This document shows positions 1 to 64,000 of a stretch of DNA of 64,000 nucleotides, one piece after another. Positions within the stretch are counted from its first letter, which is position 1; the number at the start of each line of letters is the position of its first letter. This stretch comes from a virus (lineage: Duplodnaviria > Caudoviricetes). A program made the translations under genes and the position numbers. A model generated the notes under the pieces. It searched no databases. It was not told the DNA's origin and saw only the letters and a program-made list of their open reading frames with translations. The stretch covers positions 96,001-160,000 of the IMG/VR virus record IMGVR_UViG_3300032038_000001. One strand, given 5' to 3'.

Positions 1-11
1 CATACACAGAA

Positions 12-236
12 ATGGAGTATCTACTATATTCTTTAAAAAATGTAAACATGGATACCATGGCACTAGAACTAATCAATCATGTTACCATTTTAAAAAATGT
101 AGAAATAAATAGTAAAAAATTCAAGTCATTGTCTGAGATATTAGAAACTAAACTTGTAAATAATAAGCAAAGCGATGTATCTAAGGTTACTGAAGAAACA
201 GAAAAAATATCTAATTCTAAGGATGATGAAGATTGA
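12..236 (+). CDS. hypothetical protein (possibly 5'-truncated by window edge)
   Basis: ORF track; the frame is open to the window start and overlaps the next ORF. Confidence 0.5.
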   Translation: MEYLLYSLKNVNMDTMALELINHVTILKNVEINSKKFKSLSEILETKLVNNKQSDVSKVTEETEKISNSKDDED

Positions 237-529
237 ATAAGTTCAAAAAGATACTATTCTCAATTTTTGATTCTGTTGGTGGATTTCTTATCATGCTAAT
301 ATCAATACCAATACTATCAATAGTCTTAATACTATTAGGTATTATTGGTCTAACATATGCTGTTTTAATAATTTTACAGTATATAGAAATTTTTATAGTA
401 AAAATATGGCATTCTATAGATATTATATTAGCATTTATAGAAGTCAAAAAATTAAAAAATAATTATGATATCATTATTGATTTGAAATCAATAAATGAAT
501 ATTTGAAAGGAAGTAATTATAATGAGTAA
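233..529 (+). CDS. small membrane protein
   Basis: long hydrophobic stretch GGFLIMLISIPILSIVLILLGIIGLTYAVLIIL; overlaps the next gene. Confidence 0.65.
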   Translation: MNKFKKILFSIFDSVGGFLIMLISIPILSIVLILLGIIGLTYAVLIILQYIEIFIVKIWHSIDIILAFIEVKKLKNNYDIIIDLKSINEYLKGSNYNE

Positions 530-1205
530 AACATTTTTCACTGCAGACACACACTTCGGTTCTGAGAGGACTCTAACACTATCTAGGAGACCCTTTGATA
601 ATGTTGAAGAGATGAATCGGAATCTGATAGAGCAATACAATAAACTTGTATCAGATGATGATACTGTTTATCATCTCGGAGACTTTGGTGATTACAGTTT
701 TGCAAAACAGTTATCAGGTAAAATTGTTCTTGTATGGGGTAACTATGAACTTAGAGAATTCATTAACGAATTTTCTGTCAGGTCTCTGTTTAGAATACCT
801 GATACTTTTTCGGATGAAGATGTGTGGTCATATATAACAACACATGAGCATGATGCTGAAAAGATGGAAGCTCTTTCTAATTATGAAAGAGAGTTTAATA
901 GCAAACTTTATGAAAAAGGTAATTTTCATAATATAATAAATTTTGATGGTATGGGTCTGAATATTCAGAAAGGTACTAAAAACCTGTGGGTACGTTTGTG
1001 TCATGAGCCCACACAGTGTTTAGTGGATGTTGACCTTAACTCAGAAATGAATTTGTTTGGTCATATTCATGGAAGACAGCTTGTAAAACAATATGGTTTG
1101 GATGTTGGTGTTGATGGTCATCATTTCAGACCTATAGATGTTGATACAGTTTTCTTCTATCAGGAAGCAATACTGAAACATTATGATGTAAATGTATTTC
1201 TCTAA
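522..1205 (+). CDS. calcineurin-like metallophosphoesterase
   Basis: motifs ADTHFG, HLGDFG, WGNYE, CHEP, FGHIH, DVGVD. Confidence 0.9.
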   Translation: MSKTFFTADTHFGSERTLTLSRRPFDNVEEMNRNLIEQYNKLVSDDDTVYHLGDFGDYSFAKQLSGKIVLVWGNYELREFINEFSVRSLFRIPDTFSDEDVWSYITTHEHDAEKMEALSNYEREFNSKLYEKGNFHNIINFDGMGLNIQKGTKNLWVRLCHEPTQCLVDVDLNSEMNLFGHIHGRQLVKQYGLDVGVDGHHFRPIDVDTVFFYQEAILKHYDVNVFL

Positions 1206-1207
1206 TT

Positions 1208-1250
1208 AAAAAAAGAGAATGGTGACATAAAAATCACCATTCTCTTTTTT
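1208..1250. terminator. intrinsic terminator (perfect stem flanked by A and T runs)
   Basis: aaaaaagagaatggtga-cataaaaa-tcaccattctctttttt. Confidence 0.85.
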
Positions 1251-1319
1251 ATTTTATAAGCAATATTGTTGTTTACTTTTTTGTGTTTTATTTTATACTT
1301 CACTTTATTCTAATAAATA

Positions 1320-1327
1320 TATATTAT
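1320..1327 (+). promoter_or_regulatory. putative early (virion-RNAP) promoter core TATATTAT
   Basis: same octamer upstream of genes at 6666 (+), 19270 (-), 50615 (-), 52719 (-); matches the AR9 TATATTAT / phiKZ TATATTAC early consensus. Confidence 0.6.
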
Positions 1328-1366
1328 TTTTACGGAATAAGTTAATCAAAAAAGAATGAAAGGATT

Positions 1367-2053
1367 GTGTTAACTATGAAATTTCCACAGTTTTTATTAG
1401 CCGATGACGAGAGGACATTCCAAGTCATTGGAGAAATAACCAAAAACGATGATGAAGCAACTGGCATCTTTGTTGATGGAAAAGGGTATATTGATGAAAA
1501 TGGATATATCTGGATTCATTCAGGTTCTGGTAAACCTAAGAATGCAAATCAGTTACCATATTTTTGGTTTGAAAATGGTAAGAAGAAATTTTCCGAACCA
1601 AATAAAAAAGTTTTTGATGTCTATAATTCATCAAAGTTGAAAGACATGAGTATCGGTATTATAGTTGATAATACCAAGGAAGGTGAGGAACTTTATTCTG
1701 AACAGGCAATAAATGATATGAATTCTGCTGCAGAAGTCTATGTTCCTACGTATAAAGACACTGATGATTTTCTAAAGAAGTTAATTAAGACTGCTATTGT
1801 AGAAAAAGGTGTAGACATTGCTAGGCTGAAATATAAAATGCCTGAGAAGTATATACTTCCTAATATGAAAGCAGCTCTCAATGGAGATACAAAAATGTCA
1901 GTGTTATATTTTATAACATGGGCTGAATTATTAGGTCTTGACTTTATGGTTGTACTGAATGATAACGGCTCGGATCCTATCGACCCGTTAAAGCAGTCAC
2001 TCATATACGATAGTACAAAGGATAGAGTTTTAAGGGAGAGTGAAATGAAATGA
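1367..2053 (+). CDS. hypothetical protein, translationally coupled to ppk1
   Basis: 228-aa ORF, RBS gaaagga, ATGA overlap with ppk1. Confidence 0.75.
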   Translation: MLTMKFPQFLLADDERTFQVIGEITKNDDEATGIFVDGKGYIDENGYIWIHSGSGKPKNANQLPYFWFENGKKKFSEPNKKVFDVYNSSKLKDMSIGIIVDNTKEGEELYSEQAINDMNSAAEVYVPTYKDTDDFLKKLIKTAIVEKGVDIARLKYKMPEKYILPNMKAALNGDTKMSVLYFITWAELLGLDFMVVLNDNGSDPIDPLKQSLIYDSTKDRVLRESEMK

Positions 2054-4059
2054 AATTAAATCTCGATACCTATGAAATGGTATTTAAAAAGGAACCAAAG
2101 GTTCGTGGTAAATTTATTAATAGAGAACTTTCATTGATTGATTTTGATGAGAGAGTCTTATTTTGTGCAACTGATAAAGAAGTTCCTTTAAATGAAAGGT
2201 TAAACTTTTTATCAATTACGGATTCTAATCTTACCGAAATGATATCCGTGAGATTTGCCAATGCATTTCATAATAAAGATACTGAGCCTTATGGTAAGAT
2301 TCTCAAGAAAATTATCTCATTTAAGAAAGCTCAAAATGATGTTTATACTTCATTAAAAAATGAACTTGGGAAAAATGGAATAAAATTCATGAAAGTATCT
2401 AATCTTGATAAAAAAGAAAGAGCAAAACTTTATAATGAATATATGAGAAACATTTTTCCTTTGTTAACACCTGTGAATGTTAGAATAAATGATATTCCGG
2501 ATATATCATCGGGTGAGTTATGTCTAGCAGTCACGATAATGAATGGTTCTATTGATGAACTTATTATGATACCATTAGGTAATATAGATAAGATTTATCA
2601 AATCGGAAATAAAGTGCTAATGATAGAAGACATAATATTCAGTTTTATGTCTGATACGTTATTCATTAATAAAGAAATAACGTCGAAAGGTATTTTTAGA
2701 ATTATTCGTGATGGGTCTGTTATTCTATCTCATGATACTAGTCGTTTTATAGTAGATAGAATGACTGATACTATAAAGAGACGTGAGCATGGAACTCCAA
2801 TATTTGTTGAGGTCAATAAAGAGGCTTCCGATAGTTTAACAGATATGATTATGAATATTTTCAAGATACCTAATAATCATATCTACAGTGATTCAAGTAT
2901 CATTTATTATCAAAGGTTTTCTCAGCCTTTACTTGATTCTAAGGAATCGTATAAGGCATTTAAGCCGTATGAATATGAAAATGAAGAGAATTACCATGAC
3001 ATGTTTGATGCAATAAGCCATGAGGATATATTACTTCATCATCCATATGATAGTTATGAAACCGTTGTGAAGTTTATTCAACATGCTGCTGTTGATAAAG
3101 ATGTTAAAGCCATCAAACAAACACTTTATAGAGTTTCATCTGTTGATTCTCCAATAGTTGAAGCTCTTTGTACTGCCGCTAGAAACGGTAAAAAGGTTTC
3201 AGTACTGATAGAAATAAAGGCTAGGTTTGATGAGGAAAATAATATCAAACTCATATCCAAACTTCAAAACGCTGGTGCCGTAGTTATTCTTGGTAATGAA
3301 TATCTAAAAACACATTGTAAACTTTGCGTTATAATACGTAAAGAAAATGATAAATTGAAGATATACAGCCATGTTGCTACTGGTAACTATAATGAAAAAA
3401 CATCTAGAATTTATACAGATATTTCATATTTTACCAGCCGGCAAAAAGTTGGAAATGACTTACTGCATATATTTAACATTCTATCTGGACATTCTAATCC
3501 TGATGAAAAATTACAAAAGATATACTATTCTCCAGTCACACTAAGAAAACAGCTCATTAGTTGTATTGATAGAGAAATAGCACTTGCTAAGAAAGGTAAG
3601 AAAGCTGAAATATTTATGAAAATAAACTCTTTATCCGATAAAATAATGGCTGATAAAATCTATGAAGCTGCTGATAAAGGAGTTAGTGTATATATCATAT
3701 GCAGAGGAGTATGCAGCATTGTACCAAGAAAAAATCTATATATCAAATCTATTGTAGGTAGATTTCTTGAACACAGCAGAATATATTATTTTGGTAATGG
3801 TAAAAACCATGAATATTATATATCTTCTGCTGATCTTTTGACTCGTAATCTTGATAAACGAGTTGAAACGTTAATTTCACTTAAGGACTCTGCTGTAGTA
3901 AAACAGCTTAAGTGGATAATTGACGTGTATAAGAATGACAATTCAAATTCTTTCATTATGCTTAAAGACGGAAAATGGCATAAAAAGAAAGGTGACTTCT
4001 CATGCCACGATTGGTTTATAAAGCATACTAATGACAGAAAAAAGATTAAGAAAGGATAA
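2050..4059 (+). CDS. ppk1: polyphosphate kinase 1
   Basis: FINRELS, LHHPYDSY, IKQTLYR, EIKARFDEENN, LKTHCK (catalytic His), TGNYNEKT, GRFLEHSRIYYF, SSADLLTRNLDKRVE. Confidence 0.95.
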   Translation: MKLNLDTYEMVFKKEPKVRGKFINRELSLIDFDERVLFCATDKEVPLNERLNFLSITDSNLTEMISVRFANAFHNKDTEPYGKILKKIISFKKAQNDVYTSLKNELGKNGIKFMKVSNLDKKERAKLYNEYMRNIFPLLTPVNVRINDIPDISSGELCLAVTIMNGSIDELIMIPLGNIDKIYQIGNKVLMIEDIIFSFMSDTLFINKEITSKGIFRIIRDGSVILSHDTSRFIVDRMTDTIKRREHGTPIFVEVNKEASDSLTDMIMNIFKIPNNHIYSDSSIIYYQRFSQPLLDSKESYKAFKPYEYENEENYHDMFDAISHEDILLHHPYDSYETVVKFIQHAAVDKDVKAIKQTLYRVSSVDSPIVEALCTAARNGKKVSVLIEIKARFDEENNIKLISKLQNAGAVVILGNEYLKTHCKLCVIIRKENDKLKIYSHVATGNYNEKTSRIYTDISYFTSRQKVGNDLLHIFNILSGHSNPDEKLQKIYYSPVTLRKQLISCIDREIALAKKGKKAEIFMKINSLSDKIMADKIYEAADKGVSVYIICRGVCSIVPRKNLYIKSIVGRFLEHSRIYYFGNGKNHEYYISSADLLTRNLDKRVETLISLKDSAVVKQLKWIIDVYKNDNSNSFIMLKDGKWHKKKGDFSCHDWFIKHTNDRKKIKKG

Positions 4060-4700
4060 TGATGAATATTATGAATAATACTATTAATGAAATATTTAAT
4101 GTAATGAATTTTGTGGTTAATGATATTGCTTCAGAAACGATTTCAACTGTTTCTGAAGCGTGTGAGTTAATATCAGCCATATCTAAGTTTATGATAGGTA
4201 AAAAAGATGACTCTGCTAAGGCTGAAATGTCTAGTATTATTTCGTCTATAGATGATCTTAATTTACTAGGATTACATCTTTTTAAAATTGAGTTATCACT
4301 AAGCTATGCTAATGAACAGATAGCTTTGATATCTGGTTCATCAGATAGTGCATGGAAAATAATGTATCTGATATCAGAACTTTTTCAAAGTTTAAATTCA
4401 GCAGGAAACAAAGCTAATGATGTCGATGTTAATAAGAATAATCAATCTGATGAAAAAACAGAATTAAAGAATAAAATTAATGAACTTAAAGAACTTGCGG
4501 AGTTTTTCGATATTGCTGTTATATCAGCACAACAGCTTAACCGTGTAGGTGCAAGTGTTGTAGATACTACTGCGATAGAAATGAGAACTGAAATTATCAC
4601 ACTTGTTCAGTCTTACTGTAATATGTACGGCTATAATGTACAGTTCATTACATTAAATGAAGACGGAAGAATTGTAACAATAGATAACGTTACAAATTAA
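4059..4700 (+). CDS. hypothetical protein carrying a 40-aa DnaB-helicase segment
   Basis: 4446-4565 encodes SDEKTELKNKINELKELAEFFDIAVISAQQLNRVGASVVD, 36/40 identical to the helicase at 53242-53361. Confidence 0.75.
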   Translation: MMNIMNNTINEIFNVMNFVVNDIASETISTVSEACELISAISKFMIGKKDDSAKAEMSSIISSIDDLNLLGLHLFKIELSLSYANEQIALISGSSDSAWKIMYLISELFQSLNSAGNKANDVDVNKNNQSDEKTELKNKINELKELAEFFDIAVISAQQLNRVGASVVDTTAIEMRTEIITLVQSYCNMYGYNVQFITLNEDGRIVTIDNVTN

Positions 4701-4760
4701 AAATATGAATAACTATTATCTCTGATACAAGGAGATAATGTTAATAAAAACATTTTTATA

Positions 4761-5096
4761 TTGAAAGGACGGATGGTTATGAATTTCATGACTGCAAAAA
4801 CAAAAATTGAGGATATGCTGAGCACTCGCCAGCAGATTTTCAAGGAGACTGCTGACCTTGTGGCAGGGTCAATTATTGACCGTGCACAAACAAAGGGAAT
4901 CAATAACATTGATTCCAACGTAAGAGACATAGACACTCTCCTTGCAGGTTTCTCAGCGGAAGAGAGAGTGACAATTCTCGAAATGGCTATCGTAAAGCTT
5001 GCTGCAAACGGTAAGTTTGGTTATAATAACGATAGCGGTAAGAAGAAAGACGGTGGCGGAAACTACAATCGATTTCTTGGAGGAAATCGTTATTAA
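4761..5096 (+). CDS. hypothetical protein (true start probably one of the downstream ATGs)
   Basis: ORF track; preceded by AACA-N6-TA and followed by a terminator at ~5104-5140. Confidence 0.7.
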   Translation: MKGRMVMNFMTAKTKIEDMLSTRQQIFKETADLVAGSIIDRAQTKGINNIDSNVRDIDTLLAGFSAEERVTILEMAIVKLAANGKFGYNNDSGKKKDGGGNYNRFLGGNRY

Positions 5097-5166
5097 TTAA
5101 AACAAGGGGTTGAGAATATAAAAGTATTCTCAACCCCTTTATTTTTTATAAGGAAGTGATAATTAT

Positions 5167-6612
5167 ATGTCTGAAATACGTGTATTTCATTCACATATTG
5201 AAGTGTATCCATATAAACAAGGTGATATGTTTCCATTGGAAAAGATATTATCTAAATTTGATACTATTACACACAGATATATTCCCATTGGATATTTTAT
5301 TCAAAATAATATTCTGTATTTACCAAGGGGAATTAGTTTATCTATGTTGCAGGGTATGTTTAATAATATACCAACTATAGAAAGAGAACATGACCCCTGT
5401 GCCAAAATAAAAAAATGCAAGATGACATATGAACCAAAAAATCGTATACAAGAAGAAGCAATATCATTTCTTACTTCTACTGGAAAATTTCAACCGGGAG
5501 CTGAATTTTCACAATTTAGTTTAAACTTAGATACCGGTGATGGTAAAACGTTTTGTATGTGTAGTGCTATTCTTAAGTTAGGACTCAAATCTATAATAAT
5601 TACACATAAAGAACGAATCAAAGAACAATGGATAAAAACTTTCATAGAAATGTCTACAGTTAGTGAAACGCAGTTATATGATATAAGTGGTTCAGAATCT
5701 ATTGATTTAATAATGAAAGGTAATGTAAAAGCAGATATATACTTTGTCAATCATCAAACGTTGAGTTCATATGCAAGAGTTCATGGGTGGACAGCTATAC
5801 GAGATTTTTTTAAGAAAATTAAAGTTGGGATAAAAGTAGTTGATGAAGCCCATAAGTTCTTTGAAAACTCATTGATGATAGACTACTTTTCAAATGTAAA
5901 GAAATCATTTTATCTCACTGCTACATTTACTAGAAGTGATCCTAAAGAAATAAAAATATTTAAATCAGCTTACTCGTCAGTATATCGTTTTGGCGAAGAG
6001 ACGATGGATTATGAAGAAAAACGTAAGCACATAGTATTTATAGTTGTTTATTATCACAGCAGACCAACACTGCAACAACGAAATCTTATTTCAACATCTT
6101 ATGGATTTTCATCATATAGATATATTGATTATGCATTAAATGAAGAAAATAACAGTATGATGAAGGTTCTTCAAAGAATAATTACTCAGACAGAAAATCT
6201 TAATGGTAAGACTCTTATTATATCTCCAAAGATTGAATCTGTTGAATATATTGCAAAAGAACTTGATAAGTATACAGATAAAACAGTTGGTACTGTTCAT
6301 AGTAAGAACAGTGTTAAACAGAATGAACGTGGAATTAATTCGGATATCATATCATCTACAGTAAAATCAATAGGTGAGGGTGATGATATTAAAGGATTAA
6401 GGATACTGATTAATCTAGAACCAATAGGGTCAAAAGCATTAGCTGACCAATTACGTGGTAGATTACGTGAGTATTCTCATGATGATGATACATTCATGTT
6501 TTATCCAGTAGACACATCTATCAATGAAACTGTGGTATTTTTAAAAAGAATTATGCCAGTAATGAAAAAGAAATGTAAAGAAATAATAATGATACACATG
6601 GATGATATTTAG
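5167..6612 (+). CDS. superfamily 2 (DExH) helicase
   Basis: LDTGDGKT (Walker A), VVDEAH, YLTATF, GEGDDI, QLRGRLR. Confidence 0.9.
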   Translation: MSEIRVFHSHIEVYPYKQGDMFPLEKILSKFDTITHRYIPIGYFIQNNILYLPRGISLSMLQGMFNNIPTIEREHDPCAKIKKCKMTYEPKNRIQEEAISFLTSTGKFQPGAEFSQFSLNLDTGDGKTFCMCSAILKLGLKSIIITHKERIKEQWIKTFIEMSTVSETQLYDISGSESIDLIMKGNVKADIYFVNHQTLSSYARVHGWTAIRDFFKKIKVGIKVVDEAHKFFENSLMIDYFSNVKKSFYLTATFTRSDPKEIKIFKSAYSSVYRFGEETMDYEEKRKHIVFIVVYYHSRPTLQQRNLISTSYGFSSYRYIDYALNEENNSMMKVLQRIITQTENLNGKTLIISPKIESVEYIAKELDKYTDKTVGTVHSKNSVKQNERGINSDIISSTVKSIGEGDDIKGLRILINLEPIGSKALADQLRGRLREYSHDDDTFMFYPVDTSINETVVFLKRIMPVMKKKCKEIIMIHMDDI

Positions 6613-6709
6613 ATAAAATTAAGAAACGGATTACTTTAATCCGTTTCTTAATTTTTTTTTAGGTATATATTATTTTTATATATTTAAAATAAATTTAGGA
6701 GGTTTTACT

Positions 6710-7294
6710 ATGATGAAAAAACTTTTACAAAAAATATTTGGTGGTGATATTTTAATTATTAATGCGTTTATATCATCTCTAATGTTTGCAGTAGTGTTAC
6801 CGTATAATCAAAAAGCCATCTTTTCAGTATTACCTGAAAAATACTATTCAATGTCAGTAATACTTGAGTGTATTGGGGTGGTTGTGTATTCTAAATTATG
6901 GAATACTTATCGAGAAAAATTATATAAAAGATTTGTTTTGTTTTCGGTATTCGATTCATTACATTTCATTGTATCACTTCTCTTATATTTGCTAACAAAA
7001 AGCATAGTAGTTTACTATATAATAGACACCATACTTTTTACTATATTTTCCAGAAATGTGATTTCTGGATGCAATACATTGTTAGCAAAGAGATATAGTG
7101 ACCCTGAAAAGCGGAATTGTTATGATAACAATATAGCATCAGTCTCTGGTGTTGCTACAATATTAGGTAGTAGCTTGTCAATAATGGTTTCGCATATAGG
7201 ATTTATATTCGTTGTTATAATAATTACAATATTGAATTTGATTGACAATATCTTATTCATAGTTGTAAAAATAAAACAAGACAAACATGAATAA
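6710..7294 (+). CDS. multi-pass membrane protein (half-MFS-like)
   Basis: about 5-6 hydrophobic segments; RBS aggagg; TATATTAT upstream. Confidence 0.7.
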   Translation: MMKKLLQKIFGGDILIINAFISSLMFAVVLPYNQKAIFSVLPEKYYSMSVILECIGVVVYSKLWNTYREKLYKRFVLFSVFDSLHFIVSLLLYLLTKSIVVYYIIDTILFTIFSRNVISGCNTLLAKRYSDPEKRNCYDNNIASVSGVATILGSSLSIMVSHIGFIFVVIIITILNLIDNILFIVVKIKQDKHE

Positions 7295-7331
7295 AGATGA
7301 AAGAATATAGGTATGCGCCTATATTCTTTTT

Positions 7332-7552
7332 TTATTATAAAACCGTAAACTTAATAATTTCATATATATAATATTTTAGTGTAATAAGATAAATGATATC
7401 TTAATCTAACTTCATAGCGAAGGCGTCAGATTAAGATATTATATAGATTATTACATAAACAGCAGTAAGTGGTTTCTCGGAACTTTTATACGTTCCCTCT
7501 GTTTACCACAGTCAATAAAACAGAGTATAAGTACAATAAGGAGGTACTTATT
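7332..7552 (+). repeat. conserved structured leader element, copy 1
   Basis: differs from the reverse complement of 37565-37783 by one substitution and a 2-nt loop indel; homologous to 35613-35819 and 36341-36553. Confidence 0.95.
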
Positions 7553-7885
7553 ATGACATTAACAGAAAAAATGGAATTAGCAGAGTTGATTCGTGGTATC
7601 GTTCGTGAAGAGCTGCAGAGAGTGCTTGCGGAAAATAATAAAACTGTAGACAGCGGCACTACTACAACTACCATCGGCAGCACTGAAAATGCAAAGGCTT
7701 ATTTGAAGAAAATAAGCCCGATGATGAGTGAGTATGTGAGCCGATATACCCTCTATGATATCAGCAAAGAAATGAAGTCAGTACTTACAGCTGACGAAAT
7801 AAAGTACGTCATTATCCACCTGGACTCAAATAACTTGTGTAGCAAGAAAAACAGCAGAGACCTAAGTGAGATGCTGTTTAAGTAA
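7553..7885 (+). CDS. orphan cargo protein (110 aa, MTLTEKMELAEL...)
   Basis: AAGGAGG before ATG 7553; the ORF-track extension to 7469 lies inside the repeat; terminator at 7889-7931. Confidence 0.8.
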   Translation: MTLTEKMELAELIRGIVREELQRVLAENNKTVDSGTTTTTIGSTENAKAYLKKISPMMSEYVSRYTLYDISKEMKSVLTADEIKYVIIHLDSNNLCSKKNSRDLSEMLFK

Positions 7886-7930
7886 CAATAAGTGCAGTGT
7901 GAACAATTGTTCACACTGCACTTTATTTTT

Positions 7931-8131
7931 TTATTCAATTACAAAATATTTTCTTAAATAATCTTCCTGTGATAAATATTTTTTTTCATTTAGTTTACCA
8001 TGTTTTTTATTATAGGCTTCTTCTCTTCTAGTTTCGGCATCAGCACGTATTTTATCAATATCATGTTTTCGTTTATTCTCTCTTTTACGAGATATAAAAT
8101 TAAACTGTCTTCTACTAGAATATCTAAGCAT
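7931..8131 (-). CDS. small basic hypothetical protein
   Basis: RBS aaggag; directly downstream of the RNAP gene. Confidence 0.6.
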   Translation of the reverse strand: MLRYSSRRQFNFISRKRENKRKHDIDKIRADAETRREEAYNKKHGKLNEKKYLSQEDYLRKYFVIE

Positions 8132-8146
8132 ATAAATTTCTCCTTA

Positions 8147-10996
8147 TTATAATAACATTGAGTCTACATCAATTTGTCTGGATTTTACTAAGTTTTCATG
8201 GAATTTTTTCATTCCTAAACGTTTGGTAGTTTCAGCAGGACGGGAACATAATAAACCTATATTAATTTTACCAAGTTTATAATAGAAGTCACCTGCACAT
8301 TTGTTACACAGGCATTTAGTATTTCCATATCCTACACAGAACATGGGGCTTCTTAATTTAACAGTTTTGCCGATATATTTAGGAAGTACCTCGTTTGTCA
8401 AACAAATAAGTTTTGAACCTTCAATAATATATCTATATGCAAAATCGTCATAACCTTTTTGAGGTATAGTAATAGTTAAATATCCTAAACTTCCACAATC
8501 TGAATCTTTAGGTCCTAATACTTCTGCTTGCATTGCAGAGATAAGTTCTTTTGAAAGATAACCAGATACTGCTGTACCCTTTGCTTTAGGATAAGCTCCT
8601 CCAATAATTTCATTAGAGTGTGCAGGAATATCTTTTTTATCAAGACCATCAAGTAATGCATTAGTTAGAATATTAAATCCACCATACATTTCATTTTTAA
8701 TTGCACCTCTCATAAGGTACATGTTTTTATAGTTATTACCTATTGAACCACGAGCACCAGACACATAAAGATCCATACCAATATCATCTTTAAGAGCTTC
8801 TTTTGTTTTAGCAATAAGTTCTTTTTCAATGAGCTCAGATGCTTTCGGGTCTCCATTAGCGAGTTCATTTTTATACTTTTCTAAGAGCTCCTTTTTCAGT
8901 TTCTTTACTTCGGGTGGAACTTTAAGAATTGTTGGTGTAAATGATGTTGTTATTACTGCATGAAATTGGAGACCTAACCAGTCACGCATATCTGTATATT
9001 TATACATCTGATCAACTGTTATTTTGTCATCTTTTAATCCTGCAGTTATAGTATTTTCTACTTTTCCAAATCCACCATCATCAAGTACGTAATTGACATA
9101 TCCAAGTATATTTCCTAATCCAACTTCTTCAATCATTAATTTATTAAAAATAAATCTACCTAAAGTTGTTTTTGTAGGACTTGATACTAATGGATATTCA
9201 CTTGGAGTTATTGTTAATATATCAGTACATGAATATTTTGATTTACTTGCTTTTATAGGTTTTTTAACTTTTTCTTCAGGTTTCGTAGTTTCTACTGTTT
9301 CAATATTAACAGTATTACCAAACCACTCAACTAATTTAGAAAAAGTTATATCACCGGGTTTTAATGAAGTGAAGTATTCGGCATCTTCATTACTAAGGAC
9401 TCTATCAGAAGATTTTGGCTCTTTAGTCATTGTGTAGAATGTCTGTATAGCCTCATTTTCAACTTTACGTATATTTTTACCAGAAGCATTTATAAAGTAC
9501 GATTTACTATTCATAGCACGTCTACATTCTTCATTAGCTTCCTGAGTAAAAACAATTTTAACAGTCGTTTGGTCACCATCATAGTCGCCATCGAGTCCAG
9601 GTAAATATGAATTCGAGAACTGGACAGAATCAATGAATTTACTAGCCATTTTATCTGCGGGAACATCAAATTCTATACTTGGATACCACGGATATACTTG
9701 GCCATTGTATGAAGCTACAATAGTCTTTGTTGTTGATACTACTCTTATTTTTGCTAAGAATATACCAAACTCATCAAGTAGAGGATAACGTGTTACAAGA
9801 CAGTATTTATCTTTTGTAACATCATACGCAGCCATATATAAAATATCTGTCCATGTCAGATATCTATTAGCTTGTGTTGCTAACTCTACTTGAGTGTTAG
9901 GATCTAATATTTTTCCTTTAAATCTTAAATAACCTTTTTTATTAGTACCTTCTAATGGAACTTCAATCTTATTAAATCTTGACTCAGGGTCTTTGATATA
10001 GAGATCAATCATTTTCTTAAAATATTTTTCGTTAAATGTTGATGACGGATCTTTTAACTTAACTAAGCCAGTATCAGCATTGTTAAAACCATATACAGCA
10101 TTTGCTATTTGACTATTGTCAATAACCTCTCTCTCAAAAAAGTTTTTGACCCAATACATAATAAATGGATACGCCAAGCTACAAACTTGTGATATAGGAA
10201 TTGCTGCATGTCTGAAATCAGTTAACATGTCTTCAGGTCTTTCAGCATGAAACGTGGGTGCTGTTATAACAGTACGTGTACAATAGTCAACGTTTCTTCC
10301 TAATAAGTATTTACGTAGTAATCCATTTTTCTTTTCAAGCTTTGTTTTAAAATAATCATATATTTCAACAAGAGTATTCTGTATATTAAAATTAGTAGCA
10401 CTAAACTGGAAATCAAAGACATCTTTATCTTTAACAAGATTGGTATATCTAATTAATTGCGAATATAATTGATTTATATTTCCAGTTTCACCGCTACCAC
10501 TTTTACTATATGTTACATCTCTATAAAAAGCAGGTATTACTAAGCAATAATGAATAAATATTTCATTTTTTTTACTTTTGGTAATAAGGTCAATTCTTTC
10601 ATTACGCATGCCTTGTTCTATAGAGTATTCCCATTTTATTTTATTCCAGTTATTATAAAGGAAATCTAAACCAGTATCTCCATTATCATCTTTTACAAGT
10701 CTTCCATCCTTATCAATAGAATAATACTCCTCACCGTTTATAATTCTTTCTACATTTCTATACAAACGTTTCAATGCTTTATAAATATGAGGATGAAAAA
10801 AATAACCATGAAGATTGATATATGCAAAAGTTTCTTTTCTGGATTTTGTTGTTATTCCAAAAATTTCATTAGATATTAATCCATTTGGATGAGGTATACC
10901 TCCTCTTTGAAATAAAACACCAGATGTAACTTCTTGTAGATGATTCAATTCAATGAATTCTTCCATATTGAATAAATCAATTTTCAAATTTATCAC
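8147..10996 (-). CDS. multisubunit RNA polymerase beta'-like subunit, probably virion RNAP
   Basis: LLGRNVDYCTRTVI, TRYP, catalytic DGDYDGD, SGARGS, GTAVSGYLSKEL, DSDCGS, LRSPMFC..CNKCAG, trigger-helix-like LGMKKFH; late-type promoter at 11015-11026. Confidence 0.9.
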   Translation of the reverse strand: MINLKIDLFNMEEFIELNHLQEVTSGVLFQRGGIPHPNGLISNEIFGITTKSRKETFAYINLHGYFFHPHIYKALKRLYRNVERIINGEEYYSIDKDGRLVKDDNGDTGLDFLYNNWNKIKWEYSIEQGMRNERIDLITKSKKNEIFIHYCLVIPAFYRDVTYSKSGSGETGNINQLYSQLIRYTNLVKDKDVFDFQFSATNFNIQNTLVEIYDYFKTKLEKKNGLLRKYLLGRNVDYCTRTVITAPTFHAERPEDMLTDFRHAAIPISQVCSLAYPFIMYWVKNFFEREVIDNSQIANAVYGFNNADTGLVKLKDPSSTFNEKYFKKMIDLYIKDPESRFNKIEVPLEGTNKKGYLRFKGKILDPNTQVELATQANRYLTWTDILYMAAYDVTKDKYCLVTRYPLLDEFGIFLAKIRVVSTTKTIVASYNGQVYPWYPSIEFDVPADKMASKFIDSVQFSNSYLPGLDGDYDGDQTTVKIVFTQEANEECRRAMNSKSYFINASGKNIRKVENEAIQTFYTMTKEPKSSDRVLSNEDAEYFTSLKPGDITFSKLVEWFGNTVNIETVETTKPEEKVKKPIKASKSKYSCTDILTITPSEYPLVSSPTKTTLGRFIFNKLMIEEVGLGNILGYVNYVLDDGGFGKVENTITAGLKDDKITVDQMYKYTDMRDWLGLQFHAVITTSFTPTILKVPPEVKKLKKELLEKYKNELANGDPKASELIEKELIAKTKEALKDDIGMDLYVSGARGSIGNNYKNMYLMRGAIKNEMYGGFNILTNALLDGLDKKDIPAHSNEIIGGAYPKAKGTAVSGYLSKELISAMQAEVLGPKDSDCGSLGYLTITIPQKGYDDFAYRYIIEGSKLICLTNEVLPKYIGKTVKLRSPMFCVGYGNTKCLCNKCAGDFYYKLGKINIGLLCSRPAETTKRLGMKKFHENLVKSRQIDVDSMLL

Positions 10997-11014
10997 ATCC
11001 TTTATATTAAATAT

Positions 11015-11026
11015 TAACCTATTGTT
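11015..11026 (-). promoter_or_regulatory. putative late (non-virion RNAP) promoter AACA-N6-TA
   Basis: AACAATAGGTTA; the same pattern recurs upstream of many genes (~4749, 13120, 17655, 17683, 20700, 25886, 31075, 37811, 40937, 44265, 60390, 60432, 63175, 63212); matches the AR9 late consensus. Confidence 0.65.
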
Positions 11027-11076
11027 TTTAATGGGTATTTTTAGAAACAGACAAATATATAAATATTTTTTTAGAA

Positions 11077-12435
11077 ATGAGGGTAATGATAGATATGTTT
11101 AATAATGACTTATTTACTGAAGCATATTCAGGTAAAACTAAGACTCTTTTGAAAATAGAAAAACTTTTGGATGATATGTGTAATAGAATGAAAGTAGACC
11201 CGGATGCTGACTATACCAATTCGTTTGAAAATAAGCAAATCTGTAATCTTTTTAAAGAACAATTTGGATTTAAAAATGTATATATAATTTGGAAAAGAAC
11301 TCCTAGAATGGCTCCCAATGCATTTACATTAATGAGCGTTAATGTATTATGGAGAGATAAAGGAAAATTCTATGATAAGAACAAAAAAAATTTTTATGAT
11401 AAACAACATAAACATACAGTATATATTGAAGTATCACAATCAATGGCTAGAGATATAGACTTGAGTGGTGCTGAATATTTAGCTATAATTTTACATGAAA
11501 TTGGACATAATTTTGATACAAGCCCTTATATGGTAATTTCTGTAATATTTACTTGGATTAAATTATTGGCTGAGGTTATAACCAAAACTGTTATAATAGA
11601 TCCTGAAACACAAGAGGAAATAGTCATGAAGGGAATCAATCCTCAAGCAATTTTATCAATGGTAGTTAATACTAATCCAGGTAAAACCGTTTATGGATCA
11701 ATTCAACAAGCATTTGAATACATCAAGGATAAATTTAAACCTATAAAAAGATTTATGTCATTTTTAAGGATGATAACCAGTGAATTATATAAAGCTATAG
11801 TAAAAGTTACTACTCCTATTTTAATAGTTCCTCAGACTATAATGTATGGTATATTAAGTCCTGTATATCATTTAATGACTGTTCCGACACGTAAAACAGA
11901 AATATATGCTGATTCATTTGCATTATATTATGGCTATAGTGTTGAACTTTCCAGGGCACTTGATAAACTTACTGACGGACTAATGATACGTAATAGTAAA
12001 GGAAAAGTTGTTGATCTCACTGGTATTAACAGGGTACTTACAGATATTGCCATGACACAATATTATTTAACACTGGTTCTTATTGGTGCAGACCACGGGT
12101 CTAATGAAACACGTTTATTAACAAATATGAAAATTATTGAAAAAGAATTAAACGAAAATAAATATCCACCCGAAGTAGAAAAAGATCTGAGAAATCAGAT
12201 AAATGGATTAAAAGAAGTATATAGTGTATTTAAATCTGGAGGGGAACAATCATTAACTCTTTTAGGTGGTGCACGTGAAATAGTTGAATCAATATTTGGG
12301 GGAAGATCTGATTATATAGCTAAGTTTTTCCCATCATATATTGCAACTAAAAATGATGAACCTTTAAATTTAGAAGAATCTACTAATACAGAAATCGATG
12401 ATATAATTGATTCAATTATATCAAATGATGAGTAA
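11077..12435 (+). CDS. HExxH zinc-peptidase-like probable virion protein
   Basis: AIILHEIGHNF and EIYADSFA; N-terminal LFTE|A putative maturation site. Confidence 0.7.
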   Translation: MRVMIDMFNNDLFTEAYSGKTKTLLKIEKLLDDMCNRMKVDPDADYTNSFENKQICNLFKEQFGFKNVYIIWKRTPRMAPNAFTLMSVNVLWRDKGKFYDKNKKNFYDKQHKHTVYIEVSQSMARDIDLSGAEYLAIILHEIGHNFDTSPYMVISVIFTWIKLLAEVITKTVIIDPETQEEIVMKGINPQAILSMVVNTNPGKTVYGSIQQAFEYIKDKFKPIKRFMSFLRMITSELYKAIVKVTTPILIVPQTIMYGILSPVYHLMTVPTRKTEIYADSFALYYGYSVELSRALDKLTDGLMIRNSKGKVVDLTGINRVLTDIAMTQYYLTLVLIGADHGSNETRLLTNMKIIEKELNENKYPPEVEKDLRNQINGLKEVYSVFKSGGEQSLTLLGGAREIVESIFGGRSDYIAKFFPSYIATKNDEPLNLEESTNTEIDDIIDSIISNDE

Positions 12436-12481
12436 ATAAAAAAGAATCTGATACTTATCGTTAGTATCAGATTCTTTATTG

Positions 12482-13081
12482 TCATGTATTAGAAGAAGGA
12501 TTATGTGGCATAGCTCTCATCTCAACCATTAGATTAGCGATAAATGAGTCACCATTTTCTTGTAGGTATTTTTGATATCTATCCTCAAGTGCTTGTAAGA
12601 CATATACTTCAATATATCCTTTTGCTTGACTATCATAATATTGCAGGGTGATAAAAGATCGTATGCTTTCTTTATCGGATTCTATCAATAAATTCATGTT
12701 AGAATGGACTACATCTATTTTTGTATTTATTTGCTCTTGTTTTTCTTCGTATTTTGTCATCCTCGTTATTATTGCTTGATCTTTTTCTTCACTTAATTCT
12801 TTAAATTCACTCATCTTTGTATTAATATCGGTAATAGTACTATTAAAATTAGCAGACATATCTCTTACACTTTGAGCAAGTTCTAACATTTCATCTTTAA
12901 ATTCAGTATTATCGCGACTTTCATTTGCCTTTTGTAATATTTCAGCATCATGTTCAGCTATTTGTTTTTTTAATGTTTTATAAGCCTTAAGTATAAAACC
13001 ACCACAAACAACAATAACCGATAGAGCTATACCGAGCCCTGGAGCGACTGAATTCATAAAATCAATAAATGTTCCCTCCAT
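12482..13081 (-). CDS. N-terminally anchored coiled-coil protein, holin-like family of Firmicutes phages
   Basis: one TM helix, coiled coil, C-terminal KGYI..LEDRYQKY..NGDSFI..M. Confidence 0.55.
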   Translation of the reverse strand: MEGTFIDFMNSVAPGLGIALSVIVVCGGFILKAYKTLKKQIAEHDAEILQKANESRDNTEFKDEMLELAQSVRDMSANFNSTITDINTKMSEFKELSEEKDQAIITRMTKYEEKQEQINTKIDVVHSNMNLLIESDKESIRSFITLQYYDSQAKGYIEVYVLQALEDRYQKYLQENGDSFIANLMVEMRAMPHNPSSNT

Positions 13082-13266
13082 AATTCATATACCCTCCTTA
13101 GGTAGAAAAATGTATTATTATTGAATTGTTTTTATATGACTACAAGCTACTCAATAATTATAAATATATACAACATATAAATAAGGTTTTTTTATTATGC
13201 ACTAATTTTTCGTCCTTCCTGTGAAAATAATGTGATAGCAAAATAATTTGCTATCACATTATTTTT

Positions 13267-15897
13267 TTACTTCCTATTAATATCGAGATAATTGGCTAAA
13301 TAATACTTATCTTCTCGGTTTTTATTAAACCCAAGATCAATTATATCAACTGGATATGATGAGAACATGTCGTTATGAGTTATTAGAAAACTTTGTTCAG
13401 AACCAATTCTATCTATTTGATTTTCCAGTATTCTTATAAATTTTTCTCTGTTCTTTATATCTAATGGTCCATCAATTTCATCTAATAGCATTATATTATA
13501 TTTACTTAATGTTTGTGATGCTAAACCGAATGATAGTGCTATTGATAAGAAACTCAATTCTCCTTGTGATGCATATTTAACATCGTTTATTAACTCTCCT
13601 CTATTATAAAAGGGAATTGAAAACTCGGTAGGAGTAATTTTAAAATCGTCCAGATATATTTGACCATTAAAGGCTATATCCAATAATTCATTTGTTATTT
13701 CAACAGTATTACCAAGATAGCTTTTTATATAGTATAATGGCATTCCTTTTTTCGATGACAATGCCTCTTTGGTTAATGTCATTTCATCAAATTTTATATT
13801 GTATAAATCTAATTCTTTTTTAATAGAATCATATTGATCAATATTTGATTGTAATTTTTGTATTTCAGATGATAAGGTATCGATACTAAATTTAACTTTA
13901 TCAATATCACGTTCACATTCTCTAGCATTATCTCTGTTTTTTATATAAGAATTATAGTCATTAAAAAGTTTTTCATAAAGAGCTTCTAACTCATCATGTT
14001 TTTCGAAAGTTTCTTTCAAATCATTATATGTCTCAATCGTATTTGTATCATCTTTGATTCTCTCAGATAATTTTGATATTATCTTTTTAAGATCTATAAT
14101 CTGTTCTTGATATTCATTTATTTGATTACTAATGGATTCCATTTGTTCTGATATATATTTAAAGTTAGATGTCTTTTCATATCTTGATATGGATTTTTCA
14201 AGTTCTACCATTTTACTAGTTAACGATACATAATTATCATATTCTGTTACGGTTGAGAGAACATCATTCATTGCAGTTTCATTAAATATCCGAGTGCATG
14301 CTGCGATTGAATTGTAGATATTTACTGTTTTAAAATCATTTTGTATACTGGGTGGTAATCTCTCTATTATAGATTTATAATCTGCAAATGAAAGTAATAC
14401 ATCTCTTATATTTTGATATGCATATTCCATATCTTTATAAAAAGATAAATCTTTTTTAGACTCATGTTCAACTTCACTATTCTCGAGTAAATTCTTTACT
14501 TGAATCCATAACTGTTTTGCTTCACACTTATCATTATTACAGTTTTCAAATATTTTAGTATCATTAACTGTACTCATTCTTCTGGAGACAGTTTTTAAAA
14601 ACAACATCTGACTATCTTCATCAGAGTCTAAACCCATAATATGAGTATTTATATATTGTATCACATTACGATTATCTTGTAATAATGAAATAATCTTCGA
14701 CACAACTTTTTTTCCAAATTCATAAGTTTTATCAAGTTTATTTTGTGTATTTTTTATAAATACATAAAATTTATCAAATTCATCTTTGGTGAAATCATAG
14801 TTATATTCACCTAATAAAATTTCTATTGACGCTATTTTTTCTGTTAATTTTCTACGTTCCTCGATTAGAGATTGAAGTTCTTTGTCATTATTCTCCTCTT
14901 TTTGATATTGTACTTCAAGACTACGGTGTTGTTCCTGAAGTTGATTAAGTGTAGATAAATGATTTTGAATTAATATATTAGAGGAATCGATTTGTGCTTG
15001 ATTGCGTATATTTTGCTTTTCCAATTCAATGATTTTAGATGCATAAAAAGAAGCATCTGTTGATTCTAAATCATTAGCATTTTCGAGAATTTTATTCATT
15101 TTATCTAATTTCTTTAATGTACTAGATAACCTATCTTTTAGTGTTGCAGTATCTTCTATTTTTTCTATTTCATGATTATATATTGATAAAAGACCTGATA
15201 ATTTACCAAACTTTTCTTGCTCTTCTTCAACTCGTGCTTTCAAAATAACCAAACGTTGTTTTGCCTCTTTTTTATCTTGTATACCTAATTTATTCATTTT
15301 ATCAACCAAATGTGATATCATCGCTTTTACTTGAATTAGGTCATTATTAATTTTTTTATAATATGAGAGAAAAATTCCTATTTCATCAAGAAGTTTACTC
15401 ATGAAAGTTTTACGTTCAGTTTCTGTTAGGTTTATCATCGAGGTAACGTTACTACCTATTCTTATAAGTTTAAGATGATCTGGTTCGATACCTAACTCTA
15501 TTCTTACAAGTTCTTTAAATGATGTAACATTTCCATTCTCATTTAATTCATTACCATTTTTAGATATATAAGATTTAACGGAATGATTTTTATTAGTTTC
15601 TTTATGAGCTTTATATATATGCTTAATTATATAATAATCATTATTATAAGAGATATGGATTTCTTTATATCCATCTAGACCTGAAAGTATAAGATTTAAA
15701 CTATCACGTACGTCTAAATTTCCTACACCTGCAAATGGATGGAGTAGACTTAATATGGTAGTCTTACCCGAACCATTTGGTCCAATAAGTAAACAAACTT
15801 TATTCATTGTATTACTAAAATCAATACTGAATTCATTACAGTCCATTGCATTCTTTATAGCTGCAAAGTTTTTAAATATAATTTTTTCAATTTTCAT
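13267..15897 (-). CDS. SbcC/Rad50-like SMC ATPase
   Basis: GPNGSGKT, long coiled coil, ASQGE signature, MLLDEIDGPLD, LITH; start set at MKIEK after RBS gaaagga. Confidence 0.9.
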   Translation of the reverse strand: MKIEKIIFKNFAAIKNAMDCNEFSIDFSNTMNKVCLLIGPNGSGKTTILSLLHPFAGVGNLDVRDSLNLILSGLDGYKEIHISYNNDYYIIKHIYKAHKETNKNHSVKSYISKNGNELNENGNVTSFKELVRIELGIEPDHLKLIRIGSNVTSMINLTETERKTFMSKLLDEIGIFLSYYKKINNDLIQVKAMISHLVDKMNKLGIQDKKEAKQRLVILKARVEEEQEKFGKLSGLLSIYNHEIEKIEDTATLKDRLSSTLKKLDKMNKILENANDLESTDASFYASKIIELEKQNIRNQAQIDSSNILIQNHLSTLNQLQEQHRSLEVQYQKEENNDKELQSLIEERRKLTEKIASIEILLGEYNYDFTKDEFDKFYVFIKNTQNKLDKTYEFGKKVVSKIISLLQDNRNVIQYINTHIMGLDSDEDSQMLFLKTVSRRMSTVNDTKIFENCNNDKCEAKQLWIQVKNLLENSEVEHESKKDLSFYKDMEYAYQNIRDVLLSFADYKSIIERLPPSIQNDFKTVNIYNSIAACTRIFNETAMNDVLSTVTEYDNYVSLTSKMVELEKSISRYEKTSNFKYISEQMESISNQINEYQEQIIDLKKIISKLSERIKDDTNTIETYNDLKETFEKHDELEALYEKLFNDYNSYIKNRDNARECERDIDKVKFSIDTLSSEIQKLQSNIDQYDSIKKELDLYNIKFDEMTLTKEALSSKKGMPLYYIKSYLGNTVEITNELLDIAFNGQIYLDDFKITPTEFSIPFYNRGELINDVKYASQGELSFLSIALSFGLASQTLSKYNIMLLDEIDGPLDIKNREKFIRILENQIDRIGSEQSFLITHNDMFSSYPVDIIDLGFNKNREDKYYLANYLDINRK

Positions 15898-15931
15898 AAA
15901 AATATTCCTTTCATTATAAAAGTCATTATTT

Positions 15932-16171
15932 TTAAGTTTTTTCAATAATATAAACATATAAATAACTCATATTTGTTCGTTTTTTTAAAATTCCAAGTTT
16001 TGACGTTAGAATATTCATATATGTTGGATACACCTCCACATATAATCTATTATGATTATAAGCTAACTTAAAAAATTTCCATCTAACGTTAGGCTTGTTA
16101 TTATATATGCCCAGCGGTATAATGACTGCAACTTTAACTAACTCTTTGACCGCACTGCTCAAAACGATCAC
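15932..16171 (-). CDS. hypothetical protein, possibly the 3' part of a frameshifted gene starting at 16245
   Basis: ORF track; upstream RBS and ATG at 16245 are in another frame across an A6 run. Confidence 0.4.
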   Translation of the reverse strand: MIVLSSAVKELVKVAVIIPLGIYNNKPNVRWKFFKLAYNHNRLYVEVYPTYMNILTSKLGILKKRTNMSYLYVYIIEKT

Positions 16172-16303
16172 TTTAGTTATTGGCTTAATTGCAATAACAC
16201 TGTCATTTGTTTTTTGGTCCTCCGATGTACAATATTACAAGTCATTATACTACTCCTAAAAAATTGTGAGAGTGTACTATAAAGTACACTCTCACATGTT
16301 TTT

Positions 16304-17617
16304 TTATTTTAGATTATAAATAGATTTTATCATATCGTTAACATTCTCAACATTTACACATACTAAAATTCTATATGTGTAGTATGGTGATTTATTATTA
16401 AAATATATTGTCATTGTTCTATAATCAATTCTGTAATCAGTATTTTCATGTTGTATTATACCTTGTCTTCGAACTTTTATATCTAAAAATTCAAGTAAAG
16501 GTAAACCGTTATCAAGGTGATATTTTATATTAGCTCTCAGTGAATTATTGAGAAGTTCGTCTATACAAATAGAGTCAAATTCTTTTTCAAGTCTGCACGA
16601 AGCTTTACTAAATAAGTGCCACCCTGGTCTAAGATTTAAATCTTCTCGTGTAAGAACATCTGTAAATACTGGTATAAGTTTATCAGATTCAGCATCAATT
16701 TTAGGAAGTTTGATATTATAGATATTATCATTGAATATGTAATAAAAGCCTGTACTATAGAATTCGAGTCTCATGGAGAATGATACCTGATATTGATTCA
16801 TAATATGACCGTTCTTTTCACCTTCATCCCAACTCAAATCTGAGAACATTGTATCTATATGAGTAGGATAGTATCTATAAAATTCTCTAGTACCACTACT
16901 ACCTTGAAGTTTATATGTGACAGGTGACATTGAGTTTTGTTCAAGATATTGTAAGAATGTTTTAGTGGAATTATCAGCATCAAATAATGGTATACCTGAA
17001 ATATCGGATACTATTTTTAACATTTCTTGTGGAATGTAACTCTCTAAGAACACTGGTTCAAATCTTGAACTATTCCATACAATGGCGTTTTGTAAATAAT
17101 GAACATAATCGATTTGATTCATTAATGTTGAAAATATCATTATTACATCGACATATAATATCGAACGATTTTGTTGATATTTTATTATTAGATCATTCCG
17201 GGGATCCTCAAAGAACGGCTGAAGATTTGTGGCACCTCTAGTATGATATAAATTATACTGTCTCTCTATAAGAGGTGTTCCTTTAAGAAAACGTTCCTCA
17301 TCCTCTGTTCCTATTCTCGGTCTAAAGATTATCATCGGTTTCGTTTTCTTAAGGAATTCATGATTAGTACTTCTTATTTGTCTATGAGCAATTTTTGAAT
17401 TAACATGAATTGTTTTAAACAAATCTTCGGGCATTATGTCAAGAACATGTTTTTGCGCCCATGCTAATACATTACCATATGTATGTGACATACTTGTCAT
17501 CATACTCACAAATCGTTTATTTGGATTATATCTATTATCAAGGACTGATGCATCTACCATATGAAGACGTTTTTCTTCTTCTTCTTTTTCTTTTTGTAAT
17601 CGTTGATATAAATACAT
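16304..17617 (-). CDS. probable virion structural protein
   Basis: 437 aa, RBS aaggag, late-type promoter; no recognised motif. Confidence 0.6.
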   Translation of the reverse strand: MYLYQRLQKEKEEEEKRLHMVDASVLDNRYNPNKRFVSMMTSMSHTYGNVLAWAQKHVLDIMPEDLFKTIHVNSKIAHRQIRSTNHEFLKKTKPMIIFRPRIGTEDEERFLKGTPLIERQYNLYHTRGATNLQPFFEDPRNDLIIKYQQNRSILYVDVIMIFSTLMNQIDYVHYLQNAIVWNSSRFEPVFLESYIPQEMLKIVSDISGIPLFDADNSTKTFLQYLEQNSMSPVTYKLQGSSGTREFYRYYPTHIDTMFSDLSWDEGEKNGHIMNQYQVSFSMRLEFYSTGFYYIFNDNIYNIKLPKIDAESDKLIPVFTDVLTREDLNLRPGWHLFSKASCRLEKEFDSICIDELLNNSLRANIKYHLDNGLPLLEFLDIKVRRQGIIQHENTDYRIDYRTMTIYFNNKSPYYTYRILVCVNVENVNDMIKSIYNLK

Positions 17618-17730
17618 TAAAAATTTCTCCTTTCACTTAAGGATTTGATGTATGTTAGTATTTTGTTTTTGAATGAAAATATAACACTGTATTAATATTT
17701 TATTAGAAAAAATAGAGAGGGGTCATACTA

Positions 17731-18177
17731 ATGAAGAAAAAACTTATTTGTATTCTTGGTGATGAAAAATCAAAGAAATCAGAATTTGTAGCTCAAGCTA
17801 TTAAATATGCAGATAATGAGAATTTCATAATGGACTATGTGATAGACGATAATATCGATTTGGAACATAGGAAGATTTTAAAAATGACTAATCCTAAAGA
17901 AATGAATGATATAATGACAAGTGTAATCAATCAAGACCTTCAAGTTATAGTTATTTTTATAGACAACCCATTTATTAAATTGAGTGACGAGTACAAAAAA
18001 ATTAAAAGAATAATGAAATGTAAAGGATATAATAATAACAAAACCAATAAAATTACTTTTGATTCTTATGGTTTTACATTTATCAACTTACCAATTATAA
18101 GAAAGTATGAAATAAAAAGATTTGTTAACAATTGTAAGAAATTTATTAATAGTAACGCATATAATCCTGAAATATAA
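17731..18177 (+). CDS. hypothetical protein with degenerate NMP-kinase-like N-terminus
   Basis: KKLICILGDEKSKKS resembles a decayed P-loop. Confidence 0.55.
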   Translation: MKKKLICILGDEKSKKSEFVAQAIKYADNENFIMDYVIDDNIDLEHRKILKMTNPKEMNDIMTSVINQDLQVIVIFIDNPFIKLSDEYKKIKRIMKCKGYNNNKTNKITFDSYGFTFINLPIIRKYEIKRFVNNCKKFINSNAYNPEI

Positions 18178-18222
18178 AAAAAAGAGAGTGTGTGAATAAA
18201 TTTATTCACACACTCTTTAATA

Positions 18223-19215
18223 TTAACCAATAAATTTCTTGATATATCTATGGATATATTTATTATCCATGACCCAATCGAGAAAATACAATGCTGAAAT
18301 AGCTGTGGGTATTTCGTCATATTTACTAATGGCATACCTGCTTCTCATTATCGGTTTACTTTTCATAAACGCTTTATAAAGTTCTGGGCGTTTATTAAAT
18401 TTAGTATCTTTTATTGCGTCACCAAGAGCGACCAATATATATTCATTATTGTCATTTATTTTTATCCCCTCAATTTTCTTAAACTTTGGGAGATTTGTTA
18501 AATCATAATCCCCCGATGCTAGAATATAGCTTAACCTGACAATCGTGAATATAACTTTATCATCTTCTCCGGAAGAGAAGAAGAATGATCTCGGTACTAA
18601 TTCGATAAGATCATTCATCGCTTTTATAATAAGGCGGTTTTTATCCTTATTGTTAGAATCTTTTCGCCTATATGATGAATATAAAATATTCTTTAGAAGT
18701 ATATTCCTATATTCATAATCATTAGTTACCTGCCTTATTAGATATATTACATCATCATATATATCTGAAATTTTCTGGTAACTTTCTTCATATTTATTAA
18801 AGTTACCAAACCTATTTTTTGTCATTTTCTCCAATGACCCAGTTATTAAAGACTGTATATAATGACTTAAAACCCTCAATCTAAATGTATAGGTTTTTGG
18901 GTCCATTGTCACATCCCAATGTAATATAGACTGAGACATGAAATTTTCGTCATTGATATTTATTCCATCATCTTTAATAACTAATTCATCATCATTCGTT
19001 GTTTCGAAATACGTATCACGTGGTATACCATTAATATCACATAACACTGTAGCTAAACTTGTTTCCAAATTTGCTGCTGAAATTTCGAATTGGTTTTTTG
19101 GCTCATACCCAATATCATGGTGTTTTAACCTAACACCATTATCTTTATCAAGAATATTACGGTTCTCGATAAACTCTAACATGTCATCCGATATAGCCTG
19201 CTTCTTCTTACTCAT
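18223..19215 (-). CDS. hypothetical protein (early-type promoter)
   Basis: 330 aa; TATATTAT at 19270-19277. Confidence 0.7.
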   Translation of the reverse strand: MSKKKQAISDDMLEFIENRNILDKDNGVRLKHHDIGYEPKNQFEISAANLETSLATVLCDINGIPRDTYFETTNDDELVIKDDGININDENFMSQSILHWDVTMDPKTYTFRLRVLSHYIQSLITGSLEKMTKNRFGNFNKYEESYQKISDIYDDVIYLIRQVTNDYEYRNILLKNILYSSYRRKDSNNKDKNRLIIKAMNDLIELVPRSFFFSSGEDDKVIFTIVRLSYILASGDYDLTNLPKFKKIEGIKINDNNEYILVALGDAIKDTKFNKRPELYKAFMKSKPIMRSRYAISKYDEIPTAISALYFLDWVMDNKYIHRYIKKFIG

Positions 19216-19322
19216 TTAATATCATTCCTTTCATTTATTTTTGATAAGAGTAAAATATTATACATAGTGATAATATATAAATAAAAGAAACGTATGTAGT
19301 TTTATCTACATACGTTTCTTTG

Positions 19323-19772
19323 TTAAAACCACTTATATTTTTTATATTCTTCATTAAAGAGTATGTACCTGAGCCAATCATCTACTAAAATTGCTATTAA
19401 AGAAATAAACACCCAAAGTATTGAAAAATACAAACATATCTGACCGTTTATATTAAATGGTAAATTAGAATAATCCCAAACATTTAAACCGAGTTTGATA
19501 TTTACAATATACCCAGTTGTATATTCAAAGCATGTTATTATGAAACCACTTATAAGCATTTGTTTTATTACTGGCATATCCCAAGTATACCAATTATTTA
19601 ATCCACCAATAACTATTCCACATACTCCAGCTAAAATAAACATAGATATATGTGAATAACCTCTAAAAAGAATTTCTAGATTAACATAGATAGAACCATT
19701 TGTAATAAACAAAACTAAGTATTTAAAAATACATTTAAGTATAAATTGAATTTTCTGTTTCATAAATATCAC
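19323..19772 (-). CDS. membrane protein, putative ABC-transporter type IV (CmpB-like) family
   Basis: LEILFRGYSHISMF, EYTTGYIVN..LGLNVWDYSNLPFNINGQICL. Confidence 0.8.
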   Translation of the reverse strand: MIFMKQKIQFILKCIFKYLVLFITNGSIYVNLEILFRGYSHISMFILAGVCGIVIGGLNNWYTWDMPVIKQMLISGFIITCFEYTTGYIVNIKLGLNVWDYSNLPFNINGQICLYFSILWVFISLIAILVDDWLRYILFNEEYKKYKWF

Positions 19773-19958
19773 CTCCGAAAATTTTTTGAGACGGCATGAT
19801 TAACTTAATCATGCCGTCTCAAAATAAGGGCGATTACACAAAAAAAATGTGTAATATGTCAGTACTTTAGGTTTAAAGTACTTTAAAAAATATGATAAAA
19901 TAAATATTAAATTGTCGGTGTTAAAACCAAATGCATGATTTTATCATAATGTTAATTA

Positions 19959-20660
19959 TTATTCAGGAGTATTGACATTAACAGGTTCATATTTTGAAAA
20001 ATCAATGTCTACCTGAAGAATTTCATCAACAGATTCAGCATTTTTAATGAGAATTTCATTATGCTGCTGATACGTAACAATTGGTTTCACATACTCAAGC
20101 ATCTTAAGATACAGTGTAACAAGTTCTTCAAATGTATACGGTACACACTCCTTACCAGTTTCATTCCATGTTAATGGAATTTCTATACCGATACTCTGTG
20201 CATATGTATATGCTTGAAGAACACCTGTAAGCTGATTCTGCTTATCAGATGTAACTGTATAGAGTTTATGGTTATATACCATAGGATTATTATATAAATA
20301 TTTCTCGAGATTATTTTTATTTTTCTTGATTATATACTCCTTAACTTCATCAAGAGATAAATCATTGATATTTACTTCATATCTAAGTTCTGCAACGTTC
20401 TTAGAAAGATTATTGATTATCTCATCATAAGATAATGGAGGATAGACCTGAACACCATGCTCATCAGTAAAGATATTGGTATTCGGGTCATAGTAATGTT
20501 TATAGGCTTGAACATCATTATTTACTACTACTGCATAATCAAAGATTAAGTTTCTCTTAAAATCATCGAGTGCAGTTTTAGAGCTTATATCAATTATCAT
20601 TTGAACTTGAAATTTTTCAATATCATCTTCAATAATGCGTTTTATAAGTGCGCCTTTCAT
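19959..20660 (-). CDS. tail-fibre-associated protein (DUF4376-like C-terminus)
   Basis: LTWNETGKECVPYTFEEL...IKNAESVDEI. Confidence 0.5.
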   Translation of the reverse strand: MKGALIKRIIEDDIEKFQVQMIIDISSKTALDDFKRNLIFDYAVVVNNDVQAYKHYYDPNTNIFTDEHGVQVYPPLSYDEIINNLSKNVAELRYEVNINDLSLDEVKEYIIKKNKNNLEKYLYNNPMVYNHKLYTVTSDKQNQLTGVLQAYTYAQSIGIEIPLTWNETGKECVPYTFEELVTLYLKMLEYVKPIVTYQQHNEILIKNAESVDEILQVDIDFSKYEPVNVNTPE

Positions 20661-20759
20661 TATATAAAACCTTCTTTCTTCTGAGGAAAACTATTAACTT
20701 ATTGTTTTATAAATAAAATTAACAAGGTAGTGATAAAATGACACCACCTTGTTAATTTA

Positions 20760-21635
20760 TTATATTTTAAATGAATTAAAGAAATCATCAACTTTATGAA
20801 CAGTTTCAGGATTAATATTAGAATATATAATATTATCTTTATCTTTAATTATTGCATGCCTGTGTGAGTTATCTATACCAACTAATGATTCCATAGGGAG
20901 ATCAAATGATTCCATAATCATTTGTGTATTCACATCAGTTCTTCCTACAGCTTCTAAAATTTCTTTAAGAGGAATCATTACATCATTTACTTTTTCCTTT
21001 AAATCATTTACTGATTCAGTAACCGTGTGAATAACTTTATTAATCGGTTTTACTCCACTTATTGCGTGAGCTTCTTTATGAGATGGATACCAGACTGCAT
21101 CATATGTTATGAGTCTTCTTACGATAACTGTTGGCTTATTATTAATAAGCTTTAATGATGCTATAGCTCTGCAGCTAAATGATGGTTTCCATCCAGCCAA
21201 TATTTCTTTACCAAATCCGATACCAATATCATTTTGAGCTGATTGAATCTTTCCTTGTAATAAGTTACCATGCATTTTAGGTTCCATAATTTTGAATGCT
21301 CGTTTTGCAGGAGGAACATTTTGTATTCTCTCAGGACTAAGTTTCTCATCAGCTTTTTCAGGTGTTGGATGGTCAAACTCACCAAACCAGCATCCATCAC
21401 GCAGTAAACATTGAATTTTTTCTTGTTGAATACACTCCCATATATTATCAGCTTTATACATTCTCTGATTACGATTAATCACATCAAATGACTGAAGGTT
21501 AGTATCAAAAGTTACATAAAATAAGTTATTATTATTACATACATCAATATTATTGATGAATTTTTCACCACTAACATGTTCAGATATATACATTAATCCC
21601 ATATCGTCAGTTAATGTATTTTTCACTTTTATCAC
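20760..21635 (-). CDS. prohead core protease (T4 gp21 / phiKZ gp175-like)
   Basis: NRNQRMY, GEFDHP, PSFSCRA, ITYDAVWYPSH. Confidence 0.85.
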   Translation of the reverse strand: MIKVKNTLTDDMGLMYISEHVSGEKFINNIDVCNNNNLFYVTFDTNLQSFDVINRNQRMYKADNIWECIQQEKIQCLLRDGCWFGEFDHPTPEKADEKLSPERIQNVPPAKRAFKIMEPKMHGNLLQGKIQSAQNDIGIGFGKEILAGWKPSFSCRAIASLKLINNKPTVIVRRLITYDAVWYPSHKEAHAISGVKPINKVIHTVTESVNDLKEKVNDVMIPLKEILEAVGRTDVNTQMIMESFDLPMESLVGIDNSHRHAIIKDKDNIIYSNINPETVHKVDDFFNSFKI

Positions 21636-21681
21636 ATCCTTTTATTAGTTTTTTTTATTATAATACTGTATTAAAGTTATT

Positions 21682-22470
21682 TTATTCAATAATCTCTATT
21701 GCTATTTTACCATTAAAATAAAATTTACGTTCACCATTATATAAATATCCATCATTATACCAGTCAAGTTTAGCTGTTGATATCGGTATATAATAAGCAT
21801 TTGGAATATAATCATCATCACCCACAACATCTATAGGGTGTGCTACAGTCATATGTCCCGTTGATTGTTGGTATGTCATATTATCATAATAGAATTCATT
21901 AGTAGTAGTATCAATAGTGGTTGTACATAAATAATTAGTACCAGATGAAGCAGCACCTGTAGGTACGGGAGACATATTTCTAAATACAGTTGATGGACGT
22001 ATAACTCCAATATTATTTTTCTTTGTTTTTGCAAATATAATGGTACCTTGTGAGATATTTGCATAAGACGCTACATCAGTAATATTGCATATACTAAATC
22101 CAACACTATTATTATTTATTTTAAATATATATCCTATAAAATTATAGAAATGATTATCATAGTCATTAGTACCACCGCTAGCATCTGAATCATAGTATCC
22201 AGTAGATGATGAAGTGTATGAACGCAAAACTAATAAAGTACGATTATAAGGATTATTAATGATAGCCTTAAATGTATATAATATTTTATCGTTTTTAATG
22301 AAGCTGATTTCAGGTACAGGAAGTTCATCAGTAGTGCCTTCGCTGTATACATTACAAGTGATTGAATCAAAAAAATCAGGCATATTATTTTCAAACCAAG
22401 ATTTTATATTTAAAAACAATGATGCATAATTAGAACATTTTCCAATAAAACATGTTTTTTGTACACCCAT
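21682..22470 (-). CDS. tandem paralog family member 4 (putative tail/receptor-binding protein)
   Basis: shares W-F-E-x-N-M-P, G-x-II-F-x-K/I-T, P-S and C-terminal (F/Y)-Y-x-N-G-x-I-A with its neighbours. Confidence 0.7.
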   Translation of the reverse strand: MGVQKTCFIGKCSNYASLFLNIKSWFENNMPDFFDSITCNVYSEGTTDELPVPEISFIKNDKILYTFKAIINNPYNRTLLVLRSYTSSSTGYYDSDASGGTNDYDNHFYNFIGYIFKINNNSVGFSICNITDVASYANISQGTIIFAKTKKNNIGVIRPSTVFRNMSPVPTGAASSGTNYLCTTTIDTTTNEFYYDNMTYQQSTGHMTVAHPIDVVGDDDYIPNAYYIPISTAKLDWYNDGYLYNGERKFYFNGKIAIEIIE

Positions 22471-22488
22471 AGATATTCACCTCTATTT

Positions 22489-23346
22489 TTAATGATCTAA
22501 TTGTACCGCTATAAAACCATTATAATAAAAAGGTAATCCTTCAATGTCAATAATAGCATCACTATAATAGTTCATTGTAAATTGTGCCATAGATACAGTA
22601 TAACATGTTGGACAGTAATCATCATCACCTATTACCATAATTGGAGACAGTACAGTTTTTTCTGAAAGTGTGGGCTCAAAATAAATATTTGGATAACTCA
22701 TTGTGTCATCAACGCTTTCTATCGTAGCACAATATAAATGATTATATTGTTCAACTGGTATTGTTGCTGAACTAATCGGTATTTTTACAGCCGTTCGAAT
22801 ATTAGAAGGTTGTATCATTGCGATATTACCATTATTAGTAATTGTAAAAATTATGATTCCTGGACTTCTCCATTTTTCATTTCCATCATTAATATTCTCA
22901 AAAGTAAATGCAATTGTTGTATCATTTATTAACAAAATTTCTGATATAAAATTTGAATACTTAAAAGTACCAATTTGTCCGCTGTTACTTACACCACGAT
23001 TGCTTGCAGGTTCCCATAATGAACCTTTTGAATATATATATTGGAAAATATCGTATGTAAGGTAATCAGATCCAAGATTACCTAGATTTTTATATCTAAA
23101 TAGTACAATATCATCTTTTTTAAAATCAATATAGTTATCTGCCGAATTAAATGATTCATTTTCAATATTCATATTATCACTATTTCCAGCATACCAATTA
23201 ATGTATACCGAGTCAAAAAATTTTGAGAAAAATGATGAATAGTCTTCTTCTATTATTTTTTTTATTTTTAAACATGGCTTAGCGAATGAATATCCATTAT
23301 CTCTATAATTCTTTTCCCTATTTATTTTTATTCTCTGAAAATTCAT
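22489..23346 (-). CDS. tandem paralog family member 3
   Basis: RSPGIIIFTIT...KTVLSPI...DDDYCP...FYYNGFIAV. Confidence 0.7.
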   Translation of the reverse strand: MNFQRIKINREKNYRDNGYSFAKPCLKIKKIIEEDYSSFFSKFFDSVYINWYAGNSDNMNIENESFNSADNYIDFKKDDIVLFRYKNLGNLGSDYLTYDIFQYIYSKGSLWEPASNRGVSNSGQIGTFKYSNFISEILLINDTTIAFTFENINDGNEKWRSPGIIIFTITNNGNIAMIQPSNIRTAVKIPISSATIPVEQYNHLYCATIESVDDTMSYPNIYFEPTLSEKTVLSPIMVIGDDDYCPTCYTVSMAQFTMNYYSDAIIDIEGLPFYYNGFIAVQLDH

Positions 23347-23360
23347 TATATAAATTCACC

Positions 23361-24182
23361 TCACTGTAATTCAATAGCAATAACGCCATTGTAATAAAAT
23401 TCTCTCATCCCTATTTTTATTACACAATCTGAATTAGACCGTAGTTTAGCACTACTTGTTTGAAGTATGGATGTGTGTGGTAAATAATCATTATTTGGTA
23501 ATGCTATTGGAGTGAAGCAGGTCTTTGTTCTTGTTTTACTCTCATAGCCATATGGTAAGTTAATGGCACTACTCGTCACATTTTTTGTAATTACCTGCAA
23601 ATAATTATATTCTGTTTGTCTAGTACCATTTAAATACGTATCATTTACATGTATGCCGGCATAATGCAAAGATGGATTAACCGTTGCTATTTCAGCATCA
23701 TGTGTTTTCATAAAAATTACTACTCCAGGTCTTCTGTATTGAAAATCAAGCTCGACATTGTTGCATAAAGAAAATGCAACAATATTTTCACTAATTTTAA
23801 TTATTTCATAAATACAATTACAATACTCTGGAGAGGAACTATTTTTCATTAATGCCCAGTTACCCGAAACATCACTACCATCAGCACCATATGGTTTAGT
23901 ATAATATCCATCTAATGTTTTTGATTTGAAAAGTAGTCTACTATATCTCACATCAAGACTACTATTACCCGGGTATGTTGAAATAATACTTTTAATTATT
24001 TCTTCATTTTCATAGAAGTTTATAACAGCTCCTCTGTTGTTATAAGATTTTACTGCCAAAGAATCATCAACCGCAATATTATCGAAAAAATTTGGCATAT
24101 TTTCTTCAAACCAAGATTTTATATTATTAAACATTGCAGTATAATCATTAGGATTTTCTATTAGAAAGCGTTCTATACCCAT
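23361..24182 (-). CDS. tandem paralog family member 2
   Basis: NIKSWFEENMPNFFD...RRPGVVIFMKT...FYYNGVIAI. Confidence 0.7.
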   Translation of the reverse strand: MGIERFLIENPNDYTAMFNNIKSWFEENMPNFFDNIAVDDSLAVKSYNNRGAVINFYENEEIIKSIISTYPGNSSLDVRYSRLLFKSKTLDGYYTKPYGADGSDVSGNWALMKNSSSPEYCNCIYEIIKISENIVAFSLCNNVELDFQYRRPGVVIFMKTHDAEIATVNPSLHYAGIHVNDTYLNGTRQTEYNYLQVITKNVTSSAINLPYGYESKTRTKTCFTPIALPNNDYLPHTSILQTSSAKLRSNSDCVIKIGMREFYYNGVIAIELQ

Positions 24183-24257
24183 ATAGATATTTCACATCCT
24201 CTCATATTTATATAAAATGATATACGTATATTATATTTATACGTATATCATATATTT

Positions 24258-25094
24258 TTATTCTGTATTAATTTTTACTGCTATAAATCCATTATAATAA
24301 TATAAATCACCATTAATATCAAGAATAGCATCATCATGTGGATCTACAATATATTGTGTAACTGGTGTATAATATACATCTGGAACATATTCATTACTAT
24401 TATTAACTAATATAGGATTTAAAATAGTTTTACTACCATATACTGGTTTCCATGGTATATTATTATAAAATGATGTACCAGACATGGAATATGGAGACAA
24501 AACCTCAAGGTGATTATATGTATCAGGTGTTGACCATTCTACATACCAATGAAAAACATTACCGATTATTTTACTTGGTTTTATAGTACATATATTACCT
24601 TTATTAGTTTTTGTTATTATAATTATACCAGGTGATTTTCTACTATCTAAATTTTCTGGTACATATGATGTAAATGAAAGTGCGACAGTATTTTTATTGA
24701 TTACAATAACTTCATACAAAAATGTTATATTTGTACAAAAATGCATATCGTTTTTTCTAGCGGTATTAGCGCCTGATGAAACATTACCACCTATTGAATT
24801 ATCATATACTGAAACAAAAGAATTATAAAAAGTATTAGTTTTTACACGTGAACGTAAATTTAGACCATCTGCTTTTTCAATAGAATCATTCACATTAAAT
24901 GTATAATAGGTTAAAAAGTTAAAATTATCATAGAAAAATTCGAAAATTCGTTCTTTAGTTAGACTTGGGTTTGTTCTTGTTGATGTTGTAAAAAAGAGAC
25001 TACCATTATTATATAATGATAAAAATAGTTCTTGTAATTCATGCTGATTATCATCAATTTGATCGGATTTTGATAATATGTATCTTTGTATCAT
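24258..25094 (-). CDS. tandem paralog family member 1
   Basis: KSPGIIIITKT...KTILNPI...YYYNGFIAV. Confidence 0.7.
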   Translation of the reverse strand: MIQRYILSKSDQIDDNQHELQELFLSLYNNGSLFFTTSTRTNPSLTKERIFEFFYDNFNFLTYYTFNVNDSIEKADGLNLRSRVKTNTFYNSFVSVYDNSIGGNVSSGANTARKNDMHFCTNITFLYEVIVINKNTVALSFTSYVPENLDSRKSPGIIIITKTNKGNICTIKPSKIIGNVFHWYVEWSTPDTYNHLEVLSPYSMSGTSFYNNIPWKPVYGSKTILNPILVNNSNEYVPDVYYTPVTQYIVDPHDDAILDINGDLYYYNGFIAVKINTE

Positions 25095-25124
25095 TTTTTA
25101 TCACCCTCATTTCAACTCACTTTA

Positions 25125-25847
25125 TTATATATAATACAACGGGGTCATATCTAAATGATATGTGTCAGCCCATTTGTTAATAAGTTCTTCTCTAGCAGAT
25201 TCTGCATTAGACCAATCGTCTAATTTAAGATTGATATTTCCTATTGCAGTATTTAATTCTGAGTACATCTTAAGTGTAGGATATAAATTTGATTTTACAT
25301 CTAACATAGCTAATTGTATGAATGAGTCCCTACAAGTTTCTGGTATCGATGCTAATGATTTATCATGTTCAAATCCTAAATCCAGCACTATTGAAGAACT
25401 ACTATATATATTATAAAGATATAATTTTCTAGGGTATTCAAATTTAAATGTCATTTTCGGCATCATTGTACTGATAAGATGTGCACCAGCATTTGCAAGC
25501 ATTGTTTGATTAATTACATTACCTGTCATAAGTGGCATACCACCACCATAATATCCTAAACCAGAAAGGCATGAATCATCATAGGTGACATCAAAAACGT
25601 ATAATAATTTTCGATTTTTAAAATCTGGAAGTAAATATACTTCATACTGGTCTGTTTTTTCTAACCTTTCAAGGTCACTTGTCTTAAGTTGCAGTCTATC
25701 TCTGCATGGACTATATAAAGAGAAATCAGGAATTGTTATATCTTGTAAAATAGTTAATATAGTTTCATCTATATTTTCAAAGGGTGTAGCTATTGCCATT
25801 AATCCTAATGATAACTTGATACGTGTTATTATATTAGACATATTCAT
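25125..25847 (-). CDS. probable virion neck/head-completion-type structural protein
   Basis: size and pattern (N-terminal IKLSLG, C-terminal AESAREEL) reminiscent of myophage neck proteins; late-type promoter. Confidence 0.5.
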   Translation of the reverse strand: MNMSNIITRIKLSLGLMAIATPFENIDETILTILQDITIPDFSLYSPCRDRLQLKTSDLERLEKTDQYEVYLLPDFKNRKLLYVFDVTYDDSCLSGLGYYGGGMPLMTGNVINQTMLANAGAHLISTMMPKMTFKFEYPRKLYLYNIYSSSSIVLDLGFEHDKSLASIPETCRDSFIQLAMLDVKSNLYPTLKMYSELNTAIGNINLKLDDWSNAESAREELINKWADTYHLDMTPLYYI

Positions 25848-25882
25848 ATATCATTTCACCTCTTATATGGATATTTCTTGTC

Positions 25883-25899
25883 TTAAAACATTGTTTTAA
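25883..25899. promoter_or_regulatory. palindromic bidirectional late-type promoter
   Basis: TTAAAACATTGTTTTAA reads AACA-N6-TA on both strands between divergent genes. Confidence 0.55.
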
Positions 25900-25931
25900 T
25901 CATACGTTATTTATGGATGGTGATATAAAAT

Positions 25932-26339
25932 ATGAAAAAGAATATACGTCAGTATTCTGACCAAATAAAATTAATTATTATATCAAATTCTACTTATATA
26001 AAGAAACGATTATCTATATTTCCAAAGTCTTTAATAAGTAAAATCAATAGAATGAAATTAGATGGAGAAATAGAAGTGAGAGGTAAATCATATACACGAA
26101 ATGAACTTATAAAAGAGGTATTGATAAAATATAAATCATTACATAGAGAGTCTCTCGCTTCATCATATAATAATATCAGACATTCATTTATAAGAGAAGC
26201 AAAACAAAACAAAGATAATGTTCAAGATGTATATGAGAAGTATCGTAGTATGTTAACCGAAAGACTTAAAAATGATAAGAGTGATTTGTATTTCTGTTTG
26301 GATGCATTAAAAGTAGTTGAGAAGAGTTTAAAAAAATAA
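25932..26339 (+). CDS. basic hypothetical protein
   Basis: ORF track, RBS ggtga. Confidence 0.65.
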   Translation: MKKNIRQYSDQIKLIIISNSTYIKKRLSIFPKSLISKINRMKLDGEIEVRGKSYTRNELIKEVLIKYKSLHRESLASSYNNIRHSFIREAKQNKDNVQDVYEKYRSMLTERLKNDKSDLYFCLDALKVVEKSLKK

Positions 26340-26394
26340 AGAAAGAAGTGAGAAAATAATTTCTCACTTCTTTCTTTGTTTCGGTTTTTTTTGA

Positions 26395-26715
26395 TTAATC
26401 CACGAGAAGGAATTTATCGGCAGCTTTTTCCATTAATGCAACAGCCTGATCAGCATCGATTTCATCATCGGTGAACTTCTCACAAATTGCATCAACTACT
26501 TCATCAAACTTTGATGTATCTTCATCATAATATGACTCAGTTAAATCATAATCTGTATCAATGTCATCAAAAATAGATAAGGACTCACTCTCATCAAAGC
26601 ATCTATCTTTAGCTTTTTCAATAAGGGTTGCTCCCTGTTCATCATCGATGTCACCGTTATTATACTTCTCACAAATAGTACTTACAATATTCATATAACT
26701 TCTTGTATCATTCAT
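26395..26715 (-). CDS. acidic two-repeat protein, probable internal head/scaffold protein
   Basis: ICEKYNNGDIDDEQGATLIEKA and ICEKFTDDEIDADQAVALMEKA; LTE|S site. Confidence 0.65.
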   Translation of the reverse strand: MNDTRSYMNIVSTICEKYNNGDIDDEQGATLIEKAKDRCFDESESLSIFDDIDTDYDLTESYYDEDTSKFDEVVDAICEKFTDDEIDADQAVALMEKAADKFLLVD

Positions 26716-26749
26716 AATTTTTTAACCTTCTTTCTTTAAAATAAAAATA

Positions 26750-27151
26750 TTATTTTTTTGTTTGACTAGGTTTATTATCATCCTTCTCGATTTGTTGGAT
26801 TTCACCAAGTACCTTATTTATAAGTTCATCAATTTTTTCAATAATTAGTTCTTGATTTATATATTTAGATAATTCTGGGTATTTTTCATATATTTTTGAA
26901 ATAACCTCAGCACGTTTTACTACACCTGCATGAATTATATGCTTTTTTATATACTTAATTTCAGCTTCATATACATATTCAGCTATAACGCCAGAAATTT
27001 TATGAATCGTATTTTGAATTTTTTTAATATCATTGTATTTAATCAAATTTCTGATAATATCAAATATAAAATAAACTAATATTACTATACCTATACACAA
27101 AATCCAATTATCAGCTATCATTTTAAAGAACTCTTTAACATTTTGAATCAT
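26750..27151 (-). CDS. holin-like protein (LL-H-type pattern)
   Basis: N-terminal TM helix; V.EAE...G..KR..V...Y...P...IDELI. Confidence 0.55.
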   Translation of the reverse strand: MIQNVKEFFKMIADNWILCIGIVILVYFIFDIIRNLIKYNDIKKIQNTIHKISGVIAEYVYEAEIKYIKKHIIHAGVVKRAEVISKIYEKYPELSKYINQELIIEKIDELINKVLGEIQQIEKDDNKPSQTKK

Positions 27152-27672
27152 TATTGTTCCTCCTCAATAATATCTTCACATTCAGTGTAGTTATTATGTA
27201 AGTCAGATTTATCGTTTTGATTATCAATACGATAATATTCTAATTCAGTGTTCTTCTCAGATTTGTTTTCAAAATATGATTTAACGCAATAGAAAAGAAA
27301 TGACATCGTTTCAGCAACCACTGCCGAAATCAGTGAACTTAAGATAGATAAATCTTGAAAATGATACATTACATACATTGAATATATCTCTATAACAGAG
27401 CAATTAATAATTATAAAAATCATCAACTTCTTTGTCATAGTTATAATACCTTTACCATTTTTCTTTTCGGGACCATACTCATTGTATAAATTTACCAATG
27501 TTTCTTTCTCTTTATTTTTAATAGCTTTTAGTATTGTTTTTTTACATTTTTTATTAAATTTATCAAGTCGTTTATTTTCTTTATCAATATCTTCTTTGTC
27601 CCATTTTATCCCTAGATTTTCTGCTTCTTTAAATACTGTTGATACTACATTTTCTTCATCCTTTTTATCCAT
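27151..27672 (-). CDS. two-TM membrane protein, possibly lysis-related
   Basis: TKKLMIFIIINC...LSSLISAVVAE...YCVKSYFEN. Confidence 0.55.
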   Translation of the reverse strand: MDKKDEENVVSTVFKEAENLGIKWDKEDIDKENKRLDKFNKKCKKTILKAIKNKEKETLVNLYNEYGPEKKNGKGIITMTKKLMIFIIINCSVIEIYSMYVMYHFQDLSILSSLISAVVAETMSFLFYCVKSYFENKSEKNTELEYYRIDNQNDKSDLHNNYTECEDIIEEEQ

Positions 27673-27686
27673 CTCTCACACCCTCT

Positions 27687-28175
27687 TTATTTTTTCTTTA
27701 ATTCTCTAATCTCTTTATGAACAGACATTATGTTCTTAAGAAATACAGCTGCGCCAATATCGGTTAAAATATCGAGGACTGATGTACCGCCGGTCATTGC
27801 TGTAACCTTAAGATCAACAGTTGTCATTTGGTCAAACAATATCTTTTCTTCTTTTTTAAAACGTTTATAATCCATCTTATTTTTAGGCATTTCTGTAAAT
27901 AATTGATCTATTGATGAATTGAGTCCTTTTATCTGTGCTTTGAGCTTTTTAGCTTCATTATTACTAGCATCTGATAAAGCACTTTTAGCAACGATTAATG
28001 TTAGTAATCCGATAATATTAATTGATAATTTTTTGTAAAGTTTCTTTTTCTTTTTACTTAATTCAAGGTCTTTTTTCTGCTCATCAGTAAGTTTATCTTT
28101 TTCAGATTTATCTTTATCAGCATTCTCAATTTCTGATTCGAGAACAAGCTCCTCAAATATCATATCAATATCCAT
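27687..28175 (-). CDS. probable internal head protein
   Basis: N-terminal LVLE|S; hydrophobic helices. Confidence 0.55.
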   Translation of the reverse strand: MDIDMIFEELVLESEIENADKDKSEKDKLTDEQKKDLELSKKKKKLYKKLSINIIGLLTLIVAKSALSDASNNEAKKLKAQIKGLNSSIDQLFTEMPKNKMDYKRFKKEEKILFDQMTTVDLKVTAMTGGTSVLDILTDIGAAVFLKNIMSVHKEIRELKKK

Positions 28176-28257
28176 AGTATTTTCACACTCCTTTTAAATT
28201 GTTTTTTATCTTATTGTCAAAAAAAGAGTGAAGTATATCTTCACTCTTTTTTTATAT

Positions 28258-28986
28258 TTATATTTCTTCTTTAAGTTCTTTAGGTAACATAAGACCTTTA
28301 GTTACTAAGTCTGTATTAAGACCCATACCAAGAAAATATACTGATGTAGTATTTAATGTAGTCTTATTAAGTACATCCTCATCCAAATCATTAAGCGATA
28401 CATATCCATTTAAAGATATATCTCTAAGCATCTGTTCTTTCATATAAATATCATCAGCTCTGGGGCCATTAAGTTCTTTTAATGTATTAGTAAGACCAAG
28501 AGAAATAAGCATTATGTTCTCAAGGTCAGACTCTCTACCATTTTTATCACCACCAGTTACCTGACCAGTGATAGCAGAACGTTGATCAATATTAGTTGAA
28601 ATACCATTCTTTTTACTAACAGTTTGTTGCGTTCTTTTTATGTTGATATAACCTACAGGAACTGGTTCTTTTGTACCTATTACCTTACTCTTATCCATTG
28701 TCAAATGAGGCATAAATACATCTTCAAATAATGGAACATTGATAACTTTAGCTGCTCGTTCAATGTCTTCCATATTTATACTATGTTCATAATCAACAAT
28801 ATCAAGAATTAAGTATGCGTTTTCATTAGCAAATAATGCTTTAAAATAATTATCAAATTGAGCATCAGACATTGGTGAGAACAAATCTTTGTATTTTTTT
28901 GTATTAGTCCCTGATTTATCAAATGCATCAAAAAAATCATAAATTAATTTTTCCATTTTCTTTCTTTTATTGCTGGATATTGCCAT
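28258..28986 (-). CDS. RNA polymerase beta subunit, C-terminal fragment
   Basis: PVPVGYINIKRTQQTVSKK...RSAITGQVTGGDKNGRESDLE parallels the beta C-terminal YxxKLxH...TQQPxGG...GQRFGEME region. Confidence 0.75.
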   Translation of the reverse strand: MAISSNKRKKMEKLIYDFFDAFDKSGTNTKKYKDLFSPMSDAQFDNYFKALFANENAYLILDIVDYEHSINMEDIERAAKVINVPLFEDVFMPHLTMDKSKVIGTKEPVPVGYINIKRTQQTVSKKNGISTNIDQRSAITGQVTGGDKNGRESDLENIMLISLGLTNTLKELNGPRADDIYMKEQMLRDISLNGYVSLNDLDEDVLNKTTLNTTSVYFLGMGLNTDLVTKGLMLPKELKEEI

Positions 28987-30238
28987 TTATATCACCTGCT
29001 TTCAAAGAATAGCCTTCATTACACATTTTTATTTTCAAGCTATCTCTATATACTTGACCATCTATATCTTTTACAGATAATAATGATATGCCGTATATAT
29101 TATTATTATCATTATAAATTCTAAATAATAAGAAAACTTTTTCATTTATTTTTGCAATAAAACGTCTTATATGACCATTGTGACTTCTCACAGTTAATGT
29201 CTGAGGTTTAATTCTGCCCATAAGGTATGTATACATATCCTCATTAAGCTCGAAATCAATTCTGTTTTCCTCACCGAAGAACATAACTATTTCATCAGGA
29301 GTGAGTTCTTCTATTTTATATACTAATTTGGAATAATCATTTAATAACTCAGTTCCATCAAGAGTTCCAGATTCACCAAAAATTTGGTAGTTATTAGTTG
29401 AAATTGATATAGTATCAGTAAAATCTCCCTCGAAATATTTTAAAGGTAGATTATAAGATTCATTAACATCAATTTCTTTTTGTATACCATTTATAATATC
29501 AAGAGTGTCAATATTAGACTTTTCCATTTCAAAAATTATATTTTTAACTTTAGAAGACATAAATAAGTCATGGCGTAATCTTATATAATAAAGATATACT
29601 TTTGAATATTTGACAGGATCTATCTGAATAGATCGTAATGTTAATGTTATTAAACCAGCTATTTCATTTTCATAAGTTTTTTCCTTATTTTTTTTATCAA
29701 TATAAGCTAAAAGTTGTGTCTTTATAACATCTTGATATGGTCTACAGCTTATCATGTTAAATGGGTTAAAATCATTTATTCCAGTAGTTAATGTATTATA
29801 TATTGAATACTCCTCAAATTTCCAGGGAATAATATTAAATACTAATATTGTGATAATTTTATCATGACTATATAGAAAATCCCTCTTCTCATATTCTTCA
29901 GAAATCAAATCAACTATATGATTTATTGTCATAAATATATCTCTCATATCTTGACCAGAAAATGCAGGTGATATAATTAATCCACGAATCATATTATTAA
30001 GAAGTTTATTATTAGGAAGATCTTTCGATAGAATCCTTTCAATTTCATTTTTCACTACTTGAATATATCCATCAGTAACTATTTCTTCATTATATTCAGA
30101 TGCTAAAACCCTGCAATATGTCTTAAGAGATAAATCAAAACTATCAAAATGCTCAAAAAAAGTTTTTCTGAGACCGGGTTCGCAATAACGAAGGGCATCT
30201 TTTAAGATACTCATTTTATCCTGTGTATCGTATATCAT
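28967..30238 (-). CDS. hypothetical (probable virion) protein
   Basis: 423-aa ORF in a late operon. Confidence 0.7.
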   Translation of the reverse strand: MIYDTQDKMSILKDALRYCEPGLRKTFFEHFDSFDLSLKTYCRVLASEYNEEIVTDGYIQVVKNEIERILSKDLPNNKLLNNMIRGLIISPAFSGQDMRDIFMTINHIVDLISEEYEKRDFLYSHDKIITILVFNIIPWKFEEYSIYNTLTTGINDFNPFNMISCRPYQDVIKTQLLAYIDKKNKEKTYENEIAGLITLTLRSIQIDPVKYSKVYLYYIRLRHDLFMSSKVKNIIFEMEKSNIDTLDIINGIQKEIDVNESYNLPLKYFEGDFTDTISISTNNYQIFGESGTLDGTELLNDYSKLVYKIEELTPDEIVMFFGEENRIDFELNEDMYTYLMGRIKPQTLTVRSHNGHIRRFIAKINEKVFLLFRIYNDNNNIYGISLLSVKDIDGQVYRDSLKIKMCNEGYSLKAGDINGNIQQ

Positions 30239-30255
30239 ATTTTTTTTTCACCTTC

Positions 30256-31038
30256 TTAAAGCATTATAATGTTACCATCAATATTTTCATAATAATTAGT
30301 TTTCATCTGTTCAAGAAATGCTATCATTTTTTCATTTCTTTTGTCAACTATTTTTATATAATTGAATGAATTCATGTTTGATTTCATAACTTCATCTTTA
30401 AGTGCTTCTTTAACTTTATCAACTTCTTGAATCTTTTTCATTGTATTTGGATTACTTCCACCATCTTTTATTTCAACCTCAAGGTTTAATGATGTAATAA
30501 AGAAGTCTGGTATATAGAAATGCTTCTCACCATTATACATATAATAATAAGTATGTGGTGATGGAGATATAACATCAGTTGGATCAAATGCTAAAGTTTT
30601 ATCAAGAAACTCTAAAAAGCTTCTTTCATATGAACCAACATAAACTGATTTATGTACATGATCTCTCCATACATATTCACCACTTATTTTTCTTTTAGCA
30701 AGCATGATCCTCTGCTGTTCAGGGTCATTGAGTAGATTGGTTTTACCATATTTACCTATCATTCTATTCTTGAAAGTTTCAACATATTTTTCTTTACACT
30801 TTGGATTATTACAAAACCTATTGTATTTATGTGTTTTATCATTCCAAGTAGTAGGTTTCTTACAGATTACACAATTTCCATGTGTTTTACCAGTTCTTAA
30901 AAAATATGCAAATTGCCACCCATCCATATCTTCTGGAATCATTTCGGAATGGTCTTTTTCAAGATGAGCAACTAAATCACTTACATCATAATAATACATA
31001 TTACAGAACTTACAATATACACGTCTTTTAGTAGCCAA
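30256..31038 (-). CDS. zinc-finger plus TnsA-like PD-(D/E)xK nuclease (head-completion-nuclease-like)
   Basis: CKFC..H...H, CVICK, GSYE..F, YIPDF...EVEIK. Confidence 0.75.
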   Translation of the reverse strand: MATKRRVYCKFCNMYYYDVSDLVAHLEKDHSEMIPEDMDGWQFAYFLRTGKTHGNCVICKKPTTWNDKTHKYNRFCNNPKCKEKYVETFKNRMIGKYGKTNLLNDPEQQRIMLAKRKISGEYVWRDHVHKSVYVGSYERSFLEFLDKTLAFDPTDVISPSPHTYYYMYNGEKHFYIPDFFITSLNLEVEIKDGGSNPNTMKKIQEVDKVKEALKDEVMKSNMNSFNYIKIVDKRNEKMIAFLEQMKTNYYENIDGNIIML

Positions 31039-31147
31039 AAGAATTCACCAACTTTCATAAATTACTCGTTAATCTAATGTTTTTATAAGGTATTTTTACA
31101 CATGAACTTTATTATAATATATTTTTTTAATGAGGTGATTATAAATT

Positions 31148-31750
31148 ATGAACACATTTATTTTACAAGAAGCTGTTGTAAGAAGATTCTCAGATGGAGA
31201 AATTACATATGAACAGGCGACTTTCCTTCTTGATGCAATCACTAATAGGTATGATTATATTACAGAAGGAGCAAACATTGATTATATTAAGCAGTTTAGA
31301 AAAACTTTAAAAGAATATAAGATGCATGTAAAAATATTAAAGAAAATAGCTAATAAAGGTGAGTTAAAAGATAAACCTGAATTTGAAAAAGAGAAAAAGG
31401 CAGCTATAAAAGCTCTTGAAGAAGGCTTAAGTATTATAAAGTCTACACCATCGGATTTAGTCTCGACTATTCTTTCATACTTTGCTATTGGTTTAATAGA
31501 TACTATACAATGGACGATACCCATATTATTAACGTTTGGTCTTGCAGCCTATGTAGTAGCTATAAAACAGACTGTTGAAATAATTACTGGTATTGTTACA
31601 GCAGTCAAGAAAAAAGATGAAGAGGATATAACTGATAATCTTAACTTATTTAAAACACGATATAAGATGTATATTAATCAATTTAAGAAGTCCATTGATG
31701 CAATTGAGAAAAAGTATTTTGCTAAAATTAACGGTGAAGAAAAGAAATAA
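31148..31750 (+). CDS. probable internal head protein
   Basis: FSDGEITYEQATFLL motif shared with 26395-26715; YITE|G site. Confidence 0.6.
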   Translation: MNTFILQEAVVRRFSDGEITYEQATFLLDAITNRYDYITEGANIDYIKQFRKTLKEYKMHVKILKKIANKGELKDKPEFEKEKKAAIKALEEGLSIIKSTPSDLVSTILSYFAIGLIDTIQWTIPILLTFGLAAYVVAIKQTVEIITGIVTAVKKKDEEDITDNLNLFKTRYKMYINQFKKSIDAIEKKYFAKINGEEKK

Positions 31751-31888
31751 TATAAAAAAAAGACGAGATGTATTTAATATATACATCTCGTCTTTTTATT
31801 TTACATTAAAATAATTTTATTATATTAAAATTCATCACGGTGACATTGTAATAAGTCACATGATAATCTAACGAAAGGGTGATTAATC

Positions 31889-32305
31889 ATGGCGGTTGAT
31901 CCAACTTATGGAGTCAATAATTTTAATAAAGCAAAAGTCTTAACAGAAGAAGAAACATATGTGCATAACATATTAACAATTTTACTCGGTAAACCAGGAT
32001 TCTATCCGTCAATACCATATCTTGGAATGGATATACAACAAGAATTGTATAAATTTGAAGATGAGATAGATACTGAGAAACTCAAGGCACAATTAGTATC
32101 TCAGTGTAGTGATTTTTTACCATTAGTAAAAAATGGAGATTTTGATATCATAACTACTACTTACAATAATCAAACTCTGTTAATTTTTCAGTTACCTGTT
32201 ATAATTAATAATAATCATATTGCACTTGCAGTTGGTATCACTTTGAATAAAGGACAACTAGTTTATCAATTTACAGAAAATCCTATAAATACACAAATTA
32301 TTTAA
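31889..32305 (+). CDS. baseplate wedge protein (T4 gp25-like)
   Basis: ILLGKPGFYPSIPYLGMDI pattern. Confidence 0.7.
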   Translation: MAVDPTYGVNNFNKAKVLTEEETYVHNILTILLGKPGFYPSIPYLGMDIQQELYKFEDEIDTEKLKAQLVSQCSDFLPLVKNGDFDIITTTYNNQTLLIFQLPVIINNNHIALAVGITLNKGQLVYQFTENPINTQII

Positions 32306-32327
32306 TTACAAAAGGAGGAACTAAAAA

Positions 32328-34052
32328 ATGTCCAATAGCATTAATGAAATCAACAATAATAGTTTTTTTAGCGATTCAGGTGCACAGAGAGATGAGTCTA
32401 TTCCTCTCGATTCGCTTATAAAAGCTAAAAAAGAGAATACGCCTCAGCAGACTGAAAAGAAGAAAGAACTTTCTCCACTTGAGCAGATGAAAGTATCAAA
32501 AGAAAACAATAACAGTGGTATGGAAATTTCTAATGAAGCTCTGAAAGAAAAGGAATTGAGAAATCCTATTATGGATGACCAGCGTCTTAGTGAATTTGAA
32601 GAGAGAGAATTAGAACTTGATGAAAGTATAAATAAGAGAAAAGCTATTGTTGTAATTAAGGAACCAACTAATAGCTTTGAATATATGAATTTAATGATGG
32701 AGCTTGATTCCGTTGTCCTCCATGACGATGGAACAGCAACTATTGAATATAAGGATAAGCACGGAAATCCTATGACTCCTCAGTATATTCGTCTTCGCGA
32801 AGATGGAGATGAGGCTTTCGATCTTGGAAAGGATAAGAAAGCTATGGCTGAAAGAGCTAAGATGAAGGATGTTTCAGCACCGCCCGAGAATAATGACTCT
32901 GGAGCAATTGCTGGAGATGCTCCTGATGATGAACTTAATAAGACAGTTCAGGTTCTTATTGATAAGACCGGACTTGGAACAGACTTTATTTTCAATGATG
33001 AAGAAAAGAAAAAACTCACTGAAGCTCCCGAAATTCAAATTCGTGAAATTGAATTTGTTGATATTGAAAGTATCATTTCTAAGAAAAGTGAAAAATCGTT
33101 TCAGGAATCTATATCAGCATATCAACTTTCAAATTCTAAAACTACCATTTGTTTCCCGGCTTCAGGCTTTAGAGCTCAGATGAAGGGTCTTACATATGGT
33201 GAGATGGGTGACATTTCACTCTCTATGGATTCAGTTACATTTGATCAGTATAGAAAGCGTCTTTCAATCATATACAATAAAATGGTTAATAGCAATATTG
33301 GACCATTTAAGTCATTTGAAGACTTCCTTAAGGGATTTGCATATGTTGATATTCCTATGGCACTTTATGGTCTGTATATCTCAACTCAGTCAGAAATACA
33401 GACGATTCAGCTTCGTTGTGGTAATGAAGAGTGTGGTAAATCATTTAATTGGGAATTCAGCACACGCAGTGTAATAAGACTTGAGAAGTGCTCTAAGCAG
33501 TTCCTTGAAAAGATGAAGGAAATTGCAACTTCTCCCGCTTCTGAATATGACAAGATTCGTGAGAAATCTGCTGTAATGAATTCTAAATATGTAAAATTAC
33601 CTTACTCTGGATTCATCGTAGAGATGGGTATTATTTCAGCATATGAATTTCTTTATAATTTTATTCCAGTTCTTGATGAAAAGACATTTAAGGATGCTTT
33701 TGGTGAAGATCTGAATGAAATTTATATGAACAACGTTCTCTTACTTACAACAGTTAAGTCTGTCCGTGTTCCTAATGACGATGGTACATATTCTGTTGCA
33801 GAAGGATACAAGGATATTCTTGATGCTATATACAGAATTAATCCTGAAGAAATTAAGCTCCTTGCAGCTATTACAAATAAGCTTACAACTGAATATCAGT
33901 CATATTTCTCATTTGGCGATGTTACTTGTCCTCATTGTGGAAATGTAACACATGACCTTGACCTGACTATGGATGACCTGGTTTTTCAGACATATCAACG
34001 GTTGCTGAGTACCGAAATCAATGTACAGAACATGCAAAGTTTCTCGATGTAA
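32328..34052 (+). CDS. baseplate-hub/tail assembly chaperone (T4 gp26-like, zinc-binding)
   Basis: PASG, CGNEECG and CPHCG, ending DDLVF at a slippery site. Confidence 0.7.
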   Translation: MSNSINEINNNSFFSDSGAQRDESIPLDSLIKAKKENTPQQTEKKKELSPLEQMKVSKENNNSGMEISNEALKEKELRNPIMDDQRLSEFEERELELDESINKRKAIVVIKEPTNSFEYMNLMMELDSVVLHDDGTATIEYKDKHGNPMTPQYIRLREDGDEAFDLGKDKKAMAERAKMKDVSAPPENNDSGAIAGDAPDDELNKTVQVLIDKTGLGTDFIFNDEEKKKLTEAPEIQIREIEFVDIESIISKKSEKSFQESISAYQLSNSKTTICFPASGFRAQMKGLTYGEMGDISLSMDSVTFDQYRKRLSIIYNKMVNSNIGPFKSFEDFLKGFAYVDIPMALYGLYISTQSEIQTIQLRCGNEECGKSFNWEFSTRSVIRLEKCSKQFLEKMKEIATSPASEYDKIREKSAVMNSKYVKLPYSGFIVEMGIISAYEFLYNFIPVLDEKTFKDAFGEDLNEIYMNNVLLLTTVKSVRVPNDDGTYSVAEGYKDILDAIYRINPEEIKLLAAITNKLTTEYQSYFSFGDVTCPHCGNVTHDLDLTMDDLVFQTYQRLLSTEINVQNMQSFSM

Positions 34053-34204
34053 CTCTTTCTTTATTTAAAGGAGAATTGAGTCTTACTGATATTTTGCATG
34101 AACTGCCATTTCGTAGGTTACTAGAGTTACGGTCTGCTCGTGTCAATCGGTTGATGGAAGAGTCTAAAGAATTGGAAAAATCCAGTATAAATAAATCTGG
34201 TTAA
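33986..34204 (+). CDS. putative -1 frameshift extension of the tail assembly chaperone (72 codons)
   Basis: the -1 frame is open from just before G-GTT-TTT-C (33980-33987) to TAA 34202-34204; SDISTVAEY...LSLTDILHELPFRRLLELRSAR. Confidence 0.6.
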   Translation, partial: SDISTVAEYRNQCTEHAKFLDVTLSLFKGELSLTDILHELPFRRLLELRSARVNRLMEESKELEKSSINKSG

Positions 34205-34271
34205 GACCGAAAAAGACGATAAAAGGAATCATTGTGAATAAGTAATAAATTTCTTTCTTTATTACTTACCT

Positions 34272-34631
34272 ATGTTCAAAAATTATTTAAGTTTATTAAA
34301 GAAAGGAATTCGCCAAATGAAGAAGACAATGACTGAGTATATATCAGCATTATCTACTAATTCATTCGATATACTTGAAAGTATCATAGAAAAGAAATAT
34401 CAAAAATTTATTACTTTATACTGGATGCTAAAAGATTATAGTGATAATATTTTTAGTCTTAAATATAAAGATACAAAAGATCAAGTTCTTAAAATAGAGG
34501 TTGAGCTTTCAGGTATTGATATAGACAAGGTTATGTCAGACCTTCATGACAGCATATCGGATGATTGTTCAGTACTGATATATAATGAAAAGAAAAAAAT
34601 TCATATTGAAATAACAAAAGAAGAAAAATAA
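34272..34631 (+). CDS. hypothetical protein (likely start ATG 34317)
   Basis: RBS gaaagga before 34317. Confidence 0.65.
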   Translation: MFKNYLSLLKKGIRQMKKTMTEYISALSTNSFDILESIIEKKYQKFITLYWMLKDYSDNIFSLKYKDTKDQVLKIEVELSGIDIDKVMSDLHDSISDDCSVLIYNEKKKIHIEITKEEK

Positions 34632-34676
34632 AAAAAATAAGCGGTGTGAGATTAAATCTCACACCGCTTATATTAG

Positions 34677-35612
34677 TTATTGAGGCTGCCTTTTTGCCAT
34701 GCAAGCCTCAATGTACTCACATGTTGTATTCACATTATTTTCCAAGTGAGCACATACTGAAGGCCACTGCCACTCTCTTATAACACCATCTTCGCAACAT
34801 TTGAACATTACATCGTTACGTATCATTTTATTATTTATATGTCCATCAACGATATATTTATTCTCTATGTTAGTATTAAATATATCATCAATTACTGAAT
34901 CAATCGTGTCAATGACATTCTCATAATGCTCTCTATTGATTTTCATTATCTTACTACGAATGTAGCGTTCTTCGTATCCCGTAACTCCGAAATCATCCTG
35001 TGAGAACTTCAGATATTTATCTACAAGTTCGTTCTCTATTCTTTCCCAGTTTATCTTCTTCGTCGTCATCATTATTTGATTATATAGCAGGCCTATACAA
35101 TCATCAATGCGTGCCGCCCACACCTCGCGGGATTTATACGGGCACTCATTTATGGGCGGATAGATGAGAACTGCTTCCTCAGATGAGAGTTCGTCTGCTT
35201 CTGCTTCTGTTTCGTCAACTGTTTCCTCAACTGTTTCTGTTTCGTCAACTGCTTCCTCAACTGCTTCCTGTTCTTCCTCAGATGAGAGTTCAGCGGCTTC
35301 TGCTTCGTCGACGTCGTTTTCCACCATTATCTCATCATCGTCTGCTTCGATTTCAGCATCAAGAGCATCGTCAGCATCATCCGAGAGTTCAGCTGCTTCT
35401 GCTTTGTCACCCGAGTCCTGCTCTTCCTCAGCTGCTTCTGCTTCCGCTTCGTCGACGTCGTTTTCCACCATTATCTCATCATCGTCTCCACCGAACTCAG
35501 CAGCATCAAAGGCCTGCTTAGCAAGTTTCCGCTGTCTCAGGATTGCAAAAATGCTTATTCCTGAAAGTCCTACTACACCAGCACCGATAGCGATTTTAGT
35601 TGTCTTTTTCAT
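34677..35612 (-). CDS. membrane-anchored, highly acidic repeat protein (cargo of leader copy 2)
   Basis: N-terminal TM helix; DDDEIMVENDVDEAEA x2, AELSSEE, VDETE repeats. Confidence 0.85.
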   Translation of the reverse strand: MKKTTKIAIGAGVVGLSGISIFAILRQRKLAKQAFDAAEFGGDDDEIMVENDVDEAEAEAAEEEQDSGDKAEAAELSDDADDALDAEIEADDDEIMVENDVDEAEAAELSSEEEQEAVEEAVDETETVEETVDETEAEADELSSEEAVLIYPPINECPYKSREVWAARIDDCIGLLYNQIMMTTKKINWERIENELVDKYLKFSQDDFGVTGYEERYIRSKIMKINREHYENVIDTIDSVIDDIFNTNIENKYIVDGHINNKMIRNDVMFKCCEDGVIREWQWPSVCAHLENNVNTTCEYIEACMAKRQPQ

Positions 35613-35819
35613 AAGATTACCTCCTTGTAATCATACTCTGTTTTATTGACTGTGGTAAACAGAGGGAACATACAAAGTTCTGAGAAACCACTTAAATGTT
35701 TTTATGTAATAATCTATATATAACTTAACCTGATACCTTCACTATGAAGTTAGGGTAAGTTATTATATATCTTATTACACGGAGATAGTATATATATGAA
35801 ATTATTAAGTTTACGGTTA
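35613..35819 (-). repeat. conserved structured leader element, copy 2
   Basis: homologous to 7332-7552 with compensatory stem changes. Confidence 0.92.
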
Positions 35820-36004
35820 TAAGAATAAAAATACTCTTAAAAAAATCAGGAACATATAAACCTGTATAAATAAGAATACATTCTTTCTCCTTTTTTCTCA
35901 TAGGACCTTAAAAAACTTGTAATTTGAAACTACTAAAAAATAAATAAGTCTTTTATAAAATAAAAAAAAGAAGCCCATACTATTACAGTATGGGCTCCCA
36001 TTAT

Positions 36005-36340
36005 TCAATCATTGGAAGGGGATGGATGGTGCCATCGTTCATCGATCCACCCCCATGTTATGAATGCCTTTCCATTGCATTCACCGTACCCTCTCATTAT
36101 GGCGTCTATGAATATACGCCCTTCCCTGGGAACAAACCCTGAAAAATCAGGGTTTAATTCATGGATGCCGAATTCGAACAGAACCCCTCTCTCAGACATA
36201 GCTGAGGTTATGTCTGAGAGAAGGTCTTCGGTGAGAAGCCCTCTAAACAATTCTAGCTCCATGTTTTGTTGAAAAAGCTGAGGACTCATTCTCCCAGCCT
36301 TTTCAACAAATTCATCTATCTGATTAATGATATTTTTCAT
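36005..36340 (-). CDS. orphan cargo protein (leader copy 3)
   Basis: AGGAGG RBS; terminator at ~35963-35997. Confidence 0.8.
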   Translation of the reverse strand: MKNIINQIDEFVEKAGRMSPQLFQQNMELELFRGLLTEDLLSDITSAMSERGVLFEFGIHELNPDFSGFVPREGRIFIDAIMRGYGECNGKAFITWGWIDERWHHPSPSND

Positions 36341-36553
36341 ATGATTACCTCCTAGTAATCTTACTCTGTTTTATTGACTGTGGTAAACAGAGGGAACATA
36401 CAAAGTTCCGAGAAACCACTTAACTGTTTTTATGTAATAATCTATATAACATCTTAACTCGATACCTTCGTTATGAAGTTGAGGTAAGTTATTATATATC
36501 TTATTACACATAAATTATATATATATGAAAATATTCAGTTTACTGTTTTATAA
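36341..36553 (-). repeat. conserved structured leader element, copy 3
   Basis: homologous to 7332-7552 with compensatory stem changes. Confidence 0.92.
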
Positions 36554-36635
36554 TAAAAATATTATACCATTTAAAAATAATACTCTTAAAAATTAGGAAC
36601 ACAAACCTGTAAAAAAGGAGAAAGAAGGTATTCTT

Positions 36636-37373
36636 ATGAAAGAAATAGTATCAACAATCAACGGTAAAAAAACAGTAATGTCTATTCAGACGAACGGAGT
36701 AACTATTACAAAAAATATTGACGATAGTAATAGTTACGAAATAACCATCTATTCATCTCGATTGAAGAAGATAATAAAGAAAAAAATTATCCCAATCATT
36801 GATTGTATGAGTGATAATGATACAATTATAATTACTCCATCTGTTAGTAACAATGGGGTTCATACACGAATAGTGTGCGGGATAAATAAAGAAATGGTTG
36901 AATCATTATTATTATGGTATAATTCATTAGAATGTATTTTATCAATAAACAGATATTTGATTAAAGAATTCAACGAATATACTGATTATGAATTTGATAT
37001 AAAACGTGTGATTTATAGCAATTCTCATTCAACATTTTGGGAAACTATTAATAAAGATAAAGAATTGTATTTCACTAAAATAAATCAATACCAAAATGGT
37101 ATTATGTATATAACCACTAATAAAAATACTCATAGAGAAATTACATCATTGATAGCAAGGTCAACTTCTAAAATGACTCAATCAATTATTGATAAAGAAA
37201 TATCTTTTGATAATATTATTTCTATCAAAAGACTTATTAATGAAGAAAATATGAGTATTGATGAAGCGATAGAAAAAATTATTGGTGACACTAGTCGTTT
37301 CAACAGATATTTTAATAATTATGTGATACGGTATAAAAATTTAGATAAAATAATTCATTCATTAATAAAATAA
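36636..37373 (+). CDS. hypothetical protein
   Basis: RBS aaggag; 245 aa. Confidence 0.75.
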   Translation: MKEIVSTINGKKTVMSIQTNGVTITKNIDDSNSYEITIYSSRLKKIIKKKIIPIIDCMSDNDTIIITPSVSNNGVHTRIVCGINKEMVESLLLWYNSLECILSINRYLIKEFNEYTDYEFDIKRVIYSNSHSTFWETINKDKELYFTKINQYQNGIMYITTNKNTHREITSLIARSTSKMTQSIIDKEISFDNIISIKRLINEENMSIDEAIEKIIGDTSRFNRYFNNYVIRYKNLDKIIHSLIK

Positions 37374-37423
37374 ATAAAAAAAAAGAGATACTAGTCTTGT
37401 AAGACTAGTATCTCTTCTTTTTT

Positions 37424-37564
37424 TTAGATTAAAGCATTAACAATTGCTACAACTATTCCAAGAATGAGTATGACTGTCAACGCGACACCGATATCGTGAT
37501 CACGCTTCAATCTCTTGTAACCCTTGAATTTTCTTTCGCCGTTTTCTTTTCTGTTATTTTTCAT
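37424..37564 (-). CDS. 46-aa single-TM orphan protein (cargo of leader copy 4)
   Basis: MKNNRKENGERKFKGYKRLKRDHDIGVALTVILILGIVVAIVNALI after AAGGAGG. Confidence 0.75.
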   Translation of the reverse strand: MKNNRKENGERKFKGYKRLKRDHDIGVALTVILILGIVVAIVNALI

Positions 37565-37783
37565 AATAAGTACCTCCTTATTGTACTTATACTCTGTTTT
37601 ATTGACTGTGGTAAACAGAGGGAACATAAAAGTTCCGAGAAACCACTTACTGCTGTTTATGTAATAATCTATATAATATCTTAATCTGACGCCTTCGCTA
37701 TGAAGTTAGATTAAGATATCATTTATCTTATTACACTGAAATATTATATATATGAAATTATTAAGTTTACGGTTTTATAATAA
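37565..37783 (-). repeat. conserved structured leader element, copy 4
   Basis: near-identical inverted copy of 7332-7552. Confidence 0.95.
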
Positions 37784-37849
37784 TATCTTTTTTATTTTTT
37801 TTATAATTGAAACATTGAAATAAAATATTATCTATAGGAGGGTTTAGTA

Positions 37850-38029
37850 ATGGCAAAAATCACTAAGCAAACTGAAAAAGAAATTATAAAGTCTGCTGCA
37901 TACGGTTATTCAGTTAAAAAAATAGCTGAAATATATGGTATAACTGAAGACTTTACAAAATCTGTAATTAATTCAAATAAGGAAGAAATTGCATCACAAA
38001 AGAAATATCTTGCGGAGGTGGGTAAATAA
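37850..38029 (+). CDS. 59-aa HTH-like protein upstream of the endolysin (not in ORF track)
   Basis: RBS aggaggg; MAKITKQTEKEIIKSAAYGYSVKKIAEIYGITEDF...; TAATG overlap with the lysin. Confidence 0.7.
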   Translation: MAKITKQTEKEIIKSAAYGYSVKKIAEIYGITEDFTKSVINSNKEEIASQKKYLAEVGK

Positions 38030-38904
38030 TGGCAAACTATCAAGGTATTGATGTATCAGTACATAATGGTTATGTTGATTATTCAAAGGTTAAATCAAGT
38101 AAATCATTTGTAATGATTCGTGCAGGATATGGTAAATATATTTCTCAGAAAGATGCTAGATTTGAAGAGAACTACAAGAATGCTAAGGCTAATGGATTAC
38201 ATGTAGGAGCATACTGGTATAGCTATGCACATACTGTTGCAGATGCTGTCCAAGAAGCTAAGATATTCCTTCAGGCAATCGCTGGTAAACAGTTTGATAT
38301 GCCTATTGCATTTGATATGGAAGAAAGTTTCCAGGCATCAATGTCATCATCTCTGAAGGCCCAGATTATTGAAGCTTTCTGTAATTATTGTGAGAAGCAG
38401 GGATATTTCGTCCAGCTTTATAGCTATGAATCATTCCTCAATGGTGTACCTGCTGCAACAAGAGCAAAGTATGATGTTTGGTGTGCAAATATAACTAGAA
38501 AGCCTTCTATTACATATGGAATGCATCAATATTCATTTACTGGAAGAGTATCTGGTATTTCAGGTAATGTTGACCTTAATGAAACATCTAAAGACTATCC
38601 GTCTATTATCAAGGGTGCTGGACTGAATGGTTATCCTAAATCATCAACACCTACTAAGAATCCTTCTGTTCTTGATAAAACCGGTTTCAAAAAGGGCGAC
38701 AGTAATGAAGGAACCCTCGCACTGAAGAAACTGCTTAAGATTGCCAAGGCCAAGGGAGTAATAACTCAGTCAGTTGATGACAATCTCGGTTTCGGTGATG
38801 GTACTGAAAAAGCAGTTAACCAGTTCCTTAAGAAGCTTGGTTATAAAGAAAACAGTATTGCTGGTAAGAACTTCATTAATAAACTTTATGATGCTATAAA
38901 GTAA
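38029..38904 (+). CDS. endolysin, GH25 muramidase with C-terminal peptidoglycan-binding domain
   Basis: GIDVSVHNG, IRAGYG, GAYWYSYA, FDME, QYS..G.V.GI.G.VDLN; FGDGTEKAVNQF. Confidence 0.92.
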   Translation: MANYQGIDVSVHNGYVDYSKVKSSKSFVMIRAGYGKYISQKDARFEENYKNAKANGLHVGAYWYSYAHTVADAVQEAKIFLQAIAGKQFDMPIAFDMEESFQASMSSSLKAQIIEAFCNYCEKQGYFVQLYSYESFLNGVPAATRAKYDVWCANITRKPSITYGMHQYSFTGRVSGISGNVDLNETSKDYPSIIKGAGLNGYPKSSTPTKNPSVLDKTGFKKGDSNEGTLALKKLLKIAKAKGVITQSVDDNLGFGDGTEKAVNQFLKKLGYKENSIAGKNFINKLYDAIK

Positions 38905-38980
38905 AAAAAAGAATGCTGTGTAAGATTAAATCTTACACAGCATTCTTTTATTGATCTAAAATAAAGAGATTGCGTATTTT

Positions 38981-39940
38981 CTATATCTTATCTTTTATTC
39001 TTTTATGAATATCATCATATAGTTTGGAATATTTAGAAATATTAACCAATCTCATTAAAAATATATTATTCATTTTAAAATGAATACTATCTCTTTCTTT
39101 AATATTATTAATAAAAATATCTGAATATGTTTTTACTAATGATTTATAATATTTTTTATCATATTCAACTAGCGTATTAAAGAACCATGATATTATAAAC
39201 ATACGTAATGCAAACTCAAATGGAGATGAAAAGCATACACCTTCTTTTCTAAGTGAACTAAATATTTTATCAGATGTATACTTTAAAGCGTGAGGGAGTT
39301 CAAACATAGCATAATTCTTTAATTTATTTTTTTCTTTCATTTTCTTTTTTATATCTTTTATATCGAGTTTTATGTGTATATTTTTTAATATTTTATCTTC
39401 TGAATAAACATCAGTAAAAACAAATGTATTTGGTGTAAAATACACATCAACATATCTACTATGCTCTGGATTCACAAAATATCTTCGCTTATTACCATTA
39501 GCAGATTCTTCATATTTTACACCTTCTGAATATGCATCATATATAAAGTTAATCATATCTTTTCGGTGTTTTATTTCATTAATAGAGTTTTTTATCGATG
39601 AATTCATCTTCCGAAAGTCTGTTTCATCAATTATTGTTTTAAAATCTGATTCAACCAGTGCTATTACAGTATTACCAAGAGTGTCAACAATCATTGGAAC
39701 TGTTTCTATACAATCATCAATCATACTATCTATATATTTTAAATCGTTATCATCAATTTCCATTAATGATGTATCTTTAATAAATTTGTCATAAGCAACA
39801 AGAAGTTCATTCATCTGATTTATTATCGCTTTTATATTTTGTGACAAAATTACTCCTTGGCTATATCCAATATATTCAAAGTTTATTTTCATATAACTAT
39901 TCCCCTTATTATATATAATTAATATCACATTATTTTCCAT
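38981..39940 (-). CDS. hypothetical protein
   Basis: ORF track. Confidence 0.65.
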   Translation of the reverse strand: MENNVILIIYNKGNSYMKINFEYIGYSQGVILSQNIKAIINQMNELLVAYDKFIKDTSLMEIDDNDLKYIDSMIDDCIETVPMIVDTLGNTVIALVESDFKTIIDETDFRKMNSSIKNSINEIKHRKDMINFIYDAYSEGVKYEESANGNKRRYFVNPEHSRYVDVYFTPNTFVFTDVYSEDKILKNIHIKLDIKDIKKKMKEKNKLKNYAMFELPHALKYTSDKIFSSLRKEGVCFSSPFEFALRMFIISWFFNTLVEYDKKYYKSLVKTYSDIFINNIKERDSIHFKMNNIFLMRLVNISKYSKLYDDIHKRIKDKI

Positions 39941-40545
39941 ATATTTTGAAGGATATCACATGTCTCAATCCAATTACGACTGAAATATGTATTTGGTGTA
40001 TTGATCAAATATTCATTATATGGTTGAGCTGCTATTATAACTGGAATAGATTGAGATACATTTAAAATGTGTTTTGGGTCATCATCTACCATGACATCTA
40101 TTGAATTTTCTTCACAAACTTTTCGTTTATCTTTTGCTCCAAAAATTATATCATTATATGGTATTTTATTTTCTTCTAGCCAATCTAATGTATCATGTAC
40201 CATTCTATCCCCAGTATAAGGTATTCCGGGTTTATTATATTTATCATCTCTAGCCGTAATGATAACTATTCTATAGCCTTTACGTGATAAAATTCGTAAA
40301 GCTTCCGATGCCCCTATCTCAACTTCATTGAATTTACAATTCCATGGAAAATATCTAATCATATAAATTTTATACAATTCATCTGAAAAATTAAACATTT
40401 TTTTGACATCGCACTCATCAAGATGTTCTTCACATTTATGATTGAATTCCTTACATAATTCCCTACCGTGTATTATATCATAAAAATGTGCTCTGTTGAT
40501 AGTAGAGTCTATGTCAACACCAATAGATAATTCTAATTTATTCAT
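39925..40545 (-). CDS. HAD-family 5'(3')-nucleotidase
   Basis: IGVDIDSTI, IITAR, MVDDDP, PYN; start set at MNKLEL. Confidence 0.85.
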   Translation of the reverse strand: MNKLELSIGVDIDSTINRAHFYDIIHGRELCKEFNHKCEEHLDECDVKKMFNFSDELYKIYMIRYFPWNCKFNEVEIGASEALRILSRKGYRIVIITARDDKYNKPGIPYTGDRMVHDTLDWLEENKIPYNDIIFGAKDKRKVCEENSIDVMVDDDPKHILNVSQSIPVIIAAQPYNEYLINTPNTYFSRNWIETCDILQNIWKIM

Positions 40546-40879
40546 TTTTATCCGTCCCCTCATCATCAAATATTTTTTCATGAATTTTAAACGGTTTATC
40601 ATCGTATGCTTTAGTATGTTTAAATTCTTCCATACATTTTTTATAGAAATTCCAATTTTCATTTATAGTCTTTACTGACTTTTTATTTTGTATTATTCTT
40701 GAGTTAAACAATCCAATTATTATTGAAAATATAAATAATAACGCTGGAAGAATAATATATGAAATAAAATTCTTAAAAGGATTTATTTTGTGTGCTATAT
40801 TATATATAGTTATTCCTAATGATGATAGAAATGTTATTATCATCACATAGTCTAAAATTTTTGACAATATTTTTCTCAT
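40538..40879 (-). CDS. two-TM membrane protein
   Basis: two hydrophobic helices; RBS aaggag. Confidence 0.65.
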   Translation of the reverse strand: MRKILSKILDYVMIITFLSSLGITIYNIAHKINPFKNFISYIILPALLFIFSIIIGLFNSRIIQNKKSVKTINENWNFYKKCMEEFKHTKAYDDKPFKIHEKIFDDEGTDKNE

Positions 40880-40929
40880 TATTTATTTCTCCTTATAACT
40901 AAAAATATTATAATACTGTAAAAAAATGA

Positions 40930-42252
40930 ATGAAAAACAAATACTTAACTAAGACTTTTTTAGGAGGGGTAAACGTGACGACTTTATCTGAAATGATTTA
41001 TAATAAAGAGCAGGAAGCTGAAATTATTTTTGAAACAGCTACTGATTCACATATAATGTTAGAAAAGCTTTATCCAAAAATAGCAGCAGTACTTAGTACT
41101 CCTCAAGGTGATAAAAAATTTAAACAGTTGATTGGTCAATATATGGATAGAAACAGTGAAAAACTTCATACATCAGGACCTGTTTATTTAATTCCATTCA
41201 CATCGGTTGAAAAGGCACAGTATTGTGATTTGTTTGGTTTAGAATATAAACTTTCAGGAAGTAGTAAAGAACAGAAAATACATATACCTGAAGTTGATAA
41301 ATTAATTGATGATGTAGTTAACTCACTAGGCTCTAAGTCAGACTTTAAACTATTAAAAGGTAACCCGATATTTTGGATATTTTATTGTTGCATAAGATAC
41401 TATCATATCAAGAAAGATCAAAAAGGTCTAAATTCTGCTCTTGCTATTTATGCATTAGCAGATTATCCTGCGGTTTTTAGTTTATTTTTTAAATATGGTG
41501 CGGACGAAGCAGTAATGCAGTATACTATTGATAATCTTACAGAAAAGTTTATCATTAAGCAGCAGGGTCATATATTTGGTGCACTTTTTGTGTCAATACA
41601 AAATTCATATAACTTTTTAAAAGCTTTCATGAATGATGCATCTGATAAAGAAATGATACGATGGATACAGCGTATTCGTAATGACCAGAAGTCAATGATA
41701 AAGAAAATATGCGATCAGTATATGAAAAATCATGCAGCTGGATTACGTGTAACGTTGACGAAAGACACATATAGCGATGAAATGAGAATAGACGTTGATG
41801 AACAAAATAAGACATCATCTGTTGAAGCAGTAGGTCGAAAGATTACTCTTAAAATATTAACACAAGATATAAATTTAAGATTAATTAGTATGGTAGCAAA
41901 AATAAGCGGTGTGTCAATTTCTGAAACTAGATTTTATTTAACTAAGATAATTTCAGATAAATACACTGATGATATTCAAAAATTTATTGAAGCAATTTTA
42001 TTCTTATATCTATACGATGAAAATAAAAAAGCTGAAGATATCAATTCTCGTTATTTTCTACATTGGTCTGAGGACTTGTTTAGAAAGACTAATTCAAATA
42101 ATGATAATATACGCAGAATAAAAGAAACCCTTGATAAATGGGCAGAAGAAGTGGGTGTACATGAAAAATATAGGAGAGAAGCTTCTCGTGTAAATTATAA
42201 AAAAGCGATATTCTTTTATTTTATTTTCTGTATACAAGCATATAATAACTAA
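40930..42252 (+). CDS. probable virion protein (likely start GTG 40975)
   Basis: RBS aggagggg before GTG; late-type promoter at ~40937; IIFE|T site. Confidence 0.7.
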   Translation: MKNKYLTKTFLGGVNVTTLSEMIYNKEQEAEIIFETATDSHIMLEKLYPKIAAVLSTPQGDKKFKQLIGQYMDRNSEKLHTSGPVYLIPFTSVEKAQYCDLFGLEYKLSGSSKEQKIHIPEVDKLIDDVVNSLGSKSDFKLLKGNPIFWIFYCCIRYYHIKKDQKGLNSALAIYALADYPAVFSLFFKYGADEAVMQYTIDNLTEKFIIKQQGHIFGALFVSIQNSYNFLKAFMNDASDKEMIRWIQRIRNDQKSMIKKICDQYMKNHAAGLRVTLTKDTYSDEMRIDVDEQNKTSSVEAVGRKITLKILTQDINLRLISMVAKISGVSISETRFYLTKIISDKYTDDIQKFIEAILFLYLYDENKKAEDINSRYFLHWSEDLFRKTNSNNDNIRRIKETLDKWAEEVGVHEKYRREASRVNYKKAIFFYFIFCIQAYNN

Positions 42253-42399
42253 AAAAATAAAGATTGAGTAAGGGAGATAAAACCCTTACTCAATCTTTTT
42301 ATAACATCAAAGGAAGTAAAAATGTAATGAAAATAAGCATAACTTAAAGTTGTTTCCATCCAATCAATAAGCTTATATCTATGTTGTATAGATATAAAA

Positions 42400-42672
42400 C
42401 TAGAAATTATCACGAGTGTCACAACCATCTTTAGATTCTTTACATATAATGACAATTCTGGCATTATCGCTGTCATAATAGTATTTAAATAACATATATG
42501 CTTTTTCATCTTTATATATGTAATATTGACCTTTAGCACCTACAGATGCAAACTCCTTAATTTCAACCGGAGCAGAAATCCATTCTGATTCTTTCTTTTT
42601 AGCATAATTAAAACCGAAATGTGTAGGATCCTTACATTCTTCAGTACTTAACAAACAAAAAAAATATGACAT
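42400..42672 (-). CDS. hypothetical protein
   Basis: RBS aaggag. Confidence 0.6.
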   Translation of the reverse strand: MSYFFCLLSTEECKDPTHFGFNYAKKKESEWISAPVEIKEFASVGAKGQYYIYKDEKAYMLFKYYYDSDNARIVIICKESKDGCDTRDNF

Positions 42673-42768
42673 AAAAGAAAACTCCTTTCATATTTATTAT
42701 TATAACGTTTCAAATATAAAAAAAATGAGGGGTGTGATGAATAATCACACCCCTCAACAATATTATCA

Positions 42769-42945
42769 TTACTCTGCCGAGGTTATGTCCTCGACAGGAA
42801 TGTCCTGCTTTCTCTTTTCCTCTTTCTCTTTTAATGCGCGGCGCAAACTGTCATAACGCAGAATATGCTCCGCGTTATTCATCGTTGCCTTAGCAATGAT
42901 AACAGTGTTAATAAATATCACCGGTATAGCAATTGTTGTAAACAT
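42769..42945 (-). CDS. 58-aa hypothetical protein (not in ORF track)
   Basis: RBS aaggaggg; MFTTIAIPVIFINTVIIAKATMNNAEHILRYDSLRRALKEKEEKRKQDIPVEDITSAE; terminator at 42727-42755. Confidence 0.6.
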   Translation of the reverse strand: MFTTIAIPVIFINTVIIAKATMNNAEHILRYDSLRRALKEKEEKRKQDIPVEDITSAE

Positions 42946-42951
42946 AATAAG

Positions 42952-43332
42952 TCAACCCTCCTTTCCACCTATGTCTTCTTTTCGTATTTCGCCGCTTTTT
43001 ATAGCAGCTTTTATTTCGGCTGTTACATCACGCCCGTTACGGTTAAAATATCGGGTATGGAACCCGATCTTTTCTCTGTAATATTCGTGCTCGTTCTTTT
43101 CGAACTGAGCACGTCTATCCAACTCGTCAGCCATGCCATACAGCACGGCTGCTGAGAATCCAGCAGCTGCGACAAGAGCCACCGTTGAGACTGTCACCTT
43201 TGTAACGGTCCAGGCTACACTAGCAGCCTTCTTAAACGTAGACTGCTTCTGCTTCTGCTCGTTTGCAACGATCTTAGCGTCTACTACGGGGTTGGTTTTC
43301 TTGTTCGTATCTTTTTTGTTATTCTTTGCCAT
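42952..43332 (-). CDS. single-TM orphan protein downstream of the degenerate leader
   Basis: RBS aaggagg before MAKNNKK; TM segment TVALVAAAGFSAAVLYG. Confidence 0.75.
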   Translation of the reverse strand: MAKNNKKDTNKKTNPVVDAKIVANEQKQKQSTFKKAASVAWTVTKVTVSTVALVAAAGFSAAVLYGMADELDRRAQFEKNEHEYYREKIGFHTRYFNRNGRDVTAEIKAAIKSGEIRKEDIGGKEG

Positions 43333-43430
43333 TTTATATTCCTCCTTTAGATTTTTAATGGCTATTAGGAACATACATGTTTTGCAGTACTATGTAATAT
43401 TCCTTTACTTACACTGAAATATTATATAAT
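43333..43430 (-). promoter_or_regulatory. degenerate fifth copy of the leader element
   Basis: tatataatatttcagtgtaa...ttacat...aacatgtatgttcc...aaggagg. Confidence 0.55.
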
Positions 43431-43493
43431 TATAATATTTATATATGCGCTTTTCTATATACATTCAAATAACACCATCTGAAAAAGGGAGGA

Positions 43494-43796
43494 TTGATTA
43501 TAATGAACCTGATAATGAATATGAAATATTTCAATATTTACTCAGATGGTCATAATCATTTTATAGTTCATAACACTAGGAAAAAATTTTCAGAAGGGCA
43601 TACTCATATAGATAACTTTAATAGTGCTAAGTATATATCATACTTAGCACTATATAAAAAGATACCACAAAAACGTAGACTATCATTATATCTTATTGAA
43701 TCAGTTATACGGTTATCAACTGATAAAGAATATATTGAATCTATGTATGAATTAAAACGTGAGATTATAACTAAAAAAGAAGCAAGGAGAAGTTAA
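43494..43796 (+). CDS. hypothetical protein
   Basis: FIVHNTRKKFSEGHTH; RBS gggagg. Confidence 0.65.
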   Translation: MIIMNLIMNMKYFNIYSDGHNHFIVHNTRKKFSEGHTHIDNFNSAKYISYLALYKKIPQKRRLSLYLIESVIRLSTDKEYIESMYELKREIITKKEARRS

Positions 43797-43813
43797 TCTC
43801 CTTGCTTCTTTTA

Positions 43814-44233
43814 TTACTGATTATTATAAACTCGCCAGCCATTTTGCCAACGCTCATCCTGATACCTTGTTATCAATCCATTATATCCTTTACCTGGAAC
43901 CCAAGTCTCAAAAACGTTACCATTTTCATCTTTTACAACATCATCATTAATGTCATAATAAATGAACTCATTATCGTCAAAAAGATTATGAGTAATACCT
44001 ACGCCAGGATGTTCATATGCAAAAACTAATATATTTACCATACTAGTATTTTCACTGATACTTTCACTGAAATTATATTCATTAAGTTTCTCAGTTATTT
44101 CAGCCTTTTCACGAATGATATCATCAAACGCTTTCTTATCATTGTGAACAAGATGCGAAAGCATAATTAAATCATAATATCTAACTCTAAGTTCAATAAT
44201 ATCTTGAATAGTCTTGTATAAATTAGTTGTCAT
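43814..44233 (-). CDS. hypothetical protein
   Basis: RBS aaggag; late-type promoter. Confidence 0.7.
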   Translation of the reverse strand: MTTNLYKTIQDIIELRVRYYDLIMLSHLVHNDKKAFDDIIREKAEITEKLNEYNFSESISENTSMVNILVFAYEHPGVGITHNLFDDNEFIYYDINDDVVKDENGNVFETWVPGKGYNGLITRYQDERWQNGWRVYNNQ

Positions 44234-44272
44234 CAGACAATTCTCCTTTCACAGAATTTATAGTATTGTTTC

Positions 44273-44833
44273 TTAAAGATATAAACTGTTAAGGACTATA
44301 TCATCTGTGTTTTCAACTGATGCTAAACGTAATGCTGACATCTCTGTATCTGTAAAAATACGGATTTTTCGAAGTTCATTACCGTTATTGCTATATACGA
44401 ATTTATATCCTTCAAGTGATATTATTTCAATGATACCATTACTTTTAAGTGTCATCGTAATATTTAATCCGTACGTACTTTCAATCATATTAAATTCGAT
44501 AACGACTCCATTTTTTACAGGAGTTATATGATCACATAGTACTACATTATTAGTTTCATTAATATTACCTATTTGAGCATGGTAATCATTTATCATACCA
44601 AATTCATAATTAAGAAAACTAATCGTATCAGCAATTAATTCATCTGATGGTTTATCAAAATTAAAATAATTTTGATATTTCTGTTCACGAAGTTTTCTTA
44701 GAAGATTAATGAAATTTTTAACTATAATTCTCACTTGTATCTCACTTCTTTCTATTTGCTTTACGAGATTTTTTAGCAATCTTTTTTCTCTTTTTATTGT
44801 TTTTAAATTTAATAGAGTTTTTACTTCTATCAA
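44273..44833 (-). CDS. hypothetical protein (start uncertain)
   Basis: ORF track. Confidence 0.5.
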   Translation of the reverse strand: MIEVKTLLNLKTIKREKRLLKNLVKQIERSEIQVRIIVKNFINLLRKLREQKYQNYFNFDKPSDELIADTISFLNYEFGMINDYHAQIGNINETNNVVLCDHITPVKNGVVIEFNMIESTYGLNITMTLKSNGIIEIISLEGYKFVYSNNGNELRKIRIFTDTEMSALRLASVENTDDIVLNSLYL

Positions 44834-44933
44834 TGTTTATTAATGCGTTATCATCAGGTTTATTCAAGAAATCATTAATACTTGACGATTCATTTAACAT
44901 TGATAAATACTCGGTATAGTCTCTTTCATTCAT
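44742..44933 (-). CDS. small protein with basic C-terminus
   Basis: RBS aggaggg; KKRKKIAKKSRKANRKK. Confidence 0.6.
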   Translation of the reverse strand: MNERDYTEYLSMLNESSSINDFLNKPDDNALINIDRSKNSIKFKNNKKRKKIAKKSRKANRKK

Positions 44934-44949
44934 ATCAAATTCCCTCCTA

Positions 44950-45459
44950 TTAGGTTATATATATTTCAATAGGATTGCATCCTAAAAATATATTCTCCGA
45001 TAAATAACATTCACCAACAGGTAAACATATATATTTTAATGATGTACAATAAGCAAAAGCCTCTTTATCAATTAACGTACACCCACCTGGTATACTAATA
45101 GCCTCAAGACTCTCACATTTATAGAAAGCACGAGTTCCTATTGATTTGACACTATGAGAAAAATTAACAATTGCCAAGTTTGTACAACCTGAAAATGCTT
45201 CATCAGGTATTGCTAAATATGCATGGGGAAGTTTAATACTTTTCAAGTTTTTCATATTTGAAAAAGTGCCTTCCTCAATAACAGTAACCTCAGACTTAGA
45301 TAAATCAATAGATTCTATTTCATCTTTATAATTATTGAAGCAATTAGAACCCAGTACATCAATTCCTTTAGGTATTAAAATATTTTTAACAGCTTCAATA
45401 GGAAGCCCGGGTTCTATTGTTTCTAATGCTACCTTTCTAGGGCTTAACGTTAAATTCAT
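44950..45459 (-). CDS. BspA-type leucine-rich repeat (LRR_5) protein
   Basis: IPDEAFSGCTNL, SIGTRAFYKCESL, AFAYCTSL. Confidence 0.85.
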   Translation of the reverse strand: MNLTLSPRKVALETIEPGLPIEAVKNILIPKGIDVLGSNCFNNYKDEIESIDLSKSEVTVIEEGTFSNMKNLKSIKLPHAYLAIPDEAFSGCTNLAIVNFSHSVKSIGTRAFYKCESLEAISIPGGCTLIDKEAFAYCTSLKYICLPVGECYLSENIFLGCNPIEIYIT

Positions 45460-45472
45460 TTTTATTTCCTCC

Positions 45473-46036
45473 TTATCGTATATCTCTTATAGATAATCTT
45501 TTATATTCTGGTTCATCTTCACGACTATCCACATTTTTTATGTTATGAATTATAACTTCGGTAATTGTATCAGGGAAGTAGTTAAAGAAATTACCTTTTA
45601 TTTTATTATATAAGTTATTAGACATAGTTACACTTCTCATCCACATATTATCAGCAAAAGCGTTTCTCCCTATATCTATAACTGAATCAGGTAATTCAAT
45701 GCCTAATATCATGGTTCTCGAAAATGCATATTCTCCGATATACTCAATTTTATCGTTGAATTTTACTGCCATAAGTTTATGGCAGTTTATGAACGCACTA
45801 TAATTTATGGTTTTTAAATTCTTAGGCAGTATTACCGATGTTATATAGTGGTCATCTTTAAAACACTCGGCATCTATTTCCTTAATTTCTTCAGGAATTA
45901 TAACATTTGAAGAATCAAGTTTTGGATTATATGTTATACCTCTAAGATGACCTTCACATATATCAAATATATGATTTTCGTGTTTTACTTTAACAGGTTC
46001 TCTGTTATTTTTTACATTAGATTTTTTCATTATCAT
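45473..46036 (-). CDS. BspA-type leucine-rich repeat (LRR_5) protein
   Basis: LPKNLKTINYSAFINCHKL, IGEYAF, LPDSVIDIGRNAF. Confidence 0.85.
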   Translation of the reverse strand: MIMKKSNVKNNREPVKVKHENHIFDICEGHLRGITYNPKLDSSNVIIPEEIKEIDAECFKDDHYITSVILPKNLKTINYSAFINCHKLMAVKFNDKIEYIGEYAFSRTMILGIELPDSVIDIGRNAFADNMWMRSVTMSNNLYNKIKGNFFNYFPDTITEVIIHNIKNVDSREDEPEYKRLSIRDIR

Positions 46037-46622
46037 TCACATTCCTTTTCATGTCTTTTTTTTTCATTGTCATTGTTTGATTGGCTTTACTAATATATGA
46101 AACATAGAAACCGTGTTTCATATATAAATGACGAGCTATTTCATTATCAGTAAATAAATTTAATGATTTAGCACCATACAAATTTATTGCATCATTCATT
46201 AATATATGACCCATTCCATATCCACGATAATCTTCTTCAACATATATAGGTTGAATCCGTTTAGATTTATCTTTAGTTACAAATACGTATCCTATTATTT
46301 CATACAATGATAATTTACCAGATTCAATATACCCAGTAAATTTATAATTCTCATTATTTTCATTATAGTTAACATTAAAGCCGTATATTACATCTGATTT
46401 AATTTTAATATTTTCATCATTTTTTGGAATCACCAAAAATTCACCATCAAAAAATTGAAGGAATTCTTCAAACGACTTTCTTGAGGTATCGTTACATGGA
46501 TAATAATTTACTAAAATTGATTTCCAAAAATTATATCCATGGTCTACTCTTACCCTCATGAAACTAAAATCTATCTCTTTCTTTTTAAAATTTGGGTTAA
46601 GAACACTTTTTTCAGTACTCAT
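46017..46622 (-). CDS. GNAT-family acetyltransferase
   Basis: YVEEDYRGYGMG, DNEIARHLYMKHGF. Confidence 0.85.
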   Translation of the reverse strand: MSTEKSVLNPNFKKKEIDFSFMRVRVDHGYNFWKSILVNYYPCNDTSRKSFEEFLQFFDGEFLVIPKNDENIKIKSDVIYGFNVNYNENNENYKFTGYIESGKLSLYEIIGYVFVTKDKSKRIQPIYVEEDYRGYGMGHILMNDAINLYGAKSLNLFTDNEIARHLYMKHGFYVSYISKANQTMTMKKKDMKRNVNDNEKI

Positions 46623-46699
46623 AATTTAACCATTCCTTTCCAAAAATTTATAAATATGTGACGATGAATATAATCATTCATCGTCACATATTTATTTTT

Positions 46700-49600
46700 T
46701 TATTCGTTAACTATTTCCGTTTCAGGCTGATCGTTCTCTGTTTTACCTATAGTACAGAAGTAATGAAGATCAATCAGCTGACCTTTCGTGATAGTGAAGT
46801 AGTCATTTAACATACCACTATCACGGTCTACAATCATACGTTCGATAGGATTAAATTTCCTAAACATATAAACGAATGATTTATCCATAATACCGATAAT
46901 ATTCAGGATATCTCCATCAAAATCAGCATTAAGCCCGGGCAAGCAATCGGCATTCAGACCGTATTCTTTTTTAATTTATTGTTTATAAAATCTGAATGCT
47001 AATTAAATTGTATTTGAATTATTATATTGCTTTTAGTTAGTTTACTTGACTATATGTCTCTTTATAATAATTGAAAACTTTAATAAAATCTTCATTATTT
47101 TCTTTTCGTTCATTAAATTCATTGATAAATTCATTTAAAGTTAACTCTGGTATATTATCATCATATTTATCAATATAATTTTGATAAAATTTATATGCCA
47201 AATCATTTTCTATATTTGGTATTGAGAATATCCATGCAAGTATCGTATTAAGTCTCCAGTTTTCACTATCCACTTTATCCTGAAATTTATTAGTAAATAT
47301 AAGATTGGTATCAATAGCATGATGGATATTTTCATATATATCACACCATTCTAGATTTATAGCATAATTACATTCAGGATTACCATTTATATGATTAACA
47401 CAATTATATCTTTTCGGATTTTTATTTTTTACAAACATAAATGCAACTAATCTATGAATTGAAAACTCATCGAACCCATTATCGGTATTTAAAGATACCG
47501 ATAAATGACTTTGATTGCATCGATTGATATTGTGTGATTTATGAATGTTTGTATAGAAGCCCTTTGTGTTATTCCATATTCTACCAAAATTACTAATACG
47601 ATAGTCATCAATAAAATTAGTGCCTGGTATTTCTAGTTTCTTCCATTTTTCTTTACCTAAAATTGGAATATATAAAGTCGTCCACTCACGTTCTTGTTGG
47701 TGAACTTTGTTATTTACATCCCAATTATCTCCCCAATATAAGTTACTTTTATCACAATTAGTAGGGTTACCATCACGGAAAATAACTATATCTTTTCCTT
47801 CAGGTTTAGGTATAAAATGAAAAGCCACTAATCTACTCACAGAAGCATGCATTACATCAGATGAACTTTTATCGTAGTATAAGTTATATCTTAAGTAATC
47901 CTTATTTCTAGGGTCTTTAAATGGTTTAATGAACGAATCGGTATTACTATTGTAAAGTCTACCATCTTCACAAATATAATACTCGTAGTATAACTTTGTA
48001 CCTATATCCACTTTCTCCCATTCTTTGGTTTCATGATGGATATTAATTAAAGCTGTTATTCCTTTATCAATAGAAAGGTTGGATAGTTTACAGTTGTAAA
48101 TATTCCCATCAATATGATGGATATACATACCGGTTTTATAATCTGGGAAAAACATTAACACCATTAATTCATCATGATAAAAGAATTTTCGTTTGATTTT
48201 GCCATTATCAGCTATTATATTGAAAAAGATTGCAGGGCATTCATTCGGTCTTCTTTTATCATTATATGGATTTATATGATTTCCTGTAGATTTATTATAA
48301 ACCGTACCATCTTCATATATTTCATATTCATAAAGAAAATCTATATCTGGTAGTTTAATTATTTTATGCTTAATTTGATTTTCCCTCCTTAAGTTATTAT
48401 TAGCAATATAATAAATTCAAATACAATATTCTAGACTATATCTTCAATGTATATTCTTTAATAACAAATATACATAGCTGTCCGTTTCGTTTTAATAGAT
48501 TTACTTATAGCTAATCTCACTATAATACTAACCCTTAATAGGCACTACTCTACTCACTTCTTCACCCAAGTATTTCTCTTAAGCTATGCTTTCGATAGTC
48601 GTTGAACTCATATCTCCTTTATAAATTCTTTATAAAGGGATACTTTGCTGCGTCGATTGATTCAAATAAATACCTTTTTACTATACCTTTGGAGTTACCC
48701 ATTGCCATTATCATTATTACTAAGATAATTTAGTAGTATCTATTTATAGAATTCGTCCCCGCAATTAGAACAGTTTAATGTCGACCTCGCCCGTATGGTC
48801 AATCGACAGTGGAACTGATAAACAGTAATCATTCTTATCATGTTTTATCTTTCTTATTTTCATAAGCAACATGCTATAAAAATTCCATTAACTATATAAT
48901 TCCCATTATATAACTGACTATATCATCATCTTTATATACTATTAACATATATAAAGAGCTCCCCATTTCGCTTTAATAGATTTACTTATAGCTAATCTCA
49001 CTATAATACTAACCTTGTTACAGGCGCTACTCTACTCACTTCTTTTACCAATGTATTTCTACATAGGCTATGCTTTCGATAGTCGATGAACGTTCTTATA
49101 CTAAATGATTACTTATTTCATAAATAGGGATTTCACCTATTGAAAGTGTTTTCCATATTTCGTTATCCTCATTCAATTCTATTAACTGATAATATTGCTT
49201 TAAAAATTTGGATAAAGGTTTGCGTTTTTTAGGCATATTTTTTTTCACCTCTTTTATTTTTTTAATCATTTAGTATATGCTTCGCTGCGGATTGTCTCTA
49301 TTCTCAATCTTTTTACTATACCTAAGGAGTTACCCTTCGCCCTCAAAAATATTTTGAGTTAGTAATTGAGACTTAACGAGATATCCCCGCAATTAAAGGA
49401 GTTTAACGACCTCAAATTTTTTTAGCAGCTCTAAGGTCGGATTTCTGTTTATCAGAAGTTGAGCATCGTTATGCTCTACCATAAACATCATGATATCATA
49501 AACTTTTTCATCAAACTTAAAAGCATTCTGCCATATCATTGCAGCTTTGCCCATTGAGATACCATCGAGTTTCATGAGATAATAAATTATTTTGGACTTA

Positions 49601-50562
49601 AAGAGTTCCAGTGCGGTATGATAAGATAAATCAACCATATTATCTTTAAGTCCTGGTTCAGGAATTATTACATTACGGGCAGTATAGTTTAAACTACCTC
49701 CAAGTAACTGTCCACGAATAAAACCCTCTTTACCATTAAGCTGGTTGAAAGTTATATCCCACATTGCATTCACTTTATTCTGCATACGCTGTAAAATGAA
49801 ATCTCTTTCAACATCTATACACTCTTTAAGACTTTCGGAAAGAGTGAAAAGTGTATTGATGATTTTATCGATAGTACCATAATAGAATGTATCAGATGTA
49901 ACGCTCTGCGGTCTGAGAAAAGTTGAATATACTGGAATGTGTGAAGTAAAGACCTTAGCCTTTTCATCAATAAGTCTATCAATCGTGGAGATTTTATTCT
50001 TCTTTTTACTTTTAAAGTAAATGAGGATATTCTCATAGTTTTTGAAGAACTCATCAACACCAATTCCAGCATATGGTGATGATGCAGGTGATTCTGCATC
50101 ATTGTTATTAGGTTTCTCTCGTTTACCGTCTTTAGTTATTCTGTATTTTGCAAATACAATATCTGGGAAAACGTTTTTACCTAATGTCTGAGAAAGCAGA
50201 TTGAAATAATATGGATTGATTATTCTGTTCGGCGCTAAATCAATCCATCCTGTTACATTGATATCAGAATCCTTGAATTCTACCTTTGTATGACAGATAG
50301 GGCATTCTTCTCCATCAAACTGCCTGCCCTGAAATTCTCCACACTTACATCTATATCTTTCGATGAATGCATGCTCATCTGAATAAGATGTTCCGTATAG
50401 AGGAGACTGTGCACCATAAAGTGCTTTCTCCTTAGTTTCATCAATAGCTACTTCAGCAGGTTCAGTGATAGTGAAACCATTTCCATAAATAATATCATAG
50501 AAATATTCACTATCCCAGTTCATCCTGCTAAGTCTAACAGCTTGCTTGTGTTTTTTACTCAC
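46700..50562 (-). CDS. non-virion RNA polymerase beta' N-terminal subunit, spliced: join(50562-49433, 48885-48802, 46943-46700), 485 aa
   Basis: zinc ribbon YRCKCG...CPICH; the spliced junctions read NRNPTL-NFYSMLLMKIRKIKHDKNDYCLSVPLS-ILPGLNADFDGD; total 1458 nt stays in frame; early-type promoter at 50615. Confidence 0.9.
46944..48801 (-). mobile_element. group I intron 2 with homing endonuclease
   Basis: P1 ugucgaU / Gucgaca with U.G at the 5' splice site; P10 cgggcgag / cuugcccg; core aauugcggg, gcagc, caacgacua, aagauauagucuag; terminal G. Confidence 0.9.
47037..48374 (-). CDS. intron-encoded homing endonuclease with three NUMOD4/HNH modules; probable ATT start
   Basis: HHIDGNIYNC, FRDGNPTNC, VNHINGNPECNY; frame open 70 codons upstream of ATG 48164 to an ATT 8 nt after AAGGAGGG. 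Confidence 0.8.
   Translation of the reverse strand: MKHKIIKLPDIDFLYEYEIYEDGTVYNKSTGNHINPYNDKRRPNECPAIFFNIIADNGKIKRKFFYHDELMVLMFFPDYKTGMYIHHIDGNIYNCKLSNLSIDKGITALINIHHETKEWEKVDIGTKLYYEYYICEDGRLYNSNTDSFIKPFKDPRNKDYLRYNLYYDKSSSDVMHASVSRLVAFHFIPKPEGKDIVIFRDGNPTNCDKSNLYWGDNWDVNNKVHQQEREWTTLYIPILGKEKWKKLEIPGTNFIDDYRISNFGRIWNNTKGFYTNIHKSHNINRCNQSHLSVSLNTDNGFDEFSIHRLVAFMFVKNKNPKRYNCVNHINGNPECNYAINLEWCDIYENIHHAIDTNLIFTNKFQDKVDSENWRLNTILAWIFSIPNIENDLAYKFYQNYIDKYDDNIPELTLNEFINEFNERKENNEDFIKVFNYYKETYSQVN
48886..49432 (-). mobile_element. group I intron 1 (contains endonuclease remnant)
   Basis: P1 cgaccuU / Gaggucg; P10 aaaaauuu / gaauuuuu; core aauugcggg, aauccgcagc, caucgacua, gauauagucag; terminal G. 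Confidence 0.9.
49096..49236 (-). pseudogene. truncated NUMOD4 homing-endonuclease remnant (46 aa)
   Basis: RBS gaggtg; MPKKRK...EIWKTLSIGEIPIYEISN then stop. Confidence 0.65.
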
Positions 50563-50630
50563 AATATATCGTCCTTTCCTATTTTATATGTGATAGAAAT
50601 ATAATCACAAAAATATAATATATAACGTAA

Positions 50631-51092
50631 TTAAAAATTGTAAGTTGTCAAGTTTTTTAAAGTATTTTCTAACTCAATAAATACTTCATTTAAGTAATAA
50701 TTGCTATGATATTTATCTCTAAATTCTTTTATCTTATTATATATCTCTACATACATATTGGACTCATCATTATATCCTAATAGCTGATTTGCTACGTTCC
50801 TAAAAAATATAGAATCGTTAACCTTATCATTAGAATATCTTAACGTACAACGAAGACTATATATTGCGGAAATTATCGTGATTACTGTATAAGTATATTT
50901 AACAATATACTCTCTAGGATATTCATCAGTATCAAGATAATCTCTTTTAATATTATCGGGGAGATAGTGAATACATATCTCCCCGATTTCTTCTATTAAC
51001 TTTTCCAGATTGTCCTCTGAGATTTGTCCTCGTCTCCTATTGATGGTTTGCATGTAGAGAGTAAAGATATTTCCTTCTCTCTTACTATCCAT
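50631..51092 (-). CDS. hypothetical protein
   Basis: ORF track, RBS ggagaggg. Confidence 0.65.
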   Translation of the reverse strand: MDSKREGNIFTLYMQTINRRRGQISEDNLEKLIEEIGEICIHYLPDNIKRDYLDTDEYPREYIVKYTYTVITIISAIYSLRCTLRYSNDKVNDSIFFRNVANQLLGYNDESNMYVEIYNKIKEFRDKYHSNYYLNEVFIELENTLKNLTTYNF

Positions 51093-51098
51093 CTCTTT

Positions 51099-52085
51099 TT
51101 ATCCCTCTCCTCCACATATGCCATATAACGAAGAAAGAATAGCTTTTTGCTGATATCTATCATGACAAGCTCGTATATCTTCAAGCATTTTTCTCGTAGA
51201 TGTTTTAGTCATCTGATGTTCGCTGTATTTTCTTAATATTATAACAGATGCTTTAACTGCATCACGTAATATATCAGAAACATATCTATCATTAAGATGC
51301 TCTAATATATATCTCAAGAACCAGATATTATATGAGCAGCAAGGCATGTCAAAATACATCTCAGTCTCATTGATTTCGTTATTATCAATGATTGATAACC
51401 AGTCATCAATTAAGTAGTCGATAATTGTATCAGTATTCATCGATGTATTGAACGATAATTTTATTATCTCGTTCCATGTTGAGTCGAGATACTCGTCGAT
51501 TTTTTCTAATCTACGAGCAAGTTCATTTCTTATCGTATAAATACTTATGCGAAGAAATTTATTTAATTGGTTCAATACAATATCATTGTATACTGTATCA
51601 AAGTATTCCCTTTCACGGGGATTTAAGTAGGTATCTCTAAAATTCGAGATACTTTCAGAGACATGTGCCTTTCTGCATACTTCATCAATTTTACATATAA
51701 TTGACGAAATATCATTCCGATATTGCTGATTCATTTTAATCATTGCTTCCGTAGCATATGGTTTTTTCATCGATTTTATCAGTTTCACAATCTCGTTACG
51801 TATTTCAACGTAAATAGTATCGATAACTTCCGAAGAATATGAAACATTATTATTATCTTCATTATTAAAGAGAGCATTGATGAAACTCTCTATGCTGTCA
51901 GCAGTATCTGATTCTCCTGAAATGTGAATCAAATTTAGAATTATTGACTCATCCGTTGTGTTTGATGCTTTCTTCGGACGAGACTCAATTTTCATATTGA
52001 GTTTTTGCAGAGCTTCGATCAATGCTGTAAAAAGCATTCCATTATTATTAATTCCATTATTATTATTTGAATTTTCTTTCGACAT
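51099..52085 (-). CDS. hypothetical protein ending in a PolB-motif-B-like peptide
   Basis: C-terminal QQKAILSSLYG. Confidence 0.7.
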   Translation of the reverse strand: MSKENSNNNNGINNNGMLFTALIEALQKLNMKIESRPKKASNTTDESIILNLIHISGESDTADSIESFINALFNNEDNNNVSYSSEVIDTIYVEIRNEIVKLIKSMKKPYATEAMIKMNQQYRNDISSIICKIDEVCRKAHVSESISNFRDTYLNPREREYFDTVYNDIVLNQLNKFLRISIYTIRNELARRLEKIDEYLDSTWNEIIKLSFNTSMNTDTIIDYLIDDWLSIIDNNEINETEMYFDMPCCSYNIWFLRYILEHLNDRYVSDILRDAVKASVIILRKYSEHQMTKTSTRKMLEDIRACHDRYQQKAILSSLYGICGGEG

Positions 52086-52182
52086 TTTTAACCATTCCTT
52101 TCATTTTTATTTCATTAAACTTGTTCGTAAAACAAGTTTAATGAAATGTATTTTTATTTATAAAAATACATATGTAATGATA

Positions 52183-52668
52183 TTATCTGCAACCAACCGC
52201 AAAGATATCATCACAAAATGTTTCATCCTCATATTCGTCAATGTTTTTCATAATCTTACGATTATAGTATTTATCATTACTATATGATGGATTAGTACAA
52301 ACCATTACAAAACCATCTCGTGAATAAATATCTGAAATCAGTTCACGGTTTGACTCTAGCACAGTTCGTGATATTCGTCCTTTTATGACGACTTTTAAGT
52401 TTGTGTTAGCAAAGCATCTTCTACCAGCATGAACTATAAGTTCACACTCGGTCGGTAATATTATTTTTGTGAGCTTTTCGCAACCGAAAAATGCTCGTTT
52501 TCCTATTACCAGCTTTTTAGTCTCGATTCTTGATAAATCGAGTTCTTTGATATAGTCTCGTCCGAAGAAAGCCATATCACCGATCTCGGTTGTCGTCAAT
52601 GGAAACCTCAAAACACCGTGGTTATCCATCATTTCAGGGTCGTACTTTTTGATAATCATTTTAATCAC
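52183..52668 (-). CDS. BspA-type LRR protein (short)
   Basis: EIGDMAFFG, IGKRAFFGCEKLTKIILP; early-type promoter at 52719. Confidence 0.75.
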   Translation of the reverse strand: MIKMIIKKYDPEMMDNHGVLRFPLTTTEIGDMAFFGRDYIKELDLSRIETKKLVIGKRAFFGCEKLTKIILPTECELIVHAGRRCFANTNLKVVIKGRISRTVLESNRELISDIYSRDGFVMVCTNPSYSNDKYYNRKIMKNIDEYEDETFCDDIFAVGCR

Positions 52669-52782
52669 TCTCTTTTCATATTAAATTTTGACATTCGTCA
52701 ATAATGATTACCAATAAAATAATATATAAATAATTATAAAAAAGCTAAGTGAAAGATATATCTTTCACTTAGCTTTTTAAAT

Positions 52783-54528
52783 TTAATAATTAGAGCATTT
52801 ATCAAAATCAAAAGGCTCGAAGTCATCATCGTAATTACTTACATACTGTTTTTTCTTTTTATTATTTTTTTCAGGTTCTTTTGTTTCTCTATTGATAGCA
52901 TTAGTACGTCCTCTCTTATCATCGACCGCTTCAAACTGGGTACTGAGAGATTCAAGTGACAATGCTTTAGGTTTATCAATATCATCTATAAGTCGTATTT
53001 CATTTCCTGGTTCAAACGGATGATTAAAATATTCAAGTCTTCTCAGTTTTTCATTCTCCTCAGAAGACCTATATCGACGTTTGAGTAACTTAAATGTTAA
53101 ATATAATTCGTTAGTATCAGATTTAACTTCAGGATTTACTATAATAACAACATCGCTGTTTTCTATAATCTCCCACGAACCAGCTATTGCATCTCGTCCA
53201 ACAAGTCTTGTAACATCTTCTTTTTTAGCTTGTAATGCTGCATCAACTACTGATGCACCGACTCTGTTAAGCTGTTGAGCAGATATTACTACTATATCAA
53301 AAAACTTTGCAAGTTCCTTTAATTCATTTGTAATATTTTTAAGTTCCGTCTTTTCATCTGATGCTCTTTCAGCTGGTCTTATACGTTTCATATAGTCAAG
53401 AACTAATGCTATAACTTCAACACCCTCATCAGACAAATCGTTTATAATTGTATACAAATCATTTGTATCGAGTTCTCGATTCTTAAATTCTTTGATGATA
53501 ATATCTATATTATCATCATCAGATAATCTAAGACCACCTTTATCACGCATTTTCTTCTTTATTTGTTTAGCTGAATAATTTCTAATATCATCGCTATCAA
53601 CACACATGTTGTATATACGTTCAATAGTCTCTGGTATATCATTCTCAAGCGTTAAGAAAAGAACAGCCGGTCTCTTATCAGGGTCTTTTGTTTTAATTCC
53701 CTTATTATATTTACGAATATCCATTGCTGACTTAAGAAGAATGGTAGATTTACCTTTACCTGGAAAAGCAAGATATGTATACAATCTTTTACTCAAGTAT
53801 CCTGGTGCAAGAATAGTATTCCACCGTTTTATTCCAGTTACAAATATTCTATTTCTATCCTTAAGTTTTTGAACAGCATCATCAATGACTGCTTCGAATT
53901 GTTCATCTGCAAGAGAGAATGTCTGATCTGAACCAAGACTCGAATTACCTCTCTTTATATTTATTACAGCAGTTGCAATGTTATATAAATCTTCACTTAC
54001 TGCTTTATATGATTTAAAATCCCCTTCATCAATAGAATTGAGAATTTGTTTCATAACATCTTTTACTGTAATAGTATATCCAAACTCTAATGTATCATCA
54101 ATCTTTTTTATCAGGTATTTTGATTCATCATGAGATATTTTTTTAGTTGCTAAAGTTGTATTTAATATCTCTGATTTATATGAATCACACTCTATATCAT
54201 CAAGACAATACTGCTTCAAGTTATCATTGTCTTCAAAACCATCAACTAACTTACCATAAAGAGTCTTTCTTACTATCCATATTCTTGCCTCTAATGCTGG
54301 TTCATTTTCATAAACAGACATATCTAAGTTATTAAATAACTTATAAATATTTGTCAGTGTTTTTCGTGTTCGTAAAACACTATCTTTATATATAAACGAT
54401 ATTACCATATTAAGAGTTGTAATATCAAATTTAATTTTTAAAGGTTTTAGCTTAATATCCTTTACTGAAAGATATTTTTTCATTGTTGGTTTTTCAAATT
54501 CCATAATTTCAAATAACTCTCCTTTCAA
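52783..54528 (-). CDS. DnaB-like replicative helicase
   Basis: AFPGKGKS, FLTLEN, LVLDYM, SAQQLNR, EIIENSD. Confidence 0.9.
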   Translation of the reverse strand: MKGELFEIMEFEKPTMKKYLSVKDIKLKPLKIKFDITTLNMVISFIYKDSVLRTRKTLTNIYKLFNNLDMSVYENEPALEARIWIVRKTLYGKLVDGFEDNDNLKQYCLDDIECDSYKSEILNTTLATKKISHDESKYLIKKIDDTLEFGYTITVKDVMKQILNSIDEGDFKSYKAVSEDLYNIATAVINIKRGNSSLGSDQTFSLADEQFEAVIDDAVQKLKDRNRIFVTGIKRWNTILAPGYLSKRLYTYLAFPGKGKSTILLKSAMDIRKYNKGIKTKDPDKRPAVLFLTLENDIPETIERIYNMCVDSDDIRNYSAKQIKKKMRDKGGLRLSDDDNIDIIIKEFKNRELDTNDLYTIINDLSDEGVEVIALVLDYMKRIRPAERASDEKTELKNITNELKELAKFFDIVVISAQQLNRVGASVVDAALQAKKEDVTRLVGRDAIAGSWEIIENSDVVIIVNPEVKSDTNELYLTFKLLKRRYRSSEENEKLRRLEYFNHPFEPGNEIRLIDDIDKPKALSLESLSTQFEAVDDKRGRTNAINRETKEPEKNNKKKKQYVSNYDDDFEPFDFDKCSNY

Positions 54529-54609
54529 GAAAGTTTAATTTTTTGTTAGACCAACAATAAAAAGAAGTTACGCTAGAAAATCCAGCGTAACTTCATTATT
54601 AGTTATTTT

Positions 54610-55077
54610 TTATGTTGTTTTAGGAACCTTTACAACATATGTATTTATTTCCCATTCATCATTAGGATCATATGCTGCAAGATCACCAATTTTAATCATT
54701 GATACAGGATCAAAATTTTCTTCACCATTTGCAACGATTTTTCTTGCGCCTAAATTTTTAATTAAATCATCAGGAAGTGATGAATATTTATTATATTTAT
54801 AATCGACATCATCTTTTTTAGGTTTATTAATTTCAGCAAGGAAGTAAAAACCCGGTTCTGCTTCTGATGGTTCCATTGTTGATAAAATTACTTGTCCACT
54901 ATTGTTAAGACGAGATGTGTTATTATCAACATTCGTTTGTAAACTGTCAAGATATTCATGTAACGTTTGTTCATCATCATAAACGACAGCATCAACATCT
55001 GTAACTACAGCTATATCTATTCGATTACCTTGATCATCTGCAGGTGTTTGCATCCTGCCACGCATTTTTTGTGCCAT
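54610..55077 (-). CDS. probable tail/structural protein
   Basis: end of a late operon; VTDVDAVVYDD..TL..YL. Confidence 0.6.
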   Translation of the reverse strand: MAQKMRGRMQTPADDQGNRIDIAVVTDVDAVVYDDEQTLHEYLDSLQTNVDNNTSRLNNSGQVILSTMEPSEAEPGFYFLAEINKPKKDDVDYKYNKYSSLPDDLIKNLGARKIVANGEENFDPVSMIKIGDLAAYDPNDEWEINTYVVKVPKTT

Positions 55078-55093
55078 ATTTTATTTCACCTCT

Positions 55094-55336
55094 TTATACT
55101 ATTCTTCCACACAGATTGCGAATTTCCTCTTCATTTAAAACGACAGTATCAGTTTCTAATAAATGAAATGGAGCACCATACGTAGTTATATCTTCCTGCA
55201 CAACCGATGGTGCATTTAATATAGCACCGTAACGTGTTATTGGCATAAGAACACGTTCAGTTCTATCTGAGTCATGCCCATGCATTAAAATATCAGTAAC
55301 CTTATCCGGTATATATCTTATTCGTTTATTAGCCAT
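55094..55336 (-). CDS. probable structural protein
   Basis: RBS ggaggg; in operon. Confidence 0.6.
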   Translation of the reverse strand: MANKRIRYIPDKVTDILMHGHDSDRTERVLMPITRYGAILNAPSVVQEDITTYGAPFHLLETDTVVLNEEEIRNLCGRIV

Positions 55337-55356
55337 TTTTTATCCCTCCAATAAAA

Positions 55357-55830
55357 TCAATTGCCTGAAGGATCTTCTTCAACAATTTCAGCTGTAACAA
55401 CTGCACCCTCTTTGATATCATATACTCTAAGAGATGCATCGGATGTCATTATAGAATCATAGATAACTCCAGCTTCATCCATATACAATGTAGCTTCATT
55501 TATTAATGTTAACTGTTTTGTTTCTCCACTATCATGAGGATAATCAATACCATTAAAATAAATTGCAACGATTTTTCCATCTTCGATTATTCGATAAATG
55601 GTTCCAGGTATCCATTCTATAAGTGCATCATACTCTTCTTGAGTCATATCAATGAACGGTAAAACTGTTACAGTATAATATTGCTTGATTTTTATTATCC
55701 ATAATAAATCAAGTCTTCCCATAGATAATGGGTATTTACATGTACGTTTTGAAGAATAATCAGGTACTATTAGATAGTCATTTAATCTATCTTCTTCCAT
55801 AGTTAAGTTGTTAATTTCAAGTACAGTCAT
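55357..55830 (-). CDS. probable tail protein
   Basis: MTQEEYDAL...GTIYRI motif typical of phage tail/adhesin linkers. Confidence 0.6.
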   Translation of the reverse strand: MTVLEINNLTMEEDRLNDYLIVPDYSSKRTCKYPLSMGRLDLLWIIKIKQYYTVTVLPFIDMTQEEYDALIEWIPGTIYRIIEDGKIVAIYFNGIDYPHDSGETKQLTLINEATLYMDEAGVIYDSIMTSDASLRVYDIKEGAVVTAEIVEEDPSGN

Positions 55831-55833
55831 ATT

Positions 55834-57177
55834 TTATTCACCTCCATCATTAGTGTTAGTTTCACTAGACGGATTCTGTTCAGTATCATCGGGGTCTTCT
55901 GATGTATCATCTGGTACATCTATAATTTCACCCTCTTCAAGATAGATATCTTTCTTGACTGTAATATCAGTATTAATATCAACATAACCAAAGTTATTTT
56001 TAGAAATAATCATCTCAAGTTCCTTAAGGTCAGATTCTGAATTATGATTAACAACTTCTCCTTTTAGACCAATGGTTCTAACCATTTCAGCCCAAACTGC
56101 ATTAGCTCCCCATTCTTCATCGTTTGGTCTAGCTGACGATTGAATAAATTCGGAAGCTCTCTTGAGTTTTGCCATTTTTGTCATATACCGTCTAATATAT
56201 GGTATATCTAAAAACCCGACAGTAACTTCATTACCTAAAAGTCTTAAATCTTTATAAGTATCAACGAAACTAACGATATTTGCCCATTGACAATATACTT
56301 TGCCATCTGGACAAAGATATTCACTTACAGATTCAAGAACTGTAGTGTCATCGTCAAGACCGGTAATATCCGAAGACAATGTTTGTACAAAATGCATTTT
56401 ATAATAATCAAGTTTAGTTATTATAACTTTAGCAGAATCGTATCCGTATGGGTATCTTTCAGTAATATTCTTTGGGAATAAAACACAGCATCCCTCATTA
56501 AATCTGATATAATCAGTTGCATCGTATGTTGTAGTAGAACCATCGAGTGTAATCGAAATTTTATAACTAAGTATTATATCAGAATCTTTCCATTTTTCAA
56601 TAGTTTGAAATTTTCTTTGTTCAGCTTTAATGGCTGGGTCGCTACCATCATAATTACATATATATTCATCATATAAATTAGAAAGTATGCGAACGATAGT
56701 TTTATCAGCATCTCGTGTTGTGGGCGTTATAAAGAATCCGTTACATTCGCCTGAAATATTGAATGATAACGTATTCCTTAAGTCTACTCCACTTGCACCT
56801 TCTGATGCTATTTCAGTATTATTTGATACTAGTATATCATTTGGTACGTCCTTATTTATAGTCACGAGGTCATAATTAGTTGAAACATAGTACGCATTAT
56901 TATTTTTTCCAGGATATGTAAAATCCTCATTGTTTGTTAAAAGGATTCGTAATTCCAATACCTGGTCGTAAGCATATTTCTTATTTTGTTCAAAACTAAG
57001 TACACGACCATCAACAGGTCTCTTTATAAAAAGTTCACCTGTCATCTTATCCATGAGAGCTTCGCCCTCTACTGAATAATCACGATATTCATGACTAAGA
57101 AACGTCGTTGCAAATCGTATATCCGGCTTTGAGACATATGTTGGTCTATCGGCATGATCGATTAATCTTACCGGCAT
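55834..57177 (-). CDS. probable tail/baseplate protein
   Basis: 447 aa, coupled to the upstream 1057-aa gene. Confidence 0.65.
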   Translation of the reverse strand: MPVRLIDHADRPTYVSKPDIRFATTFLSHEYRDYSVEGEALMDKMTGELFIKRPVDGRVLSFEQNKKYAYDQVLELRILLTNNEDFTYPGKNNNAYYVSTNYDLVTINKDVPNDILVSNNTEIASEGASGVDLRNTLSFNISGECNGFFITPTTRDADKTIVRILSNLYDEYICNYDGSDPAIKAEQRKFQTIEKWKDSDIILSYKISITLDGSTTTYDATDYIRFNEGCCVLFPKNITERYPYGYDSAKVIITKLDYYKMHFVQTLSSDITGLDDDTTVLESVSEYLCPDGKVYCQWANIVSFVDTYKDLRLLGNEVTVGFLDIPYIRRYMTKMAKLKRASEFIQSSARPNDEEWGANAVWAEMVRTIGLKGEVVNHNSESDLKELEMIISKNNFGYVDINTDITVKKDIYLEEGEIIDVPDDTSEDPDDTEQNPSSETNTNDGGE

Positions 57178-60100
57178 TACGTATACACCTCCAACTCATC
57201 TTTTTCTAAGTCATCTTTGACATATTTATCAATTGTCTTTTCTGTTGCAATCTCAATATCCATACCAAGTATTTCGTGTGTAAGTTCATTGAGATGTCCA
57301 ACTGCATAAACTAATTGTGCATTATCATCGCCGTCTTCTGGACCATAAAACGTTAAATCTGGATTAAGGCATAATGCATCAATATATGCTGAACGTCTTG
57401 CATATGCATTTGGCTCATCGCTGTATGTTGCATTAGTTGGTGATGTAATATATTGGTTATATATATCAGTATACCAATCTAATAATACTAATAACGAAAA
57501 TTGTGTTATATCAGGATTAACAAATGTTTTTGGTATCAATTCTTCATAATAGAACATATCAAAGATATAATAGATATATTTATCTGTAATTCCTGGATAT
57601 TCTTCTTTTTCTTCATCGTTAGTATTTTCACCAATTATCATATCGTCTTCTTTATTATTTTCGATTACAAAATCTAAAAGCTTTCGCTTCTCTTCTTCTG
57701 TAACATATCTTTTTTTAATCAGTTCATCTATACTGAAAAAGAATTGTTTTTCAGTATAATTAACACCATAATATTCATAATCTCGTTCTTTTTCAAAGAT
57801 TAATAAATTATATGATGACTTAATATTGACAAATTTAATAGTCCATGGGTCAATTGTAATAACATTGTTCAAACTTAATTTTCTACCATTTAAATATACG
57901 TCATAGTACCGTATATCAAACGGTTTATTGATTATATTTCTTAAGTCAAAAAGTTCATTAGTCGGTGATATATCTTCTTGATAATATATTTGAGTATATC
58001 TATACGGACTTACATCAATATATATAACATCATCCTTATGCATTTCATATATGAAACGTATCCTAGGATAATGATACATTGGATAGAACACATATTTTTC
58101 TCTTGGCATGATACGTCCATTAACATATACTCTGATAAAATCTTTATGGTAACCAAAAGTATTATCTACAAATTCCAGATAGACTTCACCATCACGAGGA
58201 ACAACATAGCGAATACCCTCAGCTGATTTTGATAATCTTATTTTTAATGGTTTACCAACCAACATTTCATCATTAGTCTTAATTTTAAATTTATTAAGAT
58301 TAACAAACCGTAACCTTTTTTCAGCACTACCATTTGATGTTTTAAACTCTCCGTAGTTATTGATAACTTTAATATCAAAAAATGATGGATCATATCTATG
58401 AATAATACCAGTATCAATATCATCGTACATAACGAAGTCAGCATTAGTTGGTATTGTATTCGGGTCATTAGATGCAAATGTTATTGTTTTTTCATCATCA
58501 AGTGACTCAAATTCAATTTCTTTATCAAAATAAAATCTATTTACATATTCAATTTCAATAAAACTGTTCTCAGTAATAAATGATTGTGGAATATATAGAT
58601 ATTCAGCAAATTCATTACGTTTTTGAATAAGGTCTTTCATAACAAATAAGCCATCAATAAAAACACGAATATTAACATGATGGTCATCTTCCTCATTGTT
58701 AAGTAAACTGAATACGTAACAAGGTTTGTCAAATATTATAGGATTAATATCATCAGGAAATTCCTCAGTAGTATCTTCTCGTATTCTAGACTCAAGATCT
58801 ATCGTATTAGTAAAGATATATGCTGAGACGCCTTTCTTCTTTTGTTCCATGACATAATCCCTAAGGATAAATGGTTCATGTTTTATAAAGTCAATTAATA
58901 CTTCACTTTTATATTCAACAGATTTACCATTCCATATATTAACTTTATGGTCGTTAAAATTATGGATTAAATCCAAATCTTTATATCTATGAATATAACT
59001 ATAATATGTCAAAATATGAAGTAACATATCATAGAAATCTTCTTGATCTTCACTATCAGGATAGAGAATTATTTCTCCTCTATATAATTTATCTACATTC
59101 TCTTCAAGATTTGAAAGTAAATTATCACATTTTAATGATAAAAAATAAAAGAAGAAATCATGAATACACGTATAATGAAGTTTATAACCATGATGATAAA
59201 AATAATATAATTTATATATATCTCCATCTTCTTGCGTTTCATCATTAATGTGATAAAATGTTGGGTAATATAAATCTATATTATCTACATTATGTAAAAT
59301 TTCATATCCCTGTGATGATGCGGGCTTTTTTAAAAGAATACAGTTTTCAATTGGTATGGGCATATTAAACGGCTTGGCCGTTTCTTTATCTTTTAAAATA
59401 CAAGCTATATTAACCTCACCATTAACAGATGTTGCATAATCGTTGCCTGTATAATATATATGCTTATGTAAATCTTTTAAGAAGAAGATTGAGATGTAAA
59501 AAGCAGAATCAACGTTATCAAGTATTTCAGCTATGTCATCTGTTACTGTACCTCTATAACCTTTATCAGTTTTTTCAAGTTCGATAAGCATTGTTCCTGT
59601 TTCATAATTTTTCTTCCTTTTATCGGGTATATGAATACTACAAAACATTATTCCATCATCCGTGGGGAATGGTTTATAAGTTGTAGACTCAGTCGTTGCA
59701 GTAGGTGATTTAATAGTATATGTTTTGGTCATTTCATCGGTGATGATAAATGACTTATTACTATATTCTATTATAGGTTTCTTAACATTGATTCTCTGAT
59801 AATAGATATTATCAACTATCAGAATTTTTAATTTATGTGGATTATATATTCTTTTATCATTTTCAATATTTCTTTCATATTGAAAAATAAAATTACTTGA
59901 CATAGGTAAATAAACCGTTGCATATTCATCAGTTATGAATATATTATAATCCCATATAGTATGATTATCAATTATTATTATCGGAATTTTTTTAAATAAT
60001 TCTGGATGATTTATAATATCAATATATGAAATTTTTGTTTTATAAAATTTACTTTTACGATATTCATTTTCATCACATATATTTATCATTTCTCGACCAA

Positions 60101-60350
60101 TGTCAAAACACGGTTTATATGATTTATCAAAATAAAGCCTATGTAGACCTTTGGTGTTCTCATCACTTTTTATTAAATCTATAGAATATTCCTTATTTCC
60201 TACTAGTTCATGCTGTGTATGAGCTAAATAAGAAAATGAATTATCCCATGTCTTTTTCAATGCTAAATGAGTGGATAATTCACCAAATGAATTATTGACA
60301 AAAGCTCTTCGTATATATTTATATAAGAGCTCAGGTGAATCAATCGACAT
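57177..60350 (-). CDS. large virion structural (baseplate-type) protein
   Basis: repeated VFIDG / VYVNGR / VYLNGRKL beta motifs; late-type promoter at ~60390. Confidence 0.7.
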   Translation of the reverse strand: MSIDSPELLYKYIRRAFVNNSFGELSTHLALKKTWDNSFSYLAHTQHELVGNKEYSIDLIKSDENTKGLHRLYFDKSYKPCFDIGREMINICDENEYRKSKFYKTKISYIDIINHPELFKKIPIIIIDNHTIWDYNIFITDEYATVYLPMSSNFIFQYERNIENDKRIYNPHKLKILIVDNIYYQRINVKKPIIEYSNKSFIITDEMTKTYTIKSPTATTESTTYKPFPTDDGIMFCSIHIPDKRKKNYETGTMLIELEKTDKGYRGTVTDDIAEILDNVDSAFYISIFFLKDLHKHIYYTGNDYATSVNGEVNIACILKDKETAKPFNMPIPIENCILLKKPASSQGYEILHNVDNIDLYYPTFYHINDETQEDGDIYKLYYFYHHGYKLHYTCIHDFFFYFLSLKCDNLLSNLEENVDKLYRGEIILYPDSEDQEDFYDMLLHILTYYSYIHRYKDLDLIHNFNDHKVNIWNGKSVEYKSEVLIDFIKHEPFILRDYVMEQKKKGVSAYIFTNTIDLESRIREDTTEEFPDDINPIIFDKPCYVFSLLNNEEDDHHVNIRVFIDGLFVMKDLIQKRNEFAEYLYIPQSFITENSFIEIEYVNRFYFDKEIEFESLDDEKTITFASNDPNTIPTNADFVMYDDIDTGIIHRYDPSFFDIKVINNYGEFKTSNGSAEKRLRFVNLNKFKIKTNDEMLVGKPLKIRLSKSAEGIRYVVPRDGEVYLEFVDNTFGYHKDFIRVYVNGRIMPREKYVFYPMYHYPRIRFIYEMHKDDVIYIDVSPYRYTQIYYQEDISPTNELFDLRNIINKPFDIRYYDVYLNGRKLSLNNVITIDPWTIKFVNIKSSYNLLIFEKERDYEYYGVNYTEKQFFFSIDELIKKRYVTEEEKRKLLDFVIENNKEDDMIIGENTNDEEKEEYPGITDKYIYYIFDMFYYEELIPKTFVNPDITQFSLLVLLDWYTDIYNQYITSPTNATYSDEPNAYARRSAYIDALCLNPDLTFYGPEDGDDNAQLVYAVGHLNELTHEILGMDIEIATEKTIDKYVKDDLEKDELEVYT

Positions 60351-60473
60351 TATTTTTTCCTCCTCTCATCATATTCTTGACTATTAAGGAAATGTTTCCA
60401 CATTACCTTTCACATAGAAAATGTTGATAAAAACAATGTTTTAATAAAAAAATCCATTGAAAATAAACGAAAG

Positions 60474-61451
60474 GTGGATAAAAATATGGCTTATTTTACC
60501 GAAGGATCGTTACATGATACAGTTCTTTTTAATACTATAAATAAATCATCAAAGGTTATAACAATGATTGGTGAATATATGAAGAGCGGTACTGTAATAG
60601 ATTCATCTTATATCGAAGAACAACTTATTCAGATACAGAAAACACGTATCTCACCATTGGCTGATAAAGTCATAAAAGCATATGAAAAAAAAGATATAAT
60701 CATAGTACACTCAAAAACTATAAAGATACCTCAGCCAATTCCATTTATAATTCTTAAACTTCAAGGAACTATGAAGGCTGTTATCTTTATCAATAACTAT
60801 GGCACACTTATTGAAAATCATAAGGTTGGTAATGCTGTTTACTTAAATACTCCAATGAAAGACCTTTATACTTTAATGGAAGGCGCATATGTCGCATTAC
60901 AATATGCTATATATCCTATAGGTATAACTAAGAATCTGGGTTTAATGAAATTATCAAATTCAATATATACTCAGATGTTTATGCGAATTCTTAATAAAGA
61001 ATATGCAATAAGTATGGAAAAAGAAATAGCAGATAGAATGTCATTTGTTGTATCTAGGTTTTTCTTAGATAATGTATGGGAAAGTGTAAATAAAGATATT
61101 AACACCTCATATGCAATAAATAATATTCTTACTCCAAATAAATCAGATTTAATTCTTATTTCTGAAATGTATAATGAAGCAGCTATAACAAATATAGAAG
61201 AATTAATAGCATTCATGAAAACTATAACAATGAGAGTTGAAAAACTCAATATGCGTTATTTTACTCAATGTTGGCTTAATACATATAAGTCACCTGCATT
61301 ATTTAGTATGGAGTGCTTACCATACTTCTTATTTACAACAGAAGCTGCATTAATAGGTAGCTTTATAGTTAATCAACCAATCTTATCAGATATGTATAAA
61401 AATATCAAGGGAATGAATACATTCTATCTTGAACTGACTAAAACTGTATAA
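60474..61451 (+). CDS. probable virion protein
   Basis: late-type promoter at 60432; YFTE|G site. Confidence 0.65.
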   Translation: MDKNMAYFTEGSLHDTVLFNTINKSSKVITMIGEYMKSGTVIDSSYIEEQLIQIQKTRISPLADKVIKAYEKKDIIIVHSKTIKIPQPIPFIILKLQGTMKAVIFINNYGTLIENHKVGNAVYLNTPMKDLYTLMEGAYVALQYAIYPIGITKNLGLMKLSNSIYTQMFMRILNKEYAISMEKEIADRMSFVVSRFFLDNVWESVNKDINTSYAINNILTPNKSDLILISEMYNEAAITNIEELIAFMKTITMRVEKLNMRYFTQCWLNTYKSPALFSMECLPYFLFTTEAALIGSFIVNQPILSDMYKNIKGMNTFYLELTKTV

Positions 61452-61465
61452 AGGAGGGATATATA

Positions 61466-62107
61466 ATGTCTATAGATCCTTCAAAAAATCCTAATTATAA
61501 TTGTAAACGAGGATGGATAATAAGTATGGATGAAGCTGGGGGATATGTACCTTTCTTCGTACGTGTTCGCTCAGAAGATATAATGTGGACAACAAAAGCA
61601 ATAGATAGATATTATTCATCTATTGAGCGAAACCTACGTAATTTTGGTTATACATATAATGCAGATATCCAAAATCCATCAGCTGAAATGGTTGTAAATG
61701 TTGGTAATTGGACATATTATATTAAACCCAATGGACAATTCAGAGCAAAGTATATTGGTATTCCCAGCACGAGTGATTATTCAATTATCAAAACACCAGT
61801 ATCGCTAGATAGAGATGTTACTGCTGGTGCTAACTTAAGAATAGACCTACCTTTAGCATCTGTAAAATCAGATACCATGATTATAGGTAATATGGATCCT
61901 ATTGGTTCATGTTATACATATTTCAAGGGAGCACGTCATAAATCATATTCAATAGGTAAAATTATTGATACTATCGATATATCAATAAGATGTACATATG
62001 ACTTGGAAGTTGTTTCTGATTTTAATGCACGAGCTATTGATACTATGATTGAAACAGGAGAAGGGGTAGTTGTTTCTATTTATATGGAAGGCACTATCTC
62101 AATATAA
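61466..62107 (+). CDS. probable structural protein
   Basis: RBS aaggaggg; terminator at 62107-62153. Confidence 0.65.
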   Translation: MSIDPSKNPNYNCKRGWIISMDEAGGYVPFFVRVRSEDIMWTTKAIDRYYSSIERNLRNFGYTYNADIQNPSAEMVVNVGNWTYYIKPNGQFRAKYIGIPSTSDYSIIKTPVSLDRDVTAGANLRIDLPLASVKSDTMIIGNMDPIGSCYTYFKGARHKSYSIGKIIDTIDISIRCTYDLEVVSDFNARAIDTMIETGEGVVVSIYMEGTISI

Positions 62108-62152
62108 AATAATAGAGAATGAGCTTTATAGCTCATTCTCTATTATTTTTTT

Positions 62153-63145
62153 TTATCTCCATGTTATTTGATATTTTTTACCATAGCTATCTGTAGCTAT
62201 ACCAGTTGATCTATTAATACTTAATGTTGTTCTTAACGGAAGAGGATAATCTGCTATCTCATTTCCCTCTTCATCAAGCGCATAATAGAAGTAATCTTCA
62301 ACATCATTACTATTAATAGATACATAAATTGTTATATTGCGATTTTCATACTTAAGATATTTTTCAACTTCTTCAGAACGCTCACTGTCAGCAAGGCTTT
62401 CTGATAAACTATCAAAAAGTTCATCTTCTGTAAAATCGCTAATCTCAGTAGGAGAACCAGTTCCTACGATTTGACCTCTTTCGCTAATCATCTTATTAAG
62501 AAGTGAACCTGCAAAATCGCTCATATTTTCTCCTTCACCACCATTACCAAATTCTTTTTTCTGTTTCATGGTAAGTTCAGCAATAAGTTTTTTTGCATTT
62601 ACATTCTTTTCAATAAGTTGCATTGCTAATGCTCGTGCACCGGTTATATTTTCAACTAAATCAGTCATTGTCTTGTTTACGCCACGAGCCGATGATTTAG
62701 AAGATTTCATAGCATCATATTCTTTTTGTAATGTATCTGTGAATCTATTTTGGTCTGCTAATAGATTTCTATATAAATTAAGTTCAGGTTCAAATTCTTT
62801 CGCATAATCAATCAATTCACTTTTTTTCTTTTTCTTCTTCTTTTTCTTTTTACCAAAATCAATATCAAAAATTGAACCACTTGTATATTTAGATTTCTTA
62901 ATTTTAATATCAGATAGTGTATTAAACCATTCATCATCATTATCAAAATAGTTATCTATATCATCATTTTCTTTTTTAGCATCAGATTCATTACTCTTTA
63001 TTATAGAAGATGGTAAAAATGTTCCAGTAGATGCTATATCATAATCTGTCATGTCTTCAACTTCTCTTATCTGATCAAGGATTTTTTGATGTTTTGATTT
63101 TTTATATTTAGGATTAAGGATATCCTCTTCATCATGTTTCGACAT
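62153..63145 (-). CDS. hypothetical protein with poly-Lys tract and coiled coil
   Basis: start set at MSKHDEE after RBS aggagg. Confidence 0.7.
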   Translation of the reverse strand: MSKHDEEDILNPKYKKSKHQKILDQIREVEDMTDYDIASTGTFLPSSIIKSNESDAKKENDDIDNYFDNDDEWFNTLSDIKIKKSKYTSGSIFDIDFGKKKKKKKKKKSELIDYAKEFEPELNLYRNLLADQNRFTDTLQKEYDAMKSSKSSARGVNKTMTDLVENITGARALAMQLIEKNVNAKKLIAELTMKQKKEFGNGGEGENMSDFAGSLLNKMISERGQIVGTGSPTEISDFTEDELFDSLSESLADSERSEEVEKYLKYENRNITIYVSINSNDVEDYFYYALDEEGNEIADYPLPLRTTLSINRSTGIATDSYGKKYQITWR

Positions 63146-63250
63146 ATTATGTAACCTCCTTCTAAATAGATTTATAGTTGTGTTATCAGAACGATTTTCT
63201 ATTCGGAAAAAAACACAGAAATAAACTAAAAAATATAGGAAGTGATTGTT

Positions 63251-64000
63251 ATGAAAATAGATAAGGACAACGCGATGCTTATAGATATCCAGTATATCAA
63301 AGCAAACAGACGTGAAGATCATCCTGACTATTTATATTTAATATGGAAAGATTTAAAAACTGGTGAAAAACATTTACAGGTTATACCAGAACCAATGATT
63401 GATATTTATTTTGAAAAACCTGAATTTAGAAATCATACTTTTTCTAAAACATATGAAAGAGTTGAGCATCTCAATAAAAAGACCGTTAAATATAAAGATA
63501 TTATATTCGAAATAGCTAATGATATGGGAGATGCTGGAAAGAATAGACTCAGAGACTGTTTTACGACAGGAAATTACCGAGGTATTCAAGAATTTTACAC
63601 ATATCCTTATGTTTATGGTGCTGATTATGATATTAGAGCTTGGTATAGATACAAATGGCTTCAGCAAATGGATAATGATAAACCAAAAACAATTAGTAAG
63701 GGGTTTATGGATATAGAAGTTGATTCATTTGAAGCTCCAGGCATGGCTGATGCAACATATTGTCCAATAGACATGGTTACAGTCATTGATATGTCTGCTA
63801 ATCAATCTTATACGTTTGCATTGATTGGTGTTGATTGTGTTGAACATGATATGTCTACGATGACTGTAAAACAAAAAGAACATGAGCTGTATAGACGTTC
63901 GATGTATAATAAGCGAATGGAACAGCAAGAATACTGGTCAACACATGAAGATGAACTTATTAAAGAAGCACATAAGATGTTTGATGAGTCATATCCAGGA
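63251..64000 (+). CDS. family-B DNA polymerase, N-terminal/3'-5' exonuclease part (runs off the window; not in ORF track)
   Basis: open frame from ATG 63251: MKIDKDNAML...YPYVYGAD...KGFMDIEVD (ExoI motif)...CPIDMVTVID. Confidence 0.8.
   Translation, partial: MKIDKDNAMLIDIQYIKANRREDHPDYLYLIWKDLKTGEKHLQVIPEPMIDIYFEKPEFRNHTFSKTYERVEHLNKKTVKYKDIIFEIANDMGDAGKNRLRDCFTTGNYRGIQEFYTYPYVYGADYDIRAWYRYKWLQQMDNDKPKTISKGFMDIEVDSFEAPGMADATYCPIDMVTVIDMSANQSYTFALIGVDCVEHDMSTMTVKQKEHELYRRSMYNKRMEQQEYWSTHEDELIKEAHKMFDESYPG

Follow-up and report, generated by a model that had tools for sequence, protein, structure and literature searches.

A shuffled family of phage leader cassettes with a predicted, covariation-supported triple helix

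Why would a jumbo phage repeat one structured leader of about 220 bp directly upstream of different orphan genes, and what might such a leader do for them? The question is raised by a 64,000-nucleotide stretch of phage DNA, here called the window, which is contained in a 250,395-bp virus record. The 949-aa gene adjoining the first leader copy (8147-10996, minus strand), a phage RNA polymerase beta' N-terminal subunit, matches AR9 g145, which is annotated as a virion RNA polymerase subunit, and the genome also encodes ThyA, DHFR, dUTPase and tubulin; we therefore regard it as an AR9/phiKZ-related jumbo phage, the DNA of which probably contains thymine. Relatives of its lysin carry Ruminococcus names, and its close strains come from AUXO contigs, which we take to be a sheep rumen assembly. 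The host is probably a rumen Ruminococcus, host and habitat both being read from sequence comparison.

The repeated unit and its promoter

All four full copies of the original prediction were found where it had placed them, at 7332-7552 on the plus strand and at 35613-35819, 36341-36553 and 37565-37783 on the minus strand, with pairwise identities of 84-99% (E 1e-60 to 1e-113) and with exactly one substitution and a 2-nt indel in the loop of hairpin P2 separating copy 1 from copy 4. Across the genome there are nine full cassette copies and a tenth, at genome 67.3 kb, that has a variant 5' part and the same domain II as the full copies. Each unit runs in the order promoter, 5' hairpin (domain I), pseudoknot (domain II), SD-masking hairpin, one gene and terminator, and a single open reading frame followed by a terminator lies behind each of the nine full copies. 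Folding z-scores were -5.25 for copy 1 and -3.29 for copy 2. The layout, which had been described as fixed, proved to be modular: relatives carry domain I without domain II and domain II without domain I.

In unit 1 (plus strand), the predicted promoter at 7343-7378 comprises the CGTAAA block, a spacer and the box TATATAAT, and is followed by the putative +1 at G7379, domain I at 7379-7456, domain II at 7469-7525, the SD-masking hairpin at 7526-7552, cargo 1 (a 110-aa orphan) at 7553-7885 and a terminator hairpin at 7890-7931. The remaining three units lie on the minus strand. Copy 2 (35613-35816; promoter 35781-35816, domain I 35704-35780, domain II 35636-35691, SD hairpin 35613-35635) leads cargo 2, a 311-aa acidic protein with a hydrophobic N-terminus (34677-35612), and the unit ends in a terminator at 34627-34671. 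Copy 3 (36341-36545; promoter 36510-36545, domain I 36432-36509, domain II 36364-36419, SD hairpin 36341-36363) leads the 111-aa orphan cargo 3 (36005-36340), with a terminator at 35960-35999. Copy 4, near-identical to copy 1 (37565-37772; promoter 37737-37772, domain I 37659-37736, domain II 37592-37646, SD hairpin 37565-37591), leads cargo 4, a 46-aa basic peptide with a hydrophobic tail (37424-37564), and its terminator at 37368-37423 is common to a convergent 245-aa gene. Each of the four window units has its own terminator, as had been claimed, in the form of a strong hairpin with a U-tract (-22 to -28 kcal/mol). The statement that similarity ends at the ATG needs an exception, as copies 1 and 4 have about 15 further nucleotides in common, and the statement that the downstream genes are unrelated needs another, as the 311-aa cargo has two cassette-led paralogues outside the window; these three cargo proteins are paralogues and all others are orphans.

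A weight matrix for the promoter block found 12 sites in the genome, compared to 0-2 in shuffles, and further sites in the related records G002, G007 and G019, mostly 5' of small orphan genes. The 5' block thus defined reads as a general promoter of this phage clade. An AT-rich box lies 6 nt upstream of a G at the foot of domain I, and the mapped consensus of AR9 early promoters consists of an AT-rich box, 6 nt and then a G at +1 (PMC5312081). The spacing is the same, with an additional upstream CGTAAA block in the present phage, and we infer that the G below domain I is where transcription begins. The same study reports long 5' UTRs with an uncharacterised motif for AR9 (PMC5312081). A covariance model of the leader (R1) had no match in AR9, LPJP1 or JD-Fnp1, and its only match in S6 was weak and consisted of a terminator plus an RBS.

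Domain I is a hairpin of 77-78 nt in the window copies. In 13 distinct versions from several phage species, its apex ranges from 13 to 36 nt and its flanking stems covary, while the 2x5 internal loop, in which AA faces G-Y-D-U-C, never changes. An invariant loop within a variable stem suggests a recognition site, and the internal loop is probably the site of a protein or a nuclease. In the hairpins of SP82, SPO1 and T7, RNase III cuts within the internal loop. By eye, variant copies break the consensus of the hairpin-ribozyme loop A, the kink-turn, loop E and the tetraloop-receptor. A search of viral sequences with the domain I pattern gave 14 matches, all at chance level except one already-known strain. 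A partial Pfam survey of the phage identified no candidate binding partner for the leader RNA, and a search of the phage for RegB was blank, as was its positive control.

The pseudoknot and its predicted triple helix

The main new result concerns domain II. Over its four helices, 88% of alignment cells are paired and 16 of 23 pairs have two-sided changes, values that none of 500 shuffles reached; compensatory changes were in this way shown to maintain the predicted helices. From 5' to 3', domain II comprises an S1 strand, a six-nucleotide loop, the hairpin P2, four pyrimidines, one purine and UU, and then two nucleotides, the S1 partner, GUCA, an A-rich stretch and a purine strand. In copy 1, S1 is formed by 7469-7472 and 7506-7509, the putative third strand is 7473-7478, P2 is 7479-7496, S2 is formed by 7497-7503 and 7519-7525, and the GUCA loop begins at 7511.

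A parser that prescribed only the duplexes and GUCA, and placed no constraint on the six-nucleotide loop, was run over 1.57 Mb. It returned 25 distinct sequences, all of them 5' of an SD and an ATG, and none in 20 genome shuffles. In the parsed copies, the loop that had been left free mirrors the duplex base for base, in three states: UCUC with CUCU/AGAG, UUUC with CUUU/AAAG, and CUUU with UUUC/GAAA. Variable triples are canonical (U.A-U or C.G-C) in 99 of 100 cases over the 25 copies, against a permutation mean of 69 and maximum of 89, although the 25 copies are kin, so that the signal comes to no fewer than three independent changes across three strands, with one exception, and not to 99 events. 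At the two junction positions all 50 triples are U.A-U, the skipped (inverted) pair is always purine-pyrimidine (22 G-C and 3 A-U), and one or two C.G-C triples are kept in every parsed copy. The register is consequently four triples, one inverted pair and two U.A-U triples; the exact register of MALAT1 likewise has four triples next to the hairpin and then an inverted pair.

With high confidence, although from covariation in sequence, we propose that domain II holds a pyrimidine-motif triple helix in a MALAT1-like register. It is strongly predicted to form an H-type pseudoknot in which the loop of pyrimidines occupies the stem 2 major groove and hairpin P2 closes the triplex. The original prediction had described a pseudoknot, and the triple helix is an addition to that description. 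Two readings of the same letters at the DNA level were considered. GUCAA as an antisense -35 box was rejected, with L3 variants breaking TTGAC and -10 matches being poor in three of the four copies, and H-DNA is unlikely because the mirror arms measure 4-6 nt and their position is tied to the +1 and the SD.

Gain, loss and exchange of units between strains

Comparison of strains showed that units are gained, lost and exchanged, and that the element is multicopy. In L133 and L137 the whole of 34682-37783 is absent, and the unit 2 terminator is kept in strains that have none of the three units; in L134, L135, L139 and L142 unit 2 is present and units 3 and 4 are absent. Unit 3 is missing from most strains, and relatives of cargo 3 are limited to its own cluster. 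Cargo 4 and its cassette were inserted together: strains with an empty copy-4 site retain the same terminator behind an A-run, and filled and empty sites differ in having the A-run at the junctions and nothing else, with neither terminal repeats nor a target duplication seen there. MITE- and IS-like elements, in contrast, have terminal inverted repeats and a target-site duplication. A second site of turnover lies downstream of the GH25 lysin (38029-38904), where an empty hot-spot in the window (38935-38977, minus strand) corresponds to one to three other units with cargo of 60-186 aa in strains.

Cargo and leader can also part company. Depending on the strain, one gene of 60-63 aa is preceded by a cassette of type A, by one of type C or by no cassette, and the orthologue of cargo 1 in G001 lies behind a different cassette sub-type with a different SD hairpin, in a record that also has a truncated unit inserted. 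New cargo was found behind cassettes in L036 (which has one extra unit), G005, L142, L143 and L145, and at a place where L145 carries a single unit, two units with different cargo stand in G005. The 311-aa cargo 2 measures 239-291 aa in strains. These gains, losses and swaps of sub-types before the same gene bear out the prediction of a portable, shuffled module, and the possibility that each copy always leads the same cargo did not hold, as cargo differs between strains. In some strains the genes of 186 aa and of 60-63 aa occur without a cassette, so that neither has an absolute need of the leader.

Tandem units have duplicated upstream segments in common, and cassettes are mosaics of one another. 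Together with the strain differences, this fits homologous recombination, which has been shown for the PeSLs of the T4-type phages RB49 and phi1 (PMC2839356). In PeSLs, recombination also gives rise to mini-circles. The likeness to PeSLs extends to a repeated early promoter and SD directly 5' of ORFans in variable regions, and to gains, losses and replacements between strains that are bounded by repeats. The parts of the module differ. PeSLs have a sigma70-like promoter, whereas here the -35 position is occupied by CGTAAA and not TTGACA, with the spacing of the AR9 virion-RNAP type; the PeSL stem-loop is a terminator overlapping the promoter, whereas here the hairpins lie downstream of the predicted +1, have no U-tract and are accompanied by separate terminators; and in place of that stem-loop there is a predicted transcribed leader of 90-170 nt that is covarying and multi-domain. 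The cargo genes have a GC3 of 39%, compared to 22% for other genes (p = 5e-6), which suggests a foreign origin or host-adapted codons. No donor of cargo genes was found, and atlas matches for cargo 1 and cargo 3 were at chance level. We infer that the cassettes capture genes.

Possible roles and known range of the leader

A stem of 5-7 bp holds the SD in its loop and 3' arm, and varies in sequence while pairing is kept. Such a hairpin is present in 10 of 10 cassettes and in 33 of 93 other genes of the genome, with mean energies of -6.1 and -2.3 kcal/mol, respectively, and its occurrence follows domain II: it was found in 33 of 35 leaders with domain II, compared to 4 of the 18 promoter-led leaders that have no domain II (p = 1e-7), and among these four are two with a minimal GUCA pseudoknot. 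Part of this coupling could come from shared descent, although the SD hairpin itself covaries. Several G002 leaders have domain I without domain II, and in domain-I-only leaders the binding sites are open and A-rich. The triplex ends 0-4 nt from the SD hairpin, 9-14 nt upstream of the SD and 21-27 nt upstream of the AUG, the latter distance corresponding to the edge of the 30S footprint. A conserved anti-SD switch is unsupported, as no conserved alternative pairing with the SD was found (-5.9 kcal/mol for a leader's own pairing and -5.6 for permuted ones, range -12 to -2). The coupling of domain II to the SD hairpin points to translation control, with mRNA stabilisation as its main rival.

We hold, with moderate confidence, to a model in which a clade of rumen jumbo phages uses the leader as a modular cassette for early expression, with domain II and the masked SD acting as one translation-initiation unit. 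The virion RNA polymerase would initiate on the G with which domain I begins, and the early transcript would thus open with a protective hairpin. The rigid triplex, just outside the ribosome footprint, would serve as a landing platform for the 30S subunit, S1 or a phage protein, and would open or gate the SD masked by the 5-7-bp stem, as the pseudoknots of tisB and timP do. Those leader pseudoknots are a precedent for the activation of translation from a sequestered SD (PMC11295053, PMC7708055); they too lie upstream of a masked SD, and some of the present cargo are likewise small membrane peptides. The tisB and timP pseudoknots are about 100 nt upstream, whereas domain II abuts the SD hairpin in an element that is multicopy and mobile. 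Copies would spread and mix by homologous recombination between repeats, in PeSL style, and each new orphan gene would thereby receive a ready-made, dosed early expression unit.

A possible alternative, though one we consider rather unlikely, is that the leader is a 5' stabiliser, in which the primary 5' end is shielded by domain I, or domain I serves as an RNase III site, and the triplex forms a mechanical block to host RNase J immediately 5' of the RBS, so that phage early mRNAs outlast host mRNA. Domain I begins at the predicted +1, a position from which domain II is some 10 nt away in the short copies; RNase J1 roadblocks are established in Firmicutes (PMC3997798), host mRNA declines in AR9 infection (PMC5312081), and known ENE triplexes are stability elements (PMC7583470). 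Stabilisation leaves unexplained, however, why an SD-masking hairpin is selected almost only with domain II, when masking removes the ribosome as a roadblock, and no RNase III gene was found in the phage genome, although the host enzyme would suffice. An RNase J roadblock and the translation-initiation unit are not mutually exclusive.

The likeness of domain II to the ENE of MALAT1 and MEN-beta, which rests on covariation and not on structure determination, lies in a G/C-interrupted pyrimidine internal loop between two stems and an encoded purine strand (PMC7583470). A true ENE analogue would go further: the mRNA would be cut or trimmed as far as the purine strand's end, and what remained would be a stable leader RNA of 60-150 nt whose 3' end is a blunt triplex and which would act in trans, perhaps as a decoy for a protein. 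The layout of lower stem, interrupted pyrimidine loop, upper stem and encoded A-rich strand is that of MALAT1, and the genome encodes a 3'-5' exoribonuclease-like domain (PF16473). The MALAT1 ENE, however, has ten triples where the present element has six, and it sits at a processed 3' end with a tRNA-like element, whereas domain II is in a 5' leader in which an SD hairpin and AUG follow every copy and neither an RNase P/tRNA-like cut nor a free 3' end is predicted; the variable triples here, in a further difference, covary between C.G-C and U.A-U. As there is no tRNA-like or other cleavage signal downstream (no tRNA was found in the 64-kb window), the SD hairpin follows so closely, and a gene stands behind every parsed copy, this reading is improbable.

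Slightly less probable still is a riboswitch or pH sensor, in which a ligand at the S1/S2 stem junction, or protonation of C.G-C triples, would set folding and hence SD access. The H-type pseudoknots of telomerase, SAM-II/SAM-V and guanidine-III likewise place loop 1 in the stem 2 major groove and have a loop 3 rich in A (PMC7583470, PMC5696562), and guanidine-III makes a turn at G24 that puts U25 and A27 into the minor groove and resembles the invariant GUCA (PMC5696562); a C.G-C triple in every copy would suit a pH sensor. Against this, hairpin P2 is inserted in loop 1, there is no ligand-binding core (the purine-rich guanidine core is missing), the SD lies outside the pseudoknot, and no Rfam riboswitch scores. 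In triplex riboswitches the expression platform overlaps or alternates with the aptamer, whereas no conserved alternative pairing with the SD is present here, and the cargo genes have no common metabolic theme. That the repeat is selfish or neutral, with its structure a relic of spread by recombination, is very improbable: degenerate and truncated copies exist (G000 at 90.8 kb, G001 at 7.6 kb) and copies 1 and 4 are near-identical, but every helix has compensatory changes, which extend to three strands, between phage species that are about 70-77% identical, and neither terminal repeats nor a target duplication was seen. By these comparisons, the element appears to work like a PeSL without the promoter and terminator features of one, to be folded like an ENE without its 3'-end feature, and to be no known riboswitch.

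A broader idea goes beyond the translation-initiation unit. Tentatively, phages may have reached the ENE-type triplex independently and use it, free of ligand, in a mobile 5' module that licenses the translation or survival of new early genes. Possibly a phage protein also recognises the GUCA and AA/GYDUC motifs, so that transcripts of the phage would be marked as self. Two reviews of triple helices in natural RNAs (2020, 2026) list riboswitches and group II introns for bacteria, confine stability triplexes to eukaryotes and their viruses, and make no mention of phage; if true, the ENE-type reading would add a kind of triplex expression element absent for phages from those reviews. A triplex of about 55 nt with three-strand covariation is in itself a rare direct evolutionary signature, of a size that suits crystallography or NMR, and the shuffling, readable strain by strain, reveals the way in which a jumbo phage installs new genes and sets their dose. 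The cassette could be of use as a portable part for gene expression in Ruminococcus and other Clostridia, and it flags orphan genes predicted to be expressed first, a short list for host-takeover and anti-defence screens.

Finally, database searches support the view of the cassette as a real, mobile and uncatalogued phage leader family, with its predicted triple helix supported by covariation. As the original prediction had supposed, it belongs to no named family in the curated RNA listings covered: there was no genuine Rfam match at gathering or relaxed E-value thresholds, and no match in named phages or bacteria. Relaxed Rfam searching brought up cow-rumen-4 RNA (RF02948), which also has a 3' hairpin with the SD in its loop, at 19.9 bits, far below its gathering score of 48.5 and with only the SD hairpin aligning. 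Named phages gave chance AT-rich matches at the promoter by blastn, and an exact pattern found 3 matches in 185,579 bacterial and archaeal genomes, none of which form the required helices. Domain II is limited to the phage clade (G000, G002, G005, L125-L143 and L145); most other related jumbo phage records, many of them fragments, contain no convincing domain II, and the weak matches in relatives are a minimal pseudoknot in G019 and one weak match in G010. A separate observation concerns G003, in which another leader, unrelated to this one, is present in four copies; it too has crossing helices and a hairpin with the SD in its loop, suggesting convergence on the same design.

Cassette cargo and decayed cassettes in strains

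In the strain L133, a cassette carries a strain-specific cargo of 186 amino acids (8153-8713, minus strand) that has weak matches to sigma70 region 4 and to the RNA polymerase alpha-CTD and is a candidate modulator of host transcription. In a second strain, L143, about 300 nt of GC-rich, seemingly non-coding sequence (~2560-2870, minus strand) lies between a cassette-led gene of 136 amino acids and the next terminator; a search of this stretch against Rfam returned no match. A decayed cassette was also found upstream of a methyltransferase-like gene of 187 amino acids (sequence piece L074, ~850-1550, minus strand; genome 90.2-90.8 kb), and this unit of decayed cassette and gene is missing from the strain L036.

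The GUCA loop and leader families of related jumbo phages

The GUCA sequence, invariant in the domain II loop of the cassette, also occurs in minimal pseudoknots or hairpins upstream of the RBS in two related phages, G019 (13.5 and 80.5 kb) and G002 (85.7 and 162.5 kb), and GUCAA is present in the loop of P2, the hairpin inserted in domain II, in type C copies. These occurrences hint at a possible recognition motif. Jumbo phages G003 and G007 carry repeated early-leader families of their own that are unrelated to the cassette, consisting of a pseudoknot and SD hairpin in G003 (16.3, 101.1, 110.2 and 236.5 kb) and of a single hairpin in G007 (45.3, 119.1 and 185.9 kb).

Further leaders, repeats and gene content of the genome

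Two other promoter-led leaders were observed in the same genome. One is a long leader with a promoter, multi-helix elements in tandem and a terminator, followed by a gene of 777 amino acids (piece L153, ~1900-2300, minus strand; genome 60.4-60.8 kb). The other is a structured RNA under the cassette promoter type with a duplicated RBS and an ORF of only 8 codons (piece L076, ~410-620; genome 164.3 kb, plus strand), which is conserved in the related phage G005.

The genome also holds a second family of repeats, in which R and S motifs resemble those of a group I intron core. Its copies lie at window positions 48434-48607 and 48916-49091 (minus strand), with another copy near 44305 and further genome sites at 171.5 kb and 71.3 kb. 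Rfam at the gathering threshold gave no match to these repeats, and the family is also multicopy in G003, G008 and G019.

Other duplicated sequence includes a G-rich island with a purine tract of about 100 nt after it (genome 63342-63537 and 221518-221736), a short DnaB-like coding segment occurring twice (window 4445-4553 and 53254-53362), and a short coding segment at the starts of paralogous genes within the array at 21.7-25.1 kb (window 22366-22430 and 24081-24145). Genome-wide, the gene content includes polyphosphate kinase, anaerobic RNR and LRR proteins of the BspA type, and the phage encodes an ORF of 4,215 amino acids.

What the first reader, a model, noticed from the sequence alone, without database searches (positions are those of the whole stretch)
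7379..7456. Leader domain 1: ~77-nt hairpin with compensatory changes across copies
The outer stem tgtaataa/ttattaca is invariant. The inner stem covaries: atatctta/taagatat (copies 1, 4) vs ataactta/taagttat (copy 2), and tct/aga (1, 4) vs cct/agg (2) vs ctc/gag (3). The apex cttc...gaag is conserved. Pairing is therefore under selection rather than sequence. It sits just after the promoter-like tract, so it would be the 5' end of the transcript; about 30 bp of imperfect duplex is the size of an RNase III substrate. Wobble/mismatch polarity is mixed between strands, so a DNA cruciform or ssDNA hairpin role (recombination site) is not excluded.
Basis: partly seen in the sequence, partly recalled or inferred. 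Interest (0 to 1): 0.7.

Follow-up and report, generated by a model that had tools for sequence, protein, structure and literature searches.

The report
5'-end hairpin of jumbo-phage messages
A giant rumen phage and its relatives begin a set of early messenger RNAs with a long hairpin whose pairing, not its sequence, is conserved and which starts at the predicted first transcribed base; it most likely shields the RNA's 5' end from decay, which is untested.

Summary
Window 7379-7456 folds into a roughly 29-bp imperfect hairpin (-27.5 kcal/mol, z -6.9). It is one of four copies in the window and nine in the 250-kb jumbo-phage genome.

On 23 distinct homologues from this phage, an IMG/VR relative and rumen metagenome contigs:
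- 90% of cells pair, against 34-48% when partners are slid.
- 13 of 28 pairs change on both sides, against 2-5 slid, and 0 of 500 shuffles reach this.

The new point is position. The upstream tract fits the AR9-type early virion-RNA-polymerase promoter (TATAnnAT-N6-G+1). In 27 of 28 leaders with such a promoter the helix starts at that predicted +1 G. This also holds in a 77%-related phage whose hairpin sequence is unrelated, and in homologues with only about 13 bp.

My best reading (0.5) is a flush 5'-terminal stem-loop that protects early mRNAs from 5'-end-dependent decay. An RNase III site, a protein-binding tag (the 20-nt cap is almost invariant in the main sequence class) and a DNA cruciform remain possible but are less supported. 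No Rfam family matches.

This scan had already described the cassette and its pseudoknot domain on this same genome; domain 1 had been noted but not followed up. The start site and the function are inferred, not measured.

The parts
7299..7330 (+). Intrinsic terminator of the upstream gene; left border of the cassette
   Evidence: 14-bp stem followed by a T run. Similarity between copies begins just downstream of it.
7343..7380 (+). Promoter: upstream CCGTAAAC box (7343-7350), AT-rich tract, TATAATAT (7367-7374), then a 6-nt spacer (7375-7380)
   Evidence: Conserved in all nine genomic copies and in relatives. It fits the AR9 early virion-RNAP consensus AAATATATATTAT-N6-G+1 (PMC5312081). About 20 other sites of the genome carry TATATATTAT-N6-G without the leader. 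It was not called as a sigma-70 promoter.
7381..7454 (+). Domain 1 hairpin proper, from predicted +1 G (7381) to its partner C (7454).
   Evidence: fold, -26.2 kcal/mol from +1; model R2, 91.1 bits; covariation.
7408..7427 (+). 20-nt cap AACTTCATAGCGAAGGCGTC: a 2-nt/5-nt asymmetric internal loop around the CTTC/GAAG stem (7410-7413 / 7419-7422), with loop ATAGC. Nearly invariant in the main sequence class.
   Evidence: helix 3: three of four pairs never vary. The cap is absent or replaced in short homologues and in the G002 phage.
7455..7466 (+). A-rich single-stranded linker. Together with the last stem bases it reads UUACAUAAAC.
   Evidence: TACAT lies at this position in 31 of 35 leaders.
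7467..7527 (+). Domain 2 (pseudoknot region) of the same leader. It is not part of the finding but belongs to the same transcript.
   Evidence: Model R1 scores 91.4 bits. Compensatory changes are seen in divergent copies.
7529..7885 (+). Hairpin presenting the Shine-Dalgarno sequence, ATG at 7553, and a 110-aa orphan gene
   Evidence: No Pfam or PHROG family matches.
7890..7923 (+). Intrinsic terminator closing the monocistronic cassette
   Evidence: 15-bp stem with 7 G-C pairs followed by a T run.
35706..35778 (-). Domain 1 copy (ATAACTTA/TAAGTTAT, CCT/AGG), ahead of a 311-aa acidic membrane-anchored protein
   Evidence: (101.6 bits).
36434..36507 (-). Domain 1 copy (CTC/GAG), ahead of a 111-aa orphan gene
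   Evidence: (90.8 bits).
37661..37734 (-). Domain 1 copy identical to 7381-7454, ahead of a 46-aa membrane peptide
   Evidence: (91.1 bits).

Best explanation
Domain 1 is an RNA element: a stem-loop that forms the extreme 5' end of the early mRNAs made from a repeated cassette of promoter, leader, gene and terminator. Transcription by the phage's own multisubunit RNA polymerase, or any polymerase using the TATAnnAT box, is predicted to start at the G that is the first base pair of the helix. The 5'-triphosphate nucleotide would then be buried with no single-stranded overhang. Enzymes that start mRNA decay from a free 5' end need unpaired 5' nucleotides and so could not engage. These are RppH-type pyrophosphohydrolases, the RNase J 5' exonuclease, and the 5'-end sensing of RNase E or Y. 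The short early messages would therefore last longer and give more protein. The long, A+U-rich, imperfect stem supplies stability in a 30% G+C genome. The nearly invariant cap may add a protein contact.

Shown: the hairpin, its covariation, its fixed register to the promoter motif, and its modularity.

Inferred: the start site, that the RNA rather than the DNA is the active form, and the stabilising effect.
For: 1. The structure is real and selected: z -5 to -7, and 13 of 28 pairs change on both sides against 2-5 slid, with 0 of 500 shuffles reaching this.

2. The promoter matches the AR9 early consensus, whose mapped start lies 6 nt after the box (PMC5312081). The phage carries a diverged beta'-like subunit.

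3. In 27 of 28 leaders with such a promoter, the MFE fold pairs predicted nucleotide +1.

4. The same register holds for hairpins of unrelated sequence in a phage with 77% beta' identity: GAATATGAATAG.../...CTATTAGTATTC, GTATAATGAATA..TATTCATTATAC and GTATGTAATAAG...TTATACATAC.

5. What is kept across homologues is the flush 5' helix, not its length (about 13 to 29 bp) or its cap.

6. Domain 1 works as a separate module. One relative has promoter, domain 1 and Shine-Dalgarno sequence with no domain 2 (L041:8194-8263).

7. All nine genomic copies lie on the sense strand of a downstream gene, in monocistronic units with their own terminators.

8. G.U outnumbers A.C by 12 to 4 on the sense strand.

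9. Established knowledge: B. subtilis RppH needs at least two unpaired 5' nucleotides, and 5'-terminal stem-loops stabilise ompA, papA and aprE mRNAs (review PMC3997798 and its references 92-95 and 109).
Against: - The transcription start is predicted by analogy, not mapped. For the 7381 copy an alternative register puts it 2 nt upstream; the end would still be paired.
- A simple stabiliser does not explain why the 20-nt cap is nearly invariant in the main sequence class while the stem below it drifts.
- Sense and antisense folds are about equally stable, so strand polarity is weak evidence.
- Many sequences share ancestry, so 27 of 28 is not 27 independent events. I count about five unrelated stem sequences.
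- The host is unknown, so which nucleases matter is unknown.
- Other early promoters of the phage mostly have short unstructured leaders. The enrichment of paired 5' ends among them is modest (43% against 19-21%, Fisher p 0.0075) and absent with a looser motif in the relative (30% against 21%).
Confidence: 0.5

Rival explanations
1. RNase III processing site. The roughly 29-bp imperfect duplex is cut by the host's double-strand-specific RNase. This removes the 5' part of the leader and sets the stability or translation of the message, as at the T7 and SP82 early processing sites.
For: The window copies stack about 29 bp with internal loops and a conserved C.U mismatch, a size and shape that RNase III accepts. 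Repeated, near-identical processing hairpins in phage early RNA have precedent (own knowledge: T7 R1.1-type sites and the SP82 sites of B. subtilis phage).
Against: - Homologous leaders keep only 13-22 bp.
- The element is at the 5' end of a monocistronic unit, so there is no upstream cistron to separate.
- Cleavage would leave a monophosphorylated, partly single-stranded 5' end, the opposite of protection.
- The phage has no RNase III or dsRBD gene.
- Nothing in the sequence data distinguishes a cleavage site.
Confidence: 0.15
2. Protein- or RNA-recognition tag. The invariant cap presented on a variable stem is bound by a phage or host factor. That factor marks these early messages for a common fate, such as timed shut-off, selective translation or localisation.
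For: AACUUCAUAGCGAAGG(Y)(R)UC is almost unchanged in 22 of 25 distinct sequences, while 12 of 17 pairs of the stem beneath it covary. This is the usual signature of a sequence-specific contact. The foot and linker read UACAU in 31 of 35 leaders, which is the cleavage motif of Firmicute MazF/EndoA (PMC3997798).
Against: - Short homologues and the G002 phage lack the cap entirely yet keep the 5' hairpin, so the cap is not essential to the family.
- No partner is identified.
- UAC of the motif is explained by pairing with the conserved GUA start, and the rest by an A-rich linker.
- TACAT is not depleted genome-wide (ratio 0.98).
- Recent common descent of the copies could also keep the cap.
Confidence: 0.17
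3. DNA-level element. The inverted repeat extrudes as a cruciform or single-strand hairpin that serves recombination between cassettes or polymerase loading.
For: - Both DNA strands can fold (-10 to -13 kcal/mol, z -3.5 to -5.2).
- The repeat is A+T-rich.
- Two leaders 30 kb apart are 99% identical in front of unrelated genes, so the cassettes do exchange.
- The palindrome can be extended by two bases upstream of predicted +1 in most copies.
Against: - The arms carry mismatches, bulges and a 2/5-nt asymmetric loop, which hinder extrusion.
- Homologous recombination between 215-bp repeats needs no hairpin.
- About 20 other promoters of the same type lack it, so it is not needed for promoter use.
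- The helix start is fixed to predicted +1 even in unrelated sequences, which a DNA role does not require.
- Every copy has the same orientation relative to its gene.
Confidence: 0.08

Closest known systems
5'-terminal stem-loop mRNA stabilisers (E. coli ompA and papA leaders; B. subtilis aprE leader)
   Same: A hairpin at the very 5' end with no or almost no unpaired nucleotides, whose structure rather than sequence matters. It lies upstream of a strong ribosome-binding site in a long leader (review PMC3997798 and its references 92-95 and 109).
   Different: - Much longer (about 74 nt and 29 bp, against 10-20 bp).
- Carries a nearly invariant 20-nt cap.
- Repeated nine times in one phage genome as a module of a portable cassette.
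- Predicted to be made by a phage multisubunit RNA polymerase.
- The stabilising effect has not been measured.
AR9 early promoters and the unnamed 5'-UTR motif of AR9 early transcripts (PMC5312081)
   Same: A jumbo phage with its own multisubunit RNA polymerases, an A+T-rich early box followed by N6 and a G start, and unusually long 5' UTRs with a recurrent motif of unknown function.
   Different: The AR9 motif's sequence and structure were not available to me (it is in a supplementary figure), so no direct comparison was made. The leader gave no blastn match in 50,697 phage records. An extra CCGTAAAC box at about -35 is present here.
PeSL (promoter-early stem-loop) cassettes of T4-type phages RB49 and phi1 (PMC2839356)
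   Same: Repeated small regulatory cassettes with a strong early promoter and a stem-loop, sitting in front of orphan genes in plastic regions and mediating modular shuffling.
   Different: PeSL stem-loops are G/C-tract terminators or attenuators placed within, upstream of, or just before the start site of a sigma-70 promoter. Here the hairpin is A+U-rich, lies downstream of +1 inside the transcript, has no U tract, and a separate terminator precedes the promoter.
RNase III sites of phage early RNAs (T7 R1.1-R5; SP82)
   Same: Repeated imperfect hairpins of 20-30 bp with internal loops in early transcripts (own knowledge).
   Different: Those sites lie between cistrons of polycistronic RNA and leave a protective 3' hairpin on the upstream product. 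This one is 5'-terminal on a monocistronic RNA and shrinks to about 13 bp in homologues.

Membership tests
5'-terminal stem-loop mRNA stabiliser | Helix begins within 0 to about 2 nt of the transcript's 5' end | tested here: met
   Predicted +1 is paired in 27 of 28 leaders with a recognisable promoter, and in unrelated-sequence hairpins of phage G002. The start site is predicted from the AR9 consensus, not mapped.
5'-terminal stem-loop mRNA stabiliser | Structure, not sequence, is what is conserved | tested here: met
   13 of 28 pairs change on both sides; 90% of cells pair against 34-48% slid; 0 of 500 shuffles reach this. About five unrelated stem sequences share the same register.
5'-terminal stem-loop mRNA stabiliser | Lengthens mRNA half-life; the effect is lost when a single-stranded 5' extension is added | not testable with these tools
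   Needs reporter decay assays in the host, which is unknown, or in a Firmicute surrogate.
RNase III processing site | About two helical turns (20 bp or more) of coaxial duplex | tested here: inconclusive
   Met in the window copies (about 29 bp). Not met in homologues of 36-45 nt with about 13-16 bp.
RNase III processing site | Specific cleavage by RNase III | not testable with these tools
   No phage RNase III or dsRBD gene. Host enzyme unknown.
PeSL cassette (T4-type phages) | Stem-loop acts as a terminator or attenuator and lies in or upstream of the promoter, or just before the start site | tested here: not met
   The hairpin starts at predicted +1 and runs to +74, is 26% G+C, and has no T run after it. 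A separate terminator lies upstream at 7299-7330. PeSL definition taken.
PeSL cassette (T4-type phages) | Repeated before orphan genes, with signs of modular exchange | tested here: met
   Nine copies before unrelated small genes without families. The leaders at 7340 and 37775 are 99% identical.
Any Rfam 15 family | Score at or above the family's gathering threshold | tested here: not met
   No match in the window at gathering thresholds. Over domain 1 only chance-level plant microRNA-precursor hits appear: 18.8 bits against a threshold of 90.8.
Intrinsic terminator / attenuator | G+C-rich stem followed by a U tract | tested here: not met
   Not called by the terminator scan, although both flanking terminators were. 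The hairpin is followed by AUAAACAGCAG.
N4-type hairpin promoter | Short DNA hairpin upstream of the start site, required for polymerase recognition | tested here: not met
   The hairpin is downstream of predicted +1. About 20 promoters of the same box lack it. The definition is from own knowledge.

The most novel reading that the evidence does not exclude
The hairpin is a shared 'address tag' for a regulon of early messages. In this reading the flush 5' helix hides the end, and the invariant cap is read by a phage factor. The invariant UACAU at the foot is a built-in cut site for a MazF-type endoribonuclease, which detaches the protective hairpin at a set time and so programmes the shut-off of all tagged early genes together.
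Probability: 0.12. Interest if true: 0.75.

Novelty: new variant of a known kind. Interest (0 to 1): 0.45.

Why it matters
Jumbo phages with their own RNA polymerases are known to have long 5' UTRs with recurrent motifs whose roles are unexplained (PMC5312081). This finding gives one such motif:
- a defined fold;
- statistical support for that fold;
- a precise register to the predicted start site;
- a testable role, namely 5'-end sequestration as a way for a phage to make short early messages last in a host with aggressive 5'-end-dependent decay.

Because the module is portable (promoter, 5' hairpin, optional pseudoknot, ribosome-binding hairpin, terminator), it could also serve as a compact expression and stability part for low-G+C bacteria if the effect is confirmed. 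The element is not in Rfam and could be added as a family.

Tried and rejected
- **Rfam.** No hit at gathering thresholds. E-value scans gave only chance microRNA-precursor and sRNA matches over domain 1.
- **blastn against 50,697 phage records.** The whole leader gave no match.
- **Exact-pattern scans of IMG/VR.** Three of four patterns found nothing. The fourth gave one true relative (L015) and one chance hit in a coding region (L014).
- **MAFFT alignment of all hairpins.** It mis-registered the 5' arms of shorter copies, so I used a covariance-model alignment instead.
- **Strand polarity from folding energy.** Sense was more stable than antisense in only 17 of 29, and the two DNA strands fold equally well. 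Not decisive.
- **Transcript ends in short Logan contigs.** The contigs simply break inside the repeated leader, so they say nothing about the start site.
- **Idea that all early transcripts of these phages start with a flush hairpin.** Only modest enrichment in this genome and none with a looser motif in phage G002. Left as a lead.
- **Complementarity between domain-1 loops and domain-2 loops, and between the 5' arm and the Shine-Dalgarno region.** Inspected by eye. I saw no consistent pairing.
- **K-turn or T-loop reading of the cap.** Rejected on sequence: the tandem G.A positions are UC, and the loop is 5 nt.
- **Phage-encoded RNase III or dsRBD.** None found.
- **More distant relatives.** Phages with 40-43% beta' identity (G003, G004) have no domain-2 match.

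Full report
**What is there.** The window is bases 96,001-160,000 of a 250,395-bp IMG/VR virus record with about 30% G+C. It encodes a highly diverged beta'-like RNA-polymerase subunit at 8147-10996, with E 4.8e-07 to bacterial beta' chains. It also encodes a DnaB-like helicase and a polyphosphate kinase and a GH25 endolysin.

The stretch 7379-7456 folds into a long imperfect hairpin. From foot to tip it has:
- a 7-9-bp foot;
- a 2x2 internal loop;
- about 17 bp of middle stem;
- an asymmetric 2/5-nt internal loop;
- a 4-bp apical stem CUUC/GAAG closing the loop AUAGC.

The MFE is -27.5 kcal/mol against -9.5 +/- 2.6 for dinucleotide shuffles (z -6.9). The three other window copies give z -5.0 to -6.9.

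**The hairpin is one domain of a repeated cassette.** A 215-bp unit occurs nine times in the genome. The copies lie at genome positions 12.4, 13.3, 14.3, 89.9, 91.3, 103.4 (this copy), 131.6, 132.3 and 133.6 kb. Independent covariance models of domain 2 (R1) and of domain 1 (R2) both find these nine sites and no others.

Each cassette consists of:
- an upstream terminator;
- a promoter;
- domain 1;
- an A-rich linker;
- a pseudoknot-forming domain 2;
- a hairpin presenting the Shine-Dalgarno sequence;
- a different small gene;
- its own strong terminator.

The downstream genes have no Pfam or PHROG family. Earlier agents of this scan had already described the cassette and domain 2 on this same genome. 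Domain 1 had been noted but not followed up.

**Where the RNA should start.** The conserved tract before the hairpin ends in TATA(N2)AT, six variable bases, and an invariant G. In phage AR9, a jumbo phage with two multisubunit polymerases, 41 mapped early starts follow AAATATATATTAT-(6N)-G+1. The same 6-nt spacing is reported for phiKZ and phiR1-37 (PMC5312081). This genome has about 20 further TATATATTAT-N6-G sites in front of genes that lack the leader.

By this rule +1 is G7381, which is the first base pair of the helix (G7381:C7454). That base can still pair (G.U, then U-A). A sigma-70-type reading of the same box (TAATAT as -10) predicts the same start, although the simple sigma-70 scan does not call the site because the -35 is poor. 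The start site is therefore an inference. It is robust to which polymerase is assumed.

**Relatives.** I found the leader in:
- an IMG/VR contig with a 99% identical beta' (L015);
- a 203-kb phage with 77% beta' identity (G002);
- five rumen-type metagenome contigs (L016-L020);
- eleven ENA contigs, reached through homologues of one leader-linked protein.

Two phages with 40-43% beta' identity have no match. In all I obtained 35 non-redundant leaders.

**Covariation.** I then took the 32 matches to model R2 with E <= 1e-7, all on the sense strand, which gave 23 distinct sequences. On these:

| Measure | Observed | Partners slid 1-3 columns | Column shuffles |
|---|---|---|---|
| Cells forming a standard pair | 90.1% | 34-48% | 83.3 +/- 0.7% |
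| Pairs with a change on both sides | 13 of 28 | 2-5 | 6.4 +/- 1.4 |
| Covariation score | 0.191 | 0.019-0.067 | 0.080 |

None of 500 shuffles reached the observed value on any measure.

The signal lies in the middle stem, where 12 of 17 pairs covary. The foot varies at one pair (A-U, C-G or U-A). The apical stem never varies. My own count on 25 sequences, including more divergent ones, gave 19 of 28 pairs with double changes against 3-7 slid.

The alignment was fitted to the model's structure, which inflates pairing, and the sequences are related. The slid-partner control and the number of distinct pair types are the more trustworthy parts. A C.U mismatch next to the CCU/AGG helix is itself conserved in about 18-20 of the sequences (18/25; the 20/23 unpaired cells at that pair).

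**The helix is anchored to the 5' end.** I folded each leader from its predicted +1 to the start of domain 2. Nucleotide +1 is paired at the base of the hairpin in 27 of 28 leaders with a recognisable promoter. This is not only shared ancestry. Phage G002 has leaders whose domain 1 is unrelated in sequence:
- GAATATGAATAGTTAT...ATAACTATTAGTATTC, with its own compensatory ACAC/GUGU against AACC/GGUU in the tip;
- GTATAATGAATA-A-TATTCATTATAC;
- GTATGTAATAAG...TTATACATAC.

Each of these starts exactly seven bases after the TATAnnAT box.

Two metagenomic leaders keep the GTAAT/ATTAC foot but have only 36- and 45-nt hairpins without the cap. One relative has promoter, domain 1 and Shine-Dalgarno sequence with no domain 2 at all (L041:8194-8263).

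So domain 1 is a separable module. Its conserved properties are (i) being a helix and (ii) starting at +1. Its length (about 13-29 bp) and its cap are optional.

**RNA or DNA.** On the sense strand, G.U pairs outnumber A.C mismatches 12 to 4. That is the direction expected for a sense-strand RNA, but the numbers are small and not independent. Folding energies of sense and antisense RNA do not differ consistently (sense better in 17 of 29). Both DNA strands fold to -10 to -13 kcal/mol.

Three things favour RNA:
- the fixed register to the start site in unrelated sequences;
- the constant orientation relative to the downstream gene;
- the fact that promoters of the same type work, presumably, without any hairpin elsewhere in the genome.

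Recombination between cassettes clearly happens: the 7340 and 37775 leaders are 99% identical in front of unrelated genes. But 215 bp of homology suffices for that.

**Most likely mechanism.** A helix that leaves no unpaired 5' nucleotide is the classic protection against 5'-end-dependent decay. B. subtilis RppH needs at least two unpaired 5' nucleotides. 5'-terminal stem-loops stabilise ompA, papA and aprE mRNAs (review PMC3997798 and its references). The strong AAGGAGG ribosome-binding sites and the GH25 endolysin are compatible with a low-G+C Gram-positive host, but the host is not established. I give this reading 0.5.

It explains the register, the covariation, the tolerance of length changes and the modularity. 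It does not explain the near-invariant 20-nt cap of the main class. The cap may be a contact site for a protein (rival, 0.17) or simply young.

RNase III processing (0.15) fits the size of the window copies. It does not fit the short homologues or the 5'-terminal position. The phage has no RNase III or dsRBD gene. A DNA cruciform or recombination role gets 0.08.

**Comparison with known systems.**
- No Rfam family matches domain 1.
- PeSL cassettes of RB49 and phi1 share the portable early-promoter-plus-stem-loop idea and the link to orphan genes. Their stem-loops, however, are G/C-tract terminators placed in or before the promoter (PMC2839356). That defining feature is not met here.
- The nearest relatives in kind are 5'-terminal stabiliser stem-loops, and the unnamed 5'-UTR motif reported for AR9 early transcripts, which I could not inspect.

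I class the element as a new variant of a known kind: a long, covarying, capped 5'-terminal hairpin used as a repeated module by a family of uncultured rumen jumbo phages.

Noticed in passing
window 7450-7458 and the same place in other leaders: The 3' foot and linker read UUACAUAA. TACAT lies there in 31 of 35 leaders, including two G002 leaders whose hairpins differ otherwise. UAC is explained by pairing with the GUA start, and TACAT is not depleted genome-wide (ratio 0.98).
   Followed up: partly
L041:8140-8300: A related phage has the promoter and a full domain 1 hairpin followed after about 12 nt by GGAGG and ATG, with no domain 2 pseudoknot. This shows that domain 1 is used on its own.
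   Followed up: partly
window 7462-7550: Domain 2 plus the Shine-Dalgarno hairpin gives a weak match to Rfam cow-rumen-4 RNA (RF02948): 19.8 bits against a gathering score of 48.5, E 0.3-0.65. The layout is similar (a GGGG/CCCC-type stem, then a hairpin with AUAAGGAGG in its loop). It is not a member by the curated threshold, and may be a distant relative or chance.
   Followed up: partly
genome 74712, 15275, 91726, 146608, 148712, 199274 (outside or near the window; window 50608 and 52712 for two of them): Several early-type promoters without the leader also give transcripts whose predicted +1 is paired in a short flush hairpin (for example GTATAAAC...GTTTATAT and GTGAT...ATCAC). In 43% of 23 sites P(paired) exceeds 0.75, against 19-21% of control G positions (Fisher p 0.0075). 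A looser motif in phage G002 gave 30% against 21%.
   Followed up: partly
window 43330-43460 (-), genome about 139412: A partial copy of the leader promoter (repeat family D2) is followed by GTAAGTAAAGGAATATTAC. In this script's MFE over the first 90 nt, +1 is unpaired (P(paired) 0.0). A different, pseudoknot-free leader runs to AAGGAGG and an ATG.
   Followed up: no
genome 164276-164600 (4.3 kb beyond the window): The same promoter type (TCGTAAA...TATATTAT-N6-G) and the same first bases GTAATAAG head a non-coding RNA with a direct repeat of a mini-ORF and its own terminator. The GTAATAAG start is thus shared by transcripts that lack the hairpin's 3' arm.
   Followed up: no
window 34677-35612 (-); genome 12.4 and 13.3 kb; L040-L050: Three leader-driven genes are paralogues encoding an N-terminal membrane anchor, an acidic low-complexity region and a conserved C-terminal domain. 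20 clusters of homologues exist in public metagenomes, none with a Pfam domain.
   Followed up: partly
window 7340-7556 and 37561-37775: The two leaders are 99% identical over 215 bp although 30 kb apart and in front of unrelated genes. Identity stops at the start codon, which indicates recent duplication or gene conversion of the cassette.
   Followed up: partly
L047:13757-17969 and L041:13761-16235: In one relative the gyrase B gene is split into three ORFs, with an HNH_3 endonuclease ORF between two of the pieces. It is a single 824-aa ORF in another relative. This looks like a homing-endonuclease or intron insertion. Tubulin (PF00091) is also present in L041.
   Followed up: no

Follow-up and report, generated by a model that had tools for sequence, protein, structure and literature searches.

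The window analyzed here, 64,000 nt of DNA, comprises bases 96001-160000 of a 250,395-bp virus record with 31% G+C (G000). The phage encodes RNA polymerase subunits of the multisubunit type, and the N-terminal half of one of them is 34-37% identical to the beta' subunit of Bacillus phage AR9/PBS1, Staphylococcus phage S6, and Listeria phage LPJP1; because of this likeness, we regard the phage as an uncultured relative of the AR9-like jumbo phages. A 29-nt pseudoknot core occurs four times in the window, compared with zero expected occurrences, and the four pseudoknot copies start at 7469 (+), 35691 (-), 36419 (-), and 37646 (-). Each copy precedes a different small gene that is directly closed by an intrinsic terminator. 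The features of the cassette that carries the first copy, and the positions of the other three copies, are as follows.

7360-7379, + strand: core of an AR9-type early (virion RNA polymerase) promoter, tcatatatataat, followed by 6 nt and G(+1), assigned by its fit to the consensus
7379-7456, + strand: leader domain 1, a long and variable 5'-terminal hairpin in the MFE fold
7469-7473, + strand: 5' strand of stem S1, GUGGU, the reverse complement of accac at 7505-7509
7474, + strand: loop-1 spacer U7474, a single base between the S1 5' strand and the triplex strand
7475-7478, + strand: UCUC, the proposed Hoogsteen strand of loop 1, from covariation in register
7479-7496, + strand: hairpin P1a at the turn of loop 1, consisting of GGAAC, an 8-nt loop, and GUUCC (ggaac at 7479-7483 pairs with gttcc at 7492-7496)
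7497-7504, + strand: 5' strand of stem S2, CUCUGUUU (ctctgttt), the reverse complement of aaacagag at 7518-7525
7505-7509, + strand: 3' strand of S1, ACCAC, the partner of 7469-7473
7510-7517, + strand: loop 3, AGUCAAUA, with GUCA and the last A invariant in 26/26 copies
7518-7525, + strand: purine-rich 3' strand of S2, AAACAGAG, the partner of 7497-7504, followed by a conserved UA at 7526-7527
7527-7551, + strand: predicted SD hairpin, with AAGGAG in the loop and the final SD G in the stem
7553-7885, + strand: 110-aa orphan gene without a Pfam or PHROG match
7890-7932, + strand: intrinsic terminator closing the cassette, a GC-rich inverted repeat and T run right after the stop codon
35636-35691, - strand: pseudoknot copy 2 (108.9 bits), upstream of a 311-aa gene at 34677-35612
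36364-36419, - strand: pseudoknot copy 3 (111.4 bits), upstream of a 111-aa gene at 36005-36340
37592-37646, - strand: pseudoknot copy 4 (108.4 bits), upstream of a gene for a 46-aa membrane peptide at 37424-37564

The AT-rich promoter element at 7360-7372, the 6 nt that follow it, and G7379 are conserved upstream of the copies and match the AR9 early promoter consensus, AAATATATATTAT-(6N)-G+1 (PMC5312081), which the promoter of the copy at genome position 67339 matches nearly letter for letter. Transcription probably starts at G7379, at the foot of the domain-1 hairpin. The resulting leader of ~215 nt is strongly structured (z = -5.8), and the copies align as far as the start codon and not beyond it. 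A GTG at 7469 could be read as the start of an in-frame ORF to 7885; this start was ruled out because indels in other copies break the frame, and the real start of the 110-aa gene is the ATG at 7553, behind the SD. An SD hairpin is predicted in 25 of the 26 copies collected below, on stems that differ in sequence and covary, with dG of -4 to -8.6 kcal/mol. From the end of S2, the distance is 7-14 nt to the SD and 21-27 nt to the AUG (27 nt in copy 1).

No family matches were found among the downstream genes that were scanned. Some cassette proteins are paralogous to one another (34677-35612 (-) in the window, genome positions 11816-12373 and 12789-13322, and L102:233-772); they share the N-terminal membrane anchor MKK..KI.IG.GV.GLSG.SIF.IL.QRKLAKQ together with variable acidic repeat regions, and direct repeats at 35233-35505 lie within the gene of the acidic-repeat paralogue of the window. 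The most diverged knot of G000 (L121) precedes a 311-aa ORF at genome positions 67433-68368, outside the window. Further direct repeats occupy 48459-49353 (75 nt at 48459 and 48940; 64 nt at 48655 and 49290).

In L105, and likewise in the copy at genome position 67339, other hairpins take the place of domain 1, and this replacement of a whole domain indicates that domain 1 is a separable module. The hairpin that stands in its place is unrelated in both copies (L105:~230-356 and L121:~1400-1500). Where domain 1 is present, its apex, AACUUCAUAGCGAAGG, is highly conserved and its lower stem covaries, and most copies have the pentamer UACAU at the 3' foot of the domain (7452-7456 in the window). 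UACAU is the cleavage motif of the MazF toxins of Bacillus and Staphylococcus.

Because the block is invariant among the four window copies, which by themselves contain no covariation, and because a 5-bp match of a flank to a 13-nt loop could well arise by chance, diverged copies were sought elsewhere. Relatives were reached via the RNA polymerase subunit, with degenerate DNA patterns, and by covariance-model (CM) searches of whole records, S1 being kept out of both search models on purpose. Eight near-identical copies were found in G000, and the covariance model added two diverged ones, for a total of 10. Altogether, 26 distinct copies were obtained from five related virus records (G000 with its 10 copies included) and four metagenome contigs; the sources beyond G000 were the records G001 and G005 (both from sample 3300001487), G002, and G006 and four AUXO metagenome contigs. 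G002 (203 kb) has an RNA polymerase subunit 77% identical to that of G000, and the G006 proteins other than this subunit are 60-82% identical in most matches. The 26 distinct sequences make up the final alignment (A8), and the proof of the fold comes from the divergent copies outside the window.

The relatives also bear on the mobility of the cassettes. Those of G006 sit where the syntenic G000 region at 173-187 kb has none, and cassettes therefore move. A G002 cassette (L088:1400-1560 (-)) has a related promoter and a domain-1-like hairpin and no pseudoknot before the SD, so leaders of this kind occur both with and without the knot. Near-identical early-like promoters, TATAAACACTAAGGTTTATATATAAT, with short unstructured leaders are present at genome positions 15274 (-) and 74713 (+). 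At L267:4073-4175 (+), a weak model match (28.7 bits) has a knot-like start, AAAGAGUUUUUC, and ends in an SD hairpin and AUG; S2 and loop 3 are missing from it, and it looks like a decayed or recombined copy.

A preliminary description of this DNA had proposed that gtggt pairs with accac, ctctgttt with aaacagag, and ggaac with gttcc, the first two helices crossing with zero linker and the third forming a hairpin inserted in loop 1. All of these pairings are present in copy 1, in which the 3' arm of P1a, the 5' strand of S2, and the 3' strand of S1 abut without a linker in an H-type topology; the order of the strands is interleaved (S1 5', S2 5', S1 3', and S2 3'). Across the copies, P1a has 4-5 bp, and S1 comprises 4-5 bp and S2 7-8 bp on a shared continuous strand, with a linker of 0-2 nt, and loop 3 is A-rich and 8-10 nt long. 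As for whether this fold has been under selection, standard pairing is found in 95.5% of cells over S1, P1a, and S2 in A8, and double-sided changes occur in 13 of the 18 pairs: 3/5 in S1, 5/5 in P1a, and 5/8 in S2. The crossing of the two helices is thus backed by covariation in both of them, and the inserted hairpin is borne out by changes on both sides of all five of its pairs among the 26 copies. None of 500 shuffles matched the real alignment on any pairing measure, and when the partners were slid by 1-3 columns as a control, pairing fell to 43-53%.

The covariation of S1 is independent of the search because S1 was absent from the search models. Its pairs in A8 (alignment columns) have the following compositions.

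15-59: GC in 13 copies, AU in 12, GU in 1
16-58: UA in 14, GC in 11, CG in 1
17-57: GC in 23, AU in 3
18-56: GC in 26
19-55 (junction pair): UA in 18, UG in 1, broken in 7

The seven copies with a broken junction pair also lose the neighboring S2 pair, and their linker is 2 nt; the closing pair of P1a is likewise frequently broken. Nine G.U cells in A8 would read A.C on the opposite strand, and the selected molecule is therefore the sense-strand RNA, in agreement with the polarity first assigned to it.

We next consider loop 1, the pyrimidines of which had been suggested to engage the agag purine strand in major-groove triples. Four of these pyrimidines change in step with the four distal pairs of S2 according to the U·A-U/C+·G-C rule, running parallel to the purine strand. 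In this parallel register, all 104 of the 104 cells from the 26 copies are isosteric (U·A-U, C·G-C, or C·G-U), compared with a mean of 74.9/104 when loop 1 was shuffled among sequences (104 was reached in 0 of 20000 trials) and with at most 60/104 in any other parallel register. Two other arrangements were tried and rejected: antiparallel Watson-Crick pairing between loop 1 and the 3' strand of S2 accounts for 73/104 cells at best, and a junction-proximal UUU/AAA triplex register accounts for only 54/104. The proposed triples of copy 1 are U7475·A7522-U7500, C7476·G7523-C7499, U7477·A7524-U7498, and C7478·G7525-C7497. Among the copies, loop 1 and S2 change together in three types, and the triple covariation amounts to about three independent switches of sequence type.

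Type I (14 sequences): loop 1 UCUC, S2 5' strand CUCU (UUCU in 2), S2 3' strand AGAG
Type II (7 sequences): loop 1 UUUC, S2 5' strand CUUU, S2 3' strand AAAG
Type III (5 sequences): loop 1 CUUU, S2 5' strand UUUC, S2 3' strand GAAA

The mirror-repeat layout around P1a is a signature of an intramolecular triplex, and the orientation of loop 1 and the base rules agree with those given in a review on triple-helical RNA (PMC7583470). U7474 alone must bridge the four junction-proximal S2 pairs for loop 1 to enter the triplex register. The single register that fits every cell thus supports the suggested triples, and by these predicted loop-1 triples the element falls in the class of major-groove, pyrimidine-motif triplex pseudoknots. 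Overall, the stretch at 7469-7525 is almost certainly a sense-strand H-type RNA pseudoknot whose loop 1 forms triples with S2 and which is part of a portable early-gene cassette.

The pseudoknot is the most conserved part of the leader, as had been noted from the window copies: among the eight near-identical copies in G000, 8 of its 58 columns vary, compared with 32 of 81 in domain 1; the linker has 8 variable columns out of 12, and the SD hairpin region has 21 out of 27. Conservation extends to unpaired bases. The G, U, C, and A of loop 3, its last A (A68), and U20 (A8 columns) are invariant in 26/26 copies, the U in A8 column 19 is invariant or nearly so, and the UA after S2 is kept in 25/26 copies. 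The same motif recurs in P1a: carried on covarying stems of different sequence, the loop of this hairpin reads xGUCAA in the lineages of type III and G002 and matches the GUCA(A) of loop 3 (L267:2134-2236, 4486-4588, and 7225-7326; L162:5627-5727; L121:1501-1604; L107; and L109); in type I copies, GUCAA is missing from the P1a loop. The preliminary description had also drawn attention to an upstream taaacag that could compete for ctgttta and offer an alternative fold. This heptamer (7456-7462) is indeed present in copies 1 and 4 and is not kept in the other copies, so the sequence itself was confirmed and a conserved alternative fold was not.

Searches beyond these relatives covered RNA family, phage, and prokaryote collections. 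A 131-nt query gave no Rfam family match at the gathering threshold or at E up to 10. The Rfam family cow-rumen-4 (RF02948) was considered and rejected: copy 1 scored 19.8 bits against a gathering threshold of 48.5, the best score genome-wide (31.2 bits) lay at a different place, and the divergent copies gave no match. Exact and near-exact scans of viral contigs with a 29-mer and an 18-mer returned nothing and a 15-mer returned chance matches only, and 50,697 phage records queried with the leader by blastn returned AT-rich promoter-like pieces only. CM searches of AR9, Staphylococcus phage S6, Listeria phage LPJP1, Bacillus phage BpSp, the jumbo Fusobacterium phage JD-Fnp1, and the relatives G003 and G004 yielded only SD/A-rich noise. 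With each of 185,579 prokaryote species represented by one genome, the pattern scan gave 97 matches; none of the 80 listed loci that were tested with the model was convincing, and the three best of those 80 (26-33 bits) correspond to sequence that codes for a lipoprotein signal peptide in Flavobacterium. The pseudoknot is thus an RNA family without a catalogue entry, within a known structural kind. The early 5' UTRs of AR9 are mostly 20-50 nt long and unstructured, and other early-like G000 promoters also have short leaders; therefore, the knot is not a general need of early expression. It is an add-on of one uncultured clade, in a subset of the early genes of that clade.

The reading of its function that we favor, tentatively and with slightly less than even confidence, is that the knot serves as a ligand-independent shield and positioning module beside the ribosome-binding site (RBS). 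The knot would provide a compact and mechanically tough fold, built from AU-rich sequence without a ligand, that guards the message upstream of the RBS from 5'-to-3' decay of the RNase J1 type and from cleavage of a single-stranded AU-rich leader; this shielding step would act once the variable 5' hairpin is lost or processed. By fixing the distance of the SD hairpin, the knot would also permit efficient 30S loading on early messages. In line with such a role, domain 1 is replaceable and the knot is not, and the knot contains neither an SD nor an anti-SD and has no conserved alternative fold. Further, a folded, pseudoknotted viral RNA (a flaviviral xrRNA) halts purified RNase J1 in vitro (PMC5760640). 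A protein-free block to RNase J1 by the triplex knot would be the first natural counterpart of the xrRNAs in the bacterial world, an outcome that we consider somewhat unlikely, though more probable than the sensor reading discussed below. The shield reading is weakened by three observations: the invariant unpaired GUCA of loop 3 and its copy in P1a in half of the lineages would also suit a protein or ligand site, the half-buried SD in its hairpin looks more like regulation than plain enhancement, and the early messages of AR9 do well with short unstructured leaders.

The first two of these observations belong equally to the main alternative, itself somewhat unlikely, in which a phage or host RNA-binding protein or endoribonuclease would read the knot (GUCA and UA) as an operator and switch the early messages together, at the level of their translation or their stability. 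The invariant unpaired bases (loop-3 GUCA, A68, and U20), the fixed distance to the RBS, and the partial sequestration of the SD are what such an operator might require, the second xGUCAA that type III and G002 copies carry in P1a would suit a two-site binder, and an element common to about ten genes resembles a regulon. Parallels exist in T4, in which the gene 32 protein acts on the pseudoknot of its own mRNA and RegB acts on early messages. However, no protein emerged as a candidate, the P1a loop of type I copies has no GUCAA, and invariant loop bases are equally expected from tertiary contacts in a triplex knot. Both the roadblock and the protein-switch readings, which the preliminary description had included in its list of functions, stay plausible. 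The same list contained a ligand-binding switch, for which the architecture is that of the triplex-pseudoknot aptamers SAM-II, SAM-V, preQ1-II/III, and guanidine-III, in which the triple helix reads the ligand (PMC7583470, PMC6061858). A riboswitch-like sensor could be a triplex aptamer that binds a small molecule or second messenger, or could respond to pH or Mg2+ via the C+ triples, and would tune the translation of the early cassettes; the four junction-adjacent S2 pairs, with a free major groove beside the invariant U20, and the conserved loop bases could form its site. Nonetheless, such a sensor is very improbable. The knot includes neither the SD nor the AUG, there is no anti-SD inside it, and no mutually exclusive fold is conserved, so a classical riboswitch is unlikely; with the SD outside it, the knot lacks an expression platform. 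No Rfam aptamer matched even at E up to 10, the pattern and model check of one genome each of the 185,579 prokaryote species gave nothing convincing, and the genes controlled are unrelated phage orphans that form no metabolic pathway. That the signal is a host metabolite, a second messenger, or a defense-derived nucleotide that sets the translation of ~10 early genes is an idea to which we likewise attach little weight.

Type III antitoxins are also pseudoknots with base triples, and a phage has been observed to escape ToxIN through a pseudo-ToxI RNA (PMC5086642, PMC3475682). The knot, made early and from about ten transcripts, might accordingly be thought of as a decoy or anti-defense mimic, in which the leader copies would soak up a host defense protein such as a ToxN/CptN/AbiQ-like RNase. 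In type III antitoxins, repeats of 34-45 nt stand in tandem ahead of a terminator and the toxin gene (PMC5086642), whereas the knot occurs in dispersed single copies, each joined to an RBS, and a decoy would leave the fixed SD spacing unexplained; we consider this reading very improbable, and the earlier suggestion of an antitoxin-like RNA in the type III sense is not sustained, the copies having neither the tandem repeats nor the adjoining toxin gene. The chance that the element is a self-cleaving ribozyme, or that it has no function and owes its conservation to recent cassette copying, is slighter still. Loop 3 does contain GUC-A, a hammerhead-like cleavage triplet, but the hammerhead core motifs are absent and no match to a ribozyme family was found. 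Eight near-identical copies could stem from recent duplication or gene conversion, but recent copying explains neither the compensatory changes in 13 pairs and 3 triples among lineages that differ by 18-40% across the compared proteins nor the flanks that diverge several-fold faster than the knot; given the covariation, the case for no function is refuted. The shield and positioning role stays our preferred, if provisional, account of the knot.

Solved or well-supported natural RNA triple helices are few. The review of such structures lists telomerase RNA, a few riboswitches, and ENE-type stability elements, and the word "bacteriophage" is absent from it (PMC7583470). To these the knot adds a family not yet catalogued, in which three-way covariation supports each of four canonical triples and which has a defined site, the early messages of AR9-like jumbo phages, which are transcripts of the virion RNA polymerase. 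The knot marks the mobile early-gene cassettes of one uncultured phage clade, and as a compact, portable module of about 57 nt it is directly testable for its influence on mRNA life and translation in Gram-positive systems. If it does block RNase J1 or bind a regulator, it would offer a new tool and would add a new layer to the control of jumbo-phage genes.

Among known systems, the SAM-II, SAM-V, preQ1-II/III, and guanidine-III riboswitches are the closest in architecture: they too are H-type pseudoknots of the 5' UTR near the RBS, with a parallel pyrimidine loop 1 in the major groove of S2 and canonical U·A-U triples. The knot has no sequence or CM similarity to them, carries a hairpin at the turn of loop 1, and has four canonical triples including C+·G-C, whereas the riboswitches have two U·A-U triples and ligand-mediated ones. 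In SAM-II, SAM-V, and preQ1-II, the SD is part of a helix and the genes belong to the pathway of the ligand; in contrast, the SD of the knot starts 7-14 nt past S2, and the ~10 knot copies per genome precede unrelated phage orphans. The ENE of PAN/MALAT1 and the flaviviral xrRNAs are triple helices or knotted folds that resist exonucleases. However, the ENE clamps a 3' A-tail against 3'-5' decay and the flaviviral xrRNA forms a ring around the 5' end on a three-way junction, features that are absent from the knot, which also has no match to an Rfam xrRNA. The leader of T4 gene 32 contains an H-type pseudoknot upstream of the RBS that nucleates the binding of the regulatory protein and serves a single autoregulated gene; it has no sequence relation to the knot, and no triplex is described for it. 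The type III antitoxins ToxI and CptI resemble the knot in being small pseudoknots, some with base triples, from phage-host conflict, and differ in being tandem repeats that are processed by the adjacent toxin. Cow-rumen-4 has a hairpin and then a second hairpin that shows AUAAGGAGG in its loop, and when copy 1 is aligned to its CM, S1 and the SD hairpin fall on the two hairpins, but the family model contains neither a pseudoknot nor a triplex. At the level of the cassette, the nearest likeness is to the PeSL (promoter-early stem-loop) cassettes of the T4-type phages RB49/phi1 (PMC2839356). PeSLs have no long structured leader or pseudoknot and belong to T4-type coliphages with sigma70-like promoters; nevertheless, in both systems a repeated early promoter and a terminator bracket small orphan genes at variable places in related genomes, and the PeSL layout, as do the knot cassettes, suggests modular shuffling.
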